A stretch of 64,000 nucleotides of DNA, taken from the NCBI GenBank assembly GCA_038087875.1, contig JAXLNO010001347.1, positions 1-64,000 of the forward strand, in the 5' to 3' direction. The notes under the pieces were generated by a model. It ran no database searches and had not been told where the DNA came from. It saw only the letters and a program-made list of their open reading frames with translations. This document shows positions 1 through 64,000 of this stretch, one piece after another. Source of the stretch: Malacoraja senta. Its lineage: Eukaryota. The number at the start of each line of letters is the position of its first letter. Positions within the stretch are counted from its first letter, which is position 1. Position numbers and translations under genes: made by a program.

Positions 1-78
1 GGATGCTGAGCTCCGCTCCTGTATCCACGAGGAAGCGGGTCCCGGAGCGCCGATCCCAGGCGAAAAGGCAGTGAATTT

Positions 79-124
79 GGCCGGCCGCCGCGGGGACTAT
101 TGGCAGCCGGCCCAGGGGTTTCCC
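79..124 (-). promoter_or_regulatory. -1 programmed ribosomal frameshift signal (gag-pol)
   Basis: Slippery G GGA AAC (124-118) in gag frame, 5-nt spacer, GGCCGGC/GCCGGCC stem (112-106 / 85-79). The -1 frame reads KPLGRLPIVPAAAGQIHCLFAWDRRSGTRFLVDTGAELSI. Confidence 0.8.
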
Positions 125-1014
125 GGGAACGTGCACGGCTGGCGGCATTGTCGTGCTGCAGCACCCCAGAGCTGATGGTAGTAGCACCAGCGCCTCGTGT
201 TGGTGCTACTTGGAGCTTGCCTGCTCCTGCTGGTGGTGCCTGCAGCCTGCTGACGCTGGACTGCAGGTGCAGTACGCCTCACTGCCGCTGGGGTTGATCG
301 TACGGGCCGTCGGGCTGGAGCTGTCACTCCTTCCACCGCTCCCCCGCCCCACCGGATGAAATCGGGAGCTGCTGGGGTGACGTCATCGGCGTGCCTGCTG
401 ACGGTCAGCGCGTTGACGTCATCAGGGCGCGTCGACCTCAGCGCGACCCCGTCTCTGCTGACGCCCAGCGCGCTGACGTCATCAGGGCGCGCCATCCACA
501 GGGCGTCGGCGCGCCTCCCGAGGGCCCGAAGGTCGACAAACGAGACGTCGGTGAGCTGCAACCGAATGTAGGCCGGCAGCAGATGCAGGTAGGTATACTC
601 AAACAACAGGCACGGCGTGTGCCCGTCTAGTAACGCCACCATCTCCTTTAGGAGGGTAGATGGCTGTCGGTCACCCAGGCCCCCCATATGCAGGATCCTA
701 CTTGCCCGCTCCATCCTACTTAGTCCGTAAATGTGGAGCAGGAGCTCTTTCTGGCCGAGGTATTTATCATCGTTCGGGGGGTCTGCGAGGAAGTCCGTGA
801 CCTCTTCAACCGCATCCTGGTTGAGGGCTCCCACCAGGTAATAGAAGCGGGTGGCATCGACCGTGATGCCCCGCAGGTTGAACTGGGCCTCCGCCTGCTG
901 GAACCAGATGAGCGGCCGGGTGGTCCAGAAGTTGGGCAGTTTCACGGAGACCGCGTCCAGAGACAGGGCCGGGCCAGCCTGTGAGGAGGTAGGGCTTTGT
1001 CCACTCTCCATCAT
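97..1014 (-). CDS. Gypsy gag-like polyprotein (uninterrupted ORF)
   Basis: AVSVKLPNFW..WFQQAEAQF..IT..TRFYYLV N-terminal gag motif and C-terminal WCYYH..WG..ARQC..PC knuckle typical of CsRn1-type gag. Confidence 0.88.
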   Translation of the reverse strand: MMESGQSPTSSQAGPALSLDAVSVKLPNFWTTRPLIWFQQAEAQFNLRGITVDATRFYYLVGALNQDAVEEVTDFLADPPNDDKYLGQKELLLHIYGLSRMERASRILHMGGLGDRQPSTLLKEMVALLDGHTPCLLFEYTYLHLLPAYIRLQLTDVSFVDLRALGRRADALWMARPDDVSALGVSRDGVALRSTRPDDVNALTVSRHADDVTPAAPDFIRWGGGAVEGVTAPARRPVRSTPAAVRRTAPAVQRQQAAGTTSRSRQAPSSTNTRRWCYYHQLWGAAARQCRQPCTFPGNPWAGCQ

Positions 1015-1027
1015 GACGCCAATGGAG

Positions 1028-1041
1028 CGTCGGGGTCACCA
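1028..1041 (-). promoter_or_regulatory. Primer binding site complementary to tRNA-Trp 3' end
   Basis: TGGTGACCCCGACG located 1 nt after the LTR-terminal CA. Confidence 0.85.
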
Positions 1042-1042
1042 A

Positions 1043-1256
1043 TGTAGTGCGTGGGTCTCGGAATGAAGCACGAAGTCGTAATTCGAGAAGCACTTTTTAT
1101 TAGGTTCCTCCCAGTTCTAGGGAAGACCAAACGAGAGGAAGATGGCACCCAAACCCCTGCCTTTAAAGCCTCCGGCTAAGGGCCGCCTCCGGACTGAACC
1201 ACTCCTGTGCCGAGGGGTTCGACACTATGATGGCACGACCCTTGGGAGCCGCCACA
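1043..1256 (-). repeat. 5' LTR (214 bp) of the Gypsy element
   Basis: Starts TGTGGCGG, ends CACTACA, contains TTTAAA and AATAAA on the - strand. Confidence 0.85.
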
Positions 1257-2349
1257 CCATCATTGTAATAGGAGAACACATTTCACAATAACATTTGAAG
1301 AAGTACATCAGTTTTGCAAACTACATTTCAATCATTTAATCCCGTTCATTTAATCCACTATTACCAATGAAGAATAATGTCTGAAGTTTACTGACCTTCT
1401 GCAGAGGAACATGTGTGGAATTCTGGAGAAGCAGCAACGTGGCTTTGAGCCCAGCACAGGACAAGCTGAGGTTCCCTCACACTGCACAGTAACTGACACT
1501 GCCTCTTGTCAAACTAAATGACACCCCCCCTCCAGCTCAGGGTTCCGGCACCACTGGTGTTGATACAAATGGGTTCAGATATAGAATTATACCACAAATA
1601 AAGATTCTATCTGGAATCGAACTTGCACCTTTGCGATTTTGAACATTTCGAATTGATCTCAAATGGGAGAGCTCCAGGTTCTTTGCTGCATCCTGCTGGG
1701 CCTGATGTTCCACGAGAGAGTACATGCAATCCAGGGAGGTCCTGCCATTTCATGATGAAAAAACCTCCATAGAGGGTTGTGTTCATTAAACATGCTGGCA
1801 ATTCCATTGCACCCATAAGGATAAACGGAACCATTCCCGGAGAGAGGATTGGCCCTGGTGAAAGGAGAAAGAACATACTGTTTCCTCACTTGCCTCTTCA
1901 TGGGAAGGAGCCCACAGATTTCACCATGGGAAGCTTTCACTGTCCTAATGAATGCCCACCATTATTGGTCAGCTGAGCAAAATCTCGAATGACATTAAAA
2001 GAAGCAAGAGTACAGAGTGTACACTGGGTGTGGACCTCAGCATCCATCATTGGGAGTGGCTTGGTCACACGACCACTCATTGAGATGGCCAAACCATGAA
2101 GGATGTGTCTGCCAGGCTCTTTCTACAGCAGGTAGATAATGAGCCAACACAAGTGATTGACCTACTTGACCTCCTCCTCTCCTGTCCACCTGCAACAGGT
2201 GAATCTGTTGACCATGGCGTTGGCAGAAATCAGAAGACCATTGCACAGTTCTCATTGAGGACAATGTTTTGTCATTACACGAAAATCATCCCATATTGCT
2301 CTGACTGGCACAACAGTTTTTGATGTCATCTTCCCAAATGAGCTGCAGA
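1257..2349 (+). repeat. Left arm of 1093-bp inverted duplication
   Basis: Reverse complement of 4398-5490. Paired ORF coordinates always sum to 6747 (no indel seen); ~95% identity in a 370-nt spot check. Confidence 0.95.
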
Positions 2350-2860
2350 ACTACACCACAAAACCTCTCCATCAGCGGCAAGGCCCAATTCAGGAGGGTG
2401 CAATGCCTTGATGAATGTTACTCCAGTGATACTGAAGAAGCACAACATCATCCAGGACATAGCATGTCCCCATCTACTACTGTAATCTTCTTTGTTTCCA
2501 CCACTTGTGTACAGTGATCTCGGTCTCAATCAACCACCGCAAGGTGTCTCAATGTTCATTGCCAAGGCTACTTCAGTAACACCTCTCATATCTGTGATCC
2601 CGTCAACCAAGAAAGACAATGGCAACAGGCCCATGGGATCACCACATGCTGTGGGTGCCTCTCCAGTCATGTCTTGGAAATCCATTGCTGTTCCTTCATT
2701 TCTATCATGAACATTGTGGAAGCATCATTCACTGGCTACGTAAGGATGTTCACATCCTCATGGGCTAAAAATGGAAGCCTGAGCAGTGAGTCCCACATCC
2801 TGAACAAGTGTAAACTTGACATAACACATATCCTTCCTCTTTTACGCAGACGTTATCTTT
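1990..2860 (+). mobile_element. Degenerate non-LTR retrotransposon fragment (APE endonuclease region, L2/CR1 group)
   Basis: QQVDNEPTQ..LLDLLL....GRNQKT resembles the V.EPTR..LLDL.L..G.SDH endonuclease motif; many stops. Confidence 0.55.
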
Positions 2861-3448
2861 AGATACAACTTCTCTATTTACCCTTTACATTTAAAAGTAA
2901 TTCCTTATAATTCTATTTGTGTAGTTTTTTTTAAATACACGAGAACAGGACATATCTGTGTGTGCTGAGGACGCATTTATTATAAGGATAGTAACTAAAA
3001 GACAGAGAAGCTCAAGTATCTGTGTTTGTCAGTGATTGGGATAAATTATGGCAGATAATCTACAGTATGGTGCGAAGGAGAAGATTTATTCCAATTAGAT
3101 TTTACTAATATCAGCATCAAAGTCAATATTTATTATCCATCCGTAACTACCTTGGAGAAGATGGTGGTGAGCTGCCTTCTTGAAGTTCTGCAATACTTTT
3201 GGTGAAGATGCTCTCACACAGCTATCAGGACTTAGTCAGAGTCATGGAACCACAGAGTCGTACAGCACAGAAACAGCTGCAACACGTCAATGCTGACCTA
3301 GTATCCTCATCAAACTTAGTTCCATTTGGCCCATATCCCTCTAAACCTATCCTTTCCATGAACCTGTTCAAGTGTCTTTTAATTGAAATGTTAATACTTG
3401 CTTCAACTACCTCCTCTGGCAGCTCATCACATATACCTACTACCCTTT

Positions 3449-4070
3449 ATAGACAATAGGTGCAGGAGTAGGCCATTCGGCCCTTCAAGCCAGCACCGCC
3501 ATTCAATGTGATCATGGCTGATCATCCACAATCAGTATCCTGTTCCTGCCTTCTCCCCATATCCCCTGAATCTACTATCTTCAAGAGTCCTATCTACCTC
3601 TCTCTTGAAAGCATCCAGTGAACCGGACACCACCACCCTCTGAGGCAGAGAATTCTACATATTCACAACCCTCTGTGTGAAAAAGTTTTTCCTCATCTCC
3701 GTTCTAAATGGCTTGCCCCTTATTCTTAAACTGTGGTCTCTGGTTCTGGGCTCTCCCAACATCAGGAACATGTTTCCTGCCTCTAGTGTGTCCAAACCCT
3801 TAATAATCTTATATGTTTCAATAAGATAACCTCTCATCCTTCTAAACTCCAGAGTATACAACCCCAGCCGCTCCATTCTCTCAGTATATGACCGTCCCGC
3901 CATCCCGGGAATTAACTTTGTAAACCTACGCTGGGCTCCCTCAATAGCAAAAATGTCCTTCCTCAAATTAGGGGACCAAAACTGCACACAATACTCCAGG
4001 TGTGATCTCACTAGGGCTATGTACAACTGCAGAAGGACCTCTTTGCATCTATACTCAACTCCTCTTGTTT
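3449..4070 (-). mobile_element. CR1 (HER1-like) LINE 3' fragment
   Basis: RT C-terminal ORF 3655..4026 ([15 protein letters not shown]...FFTQRVVN) plus CR1 3'UTR and tail. Confidence 0.92.
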
Positions 4071-4397
4071 GAATCCTTTAACCTTTGAATGTAAAGGATG
4101 CCCTTCGTGTTCATATTAAACCTTATCATCTCACCTCAAACCCGTGTCCTCTGGTTCTTGATACCCCCACACTGGGTAAAAGGCTCTGTTCATTCAGTCT
4201 ATCTATTCCCCTCAATAATTCAACTATCTCAGCCTCCTGCACTCCAAGGAATAAAGTCTGAGGGAGCACAATTTTTCAGGCCCATACAGCTGCTCCAATA
4301 TTGGTCTCAACACCACCTTCCCACTTTCCCCACGTCTCCTGACTTCTGTTGAGTTTATAGTCAATCATCCTCTACCTTGAACATAGTCAATGCTGCC

Positions 4398-5490
4398 TCT
4401 GCAGCTCCTTTGGGAAGATGATATCAAAAACTGTTGTGCCAGTCAGAGCAATATGGGATGACTTTGGTGTAATGACAAAACATTGTCCTCAATGAGAACT
4501 GTGCAATGGTCTTCTGATTTCTGCCAAAGCCATGGTCAACAGATTCACCTGTTGCAGGTGGACAGGAGAGGAGGAGGTCAAGTAGGTCAAACCCTTGTGT
4601 TGGTTCATTCTCTACCTGCTGTAGAAAGAGCCTGGCAGACACATCCTTCAGGGTTTGGCCATCTCAGTGAGTGGTCGTGTGACCAAGCCACTCCCAATGA
4701 TGGATGCTGAGGTCCACATCCAGTGTACACTCTGTACTCTTGCTTCTTTTAACGTCATTCGAGATTTTGCTCAGCTGACCAATAATGGTGGGCATTCATT
4801 AGGACAGTGAAAGCTTCCCATGGTGAAATCTGTGGGCTCATTCCCATGAAGAGGCAAGTGATGAAACAGTATGTTCTTTCTCCTTTCACCAGGGCCAATC
4901 CTCTCTCCGGGAATGGTTCAGTTTACCCTAATGGGTGCAATGGAATTGCCAGCATGTTTAATGAACACAACCCTCTATGGACGTTTTTTCATCATGAAAT
5001 GGCAGGACCTACCTGGATTGCATGTACTCTCTCGTGGAACATGAGGCCCAGCAGGATGCAGCAAAGCACCTGGACCTCTCCCATTTGAGATCCATTCGAA
5101 ATGTTCAAAATCGCAAAGGTGCAAGTTCGATTACAGATGGAATCTTTATTTGTTGTATAATTCTATATCTGAGCCCATTTGTATCAACACCAGTGGTGCC
5201 GGAACCCTGAGCTGGAGGGGGAGTGTCATTTAGTTTGACAAGAGGCAGCGTCAGTTACTGTGCAGTGTGAGGGAATCTCAGCTTGTCCTATGCTGGGCTC
5301 AAAGCCACGTTGCTGCCTCTCCAGAAATCCACACAAGTTCCTCTGCAGAAGGGCAGTAAACATCAGACATAATTCTTCATTGGTAATAGTGGATTAAATG
5401 AACGGGATAAAATGATTGAAATGTAGTTTGCAAAACTGATGTACTTCTTCAAATGATATTGTGAAATGTGTTCTCCTATTACAATGATGG
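4398..5490 (-). repeat. Right arm of 1093-bp inverted duplication
   Basis: Mirror of 1257-2349 (e.g. ORFs 1537..1725- vs 5022..5210+, 2096..2323+ vs 4424..4642-). Confidence 0.95.
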
Positions 5491-5526
5491 TGTCTTCACT
5501 AAAAAGTGAACAAATTTCAGTATTTT

Positions 5527-8500
5527 TAGATAGATACATAGAAAATAGGTGCAGGAGTAGGCCATTCGGCCCTTCGAGCCTGCACCGCCATTCAATATGA
5601 TCATGGTTGATCATCCAACTCAGTATCCCGTACCTGCCTTCTTTCCATACCCCCTGATCCCTTTAGCCACAAGGGCCACATCTAACTCCCTTTTAAATAT
5701 AGCCAATGAACTAGCCTCAACTACCCTCTGTGGCACAGAGTTCCAGAGATTCACCACTCTCTGTGTGAAAAATGTTTTTCTCATCTCGGTCTTAAAGGAT
5801 TTCCCCCTTATCCTTAAGCTATGACCCCTTGTCCTGGACTTCCCCAACATCGGGAACAATCTTCCTGCATCTAGCTTGTCCAACCCCATAAGAATTTTGT
5901 AAGTTTCTATAAGATCCCCTCTCAATCTCCTAAATTCTAGCGAGTATAAGCCGAATCTATCCAGTCTTTCTTCATATGAAAGTCCTGACATCCCAGGAAG
6001 CAGTCTGGAGAACCTTCTCTGCACTCCCTCTATGGCAATAATGTCCTTCCTCAGATTTGGAGACCAAAACTGTACGCAATACTCCAGGTGTGGTCTCACC
6101 AAGACCCTGTACAACTGCAGTAGAACCTCCCTGCTCCTATACTCAAATCCTTTTGCTATGAAAGCTAACATACCATTTGCTTTCTTCACTGCCTGCTGCA
6201 CCTGCATGCCTACTTTCAATGACTGGTGTACCATGACACCCAGGTCTCGCTGCATCTCCCCTTTTCCAAATCGTCCACCATTTAGATAATAGTCTGCTTT
6301 CATGTTTTTGCCACCAAAGTGGATAACCTCACATTTATCCACATTATATTACATCTGCCAAACATTTGCCCACTCACCCAGCCTATTCCAAGTCACCTTG
6401 CAGTCTCCTAGCATCCTCCTCACAGCTAACACTGCCCCCCAGCTTAGTGTCATCCGCAAACTTGGAGATGTTGCCTTCAATTCCCTCATCCAGTTCATTT
6501 ATATAAATTGTAAATAGCTGGGGTCCCAGCACTGAGCCTTGCGGTACCCCACTAGTCACTGCCTGCCATTATGAAAAGGACCCGTTTACTCCTACTCTTT
6601 GCTTCCTGTTTGCCAGCCAGTTCTCTATCCACATCAATACTGAACCCCCAATACCGTGTGCTTTAAGTTTGTATACTAATCTCTTTTGTGGGACCTTGTC
6701 GAGAGCCTTCTGAAAGTCCAGATACAACACACCCACTGGTTCTCCCTTATCCACTCTACTAGTTGCATCCTCGAAAAATTCTATAAGATTCATCAGACAT
6801 GATTTACCTTTCGTAAATCCATGCTGACTTTGTCCAATGATTTCACCACTTTCCAAATGTGCTGCTATCCCATCTTTAATAACTGACTCTAGCAGTTTCC
6901 CCACTACGGATGTTACACTAACTGGTCTGTAATTCCCCGTTTTATCTCTCCCTCACTTCTTAAAACGTGTGGTTGCGTTGGCTACCCTCCAATCCTCAGG
7001 AACTACTCCAGAATCTAAAGAGTTTCGAAAAATTATCACTAATGCATCCACTATTTTTGGAGCTACTTCCTTAAGTACTCTGGGATGCAGCATATCTGGC
7101 CCTGGTGATTTATCGGCCTTTAATCCATTCAATTTACCCAACACCAGTTCCCGACTAACCTTGATTTCACTCAGTTCTTCCATCTCCTTTGACCCGCGGG
7201 CCCCTGCTATTTCCAGCAGATTATTTATGTCTTTCTAAGTGAAGACGGAAACAAAGTAGTGAAGACGGAAACAAATTCAATTGGTCCGCCATATCCTTGT
7301 TCCCCATGATCAATTCACCTGTTTCTGACTGCAAGGAACCTACATTTGTTTTAACTAATCTCTTTCTCTTCACATATCTATAAAAACTTTTGCAGTCAGT
7401 TTTTATGTTCCCTGCCAGTTTTCTTTCATAATCTATTTTCCCTTTCCTAATTTAGCCCTTTGTCCTCCTCTGCTTGCCTCTGAATTTCTCCCAGTCCTCT
7501 GGTATGCTGCTTTTTCTGGCTAATTTGTACGCATCATCTTTTGCTTTGATACTATCCCTGATTTCCCTTGTTATCCATGGATGCACTACCTTCGCTGATT
7601 TATTCTTTTGCCTAACTGGGCTGAACAATTGTTGTAGTTCATCCATGCAGTCTTTAAATGCCTTCCATTGCATATCCACCGTCAACCCTTTCAGAACTAA
7701 TTGCCAGTCAATCTTGGCCAATTCACGTCCCATATCCTCAAAGTTACCTTTCTTTCAGTTCAGAACCATTGTTTCTGAATTAACAATGTCACTCTCCATC
7801 CTAATGAAGAACTCAACCACATTATGGTCACTCTTGCCCAAGGGGGCACGCACAACAAGACTGCTAACTAACCCTTCCTCATTACTCAATACCCAGTCTA
7901 GAATATCCTGCTCTCTCGTTGGTTCCTCTACATGTTGGTTTAGGTAACTATCCCGCATACATTCCAAGAAATCCTCTTCCTCAGCACCCCTGCCAATTTG
8001 ATTCACCCAATCTAAATGTAGATTGAAGTCACCCATTATAACTGTTTTGCCTTTGTTACACGCATTTCTAATTTCCTGTTTGATGCCATCCCCAACTTCA
8101 CTACTATTGTTAGGTGGCCTGTACACAACACCCACCAGCGTTTTCTGCCCCTTAGTGTTTCGCAGCTCTAACCATACCGATTCCACATCCTCCAAGCTAA
8201 TGTCCTTCCTTTCCACTGCGTTAATCTCCTCTCTAACCAGCAACGCTGCCCCATCTCCTTTTCTTTTCTCTCTCTCCCTCCTGAATATTGAATATCCCTG
8301 GATGTTCAGCTCCCAGCCTTGGTCACCCTGGAGTCATGTCTCCGTGATCCCAACTATATCATAATCATTAACAGCTATCTGCACGTTCAACTCATCCACC
8401 TTATTACGAATGCTCCTTGCATTGAGACACAAAGCCTTCAGGCTTGTTTTTACAATGCTCTTACCCCTTTTACAATTATGTTGAAAAGTGGCCATTTTTT

Positions 8501-8612
8501 ATTTTTGCCCTGGATTTGTCTGCCTGCCACTTTTACTTTTCACCTTGCTACCTATTGCTTCCGCCCCCATTTTGTACCCCTCTGTTTCTCTGCTCACCCA
8601 TTTAAGAACCCC
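5527..8612 (-). mobile_element. CR1 (HER1-like) LINE, ~3.1 kb, APE + RT with frameshifts/stops
   Basis: ORF pieces 7755..8243 (GVVYRPP, MGDFN, SDHN), 6569..6904, 5620..6342; tail tagatacatagaaaatagg. Confidence 0.95.
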
Positions 8613-9344
8613 ACCACATCTTATTCTCTGTTTATTTCTGTTTTCTTCTTCCCCCCCTACATGTTGGGTCTGAGTGCTTTCCTTCTCTGCCTCCTGCCTC
8701 ATACACTGTCTAATAGCTTTCTCTATTTGATTCCCACTATTTTTGCTACATCCGACTGATTAAAATCTAAGATAGCGGTGTTTCTCTTGACTATTCAAAT
8801 GCACTTTATTCTTTCCACACATTTCAAATTTCCTGTTTCCTACCTGCTGTATGAAAAGATTTCAATATATAACCTTGTTTGTTGTTTCTGTTTTCCAAAA
8901 CAATGTTTTGATTTTTTTTTTAAGAAATTGTTGTATGAATCATTTTCCTCCACAGATGCTGCCTGAGCTGTTGAGTTCCTCCAGGAATTTGTTTTGGGGG
9001 GTTTTGCTTCAGGGAGAAGAAGTGGATGTGTTGAATTTTCAGTAGGTCTTTGATAAAGCCATGCATAAAAGATCAACACGGAATATTAAAATATGTGGAT
9101 TTGGCAATGTTCAACTGGGATGGATTGAAAATACTTTAGCAGGCTAGGAACCGAGACTTCTTTTGGGTGGCACATGGTGACTAATGAGCAATCATTGAAA
9201 CCATTGCTTGAGCCTGTTATTTTCAATGTACATTAATGATTTTGACAAGGAAGTAAATTGAATATTTCTAAGTTTGATGACATGAAACTGAGAGTAATTA
9301 GGAGAAGCAAAGAGGATGCAAAGAGATTTCCAGGTGATCTCAGT

Positions 9345-11600
9345 CAATAGACAATAGACAATAGGTGCAGGAGTAGGCCATTCGGCCTTCGAGCCAGCAC
9401 CGCCATTCAATGTGATCATGGCCGATCATCCCCAATCAGTAGCCCGTTCCTGCCTTCTCTCCATATCCCCTGAATCCGCTATTTTTAAGAGCCCTATAGA
9501 AACATAGAAACTAGGTGCAGGAGTAGGCCATTCGGCCCTTCGAGCCTGCACCGCCATTCAATATGATCATGGCTGATCATCCAACTCAATATCCTATACC
9601 TGCTTTCTCTCCACCCCCCCTGATCCCTTTAGCCACATCTAACTCCCTCTTAAAGATAGCCAATGAACTGGCCTCAACTACATTCGGTGGCAGAGAATTC
9701 CAGCGACACTACCTAGCTCTCTCTTGAAAGCATCCAGAGAACCTGCCTCTACCGCCCTCTGAGGCGGAGAATTCCACAGACTTACCACTCTCTGTGAGAA
9801 AAAGTGTTTCCTCATCTCCCTTCTTAATGGCTTACTTCTTATTTTTAAACTGTGGCTCCTGGTCCTGGGCCCCCAACATCGGGAACATGTTTCCTGCCTC
9901 TAGCGTGTCCAAACCCTTAACAAACTTATATGTTTCAATGAAATACCCTCTCGTCCTTCTAAACTACAGAGTGTACAAGCCCAGCTGCTCCATTCTCTCA
10001 GCATATGACAGTCCCGTCATCCCGGGAATTAACCTTGTAAACCTACGCTGCACTCCCTCAATAGCAAGAATGTCCTTCTTCAAATTAGGCACCAAAACTG
10101 CACACAATACTCCAGGTGTGGTCTCACTAGGGCTCTGTACAAATGCAGAAGGACCTCTTTGCTCCTATATTCGATTCTTCTTGTTATAAAGGCCAACATG
10201 CCATTCGCTTTCTTCACTGCCTGCTGTACCTGCATGCTTACTTTCATAGACTGATGAACAAGGACCCCCAGATCCCGTTGTACTTCCCCTTTTCCCAACT
10301 TGACACCATTTAGATCTGCCTTCCTGTTTTTGCTATCAAAGTGGATAACCTCACATTTATCCGCATTAAACTTCATCTGCCATGCATCTGCCCACTCCCC
10401 CAACCTGTCCAAATCACCCTGCATTCTCATTGCATCCTCCTCACAGTTCACACTGCCACCCAGCTTTGTGTCATCTGCAAATTTGCTAATGGTACTTTGA
10501 ATCTCTTCATCCAAATCATTGACGTATATTGTAAATAGCTGCGGTACCAGACCGAGCCTTGCCGTACCCCAGTAGTCACTGTCTACCATTCTGAAAGGGA
10601 CCCATTAATCCCTACTCTTTGTTTCCTGTCTGCCACTCTCTATCCATGTCAGCACTCTACCCCCAATACCATGTGCCCTAATTTTGCCCACTAATCTCCT
10701 ATGTGGGACCTTATCAAATGCTTTCTGAAAGTCCAGGTACACTACATCCACTGGCTCTCCCTTGTCCATTTTCCTAGTTACATCTTCAAAAAATTCCAGA
10801 AGATTGGTCAAGCATGATTTCCCGTTCGTAAATCCATGCTAACTCGGACCGATCCTGTTACTGCTATCCAAATGTGGGGCTATTTCATCTTTTATAATTG
10901 GCTCCAGCATCTTCCCCACCACCGATATCAGGCTAACAGGTCTGTAATTCCGTTTTCTCTCTCGCTCCTTTCTTGAAAAGTGGGATGTCATTAGCTATCC
11001 TCCAATCCACAGGAACTGATCCTGAATCTATTGAACATTGGATAATGATCACTAATGCGTCCACTATTTCTAGACCCACCTCCATAAGGACCCTGGGATG
11101 CAGACCATCAGGCCCAGGGGATTTATCATCCTTCAGTCCCATTAACCTACCCAATACTATTTCTCGCCTCATGAAAATGTCTTTCAATTCCTCTACCCCG
11201 TTAGATCCTCTGTCCTCCAGTACATCTGGGAGATTTTTTGTGTCTTCCTTAGGGAAGACAGATCCGAAGTACCTATTTACCTCTTCTGCCATTTCCTTGT
11301 TGCCCATAATAATTTCACCCATGTCTGCCTTCAAGGGACCCACATTTGACTTTCCTATTCTTTTTCCCTTAACATATCTAAAGAAGCTTTTACTGTCCTT
11401 CTTTATATTCCTGGCCAGATTCCCTTCGTACCTCATCTTTTCAGCCCGTATTGCCCGTTTTGTTTCCTTCTGTTGTCCTATGAAAGTTTCCCAATCCTCT
11501 GGCTTCCGGCTACTCTTTGCTGTGTTGTACATCTTTTCTTTTAGTTTTATTCTATCCCTAACTTTTCTTGTCAGCCACGGTTGCCTCCCACTCCCCTTAG
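9345..11600 (-). mobile_element. CR1 LINE fragment with a second CR1 tail (~9497-9703) nested in its 3'UTR
   Basis: RT ORF pieces 10080..10589 ([10 protein letters not shown]), 10605..10811, 10933..11757. The first 3'UTR is split at gagcccta|...|cctagctct. Confidence 0.9.
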
Positions 11601-11604
11601 TTGA

Positions 11605-11670
11605 GAAATAAAACAGGAAGTAAAACAGCCCAGAGCTCAAAATAGACAAATCATTGTGGTTGAATTGCAT
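11605..11670 (+). promoter_or_regulatory. Candidate lymphocyte promoter/enhancer (ETS + RUNX)
   Basis: ACAGGAAGT (11613-11621) and TGTGGTT (11655-11661) in a non-repeat island ~0.5 kb upstream of the leader exon; E-box CAGGTG at 11804. Confidence 0.45.
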
Positions 11671-12179
11671 AAAAGCTCTTAATGCAGCCTTAACCATTGC
11701 TGTGAATTTTGCTTCAGGTCCTGAATGTGATATGAGTTTGTATGTTGGTTGCACCAAGCTTCAGTGCGTCCCTCAACATGTTTTCCTGCAGTCTGGAGTA
11801 GGTCAGGTGGCAACATTCCCTGATGGACCACACTTTGACATATCATTGCTTCATTCCTCAGCACAGTAACAGTGTGTGGGAGATGGGGCAATGTTCCTGT
11901 CCTTATAATACAGCCTTTGACCCACAGTGAGCAGCACCAGAACGGAAGTATTGCAATTGAAGTTTTATCTTTAGAAACAAAAGAGACACTTCCTCACTCT
12001 TACATTCAATGGCCTTAGCATTGAAGGCAAGCATACCATACGCCTTCTTCACTACCCTAACTACTTGTGCTGCCACTTTCCGTGAGCTATCAACGTGGAC
12101 TCCAAATGCACTGAAGATATGTGTCTCAAACTGGCTCAGTCTAAAATTCTATGTTTTTTTCCCACAGGGAATCCACAAA

Positions 12180-12267
12180 ATGAGGCCCAGGTTTTTCTGC
12201 AGCAGTTTGCCAGCTGGTTTGATGTTCGGTGTCTTTGTTTTCCTGCTTCGACCTGTTTCCACACAGA
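12180..12267 (+). CDS. CD4/LAG-3-like receptor: signal-peptide exon (exon starts 12168)
   Basis: Acceptor ttttttcccacag, ATG at 12180, MRPRFFCSSLPAGLMFGVFVFLLRPVSTQ, phase-1 donor A|gtaagt matching the D1 exon. Confidence 0.8.
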
Positions 12268-12429
12268 GTAAGTGCTTTCTCTTCACCGGTCACAATCACG
12301 TTGCTTTTCTTTATCATTCTCCGTGTAAACCCACACCCCATTGTTAATCTCTCTTTCCTCTCCACGTCCCACAAAACCACCCCATCCTTGCTGGAGCTCC
12401 ATTTCTGAGCCTCTCCCATTAGCTCCCTC

Positions 12430-13300
12430 CCTCCCCTTCCCCTGCACCAACATGGTCCTTTTCAAAGTCAGAAATGGCCCCCGGTGAGTAGTGTGACATA
12501 GTTGTCCACGCCATCCTCCCCAACATCTCCCCACCACAGTCCAGGTGGGTGGAACTGCCCTTGACCTATAGATCCAGTCGCAGCCCAAGAACTACCCGCA
12601 ATGTCTTCACTTCATGCTCCAGCACAGTTCCTTCGGGCACTCTCCGACAATCTACCATGGACCCCTCCTATTTCTCATCCTCAAGCTGCCCTTCGGTGAC
12701 ATCAGCTGACGTTTCACCGTTGCTTCCACAAGTTGACTGTGGACACCAGCTTGACCTCGCTAGCACCTCCCTCGACCCCTCCATAGTCTCCACATTCCCA
12801 GACTACACGTGGGACATCCAGGACTGCATGAGCAGAATTCCCCCCCAACTGAACACTTTGAATCCCAAAGCCATTGTCTTCAGTCCCACCACAACCCCTT
12901 TCTCCAGCCAGCAATTCCATTCCATTCAAATCCCAGAATATTTGGGGGTCAGACTGGTGATTCCGTGGCAGCAAACCAAACTCCAGGATGGTGTGTTGCC
13001 TCCCTGGTGCCAGGGTCCAGGATGTCTCCCAGCAGCTGTGGGACATTCTCAAGGACGAAGGTGAACAGCCAGAAGGCGGTGGGCACTTTGGCACAAATGG
13101 GATGGGTAGGAAAAGGGATGAGGTCTGATAGTTTCCCTACCACTGACATGAGTCACACTACATCAACAACTCTCCAACCCTTCCACAAACTCACCTGTGG
13201 CCAGAGAACACACACAGATCTTTATCAAGGCTCGCTGGGCTCGTCATCTCCAGATTCCTCCCGGGGTCATGTGTTAGTGAAGGTAGGAATAGGAAGAAAG
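12430..13300 (+). mobile_element. Degenerate L2-clade LINE fragments
   Basis: HQLDLASTSLDPSIVS...DIQDCMSR...QLN matches the L2 RT thumb region; rearranged and decayed. Confidence 0.6.
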
Positions 13301-13499
13301 GACAGATGAATGTATGGCTCAGGACTTGGTGCAGGGGGCAGAGATTCAGATTTAGATCTTTCTGCCATTGGCATCTCTTCTGGGGCAGACGTCACCTCTA
13401 CAAGAGGGATAGATTGTATCTGAAATGGAGGGGACCAATATGTTTGCAGGGAGGTGCACTAGTGTTACAAAGAGGGCTAAACTGGAGAGGCAGGGGGGT

Positions 13500-16235
13500 G
13501 ATGGGGTGGAGATGAAGATAAGTAATTCTCAAAGGAAGGACAGGCAGAGGGAGGTGAATTTATATAGTGAAACTGATGGGTGGAGGTATGTTCATTTCAA
13601 TGCAAGGAGTATTGTGGGCAATGTAGATGAACTTAGAGCCCAGATCGCTGTTGGGGACTATGATGTTGTGGTCATTGTGGAAATATGGTTGTGACAGGGA
13701 CATGACTAGCAGCTCAATGTTCTGTGTTTCTATGGGAAAAAGATGGGGGAATTGCTCTATTAATCAGGGAAAATATCTTGTTGGCACTCAGAGTGGAGAC
13801 TCTGGATGGTTTGTCCATTGAGGTGATATGGGTAGAGCAATGTGAAAATAAGAAAGGTGCAAGCAATTCAACGGAATTGTATCAGAGGTCCCCCAAGAGT
13901 GAGCAGGAAATAGAGGAACAGATGTGGACACAGATTACTGAAAGTTTACACAAATGGATGTCTTGGGGGGTGACTAATGGTATATCCAATAGGATGTTTT
14001 GTAACAGTTGTGAATAGTGCAACGTGAGAAAGGAATCCAAAATGGACCTTGTGTTGGGAAATGAGTCTGGCCAAGTGACTGATGTTTTAGTGAAAGAGTA
14101 TTTTGGAGACAGTGAATACAACTCCATAAGTTTTAAGATTGGTTTCAATAGGGATAAGTCTGTTCTGTGCGACAAGACATTAATTTGAGTAAGGCAAATG
14201 ACACCATTATTAGGCAGGAGCTTGGTAAGGTAGACTCAGAGCAGTTGTTATTAAGTTACTCCAAGTCTGAGATTGAGAATTGTCTGAAGGTCAGTTGATC
14301 CAAACTCAAGACCGGCAAGTTCCAGTAAGGAGGAGAGATAAGGCTGGCAAAGTAAGGGAACCTGAGATGACCAAATAAATTTGTAAATTTGGTCAAAAAT
14401 AGAAAGGAAACACATGCAAGGTTCAAGAATATGATAGCAGAGAGGGCCATTGAGGAATATAAAGCAAGGAGGAAAGAACTCAAGCGGGCGATTAGAAGGG
14501 AGAAAATAGGCCACAAAATGGCTATGGCGATTTGGAGTAAAGAAAGTTCCAAGGCTTCTTATACTTACATTACAATCAAGATGGTAGACAAGGAGAAGGT
14601 AAACAAGGATAAATGAAGGAAACTGAAACTGGAGATAGGGGTTGTAGGTGAGGTGTCAGATAAATCCAGGGATGAGAGGAGCAAGGGAAAAGGAAACAAA
14701 TGAAATAAAATAAAATATGTCAGTAAAAAGGTGGGGTGGATTGTTTGGCGATTTGTTGCCTGAAAGTCAAGAATTCAATGTTCATACCATTAAGTTGTCA
14801 GATACCCAAGAGAAATATGAAGTGAGATTTCTTCAGTTTGCATGTGGCCTCACTGGCAATGGAGGAGGCCAAGGACAGAAAGATCAGTTTGGGAATGGGA
14901 GTTAAAATGGTTTATTTGTTTAGAGAGAGAATTCAGCGAATTAAAGAACTGTGAGTCACATGTCAACGGTAGGAAACATTTGGAAAGGATTCTTTGGGAT
15001 AGAATTGACTCCCATTTGGAACAAAATAGATGAGGGGATTAAAGACAGTAGGCATGACTTTTACGTGGCATTGTCTACTGTGATTTTAGTAAGGCACTTG
15101 GTAAAGTCCCCCATGATAGACTGATGCTGAAGATTAATAAGCATGGGATAAACATTGAATTGTTTGTCAGGATTCAGAATGGGCAGACTAGAAAACAGAG
15201 GAAAAGGCAATATTCAGGCAGGAAATCTGTGACCAGTGGAGTTCTATATGGCTCTGCCAGGACCACTGTCGGTCATGATTTATACAATGAATTTAAATGT
15301 AGATGGGTTGGTTAGTACATTTACAGATGAGAACAAGATTGCTGCACTGTGAACAACGCTGTCAAAGTATCAAAGTATGTTGTAAAGTAATGAATGGGAT
15401 ATAGACCAGCTACAGAAATGGGTGGACAAATGACAGATCAAGTTTAATCCAAGCATCTGTGAGGTGTTGCACTTTGGGAGGTTGAATATAAGGGGAAGAT
15501 ATACAATTAACGGCAAGGCCCTTAACAACATTGATGTACAGAGGGACCTTGGGATCCAAGTCCCGAACTCTCTGAAAATGGTAATACAGGTAGATAGAGT
15601 GGCAAAGAAGGCAGATGGCATGCCTTTGGTCGGATCATTGGGTATAAGACTCAGGAAGTCAGGATGTGATGCAGCTTTGTAGGACTTTGGTTAGGCCGGA
15701 TTTCAAGCATTGCATGCAGTTCTGGATGCCCCAAAAAGATGCAGAGGCTTTGGAGACAGGGCTGAGAAGGTTTACAAGAATTATGCCTGTGTTACTGGAT
15801 ATTAGCTACAGGGAGAGGTTGAATAGACTTGGATTGTTTTCTCTGGAATGTTTGACATTGAAGTGAGGCTTGATAGAATTCTACCAAATTATGAGCGGCA
15901 AGGTCAATGTAGACAGTCAGAATCTTTTCCCCAGGATGGAAATATCAAATACAAGAGGGCATGAGGGGCTTTTAGGTGAGAGAGGCAAAGTGTGAAGGAG
16001 ATGTGAAGGACAAGTATTTTACAGTGGTGAGTGGCTGGAACATGCTGCTGGTGGTGATGGAGGGAGATGTGTGAATGGGATTTAAGAGACTTTTGGATAG
16101 GCACATGGACATGCAGGGAATGGAGAGATATGGATTATGTGTAGGCAGATAAGAATTGGTCGTGGCATTATGCTCGACACAGACTTTGTGGGCCGAGGGG
16201 CTTGTTCCTGTGCTGAACTGTTCTATGTTGTAAAT
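13500..16235 (+). mobile_element. Old, heavily mutated CR1 LINE (EN to 3' tail) in the leader-D1 intron
   Basis: FNARSIVGNVDELRAQ, LCRTLVRPDFKHCMQFW, LHFGRLN fragments and a CR1-like 3'UTR. Confidence 0.75.
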
Positions 16236-16634
16236 CACTGTGGAACGAGGAGCAGGCAGGGAGGCAGGAGCATGTTTATACTGTTCCAGGTCTGTCCGAC
16301 AAGGGCCGGGGATGCGGTGTGTACAGGATCGGCCTGATCTCCACCCACATCAGGAAACCCCGTCACAGGGAACACCGGCTGGAGACCCGACACAAACGCC
16401 CTTCCACCTCCGTCTTTCTCCCACTCACTCTTCTCATGTCATGAAGTATCCCTGGATTAGGCCAGGTTATTCCAGCCAGCCATCTATTCACAAACTGTGT
16501 CCGTCTCACTGGAGGTTCTGTGGGAGATCAAAACATTCTGGAAATAAATGAAATTCAAAATTAATAATTACAGACATGGAGTGGAGGAAATGTGCTTAAA
16601 ATGTTAATTCCTACATTTTTCCTATTTCCAACAG

Positions 16635-16976
16635 AAATCAGAAATCAGATTTATTTCTTGGATAATGGAGGCGACATTGTGTTAAAAGGACCGGACAATC
16701 CTGGGAGTGACACTGTTGTCTGGGAATGGGAACCACACTCAGGGCCGGGAAAACAGACAGTGGTAATTCTCCGCGTCCAGGGCAAGGGCATGTGGAGCAG
16801 ACAGTGGGGCGATGGCTGGGGAAACGCAGACAAGAACCAGGAGGTGGATGTGGATGACCGTACTGTTAATCTGGCAATAAAAAAACCCAGATTTAAATGG
16901 TCAGGATTGTTCACTTTGACCGAAACACATCCGAGGAACCAGATCCTGAAACGATATGAAATATATGGGATCAAAG
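16635..16976 (+). CDS. CD4/LAG-3-like receptor: D1 exon (V-like Ig domain lacking cysteines)
   Basis: ttccaacag| ... G|gtgagt, 342 nt, phase 1-1, open; IVLKGP..VVWEW..VNLAIK..SGLFTL..KRYEIYGIK strand pattern. Confidence 0.88.
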
Positions 16977-17863
16977 GTGAGTGGGCGAGACACGGATCAA
17001 CAATATGTTTCTCTGTAAATAATGTCACGTGTAATGATGAAATATGGCGGGAATTGTGAGACTTCTTCCACCCGATGAATCTCCCAATGAAACAATTGGG
17101 GGAAAGATTTTTCTTCATTGATTCTGTGGGCCTGGGGTGAGATTGTCGAGTGACACTGCTGCTCAATGTTACCCAGTGAACCAGGTCCATGCCTCACTTG
17201 GTTGTGATCTCAGAGGAAGTCCTTCATCTGTGGAACTTACACTGGTGGGAGAGTTCCCACCTTGAGGGCGGTTGGGGGAGACATGACAGGGACAAATGGA
17301 CAAACGTATCAATCCAGTTACATCTAAACGTTGTTTGCATTCACTGGTCAGAGTGTTGCCGGTTGCACCAGCAGTGTCACGGTGAACAGCCGGCATTTAC
17401 CTGTGTGAATATGTACAGCTTCAGGACTTCCACCCATGCGTTTCACAACGAGGAATTCCACAACTTGCTGACAGTTCTTGCGGTGAATCTGCCAGCGCTC
17501 CCCTTCACTTCTCCATGTGGAGACCAGGACTAGAGCAGGAATATGCTGATATTCCCCGACTCTGGAACTGGGAAAACTGCTCCCAGATCCGGTGCCTGCA
17601 GGGGTGGAGACTCTTCAGGAATCAAAACTAATCGTTATTGTAGAATTAAGACTCTTTCATGATAAAAAAAATGAAATATTCAATATTAATAAATGTGTTT
17701 ACTTCTAGAAGTTGGTGCCACTCAGAACCATTCCAACATTCCTGGGATGGCAGGACTTTCATATGAAGAAAGACTGGATAGACTCGGCTTGTACTCGCTA
17801 GAATTTAGAAGATTGAGGGGGCATCTTATAGAAACTTACAAAATTCTTAAGGGGTTGGACAGG

Positions 17864-20800
17864 ATAGAAACATAGAAATTAGGTGCATGAGTAGGCCATT
17901 CGGCCCTTCGAGCCTGCACCGCCATTCAATATGATCATGGCTGATCATCCAACTCAGTATCCCGTACCTGCCTTCTCTCCATACCCTCTGATCCCTTTAG
18001 CCACAAGGGCCGCATCTAGCTCCCTCTTAAATATAGCCAATGAACTGGCCTCGACTACCCTCTGTGGCAGAGAGTTCCAGAGATTCACCACTCTCTGTGT
18101 GAAAAAAGTTCTTCTCATCTCGGTTTTAAAGGATTTCCCCATTATCCTTAAGCTGTGACCCCTTGTCCTGGACTTCCCCAACATCGGGAGCAATCTTCCT
18201 GCATCTAGCCTGTCCAACCCCTTAAGAATTTTGTAAGTTTCTATAAGATCCCCTCTCAATCTCCTAAATTCTAGAGAGTATAAACCAAGTCTATCCAGTC
18301 TTTCTTCATAAGACAGTCCTGACATCCCAGGAATCAGTCTGGTGAACCTTCTCTGCACTCCCTCTATGGCAATAATGTCCTTCCTCAGATTTGGAGACCA
18401 AAACTGTACGCAATACACCAAGACCCTGTACAACTGCAGTAGAACCTCCCTGCTCCTATACTCAAATCCTTTTGCTATGAAAGCTAACATACCATTCGCT
18501 TTCTTCACTGCCTGCTGCACCTGCATGCCTACTTTCAATGACTGGTGTACCATGACACCCAGGTCTCGCTGCATCTCCCCTTTTCCTAGTCGGCCACCAT
18601 TTAGAAAATAGTCTGCTTTCCTGTTTTTGCCACCAAAATGGATAACCTCACATTTATCCACATTATACTGCATCTGCCAAACATTTGCCCACTCACCCAG
18701 CCTATCCAAGTCACCTTGCAGTCTCCTAGCATCATCCTCACAGCTAACACTGCCCCCCAGCTTAGTGTCATCCGCAAACTTGGAGATATTGCCTTCAATT
18801 CCCTCATCCAGGTCATTAATATATATTGTAAATAGCTGGGGTCCCAGCACTGAGCCTTGCGGTACCCCACTAGTCACTGCCTGCCATTGTGAAAAGGACC
18901 CGTTTACTCCTACTCTTTGCTTCCTGTTTGCCAGCCAGTTTTCTATCCACATCAATACTGAACCCCCAATGCCATGTGCTTTAAGTTTGTATACTAATCT
19001 CTTATTTGGGACCTTGTCGAAAGTCTTCTGGAAGTCCAGATACACCACATCCACTGGTTCTCCCCTATCCACGCTACTAGTTACATCCTCGAAAAATTCT
19101 ATAAGATTCGTCAGACACGATTTACCTTTCGTAAATCCATGCTGACTTTGTCCAATGATTTCACCACTTTCCAAATGTGCTGCTATCCCATCTTTAATAA
19201 CTGACTCTAGCAGTTTCCCCACTACCGATGTTAGACTAACTGGTCTGTAATTCCCCGTTTTCTCTCTCCCTCCCTTCTTAAAAAGTGGGGTTACGTTTGC
19301 TACCCGCCAATCCTCAGGAACTACTCCAGAATCTAAAGAATTTTGAAAGATTATTACTAATGCATCCACTATTTCTGGAGCTACTTCCTTAAGTACTCTG
19401 GGATGCAGCCTATCTGGCCCTGGGGATTTATCGGCCTTTAATCCATTCAATTTACCCAAAACCACTTCCCGACTAACCTGGATTTCACTCAATTCCTCCA
19501 ACTCCTTTTACCCGCGGTCCCCTGCTATTTCCGGCAGATTATTTATGTCTTCCTTAGTGAAGACGGAACCAAAGTAGTTATTCAATTGGTCCGCCATATC
19601 CTTGTTCCCCATGATCAACTCACCTGTTTCTGACTGCAAGGGACCTACATTTGTTTTAACTAATCTCTTTCTTTTTACATATTTATAAAAAATTTTGCAG
19701 TCAGTTTTTATGTTCCCTGCCAGTTTTCTTTCATAATCTATTTTTCCTTTCCTAATTAAGCCCTTTGTCCTCCTCTGCTGGTCTCTGAATTTCTCCCAGT
19801 CCTCTGGTATGCTGCTTTTTCTGGCTAATTTGTACGCATCATCTTTCGCTTTGATACCATCCCTGATTTCCCTTGTTATCCACGGATGCACTACATTCCC
19901 TGATTTATTCTTTTGCCAAACTGGGATGAACAATTTTTGTAGTTCATCCATGCAGTCTTTAAATGTCTTCCATTGCATGTCCACCGTCAACCCTTTTAGA
20001 ATTAATTGCCAGTCAATCATGGCCAATTCATGTCTCATACCCTCAAAGTTACCTTTCTTTAAGTTCAGAAGCATTGTTTCTGAATTAACAATGTCACTCT
20101 CCATCCTAATGAAGAACTCAACCATATTATGGTCACTCTTGCCCAAGGGGGCACGTACAACAAGACTGCTAACTAACCCTTCCTCATTACTCAATACCCA
20201 GTCTAAAATAGCCTGCTCTCTCGTTGGTTCCTCTACATGTTGATTTAGATAACTATCCCGCATACATTCCAAGAAATCCTCTTCCTCAGCACCCCTGCCA
20301 ATTTGATTCACCCAATCTATATGTAGATTGAAGTCACCCATTATAACTGTTTTGCCTTTGTCGCACGCATTTCTAATTTCCTGTTTGATACCATCTCCAA
20401 CTTCACTACTACTGTTAGGTGGCCTGTACACAACACCCACCAGCGTTTTCTGCCCCTTAGTGTTTCGCAGCTCTACCCATACCGATTCCACATCCTCGAA
20501 CCTAATGTCCTTCCTTTCCATTGCGTTAATCTCCGCTCTAATCATCAATGCTACCCCACCTCCTTTTCCTTTCTCTCTATCCCTCCGGAATATTGAATAT
20601 CCCTGGATGTTCAGCTCCCAGCCTTGGTCACCCTGGAGCCATGTCTCCGTGATCCCAACTATTTCATAGTCATTAATAGCTATCTGCACATTCAACTCAT
20701 CCACCTTATTACGAATGCTCCTTGCATTGAGACACAAAGCCTTCAGGCTTGTTTTTACAACACTCTTACCCCTTATACAATTATGTTGAAAAGTGGCCCT

Positions 20801-20976
20801 TTTTGATTTTTGCCCTGGTTTTGTCTGTCTTCCACTTTTACTTTTCACCTTGCTACCTATTGCTTCTACCCTCATTTTACACTCCTCTGTCTCTACGCTC
20901 ACACATTTAAGAAACCCTTTCCCTTTAACTCCATCCTCCACTATCCCATTCGACACCCCACCCCCCTTATTCAGTT
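17864..20976 (-). mobile_element. Young CR1 LINE, near-intact ORF2 (APE+RT), nested in a + strand CR1 3' fragment (17738-17863 and 20977-21324)
   Basis: ORFs 19508..20956 and 17954..19501 share one frame, separated by a single TAA; 15-nt deletion of RPHLE. The host reads ttggacagg|...|atgcaggaag. Confidence 0.95.
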
Positions 20977-22122
20977 ATGCAGGAAGATTATTCCCGATGT
21001 TGGGGAAGTCCAGAACTAGGGGTCACAGTTTAAGGATAAGAGGGAAGTCTTTTAAGACCGAGATGAGAAAATCATTTTTTACACAGAGAGTGGTGAATCT
21101 GTGGAATTCTCTGCCACAGAAGGTAATTGACGCCAGTTCATTGGCTATATTTAAGAGGGAGTTAGATGTGGCCCTTGTGGCTAAAGGGATCAGGGGGTAT
21201 GGAGAGAAGGCAGGGATGGGATACTGAGTTGGATGATCAGCCATGATCATATCGAATGGCGGTGCAGGCTCGAAGGGCCGAATGGCCTATTCCTGCACCT
21301 ATTTTCTATGTTTCTAAGTTTCTAACAGCTTGGGAGCTTTAGCAGATGATGAACAAGGCCTTTGCCTCCTGTAGATAATTCTCCATAGGTGTAAAGGGAT
21401 TGGGATTTGTTCATTGCTCTAACGTTTGCCGACATACAGTGAATGAGGTCGGATCCAACTACTTTGATCTTCATGTTTTCCCCAGCGAAATCTCATTTGC
21501 AGAATATTCTATGCTGCAGGAGTACATGCTGAGGGACACACTGAAGATCAGTGCAGACAAAGCAAAGGCATTGTGGAATAGAACTACAGTCCATGGACCT
21601 TCTGCCACCAGTCCCCGCCGAGCCAAATCTAATGTATAAACCTCTGAAACACTTGAATTGGTATAATCTCATGATGCAGCATGAGTGTCAAGAGTGTTAT
21701 GTACACAAAATGTGTGAACACTGTCAAAGTGAGGAACAATAACACTATGTCTGTGTAGTCTGGACAATATCAAATTCAGATTTAGATTCATATTAGTTCA
21801 TTGTCATATACATTTGGGTAAAACACATTCATTGTTCAGATAAAGTAAATTATAATAAAAGGTACATTAAAAAATGCAACAAAAGCAAAATAGCAGAATG
21901 GTGCAGAGATTGCAGTGCAGTCTGAAGTAATGCAACATAAAACTAACGTTTATGAAAATGCCCCAGGGGATAATGAGTGTTTGTGGCTCTGAGCTTGGAC
22001 TAGCTGGAGTTTAGAAGAATGAGGGGCGGGTCTAGGTTTTCAGTTGAGGTGAGATTGAGGCCATTCATTGGACTTGTACAAACCACTACTCACTCTGAAT
22101 CTCATTGATCTGTTTTTCACAG

Positions 22123-22389
22123 TTGAGGCAAGTCCACGGATCATTCTGCTGGGCAGTGACGTCACACTCAGCTGCACCATCTCCAGACTCTCAGATACAG
22201 TCAGTCTTCACTGGAGACCCATGGACTCATCCCAGCAGAACAGGAACAACACTGATCAGATCCGCCTGGATAACACGGTCTATCTGATGGTTCAACACGT
22301 TACAGTGGAGGATGGGAAGTATGTGTGTGATGTGCAGGAAAACGGAAACATTGTTCACACAAGTAACGGAGATTTTACTGTAGACAACT
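22123..22389 (+). CDS. CD4/LAG-3-like receptor: D2 exon (C2-type Ig)
   Basis: tttttcacag| ... T|gtgagt, 267 nt, phase 1-1; DVTLSCTIS..LHW..DGKYVCDV. Confidence 0.95.
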
Positions 22390-23811
22390 GTGAGTGTAAA
22401 CACCTCCCATTGGATATCAAGTAGACACTTGTATCACGGTGCTTCTTGTAATATTATGTGTGCGCCCTGTGAAGAACTGTGGCAGTGACCAACTGCTATC
22501 CAGTATAAAATGCTGCAATGATCAGGGAGAAGTTTACAGAAAGTCTCTCTGTGGAGCAGCTGCCTGCTTGTCTCTGTGTGACAGACACACAGCACAGGAG
22601 GGGGATGTCTTTCTGTAACCATTGTTCAGTCAAGTATTTTGTCAGTTTATCTTGCCATCAATGCTCCAGTATGTGAGACTGAGATACTGATACAGGACTC
22701 ACGTCAAAGTGTCAGATATAAAGTGTAGTCACCATGACAACCACCAGCACTTGCTGCTCACACTCACACTGGGGGTCCCGGCCCACACATCAGCACTGAA
22801 CAACAATCCATCCCCTCTCCCCTCACTGACCCTTCTCTCCGAGTCTGGTGTTGCTTGAAGTGATTCCAGCTGCTGCAGACTCGGGTTTCGGATCAGCATT
22901 CAGCTGGGAGCAGGACCCGGGAACAGGGAAGGACAGGGAATCAATGGGTGTGAATGGGAGAGGGATGGTGAGAATAATGGGAATGAAGGGACGGGAAGAC
23001 CCGACCCACTTGAAGTGCCAACCTGTCCGGGTCAGTCCCCGCGCAGGCATCCTCTGGGCTGCTTCTGTCCGCAGACTGAACCTGCACCACCTCCTGCAGA
23101 CAGACTGACAGAGACATTCACCTCCCATACCGCTCTCAAGTCAAGTCAAGTGAGTTTATTGTCATGTGTCCCTGATAGGACAATGAAATTCTTGCTTTGC
23201 TTCAGCACAACAGAACATAGTAGGCATTGACTACAAGGCATTCTATAAATATATACACACATGAATCAATATACTGATAAAGTGCAAATAACAGTATTGG
23301 CTAATAAAGTTCAGTGTTATGTCCGAGCCAGGTTTAATAGCCTGATGGCTGTGGGGAAGTAGCTGTTCGTGAACCTGGTCGTTGCAGTCTTCAGGCTCCT
23401 GTACCTTCTACCTGAAGGTAGTAGGGAGATGAGTGTGTGGCCAGGATGTTGTGGGTCCTTCATGATATTGCCAGCCTTTTTGAGGCAGCAACTGTGATAG
23501 ATCCCCTCGGGAGTCTCCGGGAGGTTTCATTCCATCTCGGGAGATTCCCGGACAGTCCGGGTGTGGGGGCGAACCTAATGTTGAAATGTAGAGTGGAATA
23601 TCCAAACTTCACTGCAATTAACTGCCGTACAGGACATTGTATTTTATAAAGATCTGATGAGTTTAGTGCGGCATTCATGAAAGATGTTACATTTGAAACT
23701 TGATCAGCTGAACAAAACACCACGAATGTTTATAAGAATACGGTTGAGAATCTCTGTATGGCACGGTAACTGTAATACTGAAAGGAGTTATCCTCTGTCT
23801 CTCTGATACAG

Positions 23812-24147
23812 ATTTATATAATGGGAAATACACACTTTACCGCTCCAGCACAGATCACAGTGAACTTCACCTGGTTTGTTCTGGTTATATCCTTTCCCGT
23901 ACTGAGGGGATCTGGAAATCACGTCGCCTTCAACAACAGCAGAAAGTAATAGCATCTGCAAGACGTTCTCAGCCCATCAATGTCAATGGGACCGACTTCG
24001 GGAATCGACTGGTGACCTCTGGGAAACCCTTCGATGGCAAGGATTTCAGTGTGAGGATTGTCCCCGTTTTGTTTCAAGATGCCGGAGTTTACACATGTTT
24101 TCTGGATTTAAATCCATTTCCCACCATTGATCTAATCACAGTGAAAG
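23812..24147 (+). CDS. CD4/LAG-3-like receptor: D3 exon (V-set Ig)
   Basis: ctctgatacag| ... G|gtagga, 336 nt, phase 1-1; ELHLVCSG..GIW..FGNRL..DFSVRI..QDAGVYTC. Confidence 0.95.
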
Positions 24148-24225
24148 GTAGGAGTCAGAATGATGCCACTGAGTTTACTGATGAACTTATTGTTTAAAAT
24201 GTAAACAACCTGCTTGTTTCCACAG

Positions 24226-24486
24226 TCACAGCTGAACCGTCTGATGCAGTGACTGAGGGAGACACCGTTACCCTGACCTGCTCTGTGTCTCACGTCATTG
24301 AGTCAATGAGACTGGTTTGGATCAATGGCGATGGCAAAAGTGTTGCAGAAAAGACACTGACCAGGAAAGAGAAATCACAGAGTCTGGTTATTCAGAAAGC
24401 TGAGAGAGGCAGAGGGAACTGGATATGTGGTTTGTTTCATCAAGACCTGCCCCGGCTTTTTGTCCCGTACTATCAGGAGCCCCGTG
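24226..24486 (+). CDS. CD4/LAG-3-like receptor: D4 exon (C2-type Ig with WxC)
   Basis: gtttccacag| ... G|gtaagt, 261 nt, after a 78-nt intron; EGDTVTLTCSV..LVW..GNWICGL (CD4/LAG-3 WxC hallmark). Confidence 0.95.
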
Positions 24487-24879
24487 GTAAGTGATAAGGG
24501 TTGTTCTTCATATTTAGAGTCATGATTGAGTTTTGATGTCGCTTATTGATCCTGAAATTTGAGTGGAATATTTTCTTCCAGTTTGAGTGGTCTAACTCTG
24601 TTATGATCAATGAATTCTCAAATTTCAAATAACACTCCCCGAAACCCACTCCCCCCCCCCCTTCATTGTGCATGCATTTATCCCACCACCCAGTTATCCT
24701 ATTCTCTTCCCTTCCTCTTTCAACTCATTTCCCACCCCTTCCAATTGCAGAGTTTTCCTTTTATGTTCTTGCTCCACTTCCACCCATATCCCTCCCTCTG
24801 TTACTGATCTGACTGTAGATCAGTCAGTATTAGTTCACCTGATCTATGTCATGTTTTACTGCTTGCCACTGTGTACTCA

Positions 24880-25680
24880 AACAGTCATCTGGTTGAACCA
24901 GGACTTATATAAAGGATTTCAAGATTATGTAAAAGGATACACTATAGAAACGAAACAGAAATGGGAATTGGAAATGAATATTATTATTACTGACGAAATG
25001 TGGGAAAAGACATGTATTTTGGGTCATAAGTTAACAAACAGCCCCACCTGGAGGGAGTTTGAATGGAAAACTAGAATGAGAGTATTTAAAACTCCTCTTA
25101 TGTTAGCAAGATACAGCAACACTTCAGATTTATGCTGGAGACAATGCGGGAAGATTGGCGATCATACCTATATTTTTGGGATTGTCCCAAATTGTATCAA
25201 TATTAGAGAGACATTCAGGCAGAGATCAAGCTAATCTTGGGGGTGGATCTACCTCTGGAGCCGGCATGCTTCATACTAGGAGAGATTCCAGAAAATATAG
25301 ATACCAAAACTCAGACATACTTGCTTGGGGTGTTGCTGTTGATTGCAAAGAAGATGATTACAGTGTCATGGAGAAATGTAAAGCCACCAAATGTTCAACA
25401 GTGGAGGGAAAGACTGAAAAGTGTATATATGATGGAAAGTATAACAGCTAAACTCCAGTTAAGGACTGATGCTTTCAACATTATGTGGACACCGGTATTA
25501 CTACAACTGCCAAGACTGATTAAGGACACGATTTCTCCATAGCCCCAGTGGAGGGGAGGAGTTCGACTGGTATTGTATATGTGTATTTGGAGCCATATGT
25601 ACAGACTTGATTGTGACTGTGTATAAGTACATAGATAGGGGCGATCAATGACAAAATAAGTTCTTCTAGTGGCATACAAG
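24880..25680 (+). mobile_element. L1-clade LINE 3' fragment in the D4-TM intron
   Basis: KWELEMNI..WEK..CWRQCGKIGDHTYIF and LLLIAKKMITVSW...W are ORF2 C-terminal Cys-domain motifs. Confidence 0.85.
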
Positions 25681-26379
25681 TGTCTGGTTTAACATAACGG
25701 GTGACTATATATTAAGTAGGATTAAATATGATGAGCTTGCTTGGGTGCCTGTGAATGTGATGCTTCTGCCACAGAACTCTAGGATGATCTGATGTGATGC
25801 TGACAGCTGCTGTGTGATTTGTATATCTTGTTTGTATGTGTACTTTGTCTTGTTAATAAATGTTGAGGGCAAAACAAAATGTAGGTGCTGGCTCGAGGGG
25901 CTGAATGGCCTACTCCTGCACCTATTGTCTATTGTCAAAGATCCTTTCTTTGAATCTGACAATGTTTTATTCATCATAAAACATGAACTCACTTCTTTCC
26001 CTTTCCACGGATACTGCTCAAACGGCTGAGTATTTCTAACCTTTACAGTTCATGTGCTCCTGGTTAGAGAGGATTGAAGCTGGAGGGCAATATCCACTCT
26101 GTTGTCAGTAGTGCTCATTCAACCATCGTTCCAGGCTTAGACTATGATAGACATTTGTCCACTGTACAGTGGGAAGTATCACAGCTGAATCAGCTACTTT
26201 ATCTACCAACCATCAGCTCCCATCTCCTGCCTGAGAAATGTCAGCTGATTGTAACCAAGAAATAGAAACTTGTGTGAATGTTTACAGTCTCTAACTGATG
26301 GCTACTGAGGCAAGTTGTGGTTCTCTGATCTTTCTGAGTAAGGTCAATTAATCTGGGGGAAAAAAGACACAATGTGCTG

Positions 26380-26540
26380 GAGTAACTCAACGGGTCAGGC
26401 GGAATCTCTGGAGAACATGGATAGGTGAGGTTTTGGGTCGGGACTACTTCAGACTAAAGGGCTGCAACCCGAAATGTCACCTGCCTAACCTGCTGAGTTT
26501 CTCCAACACTTTGTGTCTTTTATTGGTAAACTCTCATCTG
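26380..26540. repeat. Head-to-head Penelope terminal-repeat derivative
   Basis: gctggagtaactca...gacc / cccgaaatgtcacc...gctgagtttctcca inverted pair similar to 36641-36740. Confidence 0.65.
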
Positions 26541-26695
26541 CAGTACCTTGTGTCTCAGTTAATCTGGATCACAAGTTAAACTCAAGACTTCTGATCTAAA
26601 TTAGTCCGTGTGGTTAATGCCTGGTCTTTGGGGGAGCTTTTGAATGATGTCCATTTATTCTACAAATGTGAACTCTGTGTTTATTATTTTGACAG

Positions 26696-26803
26696 AGAAT
26701 TACACTTTTATATACATCATTGTTGGAATTATCGGGAGTCTGGCTGTTCTCATCGTCATTGTACTGGCAGTGGTGTGGTGTCAAAGAAGGCGCAAGCCTA
26801 CAG
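26696..26803 (+). CDS. CD4/LAG-3-like receptor: transmembrane exon
   Basis: ttttgacag| ... G|gtaaaa, 108 nt, phase 1-1; ENYTFIYIIVGIIGSLAVLIVIVLAVVWCQRRRKPT. Confidence 0.92.
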
Positions 26804-27512
26804 GTAAAATACATGAAGACATCCTTAATGCAGCACAGATTCCCCAAATTATCAATGACAATGTTATCTTTGTTACAAGGAGAAAAGAACAATATGATTT
26901 GGATAAGAAAAGTATCTGTTTGTGCTTATGTTGTTGAGAAATTGATTTCAGACTTTTTGTGGTCAATTAAAGCATTATTTATGCAATGTGGATTGTCTAC
27001 CTGTCTACCTGCGTTGCCATGAGGAGTCTGCTGTATGATTTCAGGTGCTGTTCTGCAATGATCTGACCACGTGGTGATTGTGTCACCATCCCCTGTGTAA
27101 ACCATTATCAAATAAACATGCCAGAAGTTGAAGTATAGCTAGTGTAATCATGTAGAAAATATGGTCTCCAATTTGCCCTCGATATGTTCCTATTTACTGA
27201 GGGATAAATATTGGGCAGGAAACCAGGAGACCAAGGTATCTCCACTGCACTTTGGTGGTTCAAACTTAAAGTGAAAACTTTCCCTTGTGTACCATCCTAA
27301 TATGGTCATAATTTAGGGAACACTGTGTTTCCATGGACTCTGATTTTATACACATGGTCTTGTCCCACCATTAAATGTCTCTGACATACATCTGAAGCCA
27401 TGTTCCTGGTCGATCTCATTATTATTGGGGTACAGTTTAAACACAGGATTGCTGCTTCTTTAAAATCAAGCCGGATTAAAGTCTTAATCAGAAAATAATA
27501 ATTATTTTCCAG

Positions 27513-27567
27513 AAATTAATGTGACCCCAGTACCTGAGATGAGCCATGTTGCTGAATATATGTCTGA
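27513..27567 (+). CDS. CD4/LAG-3-like receptor: candidate cytoplasmic exon 1 (alternative donor at 27588 includes an in-frame TAG)
   Basis: ttattttccag| phase 1, EINVTPVPEMSHVAEYMS; both donors (GA|gtagga, AG|gtaaat) are phase 2. Confidence 0.5.
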
Positions 27568-28059
27568 GTAGGAAGACAAAGCAAGAAGGTAAATAGATGA
27601 CTCAGTCAATGAATCTCTAGTTGTAGAGGTGTTGTATTTGATGAAGCAACCTATTTCACATTTCACAGTTTTGTAACAAGAATGTGAGGAAGGGAACCTC
27701 AAGCACACAAACTAATTGATCAATTCAACAGTCTCTCTTGTGTCAATTCACCCCTCAGTCCCAATCTTCCTCATCCAACTGCAGGTCTTACTCTGCATTG
27801 GTCAATTGACTAATTTTCACTGGACTATCATGGTCAACCCATGAATGTTGAGACATCACCATGAACAACATATTCACACTCCTAATTTATTGTTGATCCT
27901 GATTAACAGCTTGGTTAGTGGCTCTCTAAAGAATGGACAACACTTGCCCTTTCAAAAGTCACCATCCCTTTCACAAAATATCATCTAGCATTTAATGCCT
28001 CCAATTCACTTTGCCACTAGTTCAGATTTTATTCTAAAGTGAAAATAACAACAACATTT

Positions 28060-28265
28060 CAGAATGGTTTGAGCAACATTAATAAATGGTGGAGAGGTGA
28101 TGTTTCGGATCGAGACCCTTCTTTTGACTCTGAAGAAGGGTCACGACCCGAAACATCACCTATACATGTCCTCCAGAGATGCTGCCTGACCTGCAGAGGT
28201 ACTCCAGCACTTTGTGTCCCTTTGTGTATTAACCAGCATCTGCAGTTCTTTGTTTCCACCTTAGA
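28060..28265. repeat. Head-to-head Penelope terminal-repeat derivative with degenerate hammerhead core
   Basis: aggtgatgtttcgg...cttc / ctgaagaagggtcacgacccgaaacatcacct palindromic junction. Confidence 0.7.
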
Positions 28266-28269
28266 CAGA

Positions 28270-28995
28270 ATCAGATTCAGATTTTATTCGCCAAGTATGT
28301 TTTGCAACATACGAGGAATTTCACTGGCCAGGTCAGTCATACAATTAAAAAGCAACAGACACAAAAACACATTTTAACATGAACATCCACCACAGTGACT
28401 CCTACACATTCCTCACTGTGATGGAAGGTGAAATAAAGTTCAAGTCCTTCACTTGTGTTCTTCCTCGGTCGGGGGCCTCGAGCCTCCGTGGACGGGATGA
28501 TCTTGACTCCCGTAGCCGGCGGTGTTCGGGCCGTCCGCGTCGAGGCGTTCAGCTCCCGCATCGGGGGGATGTCAGCTCCCCCACGCCGGGCGATCAAACC
28601 TCGCATCGGGGCTGGTTGAACCTTCTGCGGCGTTGGAGCTCCCGACTCAGCCTCTCCTGAGACTGCGAGCCATTGATGGTAAGTCCGCAGGTCGCGGTGG
28701 GAGCGATCCCAGGCAAGGGATCCGCTCCGATGTTAAGTCCGCTCCCCGCGGTGGGGCTCACGACAGTCCGGGGCGGCTTCCAGCTCCATCGATGGTAGGC
28801 AGCAGAGCCCGAAGAATGTGATCCGAAAAATGATCACATCTCTGGGAAGGTGAGAAACTGAAAAAAAGTTTCCCCCGACCCCCCCCACCCTCCCCCACAT
28901 AAAACAAACTGAAGTACATTAAATCAAACTTTTAACAAACACTAAAATAACAAAAAGATGAATAAACGAACAGACTGCCGGCAGGGCTGCCATCA
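28270..28995 (-). repeat. CpG-rich dispersed repeat (probably a LINE-mobilised non-autonomous element)
   Basis: Right end is the reverse complement of the same style of 5' block as 33335-33470 (ggcagc...T-rich...G-run...gggggaaac). Confidence 0.55.
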
Positions 28996-29168
28996 CCCTG
29001 GTGGTCAAATGGTGGACAGTATTGTTTTTGCCAGAATTTAGACCACATTTCTGATGAATCTGATGAACAGAGAAATCTTTCTTGAAAAATCTGAGGGAAC
29101 CTTTCAATAAATCAGACATTGCTCATGTTTTAATGAGAAAAATATCAGTTCCTTACCTTATTCCACAG

Positions 29169-29200
29169 TCTGGATCAATTGTATTCCACTGTGTTCCACT
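29169..29200 (+). CDS. CD4/LAG-3-like receptor: candidate cytoplasmic exon 2 (LDQLYSTVFH)
   Basis: Strong acceptor ttccttaccttattccacag, 32 nt, phase 2-1, links the candidate exon 1 to the 32019 exon in frame. Confidence 0.5.
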
Positions 29201-29902
29201 GTAAAGGGATCGATTGTGTTCATATATTGTCTTTCTGCTGATGCAACAAAAGCTTTTCCCTGAACCTCGGCACACATGACAATAAACTAAACTGTACCTC
29301 AGCTGATCATATCTCCCCATATTCCTTGATCTTAGTCCACATATGACTGGTCTCTAGTTTGTGTTTCGCAGTCTTTTTTTCCACTAACCTGTGGTCTTTG
29401 TAATTTATGCTTCATTTATGTGTTGTGTTGCCTTAGTCAAAATGCATCTGATGCTGCTGCAGGCAATATTTTCATTGTACATGTACCTCGCCATTGTTGT
29501 GTATCTGTCAATAAATTCAACAACTACTAAAATGTACTGAATGATTTGGCTCCAGCCAAATGTGTGGTAGAGAATGTAACCGATTCTTTGTTCTCCTCAT
29601 CTTCATCCTTATTGTCTCTTGTCTTCAACCTTTACCCCTGGTCATGGTCTCCCTCAACAGGGAACATCTTCCTCCATCCAGACTGGTCTACCTGTTGGAA
29701 TTTTCTATGTTTCCATGAGAACCATTGCCATTCTTCTAAACTCCACAAGCCAAATTAACTCAAATTCTCTTTGTAATTTCCACCATCCCAGGAAGAAGTC
29801 AAAACAAGGAGGTTAGGAGATGTGACTTTTCATGGATGGGTTTTTCAAACTGCTGGAGGTACTCTATGGGTCGAGCAGCATCTGTGGAGGGAAGGCGATG
29901 AT

Positions 29903-30480
29903 CAATAGGCAATAGACAATAGACAATAGGTGCAGAAGTAGGCCATTTGGCCCTTCGTGCAAGCACCGCCATTCAATGTGATCATGGCTGATCATCCCCA
30001 ATCAGTACCCTGTTCTTGCCTTCTCCCATCCCCCGACTCTCCTATCTTTAAGAGCCCTATCTAGCTCTCTCTTGAAAGCATCCAGAGAACCAGCCTCCAC
30101 CGCCCTCTGAGGCAGAGAATTCCACAGACTCACAACTCTCTGTGAGAAAAAGTGTTTCCTCGTCTCCGTTCTAAATGGCTTACTCCTTATTCTTAAACTG
30201 TGGCCCTGGTTCTGGTCTCCCCCAACATCGGGAACATGTTTTCTGCCTCTAGCGTGTCCAGACCCTTAATAATCTTATATAATCTGCTAAACCCCAGAGT
30301 GTACAAGCCCAGCTGCTCCATTCTCTCAGCATATGACAGTCCCGCATCCCGGGAATTAACCATGTAAACTTACGCTGCCCTCCCTCAATAGCAAGAATGT
30401 CCTTCCTCAAATTAGGGGACCAAAACTGCACACAATACCCCAGGTGTGGTCTCACTAGGGCTCTGTACAACTGCAGAAGG
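29903..30480 (-). mobile_element. CR1 LINE 3' fragment
   Basis: (caataga)n tail, 3'UTR, ORF LLQLYRALVRPHLGYCVQFWSP. Confidence 0.9.
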
Positions 30481-32018
30481 ATCAACGTTTCGTATCATTG
30501 ACTTAAATCATCCTTTTTGAAATACAAATAAATTCTTTGTTTCCAACTTATTTCCACACAGAGGAAGGTATTCATTATGGATCCATCTCCTTCCAGCCAA
30601 AAGCAACTGGTGGTAAAATGACTTTATTTAAATATGTTTTAATCTTTTATCACAGTGAGGATTATTGGCACTGAGTAGTCTGAAACCCTGCTGTCTTTGG
30701 CCACTTTACAACAGCATCAGGCATTCCTGGGATAAAGTCCCTCACTCTGTCCGTGGAAATGAAGTGGGACAGTCAGCTGAGGCTCAGTTAGGAGCCGAAC
30801 CTTCTGTGGGTGGGTTCAGCCTCCCCAGCCTTCTCCGAGTGTGTTCTGGTTCCCTAAACTACAGGGAGTGTGGTCTGGTCCCCTAACCTACTCTAAGTGG
30901 GTTCTGGTCCCCTAGCCTACTCTGAATGGGTACAATAGCCACTCCAGAGATCCAACCAGTGACATCCAGGCTGCTGTTACAACACTGTTGTGCATTGTCG
31001 TTGGTGATGAGAAGTGAAACCAAGACACCATTTATGTCCATCTGAAGAACATTCTTCTGCACAACTCCTGACTGAGCTACAAGTGATCAGCACAATCTTC
31101 CTTGAATTATAAATTTTTGATATTGATTAGTAGGACTGGATGTTACAATCCCTAAGTTTCTTCACCACAACTGACACCCGATATTCTTGGGGGTGACCAC
31201 GAGGTGATTTTGCTACCAATCAGACACATCTTCAGTTGTGTACCTCAAAGTCACTGGGTGTTTCGGCCTTTTTATCACAAGACACCCTCAGTCAAGGCAG
31301 GCCCACCGCAGGGTGATCAGCCCTGGGTGTGTGTCTTATGGTTAGCCTCTAGATGGTCACGTGGCAGCCCAGACAGCATCTATTCTCTTCAGCCACAGCC
31401 AGTGACTGCTCCATTCTGCTTTTTTTACTTCCATCTTCCTCTTTACCGCTGACTGTGGCTGGTTGGGCTCTGGACTCGTGTCCGTTGGTGGGACAGTACT
31501 TGGTTGAGCTTCACCTGGGGTGCTGATACCCTGTGGACTGCGGTGGTTAACCTGCCACTGGGCTTCACTCAACTGATTTGGCCTACCTCTTAGAAGGTAA
31601 TGGTCAATGTGAGGCCCCACACCAAGCTCTCCCAGGCACTCTTCCCTGCCCTGGTGGATCTTGAGACCCTTCTCTGATGTTATCTTTTCCCAGCCACAGA
31701 TGCAGCTTCGTAGCTTATGTCCTGCCCGGGCTGCTGCTCTGTCAATTGCTGTGCTAGTTCACTTATTCATAGTCGATTCCTTCCGTAGCAATATAAGGGT
31801 GTCTTGTTCATGCTGACCATTCCTGCAGCTCACTGTAAATGCAGAGGTATGAGCATACAGATGACAGATGGGTTTTCTGGAATTCAATGTCTTGTTGATC
31901 TACTGTCAGGAAGAGCAAAATGTAGTAAGCTTTAGACTTTTATATTCCATTTGTCGTTTCCTTTGTCAACATAATCCACCAGTGTCATTTTTAATTGTGA
32001 TGTTTGCATTGATTACAG

Positions 32019-32062
32019 GCAGCAGCGATAATACACTGTCCTCCAATCAAACATCAGGCACT
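32019..32062 (+). CDS. CD4/LAG-3-like receptor: penultimate cytoplasmic exon (SSDNTLSSNQTSGT)
   Basis: gattacag| ... |gtaagt, 44 nt, phase 1-0. Confidence 0.68.
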
Positions 32063-32194
32063 GTAAGTATATTGATTCTTGTTGATGAAATCCCAGATCG
32101 TACAAGTATGAATTAAAGCTGTAATCTGTTTACTGATCTAAACAGCGACAACAGCAACGGTCTTAAATACAATTGGTATTTCTTCCTCTTTCAG

Positions 32195-32257
32195 AACCTT
32201 GTTTCTTCAAAGGAAGATGAGTCATCTGTCATCTATGCTGAAACAGTAAAAACATAA
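32195..32257 (+). CDS. CD4/LAG-3-like receptor: terminal coding exon (NLVSSKEDESSVIYAETVKT*)
   Basis: Acceptor tttcttcctctttcag, phase 0, ITIM-like VIYAET, TAA at 32255-32257. Confidence 0.72.
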   Translation, partial: NLVSSKEDESSVIYAETVKT

Positions 32258-32685
32258 ACATGAATACTGTGAAGAGAGTGGAAAGTAAAGGCTTGGACTT
32301 TGACAAGTGCAACGTTGCAATGTTTGGAATTGAATTTTTTACTTCATCTATATTACTAAAACTAAGATATTGACCACTTTCTGACTTTCTGTTTCGTGAT
32401 TTCTGAAAGAACGCCGCCACTTACGGACGTGATTTTTGGCCACCTCGCTCACAGTCCCCCTCCGCTGAGCTGGACTGGAGGCTTTTTCCCATCGATGAAA
32501 AATCAGAGAGTTGTTAATGTTTTAGTATTGGTTGTGAGTGTGTGTGTGTATGTCTGTGTGTGTGTTTTCAGAAATTATATTGGTTGTAAAGTGTTTGCAA
32601 ATTTGGAGACTTTAAACGTTTGAATCATTCGGTTTTCACACTATGTTTACCATGTTCTGAAGTTACTTAGCATTTTAGTCTTGGT

Positions 32686-32918
32686 TGTGTGTGTGTGAGT
32701 GACTGTGTGTGTGAGTGACTGTGTGTGTGTGTGTGTGTGTGAGTGAGTCTGTGTGTGCGTGCGTGCGTGTCTGAGAGTACGTGCGTGAGTGAGAGAGTGT
32801 GCGTGAGTGAGAGTGCGTGTGTGAGTGAGAGTGCGTGCGTGTCTGAGAGTGTGTGTGTGTCTGAGAGTGTGTGTGTGTCTGAGAGTGTGTGTGTGTCTGA
32901 GAGTGTGCATGTGTGTGT
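32686..32918. repeat. Compound (GT/GA) microsatellite
   Basis: gtgtgtgtgagtgact and gtctgagagtgtgtgt units. Confidence 0.95.
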
Positions 32919-33060
32919 ATAGGGGGGTTGCACGCAAGGTCACCGGGTCAAAGGGCATGATGCATGGAGCCGCTCAATCCATCTGGAGGACATCGCAGCT
33001 TCCGGTATATGTTGTTAATACACGAAACACGTACTTTCCTACCTCTTAAAAACCGCCAAA

Positions 33061-33290
33061 ATGGCGAATTTTTGCGCTGTAAATAATTGTGGAAGTCGGG
33101 GTAACCGTGAGAGATCTATCCTACTTCAGAATTCTAAACGTGAAGCGAAATGAAGGTAAAGAGAAGCGAGAGCTGAAGGGACAACAACAGCTAAAGTGCT
33201 TGGCGAACATTGGCCGTGCAGATATCGAGATTGAAAATATTGGGAATTATTGCCTTTGCTCACTGCATTTCATCAACAGCAAGGCATTAT
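33061..33290 (+). pseudogene. Frameshifted THAP zinc-finger domain remnant (DNA-transposon derived)
   Basis: MANFCAVNNCGSR..R / SYFRI...LANIGRAD...CSLHFI, the C2CH THAP signature split by one frameshift. Confidence 0.7.
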
Positions 33291-33324
33291 TTGTGTTTTT
33301 TCTTGATTCCTTAGGTATCGGGTA

Positions 33325-34200
33325 GGGGGCGCTGCTCTGGGCAGCGGCCATGTCAGCAGCACGTCAGTTTTTTCAACTTTTTTTTATTTTTTAGTATGTT
33401 TTAAAGTATGTATTTTGTGTTTATTTGTGTGTCTTGCGTGGGGGGTGGTGTGGGGGGGTAAGGGGGAAACCGCTTCGGTCGCCTCCTCCATGGAGAGGCG
33501 ACTTTTTCCAGGTCGCCTCCCCCGTGGCCTAACATCAAGGATCGGCGCGGCCTTTCCCGGAGACGCGCCCGGGGCTTCAGCGGCGGGCGCAGCGTGGACT
33601 CTCGGCGTGGAGCGGGTGAGCCCTCGCTGGGGCTCGCTGGAGGGGAGCGCTCCGTTTCGCTGGCCCGGGGCAGCTGGCAGCCTGAAGTCGCAGCCTGAAG
33701 TCGCGGTCTGCAGAGCTCCAGCTGGTGCGGCGTCTACAGCCCGGGATCCCTCGTGGGGGACCCGGTGGGGGAAGAAGAAGCCATCACTGCCGGCCCACGG
33801 CCAACTTCTACCGCGGGGCCGGCATGGACTTACCAACACCCCTGCAGGGGAGCTTCGACCGCCGGCCCTGCAGTCTACGGTGCTTCTGGCTGCGGCGGAG
33901 ACTTTAAATCTCGACAGCCGGCCTGCGGCCTACAACAACTTAAAGCCGTGGTCTCCGGTGAGGAAGAGCCGATCTTGGACTGACTCTGGACTCTGGTCCT
34001 GTTCACGGAGGGGAAATGGAGGAGGATTGGCCAAATTTTTGTGCCTTCCACCACAGTGTTGAATGCTGTGGTGGATGTTTGTGTTACATTTTTTTTTTTA
34101 TTGTGGTTGTGTGTTCTTATTATTGTATCGCTGCTGACAACCCAAAATTCCACCAGCTTGGCTGTGTGGTCATTAAAAATACTATACTATACTATACTAT
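33325..34200 (+). repeat. CpG-rich dispersed repeat with (TACTA)n-like tail
   Basis: GC-rich body, LINE-like 3' end ...attaaaaatactatactactatact; related to 28270-28995. Confidence 0.6.
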
Positions 34201-34862
34201 CTAAAAAGTTTCAGAAGTGATAAATCTGGCTGTAAAATTTTAAAATCGCCCATGGTTCTGAAGTGGGTTTGTACATGCAAAAAAGAAATGCTTCTGAAGC
34301 TAAATTTATCATTAAAGAAATCTCCAGACTTACGAGTGATGTGTAGAAAAGTTTTCTATCATTATGCTATTGAGATGTATATTTTGGCAAATAATAAAAT
34401 GTCCTGACAGCTTAAACACCCACTGTCCTTCAATAGGATATTGTCAATTTGCTGAGGTTGATTATGTCCAATTAACAGCTAACAATTATGCCATTCCTTG
34501 GCTTGCATCTGAGTAAAATGTAATTTGGGTGATCACAGAGGAAGAGGACTTAACTTTTTGATGCCGTGGACAGTGGAACATTTTGATTCTGTTGTGGGGG
34601 GAAGTTCATGTTGAATTCTATAATGTGTTGTGTCATTATTTCTTTTATGTAAAGCACTTTGGTTTCAACGCGAGTTGATTTAAACATGCTATATAAATAA
34701 AATGTACTTACTTACTTACGTATGGTTTGTGATTTTTTTACCCACACCCACCCAAAACCACCCTCACCCACTCGAAACCACCCTCACCAACCACACCCAC
34801 CCTCACCCACCGGAAACCACCCACACCCACCCGAAACCACCCGAAACCACCCTCACCCACCC

Positions 34863-36016
34863 TTACAGGGTCTTGGTGAGACCACACCTGGAGTATTGCG
34901 TACAGTTTTTGTCTCCTAATCTGAGGAAAGACATTCTTGCCATAGAGGGAGTACAGAGAAGGTTCACCAGACTGATTCCTGGGATGTCAGGACTTTCATA
35001 TGAAGAAAGACTGGATAGACTCGGCTTGTACTCGCTGGAATTTAGAAGATTGAGGGGGGGATCTTATGGAAACTTACAAAATTCTTCAGGGGTTGGACAG
35101 GCTAGATGCAGGAAGATTGAACCCGATGTTGGGGAAGTCCAGAACAAGGGGTCACAGTTTAAGGATAAGCGGGAAGTCTTTTAGGACCGAGATGAGAAAA
35201 ACATTTTTTTTTCACACAGAGAGTGGTGAATCTGTGGAATTCTCTGCCACAGAAGGTAGTTGAGGCCAGTTCATTGGCTATATTTAAGAGGGAGTTAGAT
35301 GTGGCCCTTGTGGCTAAAGGGATCAGGGGATATGGAGAGAAGGCAGGTACAGGATACTGAGTTGGATGATCAGCCATCTTCTTCTGTCATGTGTCTTTTA
35401 GACCTGCAGCTCTGTTGAGGCGAGCCAGGCCAATGTATCATCGTCCAGGTCAATCAGACCTCGTTCACCGTTCGGTCGCCGATGTGTGCTCCACTGTCTG
35501 TGTTGGGTCCCCACACTCGCAGGAGGCACTCGCTGTCCACGAGGCCCCCACCTCTTCATCACTACTCCATAGCGTCCTCAAGCGGTTGAGGGTTGACCAC
35601 TGCTTTCGGGGCAGGTCCTGGCCAGGGACGTCCATGGGGTCATCGATGTAATGGTGTAGCCTAGATGTTTCCGCTGACTTCAACTGGTCTCTCCATCTCG
35701 TCTTGACCATCTGGTCAAAGACAGCCTCTACGCGGCCTCCTCTACGAGTAGCTTACAGGATCATAAGCCCACAAAGCGAAACCAATGTCTTTACCACGTC
35801 TGCAGACCGCTAAAAGCCATGCCTCCCCAGGCCAGGCGGCACCGTTAAATGCCGCCAACTGTCGAGGTTTAGCGCTACTGCAGCTCAATGTTGAAGGCCT
35901 TACCACCGCCAAGCTCAACGTCATCGAACAGATGATCAGCCATGATCACATTGAATGACGGTGCTGGCTCGAAGGGCCGAATGGCCTACTCCTGCACCAA
36001 TTGTCTATGTTTCTAT
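34863..36016 (+). mobile_element. CR1 LINE 3' fragment, interrupted by a Vingi-like insertion
   Basis: [18 protein letters not shown]...; 3'UTR resumes after 35943 and ends tctatgtttctatg. Confidence 0.9.
35378..35930 (-). mobile_element. Vingi/Ingi-like (I-group) non-LTR insertion with inverted 5' segment and 13-bp TSD
   Basis: TSD gatgatcagccat (35365-35377, 35931-35943). The - strand gives the C-terminal LPRKQWSTLNRLRT..CECG..TVEH; the + strand 35720-35930 gives the APE N-terminus LQLNVEGLTTAK. Confidence 0.65.
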
Positions 36017-36640
36017 GAAACCGCCCTCACCAGAAACCACCCACAAAACCACCCTCACGCACCCACACCCACCCTCAACCACCCACACCCACCCACCCGA
36101 AACCACCCTCAACCACCCACACACCCGAAACCACCCTCAACCACCCACACACCCGAAACCACCCTCACCCACCCTCACCCACCCAAAACCACCCTCACCC
36201 ACCCGAAACCACCCTCACCCACCCGAAACCACCCTCACCCACCCGAAACCAACCTCACCCACCCGCCCAAAGCTCCAACCGCCAACCGCCGACCTACCTG
36301 CCTTCACCAAGATGGCCGCCGGCTGCCGACCTCACCTGCCCTCACCAAGATGGCCGCCAAATGCCGACCTCACCAAGATGTTCTCTATCACTCTATGACC
36401 AAGTGACTGCAACATTTTACCTTCAGTGTGATGCAGCATCTTCACATTCGCCGCCATTTTGTGTCGGCCTTCACATTTGAAAACAAACCGCCATCGAGCC
36501 ACTGCCAGCTGAAGCCACGCCCTCGGATCTCCGGTGACGTCATGGCGCAGGGAGGGCGGACGTCACGGCGCAGGGCGGGCGGGGAGGGCGAACGTCACGG
36601 CGCAGGGCGGGCGGGGAGGGCGGCAGCTTCATCTTGTTGG

Positions 36641-38460
36641 TACACAAAAATGCTGGAGAAACTCAGCGGGTGCAGCAGCATCTATGGAGCGGAGGAAATA
36701 GGTAACGTTTCGGGCCGAAACCCTTCTTCAGACTGATAGGGGGTGGGGAGAAGAGAGGAAAAAAGGAAAAAGGCGGAGGAGGAGCCCGAGGGCTGGGGGA
36801 GGGGAGGAGACAACCAGAGGGCTGATGAAGGGGAGGGGACAGCAAGGGCTAGCAGAGTTGGGAGAATTCAATGTTCAAGCCCCCAGGATGTAGACTGCCC
36901 AAGCGGAATATGAGGTGCATTTCCTCCAATTTACGGTGTTGCTCGCTGTGGCCATGGAGGAGACCCAGGACAGAGAGGTCAGATACGGAATGGGAGGGGG
37001 AGTTGAAGTGCTGAGCCACCGGGAGTTCAGGTTGGTTATTGCGGACCGACCGGAGGTGTTTGGCGAAACGATCGCCAAGCCTCCGCTTGGTCTCACCGAT
37101 GTAGATCAGCTGGCATCTAGAGCAGCGAATGCAATAGATGAGGTTGGAGGAGATGCAGGTGAACCTCTGTCGCACCTGGAACGACTGCTTGGGTCCTTGA
37201 ATGGAGTGGAGGGGGGAAGTGAAGAGACAAGTGTTGCATCTCTTGCGGTTGCAAGGGAAAGTACCAGGGGAGGGGGTGGTATGGGAGGGAAGGGAAGAAT
37301 TGACAAGGGAGTTACGGAGGGAGTGGTCTTTGCGGAAGGCAGACATAGGGGGAGATGGGAAGATGTGGCGAGTGGTGGGGTCACGTTGGAGGTGGCGAAA
37401 CTGACGGAGGATCACTTGTTGTATGTGACGGCTGGTGGGGTGAAAGGTGAGGACTAGGGGGACTCTGCCTTTGTTGTGAGTGGGGGGATGGGGAGAGAGA
37501 GCAGTGTTGCGGGGTATGGCAGAGACCCTGGTGCGAGCCTCATCTATGGTGGAGGGGAACCCCCGTTCCCTGAAGAATGAGGACATTTCAGATGCCCTGG
37601 TGTGGAACGCCTCATCCTGGGAGCAGATGCGGCGTAGACGGAGGAATTGGGAGTGGGGGATGGAGTCCTTACAGGAAGCAGGGTGGGAAGAAGTGTAGTC
37701 CAGATAGCCATGGGAGTCGGTAGGTTTGTAGTGGATGTCGGTAAGGAGTCTATCACCTGCGATGGAGATAGTGAGGTCAAGGAATGGTAGGGAAGTGTCG
37801 GAAATGGTCCAGGTGTATTTGAGTGCCGGATGGAAGTTGGTGGTGAAGCGGATGAAGTCAGTCAGTTGTGTGTGGGTGCAGGATGTGGCACCAAAACAAT
37901 CATCGATGTAGCGGAGGTAGAGGTCGGGGATGGGGCCCTGGTACGCATTGAACAAGGATTGTTCTACGTACCCGACAAAGAGGCAGGCGTAGCTGGGGCC
38001 CATGCGTGTGCCCATAGCTACGCCTTGTATTTGGAGGAAATGGGAGGAGTCAAATGAAAAGTTATTAAGTGTAAGTACCAGCTCCGCTAGGCGGAGGAGG
38101 GTGTCAGTGGCCGGGTATAGATTGCTTCTATGGTCGAGGAAAAAACGGAGGGCTTCGAGACCATCCTGGTGGGGGATGGAGGTGTACAGTGACTGGACGT
38201 CCATGGTGAAGATGAGGGGGTGAGGGCCTAGAGAGTGGAATGCGCGGAGATGACGGAGAGTGTCTGAGGTGTCTTGAACATAGGTAGGGAGGGATTTAAC
38301 CAAGGGGGATAGGATGGAGTCGAGGTAGGTGGAGATGAGTTCGGTGGGGCAAGAACAGGCAGAGACAATGGGTCTACCGGGACAGTCAGGTTTGTGGATT
38401 TTGGGGAGAAGGTAAAAGCGGGCTGTGCGGGGCTGGGGAACGATGAGGTTTGAGGCTCGT
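36641..38460 (-). mobile_element. Penelope-like element, 5'-truncated (RT + GIY-YIG endonuclease + 3' terminal repeat)
   Basis: ORF 36849..38483: YLLPKIHK, GRPIVS, MDVQSLYT, GVAMGT, RYIDD, then NLIYCIRC..YIGETKR.L..RF..H. Confidence 0.95.
36700..36737 (-). ncRNA. Hammerhead-ribozyme-like core in the Penelope terminal repeat
   Basis: CUGAAGA-A-GGGU-UUCG-GCCC-GAAAC-GUU: conserved core boxes, UUCG-capped helix II, palindromic ACGU helix III. Confidence 0.65.
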
Positions 38461-38479
38461 TCGGCATGCATGCTCACTT

Positions 38480-38860
38480 CCAAAGCATGCTCACTTCATC
38501 AATAACAGTTTGGTACAGCAGTTTAGACACTCACTCCCGTAATAAACTACAGCGCATTGTCAACAAAGCATCCAAAATCATCAGCACTTCCCTCCCATCA
38601 ATAGAATCACTCAATCTCAAACGGTCTGTGTCAAGGGTGAATAAAATAATTTCTGATCCCTCCCACGCAGCTCAGCACATCTTCCACCTGCTGCCGTCAG
38701 GAAGGCGCTACAGCTCACTGCCCGCCAAAACATCATGACTTAAAAACAGTTTCTACCCATATGCAATTCGAAATCTGAACACGCTATGACAACATCACAT
38801 AGCTACCTCGTGCATGTACTGTATACTGTATGTTGTTGTGTTTTATGTTATGTTTGACAG
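38480..38860 (+). mobile_element. Rex1/Babar-clade LINE 3' fragment
   Basis: SSITVWY...KLQRIVNKASKII...DPSH...LLPSGRRY...KNSFYP.AIR. Confidence 0.85.
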
Positions 38861-39189
38861 GAATCAGCCTATTGTGTAACATCCTGTTCTGAACATGAAT
38901 TCCACCAGCTTGACTGCGTGGTCATTAAATAATCTGAATCTGAATCTGAATAACAAGAGGAGTTGAGTATTGGAGCAAAGAGGTCCTTCTGCAGTTGTAC
39001 AGGGCCCTGGTGGGACCACACCTGGAGTATTGTGTGCAGTTTTGGCCTGTTGGCCTTTATAACAAGAGGAGTTGAGTATAGGAGCAAAGAGGTCCTTCTG
39101 CAGTTGTACAGGGCCCTGGTGAGACCACACCTGAAGTATTGTGTGCCCACACACACGCACGCCCTCCACCCGCGCGTGTGTGAACGGGC

Positions 39190-39569
39190 GATTCATCCCC
39201 AACAACACTACTCCGGATGGGTCAGTGTCAAGAGCCCTAGCAGGTCTCACCTCTCTGTCTATCGAATTGGCTGAGAACTCTGGAGTAGACAACTCCTGGA
39301 CTGGGTTTCTAGAATCCTGGTTTGGGAAATGGAAGCACATCTTTACCTCAGCTCTAACATCAGTGGTAGTCATGGTGGGGTTACTGTGTTTGTTCGGATG
39401 TTGTATCATTCCCTGCGTACGGGGATTGGCTCAGCGATTGATAGAAACAGCCCTGACAAAGAACAGGGCCGCCACCATGATGGCCTTCAGAACACAGTAT
39501 AACCAACGAGAGTTGGATAGGGAGGCGAATAATCTGCTGCTAGCATTAGAAAAGGAGGATATAGTATAA
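39190..39569 (+). mobile_element. Endogenous retrovirus env (TM subunit C-terminus), 5'-truncated
   Basis: FIPNNTTPDGSVSRALAGL..LAENSG...WFGKW, hydrophobic anchor, GCCIIPCVRGL; characteristic of fish-type ERV env. Confidence 0.85.
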
Positions 39570-39605
39570 ATCAAAGGTTGCGTAGCAAAAAAGAAAAGGG
39601 TGGAT

Positions 39606-40163
39606 TGTGAGGAAAGAGTTAACAGACATGGTTGATTTAGACTAGGGATAGAACAATGGCTTGGGGTGTCAGCAGAAGCCAGACTGCTGGTAAAATAGAA
39701 AATAACGATATATAGAACAGAGAGAAATTCTAGATAAAAAGTAGCAAATTCAGCAGAAGATTTGAGAAGTAAGTAGAAAGGGAGAAAGTACATAAGGTCA
39801 AACATATCTGCGCATGCCTAATGAACTTACATGAATATGTACACACAGCCACTATGACAAGATGCCTAATTTAAATGCACATGCGATGCATGATATGGGA
39901 GGTGTCTTTGACGTCGGGTGGACGTTCCAGGACGTTCTCGTGGGAATGTGGGCTTTATGTTATGATTGGAAGAAGCACAATGGGGAGGGATGAGGGTGTG
40001 ACAATGATACCCATGAAATGTATAAAGATAGAAGACATCCCGATCCTCGGTGTGCCTCTAGGGGACATCAGAGGAGAGGCACCTATTCTGCAGAATATGA
40101 TTTAAATAAAAAGCTTCTTTGCCGACTTTGTCTCTAAAAGCGTTTGTGATTTTGCATCTCACA
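39606..40163 (+). repeat. ERV 3' LTR (558 bp) preceded by a polypurine tract (39587-39604)
   Basis: TGTGAG...CTCACA termini, TATAAA 40021, AATAAA 40105, PPT aaaaaagaaaagggtgga. Confidence 0.9.
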
Positions 40164-41116
40164 CTTATGTATGGCTTAATTGTATTCATGCATAGTATGA
40201 TTTGGCTGAATGCCACGCAAAGGGGTTTTCACTGTATCTAGTTACCCGTGTCAATAATAAACCAACACGTTGTATCTATCGATTGCAGCACCCAATGTTT
40301 ATTTTAAGCAGGTAGCAAGGTTGTATTAAAATTTCCTTTTTGCCTTTGACTACGTGGTGAATGTAAAGATGGGTCATAATGCACTGTATCGTTACTACTG
40401 TTTATTCATAATACACATACTTTGCTGCCCTAGCTGTCCATGGTCTGTCACTGGAACCAGAGAGAGAGAGAGAACTGGGTGGGAAGGTTGTAATTATACC
40501 AGTGATGTGGGGAGTGGTTAATAGTGGTGAGGTCACTATGTTAAAGGTACATGCACATTTCATCTACGTGGTGAAGAGCCATCCTTTTTTCCACCGCTGA
40601 AGACCTCCATGCGCCAGTACAATATTCTGTCGGCGTGGGGCGATTCGGCATTTGCAATACTGAGGATCAGGACATATTTCCAAATCAGAATGGCGGTCAA
40701 TTTGGATCTTGATCTGCAGGTGCTATTTTTACACGGTAGATTTCAAAGGGAGAACAGCACTAATTGCCCGCTTGGAAAGCGAAAGGGCGTTGATTCCACC
40801 GTCGAGAGGAAAATGATTATAATCTTCCATTCAGTGGCCAAAAGTAACACCAGTCCAAATTAGTCATTTTCCCTGCAGCTTCCAAGTTCACGCGAGTCCT
40901 ACTGTCTGGTCAAAAAGACGGTGATTCAATTATTATTTGAACAGAGATTGATGGCGGAGGAGTTAGCTTGGTAATGTTATTGAATGTCAAGGCAGTTTAC
41001 ATCTTGCCTAATACTACACCTGCAAACAACTTTGCTGACATTCACACATTTCCTAAACATGGAACTCATATCTATACCAACATCTTTGATTTAAATCAGA
41101 AAATACAAACAAAATT

Positions 41117-41287
41117 CGCAGCAGTCGAACGGATGCCTCACAGCGTCAGAGACCCGGGTTTGATCCCGACTACGGACGCTGTCTGTGTGAACGTCGTACG
41201 TGGGTTTTCTCCGGGCGCTGGTCTCCACCCACATTCCAAACTCGTGCAGGTTTATCGGTTAATTGCCCCCTGTAAATTGCCCCTAGT
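41117..41287 (+). mobile_element. HE1/V-SINE-type tRNA-derived SINE (partial)
   Basis: gcctcacagcgtcagagacccgggtttgatcc B-box and V-domain-like core; followed by CR1 fragments to ~41975. Confidence 0.75.
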
Positions 41288-44200
41288 AAGACTGCGTCGA
41301 AACGGGCTTTTCGGCACAGCATGCCCCATCTACATTAGTCCCAACTCCCCACGCTTGGCTCATAACCCTCTAAACCTATCCTATGCATGTACCTGTCCAA
41401 TTGTATATTTATTGTTATGATAGTACCTGTCTCAACCTCCTCCTCTGGCAGCTCGTTCCATATACCCACCACTCTTTGTGTAAAAATGTTATCCCCAGGT
41501 TCCTATTAAATCTCCACACTCACCCACCTCTCACCGTAAATCTATATCCTCTGGTTCTCGAGTCCCCTATTGTGGGCAAAAAACTCATGCGCATTTACCT
41601 GATTGATTGCTCACATAATTTTGTAAACCTCTTTCAGATCACCCCATCCTTTTGCACTCTAAGGAATGAAATCCAGAACCAGGGGCCACATTTCCAGAAC
41701 CAGGAACCACAGATAAGGAGTAAGCCATTTAGAACGGAGACGAGGAAACACTTTTTCTCACAGAGAGTGGTGAGTCTGTGAAATTCTCTGCCTCAGAGGG
41801 CAGTGGATGCTTTCAAGAGAGAGCTAGATAGGGCTCTTAAAAATAGCGGAGTCAGGGGATATGGGGAGAAGGCAGGAACGGGGTACTGATTGGGGATGAT
41901 CAGCCATGATCACATTGAATGGCGGTGCTGGCTCGAAGGATCAAATGGCCTACTCCTGCACCTATTTTCTATTGAATTCAGAGCCTTCTCAACCTCACCC
42001 TCCCTGAACATAGACTCAGTGACTTGCAGAACAGTTCGCATTGGAACAGGCCCTTGGGGCCACACCTTCTGTTCCAAACGTGATGCCAAGTTGAACTAAT
42101 CTCCTCCACCAACACATGTTCCATATCCATCCTTTCCCTGCATATCTATGCCTTTCTAAAGACTTCAAATGCCACTATCAAGTCTCCTTGTAAATCTTCT
42201 CTGGACTCTTTCCAGCTGGTGTGTTGAAAACAAAGTGCATGAAGAATTCAGTGTGTCAGGCAGCATCTGTGGTGGGAATCGACTGACAAGTTTTGAAGTC
42301 ACCAGTCTGAACAAGAGTTCCAGCCTGAAATGTCGTTGGTTCATTCCATCCCACAGATGTTGCCTGACGCACTGTGTTCCTCCAACAGTTTTGCTCAATG
42401 ATCCAACATCTGCAGTTTCTAGTATCCCCAGAGATCTGTTCACTGTTACCATTTAATTGCCCTATTTTATTACATTTTGTATTACATTTCTGTTAAATTA
42501 TGTTGCAGTCTTGGAAATGTTTTCACCTCAGCTGCGAACCTGCATTCCTAGTGTACATTGCTACTTTAATCATGCTAAATTATGATCACTGCCATCAAAA
42601 CACCTCATCACTACTCTACAATACTACTCCCATCTTGCAGCCAAGCAATACCCACCATTTTCTATACAGTCGCCTTAATACTATTTCTTAAATGAATTTG
42701 AGAACCTCTGCACTCTGCTTCAGTGACAGATAATATTAAGTGTAAATTCACAACTATTTATTGTTCTGGGGTGGGTTATTTTGCACCATATAAACAGGCC
42801 AAAATATTTCTCCTTCCGTATCCCTAAGTTTATTTGATATACGATGATGAATACAAATCAATGGATCATTTAAATGTTTACTGTGCTGATGGGGACCATT
42901 CATCCTATCAGGCCAATGCCACCTCTCTACTGGAGAAAATCACTTGTTCAACCCCAGCCCTTAGACTGTAGTTTTGCGTGTTTTTGCTCACAATTAGTTT
43001 ATCCAATTCTCTCTTTGTGATGAAACATAAATAGGATTTGGATCAATGAACGGAGAAAGAAAATTTCAAGGGTACAAATGACTATCTTTATTATGTCAAA
43101 TTACAAGATAAAGCATTAAAAAAGCAATGAATCTCATGGCTTTCAGCTCAATGTTTTAAATGATAGAAGCCATGGCAAATACCATCAAGTCTCACAGTCT
43201 TCTGCCCATTGGAGACTCCTATTTATGATGGCTGGTGTGGAGATCTTGCGGCCCAGCCACTGTCCTTCAAAGATTCTGCATTAAAACAAGCACCGAGCTA
43301 TTCTTGCATGTCTCGGAGAAAAGAAAGGTTTAACTTATCCTTTAGCTACAATAAATATCCTTGTAGGCTGCTCCATAATTTCCCAGTTATTCTAAGTGAG
43401 CCCTCAATCATCTAATTGTTTCCCAAAGCCAGCCTACTTGCTTACCATAAAGTGCAGTTAGCAGAAAATGTAATCTTAGGTGAAAACCCCGTTTACCTTT
43501 TCCAATGCACTAAGGGCATAATGGAGCCAATTACACAACAACTACGTGCCATACACTTGAAATTCCAAACGCACATTGCATATAATTCCTTGTCCGCTCT
43601 CAAACTCTCCAGCAAAGTGATCAGCCTCCCTATCCATTCTTCCCATCAAAGATTGATAATTTTCCAGAGCTCCAAGAACTTAATATGTGATTCACCATCC
43701 TCTGACTCTAGAGATTCCTCCTTATCCCTTTCTAAAGATACATCATGTTATTCTGAGAAATGTGCTTGCCAAGACCATGGCATCTGCAGTTTTAGTCTCC
43801 TGATCTTAGGAAGAATGTTCTTGTTATGGAGGGAGTGCTGTGAAGATTCATCAGATTTCAGGTATGGGAGGACTAATGTATGAAGGGCGATTTGGGCGAT
43901 TAGTTTTACATTGTGATTAGGACCATTCAAAATCAACTACAACATTCTTATGGGTCTGTACAGATTGAAGAGAGTCAAGAGTGTTTTATTGTCATATGTC
44001 CCAGATAATATAATGAAATTCTTACTCGCTGCAGCACAACGGAATATGTAAACATAGTACACTGTAAACAATATGAAAAGCGAGGGAGAGAAAAAAAATC
44101 AGTGTGCATATATATACACAAACTCACAGGTACACACACACACACACATATATATGTGTATATATGTACGTATACATATATTCAAGAGGGAAATCCGGTC

Positions 44201-47200
44201 AGTTCAGGGCCCAGAGGTCACAATCTGATGATCAGGCTTCAAGTTGAGATGAAGAGCGATTACTTCTCCCACAGAATGATGAAGGTGTGGAATGTTATAC
44301 CACTGGAAGCAGTTGAACACAGAACATTGAATTTATACAAGGAGTTATATGTTATTTGTATGGTCAAAGGATCAGAGAAATAAAAGGATCAAGGTATAAA
44401 TTTTAGGTCACAATTGATCACATGGAATAATAGTTGAGGCTCAAATGCCTGAATTCCTATTACTTTTATATTCTGCATTTCAACATTTTTGTATTTATCG
44501 TGGCCACATTTCCTCTGCATCGAAGAACATGATAACTGGGATGCTTAAAAGGAACCGAGACCCTGGTGCCAATGCCTTTTTGCAGATGCATACATTGGTT
44601 TGGTGTTCACAAAGCAAGGACAAATCAGAAATAATTTTCTGAACACGCCATTCATTGCTATTTCAATGTGCTTACCCAAGATACAAAACAATTATACTAT
44701 ATTAATCTATATTAAAAAATGTTTGGATAAAATAAACAAAACACGGTCATCGAATGTCCCTGGGTAAGTTGTCCACCCCCTGCCATCCACCCCTTTGAGA
44801 AGTGGCTGAAGGGAGATATTAAAATACATAAAGCTTTTAAATGAATCACTATGGTGAAAACATTTCCACCATAAAATCCAGCAGGGAATTCTACAGAGAA
44901 TGCTCCCTCTCCTCTCCTCCCTCACAATACTGGTGAGAATGAGGATCCAGATCAATAAATTGCATTTAGGGGAAGGCTGGGCAAACACAAAAGAGAAAAG
45001 AACAGTCGGTTCTACATTGGAGAATCCAGCACAGACTTGCCAACCATGTTGCAGATCGCATAAGGTGGGAAGAGGCTCATGTGGACCATATGCACCAGTA
45101 TTGGCAGGATAGGCAGAGTGGCCTGTTCCTACACACTTGTCTCCACTACAACCTTGTATTACTTTGACTGCCAATTCATTTTTGATCATTTTGTTCCCAT
45201 TCATTCTTTAAAAAATACAAAATCAACTTTGACGTAAGATAACTGTGATTGATGCTGTTGCAAATAAATGGAGGCCTTACATTTTCTTAACAACAATTTA
45301 ATTTTGCGCCTTGCATATTGTATCTTTCATATTATATCTTGCATATTCCATATATCTTGCCTTTACTTCGCAACATGAAGCCACTATAAAACAGGGTGCA
45401 ATCCAATGTGTTTACTTGGATTTCATGCCAATCTATTTCCAAAAATCTTAAACTCAATGGTCTATTCATCAAACACATTCTACAGGCAACTATTATTAGG
45501 TGAAATCTCAAGAGCAGAACTTGTACCAAATGAGCCACATAAAATGAACTTGATCTCTGTGCCACCAATCACTGTGGACAGTTTTATATTCATATGGATG
45601 ATAAATTCTTTGCATTAGATTAGAAATGTACAAAGTACAAACAATCAAGACATTTTGACATCATCAAATAACCAAGCGTTATGTAACAACATTTATTGGT
45701 GCTGTGTCTCAGACTAAATGCAGTGTTAAAGCAACATATATTCTATCCAATAATGACTGTAGCTAATGGAATCTGCAACTAAAAACAGAAGACTGAAAGC
45801 ATTCAATGGCTCAAGCAAAATTATTGGGACAAATGGTTGATGTCACAAATAGGGTCAAGAACCTGCACCAGGCCTGTGAGGGAAGAGGTTGAATTGCCAA
45901 TATATAGCAATCAGGGAGGAATAGGACAGAGGCTGGTAGATCAAACGTAGAACCAGGTGGGGAGAGGATAATGGGTGGATGGAAACAGGTAGGAGAGGAG
46001 GAGGAAGAGGTGAACAACAGGAGAATAATCTGTTCAAATGAGACAGAGGTTCACTTGCACCTCTTTCAACTTTCTATACTGCATTCATTGCTTACACTGT
46101 GGAGAAACTAGCTTAGATGTCAACCATTTTGTAGAGCACATCCCTTTGAAGTAAAGATCATCCTGAGATCTGTTGTATGGTATTTTAATACCCCTTCCCA
46201 CTCACACACTGACCCATCTGTCGTTAACCTTGGGCACAGAAAGTTTTAAGTAAAATATCTGATAATCCACCTGGGTAACTTACAAGCCGATGGTATGAAT
46301 ATAAAGTTTTCACATTTCAGCTTATCCATACCACTGGTGTTCATTTGTTCTCCCACAACCACCCATACACCAACTTTGCTCCATCTGCCCATCATCCCCT
46401 CCCCAGCTGATTCCACCTGCCACTTACCAGCCTCTGCCCCATTCCTCCTTCAAACTGTTAGAATCTTCCCATCCTCTCCTTCAATTCTAATGCAATGCCT
46501 TGACTTGAAATGTTGGTATATGTCATTTGCCTCCACAGATGCTGTTTGACCAAGTACTTCCACTGGCCTTTCTTTAGTCTAAAATTCTTGTTGGAAATAA
46601 CCACAAAGTCTTACTCTATCTATAATTGAAACCATTTAATTGGTGCTTAGAGAGCTTTCTAAAATCATGAGGGCGATTGATCAGGATTTATTTTATCCAG
46701 GGTAGGGTAATCAAGTACCAGCAAAAACAGGTTTAAGCAGTGTTCAATGCTAATTTTTTAGGTGTCGGAGCTGTCAAACAGGGGCATTTCAGATTTTGCT
46801 GGAGAGGGGGGGGGGGCAAGCTAGTCTCCCTAGAGGGTCAAACAAGATTATAGCCTATTACTACATCCCAGTGTATAGCTAGTACATTAAAACATATAAT
46901 ACTTAATTTAATTATGACAAAATATTGCACGGTTGCACTCACTGATTATCATGAAATATAATTATGAAGCAAGTAAAGAAAAATACGGTTATCATGTATT
47001 TTTACAGAGGTGCCGGCAAGACACCGACTCACCCTGACTATCCTGCAGCTCTGGGCCTTCACCCACACACACACTCTCACCCTCACACCCATTCACCTAC
47101 ACACACACCCACCCACCAGAGTTCCAGGCCCACAACCACAAACTATGCACACATCACATGGTCTGTCTCTGCTGCATCATAGTGTTCCCCCCTCCTACAG

Positions 47201-47824
47201 GGAACCTCAGTAGTGATGGGTCTTCCCCTTACCCCTCTTTTAATCAGGTTACCCCGACCACACTTCCGCTAGTTAAAATTCTACGCTGTTTATTTTTTCT
47301 TTAACAGAGGTGCCGGATCGGTGCTCAGGTGAGCTCTGGCAGCACTGCACCCCTGGGTTTAAGGTGAGGAGGAAGATTTAGTAGGAACCTGAGAGGCAAC
47401 CTTTTCTACTAAGAGGTTACTGGGTGTATGGAATGAGCTGCCAGCGAAGGCAGAATAACAACATTGAAAAGACACTTGGACAGGTACATGGATAGAACAT
47501 GTTGAGAGGAATATGGGCCAAACGCTGGCAAATGTGACTAACCTAAATGTAGCATCTTGTTCACCTTGGAGTATTAGGGCTGAAGTACCTACTTCCATGC
47601 TATATGGCTCCATGACTCTTTGTTAGATGAACATAAACATGGCAAATGGAGTTTAATAATGGAAAATATGTGCTCACACACTTTGGTAAGAGCAATTAAA
47701 AGAAGCTATTATCTAAATGGAGTGAGATTGCAAATGAGTGGAGTACAAGAGATTCAAGTGCTTAAAGTGCAAAACCAAAAGCCAGCAGGTAGATGCAGCA
47801 CACAACGCAGAAGGTGAGTAGCAT

Positions 47825-48575
47825 ATTGGATTGTACAAAAATCCAAAAATTTTGGATTGAAATTTTTGAAATCTTTACAAAATTATTTGAAATAAAACTG
47901 ATACCAAAAGCAGAATGGATTATCTTCGGAACAACGGAAGATAGTCCTGAACTAAATGTGTTTCAAAAGAAATTAATAGACTATGGGTTAATAACTGGAA
48001 AAAGTTAATCCTAAAATTCTGGAAAAATGCTCCAATACCAACTATAAACATGTGGATTTCAAATATGTTCGAAACATTACACCTTGAAGAGATAAGACTC
48101 CTCCTGGCAGGTAAACCAGATCACTTCCACCTGACGTGGTCTGCATTCATAGAATTATTACAAGTATAGGGTGCAAAAGTACTTTAAAAAAACAAAAAAA
48201 ACTGAGGTCAGGTAAAGGGAGATGAAAGCTGGAGAGTTGGTATATCCCATTTGCGTGATGCTTATAACAAAGTATTTGTTTTTCTCTTTTTCCTCTTTTT
48301 CTTTTTTCTTCTTCTTTAGGGTCATTCTCTTAATCCTTTCTTTTTAATTTCTTTCTTACAGGGTCTTTGTTCTTTCTTGTTGTCACGTTTTTACACCTTC
48401 ACTATTTTCCTTCACTTTCTCTTTTTTCTTAATCTCAACCTTTCCTTTTTATTAGTGTAAAAAATGACGGAGTACATTAATTGTAATAAGATATACGTGA
48501 TGAGTACTAATGTAATTGGTTGTAATGTAATGTACTTCTAATTTAAAAAAATAAATAAATTAAAAAAAAAAAAAG
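47825..48575 (+). mobile_element. L1-clade LINE 3' fragment with poly(A)
   Basis: FWIEIFEIF...IIFG...LILKFW..W ORF2 C-terminus, T-rich 3'UTR, aataaa and A-tail at ~48562. Confidence 0.8.
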
Positions 48576-50074
48576 CATATTGGCGTTCAAAGTGGGTTAC
48601 TATTGTAATTATGGTACATGATGTTGCTAAGGACATATCAGGAGCACTGTGCACAGCTTGGTCCTCAAATTTAAGAAAGGATCTATTAATATTGGATATC
48701 AGCTAGAAGAGATTTCTGGAATAAGCAAGTGTTGCCTAACCATGAATGGCTGAAATCACTGGTTCTGTGTCCCTTGGAGATGACAAGAAACAGAGTTAAC
48801 CTTATGAATGTATTAAAGAGGCATGATGTGGTGGTGAATTGATGGATAATGCGTGGATATATTCTAAAAGAACAGGGAATTGTGTCTTATGTGGAATAAG
48901 CACAGTAAAGGAGTTGAGGCCTCAGTCATATCAGTTGTTATCAACATAAATTGCTAGATAGCTCTAATTTGTACAAATGCAGGGCAGTCTATTGAGAATT
49001 TCTGTCATGTTTGATAAACTTAATTTAACTCTTTCCATTTATTTCAGTTCCTGCATTTTAATCACATCCATGAAATCTTCTACTCAGCGATTGGTTAGCA
49101 GTGCACGTTCTGTTTTGGTTGAATATTTTGATAATCTGAGGGGGGAAATTAAATATTAGACAACAAAGAAATGGCATAGCAGAGAACAGAACTCAGAAAG
49201 ATGCAACTAGTTTATTCGCTTTAACTGTTGATTCATCCCACATAACATCTTCCTTCCAGATATAAAGGCACAGTGCCAGACACCTGGGTTTGATCCTGAC
49301 CACGGGTGATGTCTGTACGGAATTTGTACCTTCTCCCTGTGACTGCATAGGTTTTCTCCAGGTGCTCCAGTTTCCTCCCACATTCCAAAGACAGATGTGC
49401 AGGTTTGTAGGTTAATTGACTTGTGTCCCTAGCTTATGTGGGTGATCATTGGTTAGTGCGGACTCATGTTCAGCACAAACGTTGTTGGACAAAGGACCTG
49501 TTCCTCTATTACAGGGGCATTCCCATTCACCGTAAAATTCAGCGAACTCAGCACCATTGGGTCACTGGAAATATTCCCTGCCTGACCATCAGATCCCTCC
49601 AGATCAGTCGGACAGACACCAGTTAGGCAGCATCTGCCTGCAAATGATTCATGTCCCTCAAACCCCTGCATCTCCATGCACCCACGAAGGTGCACGCCAG
49701 ACGCCACCATCCCTGGCAGTGCTTTCCAGGCACACACCACATAGTATGTAATAAAAACTTGCCCTTTTTTAAAAACTGCAGCTTCTACCCTGCACTGAAT
49801 ATAATGCAATAATTTAAATGCCATAGTAGGCATTTAGTGAATTGGGATAATTTTAGTCAATTGGGAGGTGTGATTGCAAATCTTGTACAATATCATAAAC
49901 CAAGTAAAATGTGACAAAGTCAAAATGGCCAGGCACAAAGAACAGAATAATCATGAACATCAATAACATGTCAATAACTAGACTCTCCTTGTGGCAGCAT
50001 GCTGTAAGGTTGCAAACTCGTTTGCTCCCTTAACTTTTAACTTCCACTGACCACTCTTTCATTCAATCAATCAT

Positions 50075-50630
50075 TCAATCAACCTTTATTGTCATCTTGC
50101 AAGCAACAGTTGTACAGTGCAAAATGAAAAGACGTTTCCCAGGGAATACCGGAGCATCGCACATGAAATTTAAAACATTTCACACGTAATAACACTAAAA
50201 ACAATCCAGTCCCTGATGGAACAGTATAAATAGTTAAAAAGTAGGTAAAACATCAACGTTAAAATACAGTAAAACCAATCATAAACATGTCCGGGGCAGC
50301 TGATTTGAGTGGCCAGTGCCAGTTATTGAAGTGGCCAGTGCCAGTTATTAAAGTGTCCGTGCCAAGCCGCAGAATCAGGTGACTGTGAGTACAGAGTGGC
50401 TGTTTAGCAGCCTCACAGCATATGGCAGGAAGCTGTTTAGCAGTCTTGTGGTCCGTGCTTTGATGCTGCGATATCTCTTGCCTGATGGCAGGAGATCCAG
50501 GTGTATGTGGAGGGGGTGCAGTTTGTCCTTAGCAATTCTCTGAGCTTTTTTCAGACAGCGGCTCTGGAACAGTTCTTGTACCGAGGGTAGGGAGACGCCA
50601 ATGATCCTCTCTGCTCCCCTCACTACCCTT
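50075..50630 (-). mobile_element. Rex1/Babar-clade LINE 3' fragment
   Basis: ORF 50375..50623 AERIIGVSLPSV...LLPSGKRYRSIKARTTRLLNSFLP; (TTGA/TCAA)n tail. Confidence 0.85.
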
Positions 50631-50639
50631 TCAATGTTA

Positions 50640-53600
50640 CTGGTGACTATTTGACTTCAAGACACCGTCTAACTGTTCATAAAGTGTTGATAGCACTTTT
50701 ACACGCCTTAATCGTGAAAAGGATGGAGACAAGAAGGAAAGGAGGATCCCCAAAGAAGGAACTGGGGAAAGCCACAACCACAGCTGCAGCTTCTGATTCC
50801 AGCATCATAGAAGCAATATCGAAAAATGAATGATGAATTGAACAATGAGCTGAAAAATGAAATGAAAACAAGATTTGGCAGTTTGGAAGAAATGGTGAAA
50901 GGAGTTTCGACCAAATTGAAGGAAGTCCAAGGAAAACTGTCTTTGTTACAAGATGAACTTCGTGAACAAACGGATCAAATTGATATCTTGCGCACCCTGG
51001 GACAGGAGAGAGATTTGAAGATTGAAAAATTGGAACGGAGAATGAATGAAAACACTTCAGCAATACAAGTCTAAAAATATGGACTTAGAAAACAGAAGCC
51101 GTGGTTTGAATTGACGAATTGTTGGTTTGCCGGAAGGCCAAGAAGGAGATAACGTTATAAAATATGCTTCTAAAATGATATAGGAAACATTCAACATTGA
51201 GCAGAATGAAAACCTTCCGTTCCTGGATAAGGCACACAGGATTGGGAAGAGATCCGGTAATAAACCGAGACACTTGATCATACGGTTTCATTTTTTTCAA
51301 ATGAAGGAGAATATTCTCCAGGCAGCAAAAAAGTTTGGTGTGGTTGAATATGAAGGATGAGAGTTTCGGTTTGTCCCTGATTATAGTTACGAGCTTTTGG
51401 AAATAAGAAAGACTTTTTATAATGTAATGTCTGATTTGTATAAGAAAAACTGCGCCCAGCTTTATTATCACCAGCTAGATTGTGTATTCGGCTTTTCAAT
51501 GGTAACTTTCGATTTTTTAACAGTCCTCAAGACACCTCCAGCTTTCTGAAGAGCTACGAAGAGGAAGGGGAGTAATTGATAGCTGATTAAGTTATAATTG
51601 GAGATTTACTGTTCCTATTTTGACAACATTTTGTTTGGTAATGATTAAGAATTTAACTGGTCGAGTTGTTTTTCTTTTATATATATTCTTTTAAGAATTT
51701 CTTTGTTAATTCGTGTTCCCCTGTCGTTAGACAAACTAAGAGAATGCAGTTCTTGTTTTTCATATCTTGACCTTGGATAATAATAAGCCGCATTCCATGC
51801 CAGTCTGTATTTTTTTCTTCTTCTCTCTCAAAGAATGTGTTATGACGTAGTGGTTAAATATTATTATTTTTATGCTGAGCGCTGTTACTGGGAAAGATGG
51901 GATTGGGGAGGGGATTAGGTAGTTTGCTGACTGTCTTTTGGTCAGTTTGGGGTTCTACAGGGGTGGGAGGGGGTGGGAGGGGGGAAGGGGGAGGGGTCTT
52001 TTGTTCAAACTACCTGATTCCAAGTTTAGTGCTAAACAATGGCGATTTAATGCTACTTTGCTTCAAGACTTAAACTTTATTAAGTTTATGAAAGATCAGA
52101 TTGCTTTTTACTTCTTGACAAACTCTAATGAAGAGATATCCTATGGTATAGTTTGGGATGCTTTTAAGGCATATATTCGTGGACAAATTATTTCATACTC
52201 CGCGGGATTAAAAAAACAAACACAAAATGAAATACGCACATTGGCTGACGAGATTAAAGAAATTGATTAAAAATATTCAAAAGCTCCTAGTTTAGAGCTC
52301 TATAAGAATAGAGTTGAACTTCAATTGAGATATGATTTGTTATTAGTATCACCGATTGAGAACCAGTTACTTAAAACCAAAAGTTAATTTTATATAAATG
52401 GCGAAAAATCTGGTAAATTACTTGCTAATCAATTGAAAGCAGTGTCGGCCAAGCGTCAGAAGTGAGTAAACGGGCTGGTACAGTAACTGTAGACCATGAC
52501 GAAATTAATAAATCCTTTCAGCAATTTTATACCTCCCTATACCAATCAGATTTTCCTACTGATTCCAATATAATGCATGAGTTTTTAAAGAAACTGAACT
52601 TACCAAATTTACCATACAATTTACCATCTGTTGTTAGATGAACCCATCACGGAAGAAGAAATACAGAAAGCAATTTTTTCAATGAATTCTGGTAAAGCTC
52701 CCGGTTTAGATGGATTTACAGTAGAATTTTTAAAGTATTTCTCAAATGTATTGTCTCCATGGCTATGCAAGGTATTTAAAGAAGCCTTTTTAAGGAATAG
52801 ATTACCACAATCTTTTTATGAAGCTTCTATTTCTTTAATTTAAAAAAAAGATAAAGACCCTACTGAAGTGACATCATAGACCTATATCAATGTTAAATGT
52901 AGATTTTAAAATTCTTTCCAAAATATTACCTATGAGATTGGAAAAGATTTTACCGCAAATTATCTCTGAAGATCAGACAGGTTTTATTAAAAATCGTTAC
53001 TCATTCTTTAATGTTAGGAGATTAATAAATATTGTATATACAGCGTCTAATAAAACCCCAGAATGTGTCATCTCACTTGATGCCGAGAAGGCTATTGATA
53101 GAGTAGAATGGAATACTTATTCAATATACTTGAAAAAGTTAAGATTGGTCCAAAATGTATCTCTTGGATCAAACTGCTATATCTTATACCTCAGGCTTCT
53201 GTATTTACTGATAATCAGAGATCCCCTTTTTCAGGCTCTTTCAAGGTACTAGACAGGGCTGTCCCTTAAGTCCTTTACTATTTGATATTGCTTTGGAAAC
53301 TTTAGCCACTGCTATTAGGGAATCCCCTAATATTTTTGGTATTGTCCGCGGGATTAAGACACATAAGCTATCTCTTTATGCAGATGATCTGTTATTATTT
53401 ATTTCTAACCCTGAGAAATCTATTCCGGCAATAGTAGCATTACTTAATCAATTCAGTAGTTTTTCTGGTTATAAACTAAATCTTAGTAAGGGTGAGCTTT
53501 CCCATTAAATAATTTTGTTTCGAGTTATGGACAGTTTCCATTTAGATTGAGTACCGAAAGTTTTACTTATTTAGGTATTAAGATCACCAAGAAACACAAG

Positions 53601-55770
53601 GATTTATTTAAAGCTAATTTTATTCCTTTAATTGACCATATTAAACATCAGTTCACTAAATGGTTACCAATGTCCTTATCCTTAATTGGCCGAATCAATG
53701 CTATTAAAATGTTCATTTTACCTAAATTTCTGTATTTATTCAGACGATACCAATTTTTATTGCCAAATCTTTCTTTGATATTATAGACTCTAAAATTTCT
53801 TCATATATATGGCAGAATAAAAATCCCAGACTAGGTAAAAAATACCTACAGAAATCCAAAAAAGTTGGTGGTTTGGCATTGCCGAACCTTAGACTCTACT
53901 ATTGGGCAGTCAATGTTCGTTATTTAACATTTTGGACAAAAGATTTAGAAGATACCCAATGCCCTGGATGGATAAACCTAGAACGTGATTCCTTACAAGG
54001 GCTATAATTGGCTTCTATTCTAGGGACCTCGTTACCTTTTACAATTACGAGATTGAATAAATATATGACGAACCCAATAATAAGACATACGTTCCGAATA
54101 CGGTTTCAATTTCGTACGTTTTTTGGACTATCTGATTTTATCCAAATTTCTCTTCCAACCATCTAGTACTGATCAAGTTTTTTTGTTATGGAAGAGGAAG
54201 GGATTAGTAGCTTTTCGTGATTTGTTTTTGGAGGGTTGTTTTATGTCTTTCGAACAACTCTCCAATAAATATAACTTACCTAATTCACACTTTTTTAGAT
54301 ATTTACAAATTAGACAAAAGGAACTACCCCTTTTTCCGCTACCACATCAACCCGAAATTTTGGATTTTTTTTTACAGTTGAACCCTTATCAGAAAGGATT
54401 AATAACAACTATTCATGAGTTGATTTTAAAATTACAAATTTGATAAAATTAAGAATGACTGGGAAAGAGAACTCCAAATTTCTTTATCTATAGAGAAATG
54501 GGAGAGGATCAGCAACGACCAGGTTCAGGAACAGCTACTTCCCCACAGCCATCAGGCTATTAAACCTGGCTCGGACATAACACCGAACTTTACTAGCCAA
54601 TACTGTTATTTGCACTTTATCAGTATATTGACCATTGTGTATATATTTATAGAATGCCTTGTAGTAAATGCCTACTATGTTCTGTTGTGCTCAAGCAAAG
54701 CAAGAATTTCATTGTCCTACCAGGGACACATGACAATAAACTCACTTGACTTGACTTGGATCCTTCAATTAGTTAATACCTCTTCAATGTGTGCAAGACA
54801 CGCTCTGATACAATTCAAGGTGGTTCACAGAGCTCATATGTCAAAAGATAAGTTAGCTCGTTTTTATGGTCATATAAATCCTACCTGTGACAGATGTAAC
54901 TCTGAAGTGGCATCACTGACCCATATGTTTTGGTCCTGCCCCCTTTTGGAAAAATATTGGAAATAATTTTTTGATACTATTTCGGTAGTCTTAGGTATAG
55001 ATTTACAACCTCATCCTATTACTGCAATTTTTGGGTTACCAATGTTAGATTCTATTCATTTGTCCCACTCCGCCCATCGGTTGATTGCTTTTACCACATT
55101 AATTGCCAGATTTATTTTCTTTAAATGGAAAGATTCCAACCCTCCGACCACACTCCAGTGGTATTCTGAAATGATATCATGTTTAAATTTAGAAAAAATC
55201 AGAAGTGACATTGTTGAACCCTTGGTTAAATTTGATAAGACTTGGGGAATATTTATTGAACACTTTCATACAACATAAATTGATCGCTCTTTAACCGTTA
55301 TAAAAATTATTTTACTTTCATAGGGTGGAACGGACTTGACGATAAACAGACTTAAATTGTTGAATTTCTCAGTTCANNNNNNNNNNNNNNNNNNNNNNNN
55401 NNNNNNNNNNNNNNNNNNNNNNNNNNNNNNNNNNNNNNNNNNNNNNNNNNNNNNNNNNNNNNNNNNNNNNNNNNNNNNNNNNNNNNNNNNNNNNNNNNNN
55501 NNNNNNNNNNNNNTTTTTTTTACATTTATGTTTCCTTTTAAAGATTTAACTATATTTACATAGAGACCGAGAGGTCTATATTCATGTGTATTTTGACACT
55601 GGTCTCATATTAGGTTATACCTGTTATTAATGTGTTTAATCCGGATCCCTATGTATCAATACCATTGTTATATTTATCATTATTCTTTTTGCTCTGTTTT
55701 TTATGTTTTATTTTTGTTTTTGTTTTTTGGAAAAAAAACAATAAAAAGATTTTAAAAGAAAGGTACTGAA
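50640..55770 (+). mobile_element. Degenerate long L1-clade LINE (ORF1, EN largely deleted, RT, Cys domain), with a Rex insertion at ~54510-54770 and an N gap
   Basis: ORF1 coiled-coil and LRIVGLPEG-like region; WRFNATLL, GKAPGLDGF, SLDAEKAIDRVEW, LYADDLL, CDRC..SLTHMFWSC. Confidence 0.9.
55377..55513. other. Assembly gap (137 N)
   Basis: Run of N. Confidence 1.
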
Positions 55771-58212
55771 TGAAAAAGTTGGGATGTTCTGCTACAGTTG
55801 TACAAGATGTTGGTGAGGTCACATTTGGAGTATTGTGTTAAGTTTTGGTCACTCCACTATCGGAAGGATGTCATTAACAGGGCCTGCGATTCAGGGAGAG
55901 GATGAGAATGCTTGGACTTTAGTCCTTGGCACGCAAGAGGCTGAGGGGTGATCTTATAGAAGTTTATAAAATCAAGGAGCATAGATAGATTGAATGCACA
56001 GAATCTTTTAACCAGCCTTATGTAATCAAGAACCAGAGGACTTAGGTTTAAGGTGAGAAGGAAACGAGTTACTCGGAACCAGAGGAAGTGGAAATATGGA
56101 AGAACATTCCAGGGGAAGGAGTTGAAGCAGGTATTAAAACACATTTAGAACACACTTGGACAGGTACATACTGTAGATAGGAAAGGTTCAGTGAGATATG
56201 GGTCAATTGCAGGAAAATTGTAGTTTAAATATGGCATCTTGGTTGGCATGGCCAAGTTGAGGCAAAGGGCCCATTTCCATGCCGTATGACTCTATGGCTC
56301 CGTGGGCTTGAAAAGCCAATTCTTTTCCGTTTCCCTGCTAAATGATAGTTAATCACCCTCACTAATAGTGACCACAATGGCAGACCCATGACCATGACTG
56401 GTTTACAGTGATAATAAGCTAACCATTGCCTCAGTTCAAATATGCATGTCGTTGATGTTCAATGACTAAATTGTTGCTGCATTCTTAGTTTTGGCAAGGT
56501 GAGAAATGGCTTGGTTCTGATCTGGGTGCTGGAGCTGTTAGACATCTTGATACCATGAAAGCAGAACCTCTGTTTCAGGAAATATACTTGCTGAATGGTG
56601 TCTCAGACCAGCAATGCCAGGGAACATTGTATTTTGAAGAGGAAATATTACACAACCAAGGCCAAGTGCTCAAGAAAGCAGCACGTCTGTTATTTCAATG
56701 AAAACTCTGCTCTTCATCCATCTTGACATTTTGATCACCCAGTTTAGTTTATAATATTGTATAACATTTGCAATCAATTCTCAGTTTATGACATTTACAG
56801 CTGGCGTGAAGATGCATCAGTCAATACCTTCTGTCTTCCAATATAGTTTATTTAATAGAAAGATAGAAACATAAAAAAATAGGTGCAGGAATAGGCTATT
56901 CGGCCCTTTGAGCCAGCACCGCCATTCAATACAATCATGGCTGATCATCTAAAATTAGTACTCCGATCTGGCTTTTCCCCCATATCCCTTGATTCGTTTA
57001 GCCCTAAGAGCTAAATCTAACTCTCTCTTGAAAACAGTGATACAGTGTGTAAACAGGCCATTTGTGCCGCTAAATCCATACTAACCAGCAATCACCCATT
57101 CATAATAGATTTCCCATCCACCCCCTACACTATCAGGGTGACTTACCGAGGATGATTACCTGCACACCTGCTCATCTTTGGGATATGGGAGGAAACCGGA
57201 GCTCCCTGAGGAAGCCCACATAGTCACAAGGAGAACGTGCAAACTCCACGTAGGCAGTGCCCGAGGTCCAGATTGAACCTGGGTCTCAGGCGTTGTGAGA
57301 CAGCAGTTCTACCAGCTGCACTACCATGCTGCATTATGTACAAACTCTAAATCCTACACTGACTTTCCCTTCCACTTGTTATATTCAACACAATAACTCC
57401 TTTACACAGGAGGAAAGTGAACTGCAATTCATCATCAGAATATATCTTACAACAGTGTGATCACAGGCAAGAAATCAGTGATATAGATGACTGAATTTAC
57501 ACTAAAACCCTGATCATCCAGCTCTCTTGGGATTTAGGAAATTGTAGATTTTAAGGACTGCTGCATGTTACTCCAAACATACTTTAATTCAACTCATTGG
57601 TGCACTTGTTGAGCAAGTCAGTGGTCGAGGTGCATCTGTGCACTACTATCAGACTTAAGCGGAGGAATACCCATTGTAATTTGCCTGAAGAGTCTCGAAC
57701 CAGAATGTCACCTATATGTTGCCTGACCTGCTGAGTTACTCTAGCACCATCCCTCACAGTCTTTTCCAATCTTATAATTCAAAAATAGTCAGCATCTACA
57801 TCATAAAGAGTCATGGAAATATATAAACATGGCCTTTGTCCCACTGACCTGCACCAACCATTCATGTACACTAATCCTACATTTGTCCTACATTCTCATC
57901 AGCTCTCCCCACATTGTATCATGCACAATCCAGGGGACAACTAACCTCCAAAACATGTTTTGGGGATGTGGGAGGAAACCAGAGCACCTGGGGAAACGCA
58001 CATGGTCACAGGAACAACATGCAAACTCCACAGATGTCGGTATTTAATTAAGGTCTCTGACTCAGTGCTGCCCTGTTTCACATTGTAGTCCACCCGTCAT
58101 GTTGTTGCTCATTCATTCGACTTTCCACTTTGAACCATTTCTCCCACTACTCACATTCCCACTTAATTTTGAGTCATAGAAACATAGAGTCTTCCAGCAA
58201 CAGTGGCCACGG

Positions 58213-58520
58213 AGGCGGCTACTGTGTGCAGCAGTAGAGTTGCTGCCTTACAGCGCTTGCAGCACCGGAGACCCGGGTTCGATCCTGACTACTGATGCTG
58301 TCTGTACAAAGTTTGTACGTTCTCCCCGTGACCGCGTGTGTTTTCTCCGAGATCTAAGGTTTCCTCCCACACTCCAAAGACGTACAGGTATGTAGGTTAA
58401 TTGGCTTGGTGTGTGTGTATAGGATAGTGTTAATGTGCGGGGATCGCTGGTCAGCGCAGACTCGGTGGGCCTAAGGACCTGTTTCGTCACTGTATCTCTA
58501 AATTAAACTAAAACAAAACT
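58213..58520 (+). mobile_element. HE1/V-SINE-type tRNA-derived SINE (other copies ~49268-49510 +, 57040-57335 -, 57800-58040 -, 58590-58890 +)
   Basis: A-box-like gcagtagagttgctg, B-box gggttcgatcc, core gtttgtacgttctccccgtg, (ctaaa)n tail. Confidence 0.85.
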
Positions 58521-59157
58521 AGTAAACGTTAAACTGCAACCAATCTGCCTCATAGCTGACTTGGATCATGAACAGTGCGAGCCCCCAACAGAGCAGCACA
58601 GTGTCACAACTCGTAGAGCTGCTGCCTCACAGCGACACAGACCCGGGTTCAATTTTGACCTTGAGTGCCATCTATGTGGAGTTTGCACATTCTCCATGTA
58701 ACCGCATTGGATCCCTCCAGGGGCTCCGGTTTCCTCACACATCCTAAGATGTGTCAGTTTATAGTTTAATTGGCCACTGTAAATTGCCCCTAGTGGGTGG
58801 GTGACTGGATGAGAAGGTGCAATGAGATAGAATTCATGAGAACAGGTGGTTGGTGGTTGGCATGGACTCGGTGGGCCAAAAGGACTGCTTCCATGCTGTA
58901 CCTTTTAATGACTCAATGATATCTCTAGGATTTGGTGCAGTGAATCCATAATGTTTAACTTTTTTTTTTACACTGAATTCACAATTTTCAAATATCTGAT
59001 CATCAGAAACATTTAACAACAGCACAAAGGCTAGTTGACAGTGGTGACTGTCGAGGCATTTCAGGTGTAGCTGCTGCCTTATCCTACTTGAGATCGATCA
59101 TTTCTTCAAGCCCAATACCTTTACTAGCAACAGTTCATCACAATTTTTCCATCTTAC

Positions 59158-59265
59158 CTCTCCTCTTTTTTCTCCACCAAACAATTACTGCCAAGACAAT
59201 AGCCAGCAATATCAGCACACACACGGCAATAATGCCTATGTGCCTGTCTTTCTTCCCATTTCCTT
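59158..59265 (-). CDS. MHC class I-like gene: connecting peptide/transmembrane exon
   Basis: ttatttttcag| ... G|gtaaga, 108 nt, phase 1-1; EGNGKKDRHIGIIAVCVLILLAIVLAVIVWWRKKRR, in frame with the alpha3 exon; no class II Gly-zipper. Confidence 0.85.
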
Positions 59266-59834
59266 CTGAAAAATAAGAATACATAATTTTACATATCATT
59301 TGTTAAGCTGTGCAGCTAAATAGATTGGCACTGTCTGAAGACTTCAGGGTGAAGAAGGGTCTCGACCCGAAATGCCTCCTATTTCTTTTCTCCAGAGATG
59401 TTACCTGACCGCTGAGTTACTCCAGCATTTTGTGTCTATCTTTGGCGCTTTTCAACATATATAAATATGTTGTTTTGAATCACGGAGATCTGCAACATGG
59501 CAAAGGGACAATATCTGTTCTGTACAACTCTATGATCTATGGCACCATCACAGCCACAACTTAATTCATGAAAGAAGGTGAATTGAAAGTAGAAAGCTTT
59601 AACCCTATATAATCTAACATCTGTTTTGGGGAAAATGCTGGATTCCTTTCAGTAATGGCAGAACATTTAAGTAATAACAAAACAATAAAGTGCATTAACA
59701 GGAAAATTGTAGAAAGAAAGAGATGCAGATACTGATTTATACAAAAGCTTTAGTTTAGTTTATTGTCACGAGTACTGAGGTACAGTGAAAAGCATGTGTT
59801 ACGTGCTAACCAGTCAGTGGAAAGAATATACATG

Positions 59835-60065
59835 ATAGACACAAAATGCTGGAGTAACTGAGCGGAATAGGCAACATCTCTGGCGAACATGGACTCAGTC
59901 AGAAGGATCGTGACCCGAAACATCACCTATTTCTTTTCTCCAGAGATGCTGCCTGACCAGCTGAGTTATTCCAGCAATTTGTGTCCATCTTCGGTGTAAA
60001 CCAGCATTTGCAGTTTCTCCCTACACATGGACAGGTGACATTTCGTTTACGGACCCTTCTTCAAA
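59835..60065. repeat. Penelope terminal-repeat derivatives (further copies ~57640-57760, 59330-59445, 42240-42420, 8935-9000)
   Basis: acaaaatgctggagtaac.../gacccgaaacatcacc...gatgctgcctgacc motifs in alternating orientation. Confidence 0.7.
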
Positions 60066-61899
60066 CTTTGTTTGAGAAATTGATTAAAATTCTTTGAAAA
60101 TGCAACAGGAACCCGTAGACAATGTATATTTGAGCAGCAGTAGTTTGCAGGTGTGCACAGCCTAAAATTCAAAAACAAAATGATGGAAAAGCAGAATAGG
60201 TAACAAAATTGGAATGAGAAACAAAAGAAATACAATATATTGTAGAGATCCAAGCGTCGTGAACAAATCAATGTTTTTTTAAAGAAATACAGTTTTGGCC
60301 CACTCACGTTTAGTAAGGACTTGAGCAAAGTTCCTGCCGTTGTTATCGGGCACACCAGTTGACTGGCGATTAACTCATCACCAACTCCCACCAAAACCCT
60401 GTCATGTGATAGTCCCAGCTCCCCTGACGAGGGTTCTAGCAATAAGTGGCCTGACCACCAGATGTCGCCACAATATCTGGATTTTCATAAGATATCTGAT
60501 CAAGTGATGCAAAGGCACATGGCTTATGACATTGGGGGTAATAATTAGCATGAATGGAAAAACAATTAAGAGCAAGCAGAGAGTTGGCTTAAAGGAGTGT
60601 TCAGGTTGGGAAACTGCAACTGCAGGATGGGAATCAATGCAAGAAAGTGAACTACTTATCGTTAGTATTAAGAGCAGATGAAGGGACTGGTGGCGCTGTA
60701 GCCTAGATTGCTGATGATACATAGATAGGTTGAAAATTATGTTCTGGAGTATGTCAACAGTCTTCAGAGTGAAATACCAGATTCCTTAGTTGTGCATTGT
60801 TTGAGGGAATCTTCAAAAGTGAGCATTTGTGTAGGTTAGTGCAGCATACCTCGAATCAAACTACGATCGCTGTTTGTCAGGCAGTTGTTTTTCATTGCAG
60901 AAGCTGTGGCTTGCTTCAGGGAACTTACTTCATTAGGTTTAGTTTTATTAATGTCAGATGTTTCAAGATACAGTGCAAAGGTTTGTTTTGTATGCTATCC
61001 AAACAAATTAGATAATACTATAGATAAATAAAAAACTCAAAAACAATAGATAGAGCAAAGAGGAGGATACAGAGTACAGAATATAGTTCTCAGCGTTGTA
61101 ACACATCAGTTCCATAGACAATGTTCAATGTTCAATGAGGTTGAGGTGAATCGGGCATTAAACCTACATTATGGAAGGACCCTTCCGAAGCCTGTTAACA
61201 GGTGGAAAGGGGGTGTTCCTGAGTCTGGCAGTGCTTATTTTCAACTTTCAGTACCTGTTGCCTGATGGGAGCAGGAAGGAGGAATGTGAGAAAGGTGGGA
61301 TAAGTCTCGTTTTCCAAGGCAACCTGGTGTAGATTGGGTCAATAGTGGGAAGTCTGGGCTGTGTGATGATCTTTAACTCTTTGTATATTCTTGCAGTCTT
61401 GGGCAGTGCAGTTCCCAAATCAAGATGTGATGCAACCCAACAACATGCTTTCTCTAGCAGCATCTATAGATGTTTGCTGGAGTAACCAGAGACATGATGA
61501 ATATTCTCAGTCTCCTGAGGAAGTAGAGGTGTTGGTGTGCCTCCTTGGCTATGTGGCCAGTCCATGACCGAATATTGGATAAATTCATGCCAAGGAACAC
61601 GAAGCTCTCAATCATTTCCACTTCAGACTATTGATTCAGATTGGGGCATGTACTCCCCCAGTGCCTTGCTGTTCATCACATCATGAGGAAAGATTCATTT
61701 TTTATTTAAACATACCTTTCATGGATATCAGTTCCACCACTGAGAATCCCAAATACTCCTTCCTTGTATATTAGTTATTTATTTACTTACTTTTAATAAA
61801 TTTTCTGTTGACAAAGTCTTCTGCTCATGTGGAGAGTGGGTGCTGATTACGTGATTACTTAGAGCAACACCACTAAACAAAGAAAGTTTAAGCATCTTG

Positions 61900-62970
61900 G
61901 AATATGGGATGTACTACATGGGATGTAGCAATGTCACAAAATTTTGAGATTTTAAAAATCAAGTCTGCAATTTATCCCATCAGATAAAGCATAAAAAGAA
62001 GTTTAATTTGACACCTAATTCACTTTCATATCTTCTGTATTAAAAAAGTTTGGCAATTTTCATACTTGGAAATTAGCATCTTGTTCCCTATTGCTTTTCC
62101 ATTGACTTAACACAAAAGCTGTGATCAAGGACAGTCAAAAGCCCATAACTTTCTTAAAAATTAAGAGAACTTAATGAAATTTTCAGTTATTATAGATTGA
62201 AGCATTCTGAAACAAATATGAAACAATCTTACTTGGATGACCTGAAATTAAAGCATATAATTAGTTAGTTAACCAATTGTAGCTAATTACAAAATTCAAT
62301 TACTAGATCTAAATATCTATCCATTTCTTAAGAAAAAGTTAACATTTTTAAAAAGCCTAAGTGTCCAAATAACATTCACACAAGAATTCACAATAAAACA
62401 TTATTTTTAAATCTCAGTGTCATTAATTTATAGGCCAAATGGAAGGAATTTAGTGTTTAATTCCTGTAAATTAATGGCCATTTAAATCATCTTGCGAGTG
62501 GGATTTTGTGGAACGCGCTGGTTTGTAACGCTGCGGTTGCACTGAATTAAACCCCAACATCGTCAGGAAAAATACTGCCGGTTGGTATACTTAAATAATC
62601 ACATTTTCGCAACTTGAAATTTTTATTAAAGGCATCCTAAGAAGCAAGTTTATATGAAAAAATAAATGGTGTACCTTGCCTTGTCCCGTGCGTGAAATCC
62701 GTCCCCGTTGTCGGCGTTTACGGCATTTGAAGATGATTTTAATTTTACTCCATCAATTAAATTATAAAGCGCTAATATTAATAAACTTAATAAAACGGCA
62801 GTCGAAGCGATTTTTCTTCATCAACTATTTAGCCTGTTCAAGATCATTTAGAACAGGCTGCCGAAATATCGCATTTTAAACCCGCCCCCCCTCTCAAAAG
62901 CGCCAAAATCGCGCACACGGGCAGTGACAGAACTGCAGCGCTGCTGAAGGTAAGTTTTGTAACATACCTA
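61900..62970. repeat. Unclassified AT-rich dispersed element (possibly a non-autonomous DNA transposon) in the alpha3-TM intron
   Basis: Abrupt compositional block with CpG-rich right end; tgggatgtag motif also seen inverted at ~46860. No TIR pair confirmed. Confidence 0.3.
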
Positions 62971-63045
62971 GATGTAGTCACAATGATTAAAATGGAAACA
63001 ACAGAAGATAATGATTATCTATGAAAGAATATTTAACGTTCTTAC

Positions 63046-63312
63046 CCCAGATGATGGTCTTCCCACCGGGCAGGCTGCTGTGATCGACATGACAGGAATA
63101 CTGTTTCCAATCATATGGATCATACTCAAGGACAGACCTTAGATGATATGTTCCATCGTTGTTGGGTATGACCCCAGAAGATTTGGTCTCAGAGACATGT
63201 TGACCATTCTGCAACCAGCTGACTTTGATGGCCGGTGGGTAAAATCCAGACACAGTGCAGTACAGGACTGAATGATCATCAGGGCGGGCAGCGAGAGTGA
63301 CCTCAGGGGAAA
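63046..63312 (-). CDS. MHC class I-like gene: alpha3 (C1-set Ig) exon, probably non-classical
   Basis: tcttgtag| ... G|gtaag, 267 nt, phase 1-1; SPEVTL..LYCTVSGFYPPAIKVSWLQNG...GVIPNNDGTYHL...YSCHVDHSSL...W. Confidence 0.88.
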
Positions 63313-63419
63313 CTACAAGACAGAAAGATGGTTATTTTCACCTTCAGTAAAACGTGCACAGTCACCCATCACAAAATATTCTTCAGTCTACTACAACCAC
63401 CAAGTTACTGTCCGCATCT

Positions 63420-63830
63420 GCCCCATTTTGCCTCTTTCGTCACCATCAACCAAACACGTGGTTTAAAAGGGATCGTACCCTCCCTGTTAAGACAGTACAC
63501 AAGAAAGTTTGGAAGTACGTACCATTAAATTCAGGAACAGCTTCTTCCCTGCTGTTATTGGACTAGTGAATGATTCTCATGTAAGATAAGATGTTGCCCT
63601 GATCTTCCAACCAATCTCATTGTGATCCTTGCTACTCTTTTTGATCTGCACTTTCTCTGTAACTGTAATGCTATGATATTGTAACCCGATATTCTGCACT
63701 CTGAATATTTTACTCTTTGCACTGATCTACTTGTGGATGGCTTGATTGCACATGTGAAGTATGATCTGATTGGATAACACACAGACAAACTTTTGACTAT
63801 ATCTCAGTTCACGTGACAATAATAAACTAA
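63420..63830 (+). mobile_element. Rex1/Babar-type 3' fragment
   Basis: ttcgtcaccatcaacc...caccaaattcaggaacagcttcttccct-like 3' end and aataaacta tail. Confidence 0.6.
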
Positions 63831-64000
63831 TACCAACAGCAAATCTTTTCACTAGGGCACATTATTGACAATAATAAATAATTGACAAGTTACGAAATGA
63901 GGGCCAATTGGGGAGGGGACAAGCTTAAAATTGGCAGTATTTTCACTCCTCTTCAATAAGAAATAAAAGAGACCAGTCATTTGTTTACAAAATCTCTTTT

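What the first reader, a model, noticed from the sequence alone, without database searches (positions are those of the whole stretch)
12168..63312. CD4/LAG-3-family receptor gene tail-to-tail with an MHC class I-like gene: candidate linked receptor-ligand module
Seen: a V-C2-V-C2 receptor on + (12.2-32.3 kb) and MHC class I-like alpha3 and TM exons on - (59.2-63.3 kb), converging, with no other recognisable host gene between. Known: CD4 and LAG-3 bind MHC class II and normally sit in a conserved cluster away from class I genes; inhibitory receptors for class I carry Tyr/ITIM tails. Inference: this may be a cartilaginous-fish inhibitory CD4-related receptor inherited with a non-classical class I ligand (missing-self or co-segregating pair), possibly as a repeated gene-pair unit. 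The binding idea is speculation from linkage alone.
Basis: partly seen in the sequence, partly recalled or inferred. Interest (0 to 1): 0.85.

Follow-up and report, generated by a model that had tools for sequence, protein, structure and literature searches.

The report
Skate immune receptor beside class I-like gene
A skate gene for a four-domain, CD4-shaped immune receptor from a large unnamed fish receptor family does lie tail-to-tail, about 27 kb away, with an MHC class I-like gene, but nothing beyond this one adjacency suggests that the two work as a receptor-ligand pair.

Summary
On the + strand (12180-32257) there is a signal peptide, four Ig domains (V-C2-V-C2), a transmembrane exon and ITIM-type tail exons. 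On the - strand there are a class I-type alpha3 exon (63312-63044) and a TM exon (59265-59158). Only retroelements and one assembly gap lie between them.

The receptor is not CD4 or LAG-3. It belongs to a large family, named only "uncharacterized protein" in databases, found in sharks, rays, skates and basal ray-finned fishes. The family has inhibitory (ITIM) and Lys-transmembrane forms. Its predicted fold is closest to LAG-3 and CD4.

This copy is the orthologue of thorny skate LOC116969960. Both carry a 2-bp deletion that puts a stop codon ahead of the ITIM exons.

The receptor-ligand idea is not supported:
- In white shark, catshark and sawfish, the family members I recovered sit on chromosomes other than the MHC chromosome, which holds all class I genes there.
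- Nine skate paralogue loci show no class I exon within 10 kb.
- Receptors are arrayed in tandem with each other.
- The linkage crosses an unresolved gap.

The scan had already found this receptor family several times on other DNA of this genome.

The parts
12180..12267 (+). Receptor exon 1: start codon and signal peptide (MRPRFFCSSLPAGLMFGVFVFLLRPVSTQ), ends in phase 1
   Evidence: 79-93% identical to the signal peptides of skate relatives.
16635..16976 (+). Receptor exon 2: D1, a V-like domain without the Cys pair (VWEWEPHSG, YEIYGIK)
   Evidence: No Pfam hit. 78% identical to Leucoraja P0105 D1. Modelled as an Ig domain in the family model.
17954..20956 (-). LINE element with long endonuclease and reverse-transcriptase ORFs, inside receptor intron 2
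   Evidence: Pfam RVT_1 at 4.8e-31 and Exo_endo_phos.
22123..22389 (+). Receptor exon 3: D2, a C2/I-type Ig domain (LSCTISRLSDTVSLHW ... YVCDV)
   Evidence: Pfam ig at 1.2e-5. 84-87% identical to skate relatives.
23812..24147 (+). Receptor exon 4: D3, a V-like Ig domain (an alternative acceptor lies at 23788)
   Evidence: Pfam V-set at 4e-4. This exon was the query that recovered the family: 54 proteins at E<=0.001.
24226..24486 (+). Receptor exon 5: D4, a C2 Ig domain with the WxC motif (NWICGLF)
   Evidence: Pfam ig at 6.4e-6. W and C are nearly invariant or invariant in the family alignment A1.
26696..26803 (+). Receptor exon 6: uncharged transmembrane segment and stop-transfer RRRKPT, ends in phase 1
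   Evidence: 77-79% identical to the best skate TM exons.
27513..27588 (+). Cytoplasmic exon t1 (INVTPVPEMSHVAEYMS). A 2-bp deletion gives TAG at 27569-27571. The exon is phase 1 at both ends, so skipping it would keep the frame.
   Evidence: DNA alignment A2. Seven of the 9 aligned copies are intact. The deletion is shared only with Amblyraja L001 copy a.
30562..30612 (+). Cytoplasmic exon t2 with an ITIM (IHYGSI). A 4-bp loss at the acceptor shifts the splice site 6 nt and stays in frame.
   Evidence: tblastn with about 30 relatives; comparison with L001.
32019..32062 (+). Cytoplasmic exon t3a (GSSDNTLSSNQTSGT)
32195..32257 (+). Last exon t3 (NLVSSKEDESSVIYAETVKT, then stop). The second ITIM of the family (VIYAQI) is degenerate here (VIYAET).
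36849..38483 (-). Penelope-like retroelement ORF (RT + GIY-YIG) in the intergenic stretch
51938..55278 (+). L1-like retroelement pieces. ORF2 ends about 100 bp before the gap.
55377..55513 (.). Assembly gap, intergenic; continuity across it is unknown
59158..59265 (-). Class I-like gene: connecting peptide, TM and RKKRR exon, phase 1 at both ends
63044..63312 (-). Class I-like gene: alpha3 (C1-set) exon, phase 1 at both ends. Alpha1 and alpha2 lie beyond the window end.

Best explanation
Two unrelated immune multigene families happen to be neighbours here.

Gene 1 encodes a type I membrane receptor with a rod-like V-C2-V-C2 ectodomain shaped like CD4 and LAG-3. It belongs to an old family, unnamed in the databases, found in cartilaginous and basal ray-finned fishes. 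Members carry either a long tail with two ITIMs or a lysine in the membrane span with a short tail. I infer that the ITIM forms recruit SHP-type phosphatases after tyrosine phosphorylation. I also infer that the lysine forms pair with a DAP12- or FcR-gamma-type adaptor.

The window's copy is the orthologue of thorny skate LOC116969960. Its ectodomain and TM exons are open. A shared 2-bp deletion in the first tail exon stops translation before the ITIM exons unless that exon is skipped. This copy is therefore probably a signalling-impaired or decaying member. Its ligand is unknown.

Gene 2 is the 3' half of an MHC class I-type gene (alpha3 plus TM).

The 27-kb tail-to-tail adjacency is best read as co-location of rapidly duplicating immune genes in a repeat-rich, poorly assembled region, not as a conserved receptor-ligand module.
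For: Family membership and range:
- The D3 exon finds 54 proteins, up to 77% identical.
- A full-length relative finds 91 proteins in 20 or so elasmobranch species, nearly all named 'uncharacterized'.
- Sturgeon, paddlefish, bichir, eel and tarpon also have members.

Paired tails: alignment A1 shows IHYxSI and VIYAQI tails in some members and a ...GYLLVKL... TM with a short tail in others.

Fold:
- The AlphaFold2 model has pLDDT 79, with long strands running through the D1-D2 and D3-D4 junctions.
- Foldseek against PDB ranks LAG-3 (5e-18) and CD4 (4e-17) first. Unrelated multi-Ig chains follow from about 2e-14.
- The top 16 Swiss-Prot models are all LAG-3 or CD4.

Orthology and frameshift:
- Window 22-35 kb is colinear with the Amblyraja scaffold at about 92% nucleotide identity.
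- The 2-bp deletion is shared only with that copy.

Class I identity.

No conserved pairing:
- The MHC lies on white shark chr19, catshark chr13 and sawfish chr34, and those authors found all class I genes there.
- The receptor genes of those species sit on chromosomes of 179, 244 and 120 Mb. Their GeneID prefixes are absent from the MHC-chromosome tables.
- No alpha3 exon occurs in 332 kb around 11 relatives.
- L004 shows two receptor units about 11 kb apart with no class I gene between them.
Against: - The 10-kb flanks I could fetch do not reach the 27-31 kb spacing seen here. Adjacency in the thorny skate orthologous scaffold was therefore not tested.
- An unchecked first-stage note from this scan (s1-140410) reports another piece of this genome with a class I alpha3-like exon next to exons of this receptor family. 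Some interspersion in skates is therefore possible.
- The published 'all class I genes in the MHC' result did not include skates.
- dN/dS of 1 or more in the ectodomain is what a ligand-driven arms race would give, though relaxed constraint gives it too.
- Human G6F, a possible relative, is MHC-encoded. An ancient MHC link is therefore not excluded.
Confidence: 0.7

Rival explanations
1. One reading: the receptor and the class I-like gene are a co-inherited receptor-ligand (missing-self type) pair, kept together by selection, possibly as a repeated unit.
For: - Convergent neighbours with no host gene between them.
- The family has paired inhibitory and activating forms, as KIR, LILR and Ly49 do.
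- The ectodomain evolves fast.
- The fold relatives CD4 and LAG-3 bind MHC molecules (established knowledge; PMC10768021).
Against: - The family members recovered in three other elasmobranchs are not on the MHC chromosome.
- No class I exon lies near nine skate paralogues.
- The receptors form receptor-only tandem arrays.
- This copy's inhibitory tail sits behind a stop codon.
- The linkage crosses a gap.
- There are no binding or expression data.
Confidence: 0.05
2. Ancient synteny: the family is the fish counterpart of MHC-encoded G6F, and this copy marks a remnant of an original linkage between G6F-type receptors and the MHC.
For: - The ESM Atlas places 'g6f-like' clusters among the nearest named neighbours, beside CD4 and LAG-3.
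- Sturgeon and bichir relatives end in YxN motifs (IYDNV, IYENC/IYENV). YxN is the motif reported for G6f-like (PMC3528668).
- Human G6F is MHC-encoded (title of Ohashi 2010, cited in PMC3528668).
- In thorny skate, MHC genes and this orthologue are both on unplaced scaffolds.
Against: - No alignment-based test against a G6F or G6f-like sequence was possible here.
- No g6f entry appears in the shark and sawfish MHC-chromosome tables.
- The family members recovered from those species lie on other chromosomes.
- Sturgeon and tarpon relatives have non-MHC neighbours: an M1 aminopeptidase, a TFR/PSMA-like gene and an E2 enzyme.
Confidence: 0.15
3. Assembly artefact: the two genes are joined only by a wrong scaffold join at the gap (55377-55513) and are not neighbours in the animal.
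For: - The gap sits in repeat-rich DNA just after an L1 3' end.
- The flanks share nothing that shows continuity.
- The thorny skate orthologue lies on a small unplaced scaffold, so the region is hard to assemble.
Against: A short estimated gap inside a scaffold is usually spanned by long reads or read pairs. Nothing in the sequence points to a misjoin.
Confidence: 0.1

Closest known systems
CD4 and LAG-3 (including the shark genes described in PMC10768021)
   Same: - Type I membrane proteins with a V-C2-V-C2 ectodomain.
- One exon per domain, with D1 unsplit as in shark CD4 and LAG-3.
- WxC motif in D4.
- Best structural matches over all four domains.
- The family includes inhibitory tails, as LAG-3 does.
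   Different: - Sequence similarity is at general IgSF level. By profile search, pIgR and CEA score as well as LAG-3. No CD4-specific Pfam family is hit.
- D2 has YxC, not WxC.
- D1 lacks the Cys pair.
- The tail has classical ITIMs, not Cx(C/H) or (F/Y)xxL(D/E).
- It is a multigene family with Lys-TM partners.
- It lies on a different chromosome from catshark cd4/lag3.
G6f-like (teleost thrombocyte collagen receptor) and MHC-encoded G6F
   Same: - Four Ig-like domains, a single TM and tyrosine motifs in the tail (PMC3528668).
- Among the nearest named clusters in the ESM Atlas.
- YxN motifs in the sturgeon and bichir relatives.
   Different: - G6f-like carries an ITAM plus YxN and is reported as a single gene with a haemostatic role.
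- This gene has ITIM exons and belongs to an expanded paired family.
- Homology was not tested by alignment here.
Paired Ig-like receptor families that read MHC class I (KIR, LILR/PIR, CHIR; NITR in bony fish)
   Same: - Multigene tandem arrays.
- ITIM forms alongside charged-TM forms with similar ectodomains.
- Fast ectodomain evolution.
   Different: - Different domain types and no specific sequence relation.
- No ligand is known.
- In mammals, KIR and LILR genes are not linked to their MHC ligands (general knowledge). Linkage is therefore neither expected nor required.
Elasmobranch non-classical MHC class I lineages (UBA, UDA, UEA; PMC10751288)
   Same: A class I-type alpha3 exon followed by a CP/TM exon. 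It is roughly 60% identical to the alpha3 of solved chain 9ch4_A.
   Different: - The lineage could not be assigned, because only alpha3 and TM are in the window.
- Those lineages were mapped inside the MHC in two sharks and a sawfish. Skates were not analysed.
MDIR (modular domain immune-type receptors of the clearnose skate)
   Same: A skate multigene Ig receptor family with activating and inhibitory members.
   Different: MDIR domains are described as CD300/TREM/pIgR-like V domains (PMC3031540). The present family's model matches CD4 and LAG-3 first. No MDIR sequence was available for a direct comparison.

Membership tests
CD4/LAG-3 family | V-C2-V-C2 ectodomain with rigid V-C2 pairs | tested here: met
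   Exon and domain order. The AF2 model has continuous strands through both V-C2 junctions. LAG-3 and CD4 are the top Foldseek hits.
CD4/LAG-3 family | WxC motif in strand F of both D2 and D4 (PMC10768021) | tested here: not met
   D4 has NWIC, and the family has nearly invariant W and invariant C. D2 has YVC, and the family has LYxCEV. The motif is present in one of the two domains only.
CD4 | Cx(C/H) LCK-binding motif in the cytoplasmic tail | tested here: not met
   The tail exons contain no such motif. The CLCLCC string at 26.9 kb is intron read-through after the TM exon donor, and no relative uses it.
LAG-3 | (F/Y)xxL(D/E) motif in a tail encoded by a single exon | tested here: not met
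   The tail is encoded by at least four small exons and carries IHYGSI and VIYAET.
CD4/LAG-3 family | Genomic position in the LAG3-CD4 tandem of the MHC-paralogous (chr12-type) region | tested here: not met
   Catshark cd4 and lag3 lie on chr16 at 86.8-87.1 Mb. Catshark family members LOC119965405/7 lie on a 244-Mb chromosome. The window's own position is unknown.
Paired inhibitory/activating Ig receptor family | Similar ectodomains combined either with ITIM tails or with a charged TM residue and a short tail | tested here: met
   Alignment A1: for example P0102, P0099 and P0110 have IHYGSI plus VIYAQI, while P0009, P0085 and P0088 have ..GYLLVKL.. and short tails.
Paired inhibitory/activating Ig receptor family | A functional ITIM tail in this copy | tested here: inconclusive
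   The ITIM exon is open, but it lies downstream of a frameshift stop in exon t1. It would be translated only if t1 (phase 1/1) is skipped. No transcript data are available.
MHC class I | Membrane-proximal C1-set alpha3 domain followed by a CP/TM exon | tested here: met
MHC class I | Alpha1 and alpha2 exons forming the ligand-binding groove | not testable with these tools
   They would lie beyond position 64000. No such exon is seen at 63313-64000.
G6F / G6f-like | Four Ig domains, with YxN and (in fish) an ITAM in the tail | tested here: not met
   Four Ig domains are present, but the tail has ITIM exons and no YxN or ITAM. Some bony-fish relatives do have YxN. Sequence homology to G6F was not tested.

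The most novel reading that the evidence does not exclude
In skates (not in sharks or sawfish), copies of this CD4/LAG-3-shaped paired receptor family have moved in among expanded class I-like genes. Some receptor and class I neighbours then co-evolve as an MHC-linked recognition system. That would be a fish parallel to NK receptor-MHC linkage and a link between the CD4/LAG-3/G6F fold and class I recognition.
Probability: 0.07. Interest if true: 0.8.

Novelty: new variant of a known kind. Interest (0 to 1): 0.35.

Why it matters
The receptor family is the more interesting part. It is an ancient set of paired inhibitory/activating receptors that I found only as unnamed database entries, and it is built on the CD4/LAG-3 fold. 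This shows that the fold was used for a whole multigene recognition system early in jawed vertebrates.

The specific claim of this finding is a receptor physically tied to its class I ligand. If true, it would bear on the old idea that NK-type receptors and MHC ligands began linked. The present data do not support it: it is one adjacency, across a gap, next to a copy whose inhibitory tail is broken.

Tried and rejected
- A word-index protein search with the alpha3 exon found no candidates. No full-length class I relatives could therefore be collected, and LOC-number or contig-level linkage could not be tested from the class I side.
- A literature search for PDB code 9CH4 gave only chance matches. 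The source species and lineage of the best alpha3 match stay unknown.
- PDB sequence searches with single receptor exons gave only weak hits: LAG-3 D2 at E 0.27, and nothing for D1.
- The profile search against PDB did not separate CD4/LAG-3 from pIgR or CEA.
- One contig look-up failed: P0127 is not on record.
- A 0.6-0.7 kb match between the class I intron (61.9-62.6 kb) and DNA 6 kb downstream of a little skate receptor (L003) looked like shared synteny. It has no flanking homology and no class I exons beside it, so I read it as a repeat.
- The juxtamembrane tail exon of Rhinoraja P0079 (GNQRQKAPRSK...IQQMA) has no counterpart in the window. Only a short GNQETK-like piece at about 27.2 kb is present, and I did not place it in the gene model.
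- The MDIR reading was rejected on the described domain type only.

Full report
WHAT IS THERE

The window is repeat-rich vertebrate DNA. Its genes are closest to those of skates: about 92% nucleotide identity, introns included, to thorny skate (Amblyraja radiata), and 87-91% to little skate and Rhinoraja.

On the + strand six exons join in phase 1 into an open frame of 467 residues:
- signal peptide, 12180-12267
- D1, 16635-16976
- D2, 22123-22389
- D3, 23812-24147
- D4, 24226-24486
- an uncharged transmembrane exon, 26696-26803

D2, D3 and D4 match Pfam Ig models. D1 matches none, and it lacks the usual cysteine pair. Small cytoplasmic exons were found by tblastn with relatives: 27513-27588, 30562-30612 (IHYGSI, a canonical ITIM), 32019-32062 and 32195-32257 (…SVIYAETVKT, then stop).

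On the - strand, 63312-63044 is a clean phase-1/phase-1 exon encoding a C1-set domain (Pfam 1.8e-16; sequence). Its best solved relative is residues 182-268 of the 268-residue chain 9ch4_A, at E 1.4e-32 with roughly 60% identity over 87 residues. MR1, CD1 and classical class I chains follow. A C1 domain at that position after about 180 residues is the class I heavy-chain layout. The exon 59265-59158 continues in phase and encodes a short connecting peptide, a hydrophobic span and RKKRR. The alpha1 and alpha2 exons would lie beyond the window end.

Between the two genes I found only retroelements: Penelope-like RT+GIY-YIG, L1-like RT and an env-like remnant.

THE GAP

The N run (55377-55513) lies in the intergenic stretch, about 100 bp after the stop of an L1 ORF2. 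It interrupts no exon of either gene. The flanks have no second copy in the window or in the fetched loci that would show whether they are continuous. The adjacency of the two genes therefore depends on the scaffold join, which I could not test.

WHAT THE RECEPTOR IS

A full scan of 1.84 billion cluster representatives with the D3 exon found 54 proteins, up to 77% identical, several of them with two to six copies of the domain. A word-index search with a full-length relative gave 91 proteins from some twenty shark, ray, skate and sawfish species. Nearly all are called "uncharacterized protein", and a few "obscurin-like", "VCAM-like" or "CD276 homolog". More distant members occur in sturgeons, paddlefish, bichir, eels and tarpon.

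The 26-sequence alignment A1 shows one conserved four-domain plan. It has two kinds of C-terminus:
- an uncharged TM followed by a long tail with IHY(G/A)SI and VIYAQI (two ITIMs, conserved from skates to tarpon);
- a TM of the type …GYLLVKL… with a lysine, followed by a short tail.

This is the pattern of paired inhibitory and activating receptors. The signalling steps are inferred from the motifs, not shown: phosphatase recruitment by the ITIMs, and adaptor pairing through the lysine.

RELATION TO CD4 AND LAG-3

By sequence the relation is weak.
- Pfam gives only generic Ig families and none of the CD4-specific ones.
- A single member against PDB gives NCAM2, JAML, LAG-3 and CD4 at E 6e-4 to 0.02.
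- The family profile gives pIgR 7e-13, CEA 8e-13, LAG-3 4e-12 and CD4 2e-10.

By structure the relation is clear.
- The AlphaFold2 model built on A1 (pLDDT 79, pTM 0.75) has long strands running through the D1-D2 and D3-D4 junctions.
- Foldseek ranks LAG-3 (5e-18) and CD4 (4e-17) first in the PDB, with unrelated multi-Ig chains following from about 2e-14.
- The first 16 Swiss-Prot models are all LAG-3 or CD4.
- The ESM Atlas lists "g6f-like", CD4 and LAG-3 among the nearest named clusters.

Of the family-defining features given by Takizawa et al. (PMC10768021), the V-C2-V-C2 plan and the WxC motif of D4 are met. The following are not met:
- WxC in D2
- the Cx(C/H) or (F/Y)xxL(D/E) tail motifs
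- the genomic position: catshark cd4/lag3 on chr16, family members on a 244-Mb chromosome

The gene is thus CD4/LAG-3-like in build, but it is not CD4, not LAG-3, and not shown to be their close kin.

THIS COPY IN PARTICULAR

From the D2 exon to about 3 kb past the last exon, the window is colinear at about 92% with thorny skate scaffold JAAGWR010000503.1 (LOC116969960, P0005). It is colinear at about 91% with a second thorny skate paralogue.

In cytoplasmic exon t1 the window lacks two bases (…ATGTC--TGAGTAG…) that are present in seven of the nine aligned copies. The result is …AEYMSE followed by TAG at 27569-27571. The same deletion is present only in the LOC116969960 copy. This marks the two as orthologues and shows that the lesion is real and older than the split of the two skates.

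In intact relatives this exon precedes the ITIM exons (P0079 mapped on its locus). It is phase 1 at both ends, so skipping it would restore an ITIM tail. Without transcripts this stays open. The last ITIM is degenerate in both species (VIYAET and VIYAAT, against VIYAQI in the family).

The 5' part of the gene (signal peptide and D1) resembles little skate LOC129701498: 78% identity in D1, against 50% to the thorny skate orthologue's D1. This suggests exchange between paralogues.

Between the window and its closest copies, D2-D4 show many more replacement than silent changes: 49 against 7 versus the orthologue, with dN/dS about 1.5-4 per exon. This fits either diversifying selection or relaxed constraint.

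IS THE ADJACENCY MORE THAN AN ACCIDENT?

(a) Veríssimo et al. (PMC10751288) report that in white shark, catshark and sawfish all class I genes lie in the MHC, on chr19, chr13 and chr34 respectively. The receptor genes recovered from these species lie on chromosomes of 179, 244 and 120 Mb. Their GeneID prefixes do not occur in the gene tables of the MHC chromosomes. The stored table is truncated, so the sawfish part is less certain.

(b) I fetched 11 loci around relatives, 332 kb in all. Nine are from three skate species, each covering the gene plus 10 kb on each side. None contains an alpha3-like or class I TM exon.

(c) Where two receptor units are seen together (L004; also L002 and L008), they follow each other at about 11 kb with no class I gene between them.

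(d) Sturgeon and tarpon relatives have unrelated neighbours.

Limits:
- The flanks do not reach the 27-31 kb spacing seen here.
- The orthologous thorny skate scaffold could not be read that far.
- Skates were not in the published MHC maps.
- An unchecked first-stage note from this scan reports another class I alpha3 exon beside exons of this family elsewhere in this genome.

VERDICT

The most likely reading (about 0.7) is that a tail-damaged member of a large CD4/LAG-3-shaped paired receptor family lies next to a class I-like gene in a region where immune multigene families and retroelements accumulate. Lesser possibilities are a remnant of an old G6F-type/MHC linkage (0.15), a misjoin at the gap (0.1) and a true co-evolving pair (0.05).

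Other agents of this scan had already met the receptor family on other DNA of this genome and reached the same description. I re-derived that description independently here.

Noticed in passing
window 27513-27588; L001:23006-23145: A 2-bp deletion in the first cytoplasmic exon creates a stop codon ahead of the ITIM exons. It is shared by the window and thorny skate LOC116969960, but not by seven other skate copies. The NCBI model for that gene avoids the exon and ends in a different short tail.
   Followed up: yes
window 12180-17000 versus 22000-35400: The gene looks mosaic. The signal peptide, D1 and their introns are closest to little skate LOC129701498 (D1 78% identical). Everything from D2 onward is closest to thorny skate LOC116969960, whose own D1 is only 50% identical. 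This suggests recombination or gene conversion between paralogues.
   Followed up: partly
window 22123-24486 compared with L001, L009, L008: Replacement changes far outnumber silent ones in the D2, D3 and D4 exons (for example 14:1, 24:5 and 11:1 against the orthologue), while the flanking introns are 92-94% identical. This indicates either diversifying selection or loss of constraint.
   Followed up: partly
L001 18.4-18.9 kb and 22.7-23.2 kb; L009 15.4-15.9 kb and 19.7 kb; L008 12.1-12.5 kb and 16.7-17.2 kb: The paralogue loci in thorny and little skate each carry two copies of the small tail exon block (the GNQ piece plus exon t1). One copy lies just after D4, before the TM exon. Some NCBI models splice D4 directly to it, giving TM-less products. 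These could be secreted isoforms or annotation artefacts.
   Followed up: no
P0028, P0146, P0052 (sturgeon, paddlefish, bichir relatives): These bony-fish members end in YxN motifs (IYDNV..IYENC, IYENV) instead of ITIMs. YxN is the Grb2-type motif reported for G6f-like. A second sturgeon group (P0148) keeps the ITIM-type tail. This may tie the family to G6F/G6f-like.
   Followed up: no
L006 (Acipenser ruthenus OV754670.1, 3.26-3.29 Mb): The sturgeon relative lies between an ERAP-type M1 aminopeptidase gene (Peptidase_M1 plus ERAP1_C) and a transferrin-receptor/PSMA-like gene.
   Followed up: no
window 17954-20956 (-): A LINE with long open endonuclease (482 aa) and reverse transcriptase (515 aa) ORFs sits in receptor intron 2. 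A near copy lies at 5.6-8.2 kb of the window. It looks like a young, possibly active element.
   Followed up: no
window 39141-39569 (+): An ORF whose end resembles a retroviral envelope TM subunit tail (hydrophobic span, then CCIIPCVRGL...). It has no Pfam hit and is probably an endogenous retrovirus remnant.
   Followed up: no
window 61923-62645 (class I intron) and L003:23389-24111: A segment of about 0.7 kb, 85-91% identical, is found once in the window and once 6 kb downstream of a little skate receptor gene, with no flanking homology. It is probably a low-copy repeat.
   Followed up: partly

Follow-up and report, generated by a model that had tools for sequence, protein, structure and literature searches.

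A CD4/LAG-3-fold receptor gene of the skate Malacoraja senta as a probable inhibitory-type member of a large paired Ig receptor family of fishes

Does a skate gene with four Ig domains, a CD4/LAG-3-like ectodomain and a tyrosine-motif tail represent a third branch of the CD4/LAG-3 family, as a preliminary description of this locus had proposed? CD4 and LAG-3 are usually regarded as a pair that stands alone, G6F being only distantly related to them. The window analyzed here is a stretch of 64,000 nucleotides of Malacoraja senta (assembly GCA_038087875.1, contig JAXLNO010001347.1, positions 1-64,000, forward strand). We conclude, with a probability of roughly 75%, that the ten-exon gene encodes a type I membrane receptor of the inhibitory type and that it belongs to a large, unnamed family of paired Ig receptors found in cartilaginous and basal ray-finned fishes. 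On this reading the gene is a paired receptor with the CD4/LAG-3 fold, and one copy of a family rather than a lone third branch. The features of the gene are listed in Table 1.

Table 1. Exons and other features of the receptor gene in the 64-kb window
Feature	Position	Strand	Length (nt)	Description
Exon 1	12180..12267	+	88	Start codon and signal peptide MRPRFFCSSLPAGLMFGVFVFLLRPVSTQ; ends in phase 1
Exon 2 (D1)	16635..16976	+	342	V-like, no cysteine; model pLDDT 89
Exon 3 (D2)	22123..22389	+	267	Ig domain; Pfam ig 4.8e-6
Exon 4 (D3)	23812..24147	+	336	V-set 2.8e-4 (Pfam); LVC...IW...DAGVYTC
D3-D4 intron	24148-24225	+	78	
Exon 5 (D4)	24226..24486	+	261	C2-type; Pfam ig 1.7e-6; LTC...VW...NWIC
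Exon 6 (stalk and TM)	26696..26803	+	108	Uncharged TM helix, stop-transfer; NYTFIYIIVGIIGSLAVLIVIVLAVVWCQRRRKPT
Exon 7 (tail)	27513..27588	+	76	EINVTPVPEMSHVAEYMS...; 78 nt in relatives
Exon 8 (ITIM)	30562..30612	+		(E)EGIHYGSISFQPKATG; phase 1 to phase 1
Exon 9 (tail)	32019..32062	+		(G)SSDNTLSSNQTSGT; covered by X1 contig
Exon 10 (tail)	32195..32257	+		NLVSSKEDESSVIYAETVKT and stop TAA (32255-32257); ITIM-like VxYxxT motif

All six ectodomain/TM exons are open, their core residues are conserved, and AG acceptors and GT donors are intact throughout, with every junction in phase 1. These phase 1 joins, the short intron between D3 and D4 and the WxC of D4 (GNWICG) had all been described correctly. 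The alignment of exon 1 with the annotated Leucoraja erinacea protein P0092 begins at residue 1, and residues 1-430 are 78% identical to that protein; the locus is moreover colinear with an Amblyraja radiata gene at 90-94% nucleotide identity. Together, these two observations rule out a chance chain of open reading frames for the ectodomain. Nucleotide identity to A. radiata is 92.5% for the D2 exon, 85% for D3, where many in-frame indels occur, and only 70% for D1. D1 has WEW in strand C and SGLFTLTET where YxC is expected; taken alone, exon 2 gave no Pfam match and, in phmmer searches of PDB, no match at E ≤ 10. The D2 pattern is canonical (LSC...HW...YVC), without WxC. D3 aligns with the D3 of family members, and alone it produced only weak generic V-set matches in PDB, the best of them MXRA8. 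In P0071 and P0099, members of the inhibitory type, the TM exon shares 63-70% identity with exon 6. The cysteine-less D1, the YVC of D2 and a TG deletion in exon 7 are features on which the preliminary description was silent.

A search with D1 alone found 40 representative proteins, and the family as a whole comprises at least 140 proteins from sharks, rays, chimaera, sturgeons, paddlefish, bowfin and eel. When 140 family proteins were typed by tail and TM, 43 had an ITIM-type tail, 37 had a lysine in the TM followed by a short tail, and none had both. The Lys-TM members read ...GYL(L/F)VKLAV... in the TM. The two types are interleaved on the family tree and form pairs with near-identical ectodomains, for example P0070 and P0009, whose end branches measure 0.017 and 0.015. 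Members with eight Ig domains also belong to the family. In the D3-D4 family alignment C191 is invariant and W189 is present in at least 90% of members, while D2 reads GKYVCDV, with Y181 and C183 nearly invariant. Cx(C/H) is absent from the family tails, in which a LYSN-type exon lies upstream of the EYMS exon. Neither a Lys-TM exon nor an HLYSN-type exon was found within the 64-kb window. Apart from the receptor gene, the window contains repeats and an MHC class I-like alpha3 exon, and no CD4/LAG-3 neighbor genes were found in it. Protein searches with two family profiles returned family members and otherwise only a few unrelated IgSF proteins. Nearly all family names are "uncharacterized", the exceptions being "CD276 antigen homolog" (four), "obscurin-like" (two), "VCAM1-like" (one) and "CEACAM5-like" (one); no member was found that is named CD4 or LAG-3, and a literature search by motif and gene identifiers returned no paper naming the family. 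The proposed third branch gives way to one copy within a multigene ITIM/Lys-TM family that extends from chimaera to eel.

In exon 7 of the assembly 2 bp (TG) are missing after 27564, so that a TAG at 27569-27571 comes into frame; SRKTKQE can still be read in the +1 frame. The TG is present in the A. radiata ortholog, in the spliced contig of a relative (run X1) and in most contigs of X10 and X11, two runs with contigs identical or nearly so to the window. Over X10 and X11 the TG is found in approximately 80% of the summed contig depth and is lacking in approximately 20%. With the family's usual splicing, the deletion means that translation ends after ...AEYMSE, upstream of the ITIM. Because about a fifth of the X10/X11 depth also lacks the TG, the deletion is perhaps a real allele, and it may be a null or truncating one. 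Were exon 7, which runs from phase 1 to phase 1, to be skipped, the frame would be kept and the ITIM would again be read.

The downstream tail exons are open and 92-96% conserved. The protein encoded by exon 8 (EEGIHYGSISFQPKATG) is a 100% match to A. radiata P0035. A 4-bp (AGAT) deletion shifts its acceptor 6 nt downstream of the A. radiata position without loss of frame; X10 and X11 are polymorphic for this indel. Searches for RNA runs of M. senta found none, and the evidence on splicing is a single contig in the RNA-like run X1, which is from a related organism. This contig of 277 nt (depth 9.26) carries the TG at 27564 and next covers 30606 and 32051; one piece ends at 30612, and from letter 160 of the contig the alignment starts exactly at 32195. 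The contig indicates spliced exons 7-8-9-10, the pieces being linked by their coordinates and equal depths and by no printed joint.

A different tail had been put forward in the preliminary description, with a short exon 7 ending at the donor GA|GTAGGA (27567/8) and spliced to a 32-nt exon at 29169-29200 (LDQLYSTVFH), by which the frame would be rescued and the stop bypassed. That path is open and has GT/AG sites, its donor GT being created by the deletion itself. However, the homologous exon 7 of relatives continues to the donor at 27589, and the 32-nt exon is conserved no better than the surrounding intron, has its tyrosine replaced by cysteine in A. radiata and is missing from the ortholog's gene model. 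The depth of X1 is zero at 29170, the LYSN-type exon of family tails precedes the EYMS exon and does not follow it, and the conserved ITIM exon would be skipped. We therefore consider this tail very improbable. The last two tail exons of the earlier model, exons 9 and 10, agree with ours.

When intact, the tail contains three tyrosine motifs: the ITSM-like AEYMSV (TEYMSV in A. radiata), the canonical ITIM IHYGSI and the C-terminal VIYAET, which carries T at +3 and so falls outside the canonical ITIM. IHYGSI conforms to (S/I/V/L)xYxx(I/V/L) behind an uncharged TM; in the assembly it is out of reach, with the frameshift upstream. Up to three tyrosine motifs had also been listed before, among which EYMS and VIYAET are present; the LYSTV exon is unsupported, and the canonical ITIM in exon 8 had been overlooked. 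The suggested inhibitory signaling through tyrosine motifs gains from the canonical I-H-Y-G-S-I of the family tail, but in the assembly the frameshift stops translation before it. As previously stated, the tail contains neither Cx(C/H) nor (F/Y)xxL(D/E), and Cx(C/H) is absent in any reading of the tail. YxN and YxxL-(6-12)-YxxL are absent as well, the tail tyrosines being those of EYMS, HYGS and IYAE.

AlphaFold (AF2) models of D1-D2 and D3-D4 were built separately on P0092, the 78% identical relative, and not on the window protein. Their pLDDT values are 86 and 89. In both models a long strand leads from V into C2, strands 102-117 and 115-127 being predicted to cross the domain border. In two-domain superpositions both D1-D2 and D3-D4 fitted only CD4 and LAG-3, with LY6G6F as an additional match for D1-D2, in line with the CD4/LAG-3-like ectodomain first suggested for the gene. 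Rat CD4 D3-D4 (1cid) gave Z scores of 15.2 and 15.3 with an rmsd of 2.7 Å over 169-170 of 177 residues, CD4 D1-D2 gave Z 13.3-13.6, and LAG-3 D3-D4 gave Z 13.3 at 25% identity. Foldseek searches against PDB and Swiss-Prot models left the ranking unchanged and added LY6G6F for D1-D2 (TM 0.62-0.67 for the LY6G6F models); G6F was not among the top 30 matches to D3-D4. Two-domain TM-scores were 0.57-0.72 for CD4 and approximately 0.4 for CEACAM, SLAM and B7. Each V-C2 unit is thus predicted to be a rigid rod with a continuous strand running from V into C2, a geometry that, judged from the models, would be common only to CD4, LAG-3 and G6F among known structures.

Sequence comparisons appear to give a modest signal toward CD4/LAG-3. 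The family profile searched against PDB sequences had LAG-3 as its first match (9e-16), LAG-3 also topped the D3-D4 profile, and the WxC of D4 aligns with the WxC of LAG-3 D2 and D4. Per-module profile scores for CD4/LAG-3 were similar to those for PD-L1, and the D1-D2 profile ranked NCAM and Ig CL first, not CD4, LAG-3 or CEACAM. The CD4-specific Pfam families gave no match to the window exons or their relatives. The domain order V-C2-V-C2 was obtained from Pfam on exons and relatives and from the secondary structure of the models. Aligned against each other by hhalign, D1-D2 and D3-D4 matched over 177 columns (probability 98%, E 8e-14); they are internal duplicates of a V-C2 unit.

We weighed the hypothesis that the gene is the true skate ortholog of CD4 or LAG-3, or a single-copy third paralog, in which a tyrosine tail replaced the Lck or FxxL motif. 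The gene shares with CD4 and LAG-3 a type I, four-Ig V-C2-V-C2 ectodomain derived from V-C2 duplication, a separate exon for each domain with phase 1 junctions, WxC in D4 and, in the models, V-C2 rods in which strand G of V would be continuous with strand A of C2. CD4 and LAG-3 are also its best two-domain structural matches (Z 13-15), and LAG-3 is the top PDB profile match. Nevertheless, the gene groups with over 100 paralogs and orthologs in a multigene family apart from these two, which includes 8-Ig members and Lys-TM partners of activating type and in which no protein is annotated as CD4 or LAG-3. Unlike CD4 and LAG-3, the skate receptor has YxC and not WxC in D2 and no disulfide, indeed no cysteine, in D1. 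Its tail lacks the Cx(C/H) Lck clasp of CD4 and the (F/Y)xxL(D/E) of LAG-3, and is spread over four small exons where LAG-3 has a single one. Shark CD4 and LAG-3 have been described apart, with CxH and FPAL(D/E) tails and at their own locus (PMC10768021). This reading is largely refuted, and we regard it as extremely improbable. Alternatively, the CD4/LAG-3 likeness could be convergent or generic, and the family could really belong to the CEACAM, SLAM/CD2 or V-C B7 groups. A D1 without a disulfide is typical of CEACAM N domains and SLAM/CD2 V domains, and the D1 structure alone matches NTB-A, 2B4, CD48 and NITR at Z 13-14.5. In the PDB profile search CEA ranks second and CEACAM1 is colinear from the N-terminus (5e-8); at NCBI one isoform carries the name "CEACAM5-like", and some members are called "CD276 homolog". 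The tail layout, ...xYxxLxF... and then a C-terminal ITIM, presumably recalls those of CEACAM1 and CD33-type Siglecs. Yet none of the CEACAM, SLAM or B7 structures fits across both domains at low rmsd, and no CEACAM was among the top 50 structural (VIA) matches of either model. Furthermore, D3 is a V domain where CEACAM has C2, D2 and D4 have one disulfide each where SLAM C2 domains usually have two, and the high total score of CEA is a sum across seven domains. We consider such convergence quite unlikely.

That this copy makes no functional receptor, as a pseudogene or a null allele, is conceivable but doubtful. The 2-bp deletion places a stop in exon 7 before the ITIM, the TG-less form makes up about one fifth of the X10/X11 depth and is thus probably real, and a LINE lies in intron 2. 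These points are opposed by the intact ectodomain/TM exons, the conserved downstream tail exons and the intact frame in most contigs of the near-identical runs. Even with a truncated tail a membrane-anchored ectodomain remains, and the frame is kept if exon 7 is skipped.

Related receptors with tyrosine-motif tails are already known, as G6F/G6F-like is a third CD4/LAG-3-related lineage of that kind. Ohashi reportedly noted in 2010 that G6F-like resembles CD4/LAG-3. Like the skate gene, G6F encodes a type I Ig-domain receptor with a tyrosine-motif tail; G6F is MHC-encoded, and the skate gene lies 31 kb from the MHC class I-like exon. The family to which the skate gene is assigned is multigene, whereas G6F is single-copy and platelet or thrombocyte specific. 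Four Ig domains are found in fish G6F-like and fewer in mammalian G6F, and their tails carry YxN, plus an ITAM in fish (PMC3528668); the skate tail has neither YxN nor an ITAM.

In its organization the family resembles KIR, LILR, SIRP, CEACAM, CD33-type Siglecs and NITR/LITR. These too form multigene clusters in which near-identical ectodomains are carried either on an uncharged TM with an ITIM tail or on a short-tailed form with a basic residue in the TM, and they show fast-changing membrane-distal domains and frequent truncated alleles. The skate module, a V-C2 rod in the models, differs from those of KIR/LILR (C2-only), SIRP (V-C1), NITR (V plus I) and Siglecs (sialic-acid-binding V). CEACAM has an N-terminal V followed by C2-type A/B domains only, whereas D3 of the skate receptor is V-set, although its D1 is cysteine-less.

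If the gene is indeed an inhibitory-type paired receptor, D1, the membrane-distal V domain and the one most divergent between species, would bind the ligand. Ligand-driven clustering would lead to phosphorylation of the ITIM/ITSM tyrosines by Src-family kinases, and the phosphorylated motifs would recruit SHP-1/SHP-2-type phosphatases. Sister receptors with near-identical ectodomains and a Lys-TM would associate with a DAP12/FcR-gamma-type ITAM adaptor, and their signal would be opposed by the inhibitory form. Unless exon 7 is skipped, the TG-less allele would correspond to a tail-less variant that is non-inhibitory or null.

We know of no NK-type paired receptor system that has been defined in sharks and rays. 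The family is large and old, and it would offer a concrete candidate for one; it would also serve as a new outgroup in tracing how CD4 and LAG-3 arose. A bolder hypothesis, which we hold to be rather unlikely, is that the family is the counterpart of KIR/LILR in cartilaginous and basal ray-finned fishes, with the MHC-binding scaffold of CD4/LAG-3 retained and used in surveying MHC or MHC-like molecules. If this were true, the MHC class I-like gene 31 kb away would be a trace of receptor-ligand co-evolution, and the diversified or swapped V domains (70% nucleotide identity in D1 and 85% in D3 versus 91-96% elsewhere) would be further traces. The CD4/LAG-3/G6F lineage would then have begun as a multigene innate system, with CD4 and LAG-3 as its two tetrapod survivors. 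To this the skate copy adds an indel polymorphism that removes the inhibitory tail, which has a parallel in the variable immune receptor families of mammals.

The six exons proposed for the signal peptide, ectodomain and transmembrane (TM) segment of the receptor gene in the preliminary description were borne out when the model was rebuilt base by base. All six carry the required AG acceptors and GT donors and join in phase 1 throughout, the intron between D3 and D4 measures 78 nt, and D4 reads GNWICG. D1 contains no cysteines and gave no Pfam match, while Pfam assigned generic Ig families to D2 and D4 and a V-set to D3. The TM is uncharged, of the inhibitory kind, and no exon encoding a lysine-containing TM (Lys-TM) was found in the window.

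Positions of the receptor gene exons and of other features in the window
Feature	Position	Strand	Remark
Signal peptide exon	12180-12267	+	88 nt
D1 exon	16635-16976	+	342 nt
LINE-type retroelement, receptor intron 2	17864-21325	-	long
LINE ORF	17954-19501		515 aa, includes reverse transcriptase
LINE ORF	19508-20956		482 aa
D2 exon	22123-22389	+	267 nt
D3 exon	23812-24147	+	336 nt
D4 exon	24226-24486	+	261 nt
Stalk, TM and stop-transfer exon	26696-26803	+	108 nt
Exon 7	27513-27588	+	TG missing after 27564
Stop codon in exon 7	27569-27571	+	TAG
Rejected exon	29169-29200		32 nt
AGAT indel	30557		4 bp
Exon 8 (ITIM exon)	30562-30612	+	set by splice-site analysis
Exon 9	32019-32062	+	
Exon 10	32195-32257	+	
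Microsatellite-rich stretch	32560-32960		
TM-like piece	59162-59239	-	may be part of the class I-like gene
MHC class I-like alpha3 exon	63047-63307	-	C1-set

With D1 as the only query, a full HMMER scan matched 40 representative proteins, and profile searches yielded more than 100 further family members. In the databases they are called "uncharacterized" or "hypothetical", apart from a few automatic labels ("obscurin-like", "CD276 homolog", "VCAM1-like", "CEACAM5-like"); none of the members found is named CD4 or LAG-3, and no publication naming the family was found in the literature. The family occurs in skates, rays and sawfish (Amblyraja, Leucoraja, Rhinoraja, Narcine, Mobula, Hypanus, Hemitrygon, Pristis), in sharks (Scyliorhinus, Carcharodon, Cetorhinus, Rhincodon, Chiloscyllium, Heterodontus, Heptranchias, Pristiophorus, Ginglymostoma), in the chimaera Callorhinchus, and among ray-finned fishes in sturgeons, paddlefish, bowfin and eel. 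The four-domain ectodomain is conserved in full, and many members of the family have eight Ig domains. Identity to the window ectodomain is 78% for the Leucoraja erinacea protein P0092 (residues 1-430), 56% for the Pristiophorus protein P0009 and approximately 26% for sturgeon proteins.

AlphaFold2 was run on family alignments headed by P0092 and gave models with pLDDT 89 and pTM 0.83 for D1-D2, and pLDDT 86 and pTM 0.84 for D3-D4. In each model one long strand crosses from the V into the C2 domain. Foldseek against the PDB placed CD4 D1-D2, rat CD4 D3-D4 and LAG-3 at the top, with TM-scores of 0.56-0.64 for the D3-D4 model and 0.45-0.57 for the D1-D2 model; Fabs and scFvs reached only 0.35-0.43 with an rmsd of at least 12 A. 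Against 550,000 Swiss-Prot models Foldseek matched CD4 and LAG-3, and D1-D2 also matched LY6G6F (TM 0.62-0.67) and rat CD4 D3-D4 (TM 0.72). VIA-align, run without Foldseek against 48,161 representative chains, ranked rat CD4 D3-D4 (1cid) first for both models (Z 15.2 and 15.3), superposing 169-170 of 177 residues at an rmsd of 2.7 A. CD4 D1-D2 came next (Z 13.3-13.6), as did LAG-3 D3-D4 for the D3-D4 model (Z 13.3, 25% identity). Most other high rows were single-domain alignments of about 100 residues, and the two-domain rows among them scored below CD4 and LAG-3 and had a higher rmsd than these, of at least 3.5 A. For these predicted models, the three independent structure searches agree.

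Sequence comparisons were suggestive of kinship with CD4/LAG-3, not decisive. With a profile of 16 family members, human LAG-3 was the top hit of all PDB sequences (9e-16), followed by CEA, a protein of seven Ig domains (2e-12); mouse LAG-3 scored 3e-11. The profile alignment paired the end of the family D3 plus D4 with both D1-D2 and D3-D4 of LAG-3, and covered the V-to-C2 junction, LxC, the strand-C Trp and WxC. When the profile was split, D3-D4 again retrieved LAG-3 first and CD4 at about 2e-7, with PD-L1 scoring as well per module; for D1-D2 the first places went to NCAM and Ig light-chain constant domains. By hhalign the two halves of the ectodomain are related to each other across 177 columns (probability 98%, E 8e-14), in keeping with the duplication put forward for CD4/LAG-3 (PMC10768021).

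Taking the defining features of CD4/LAG-3 from the same source (PMC10768021), we found the V-C2-V-C2 order, the duplicated V-C2 unit, WxC in D4 and, by prediction, rod-like units with a continuous strand. D2 carries an ordinary YVC, not WxC, and the tail has neither Cx(C/H) nor (F/Y)xxL(D/E) and is not the single-exon tail of LAG-3. The gene was therefore not filed as CD4 or LAG-3, and was placed in a separate family on the CD4/LAG-3 scaffold. The CD4/LAG-3-like fold first proposed for it was upheld by Foldseek (PDB and Swiss-Prot) and VIA-align on predicted models, but the proposal of a third branch consisting of one gene was abandoned, since the gene belongs to a large multi-species family. 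A tyrosine-motif relative is already known in G6F/G6F-like, with a YxN tail and, in fish, an ITAM (PMC3528668); both motifs are absent from the window gene. In CEACAM and SLAM/CD2 the first V domain likewise lacks cysteines and the tail is of similar style, but these groups differ from the present family in their two-domain geometry and domain order.

Searching with family tails by tblastn revealed a tail exon missed in the preliminary description, exon 8, whose ITIM-bearing stretch EEGIHYGSISFQPKATG recurs unchanged in the Amblyraja radiata protein P0035. From 22071 onward the window runs colinear with the A. radiata locus L001, with a nucleotide identity of 90-94% that holds for introns as well; L001 is therefore the orthologous locus. 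Exon-by-exon alignment to A. radiata extended exon 7 to a donor at 27589. The A. radiata exon reads EYMSVSRNTKQE; that of the window lacks a TG and reads EYMSE-stop, with SRKTKQE remaining in the +1 frame. With the splicing used by the family, the window allele would stop at ...AEYMSE*; were exon 7 skipped, the frame would stay open across the ITIM and end at the usual stop codon. The 4-bp AGAT deletion shifts the acceptor of exon 8 by 6 nt downstream, leaving the exon in frame. Of the tail as originally drawn, exons 9 and 10 are conserved in A. radiata, but the middle part was wrong: the proposed 32-nt exon is conserved no better than the flanking intron, and its Tyr is a Cys in A. radiata. 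The proposed inhibitory tyrosine signalling was upheld as a prediction: a canonical ITIM exon is present. The window allele is truncated ahead of it. Just downstream of the stop codon lies a microsatellite-rich stretch of (TG)n and GTGAGAGTG-type repeats. Neither AATAAA nor ATTAAA occurs between the stop codon and 34172.

Contigs from sequencing runs X10 and X11 matched the window with few or no differences (0-2 over 136-390 bases in records 11, 17, 21, 23 and 24) and come from the species of the window or one very close to it. Their even coverage of introns marks them as DNA-like runs. The exon 7 TG was present in approximately 80% of their summed depth, including record 17, which is otherwise identical to the window over 27552-27722; AGAT was present in 29-44% of the depth. 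Because each is present or absent among near-window contigs, both indels look polymorphic and appear to segregate in the species. By these depths the exon 7 allele of the window, with its frameshift, is the rarer one, although the missing TG may be an assembly error. Run X1, from another organism and RNA-like by a guessed label only, showed depth here confined to exons, and none at 29170, inside the rejected exon. The alignment of a 277-base X1 contig (depth 9.26) begins exactly at 32195 from contig letter 160. The same depth recurs at 27564 (with TG), at 30606, six letters from the piece end at 30612, and at 32051, and the first 159 letters fit 44 (exon 9) + 51-57 (exon 8) + about 60 (exon 7). 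From the coordinates and equal depths we infer a spliced 7-8-9-10 transcript of an ortholog or close paralog.

A long tail encoded by a conserved series of exons was found in 43 of 140 family proteins. The series reads ...HLYSNxxEIQQMQG, NExPVPETSxxAEY(M/A)(S/T)VxRKxKQEDTE, xIHY(G/A)SIxFQKK, ...SSDTNL and xSKEDDSSVIYAQIAQ, and has a canonical and a C-terminal ITIM. Another 37 of the 140 combine a Lys in the TM (...GYL(L/F)VKLAVALGLI...) with a short tail; none of the 140 has both Lys-TM and long tail. When 37 ectodomains were placed on a maximum-likelihood tree, the two types came out fully interleaved, needing 10-11 changes each, no fewer than with shuffled labels, and some pairs of opposite type have near-identical ectodomains. 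Interleaving together with such pairs is characteristic of paired inhibitory/activating receptors. Isoforms or read-through gene models may account for some of the pairs.

In such a system the membrane-distal V domain would bind the ligand, and the ITIM (IHYGSI), the flanking ITSM-like motif (AEYMSV) and the ITIM-like motif (VIYAET) would be phosphorylated on tyrosine and recruit SH2 phosphatases. The Lys-TM sisters would give the opposite signal through an ITAM adaptor. The window allele would produce a membrane-anchored receptor without inhibitory motifs, or be null.

The V domains are the fast-changing parts and evolve faster than the surrounding introns. Nucleotide identity to the A. radiata ortholog is 70% in the D1 exon and 85% in the D3 exon, compared with 91% in the signal exon, 91-96% in exons other than D1 and D3, and 90-94% in introns. 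The D3 alignment holds 22 gap letters and many in-frame indels, clustered near the B-C loop and strand C, and both copies are open. As a comparison of window 16422-22071 with L001 9557-11783 shows, high-identity (90-94%) colinearity starts only about 50 nt ahead of the D2 exon, so an exchange of the signal-D1 part, including the proposed ligand-binding domain, with that of a paralog is likely. In A. radiata the D1 most similar to that of the window (87% amino acid identity) is encoded by LOC116966233, another gene in the cluster on CM021401.1.

An MHC class I-like alpha3 exon, which reads …LYCTVSGFYPPAIKVSWLQNGQ…YSCHVDHSSLPGGKTIIW, is oriented tail to tail with the receptor gene at a distance of about 31 kb. 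It matched Pfam C1-set at 1e-20 and, in the PDB, 9ch4_A best (2e-32), then MR1 and CD1c; exons for alpha1 and alpha2 would be expected past the end of the window. The LINE in receptor intron 2 is absent from the corresponding A. radiata position, and many related copies occur elsewhere in the window and in L001.
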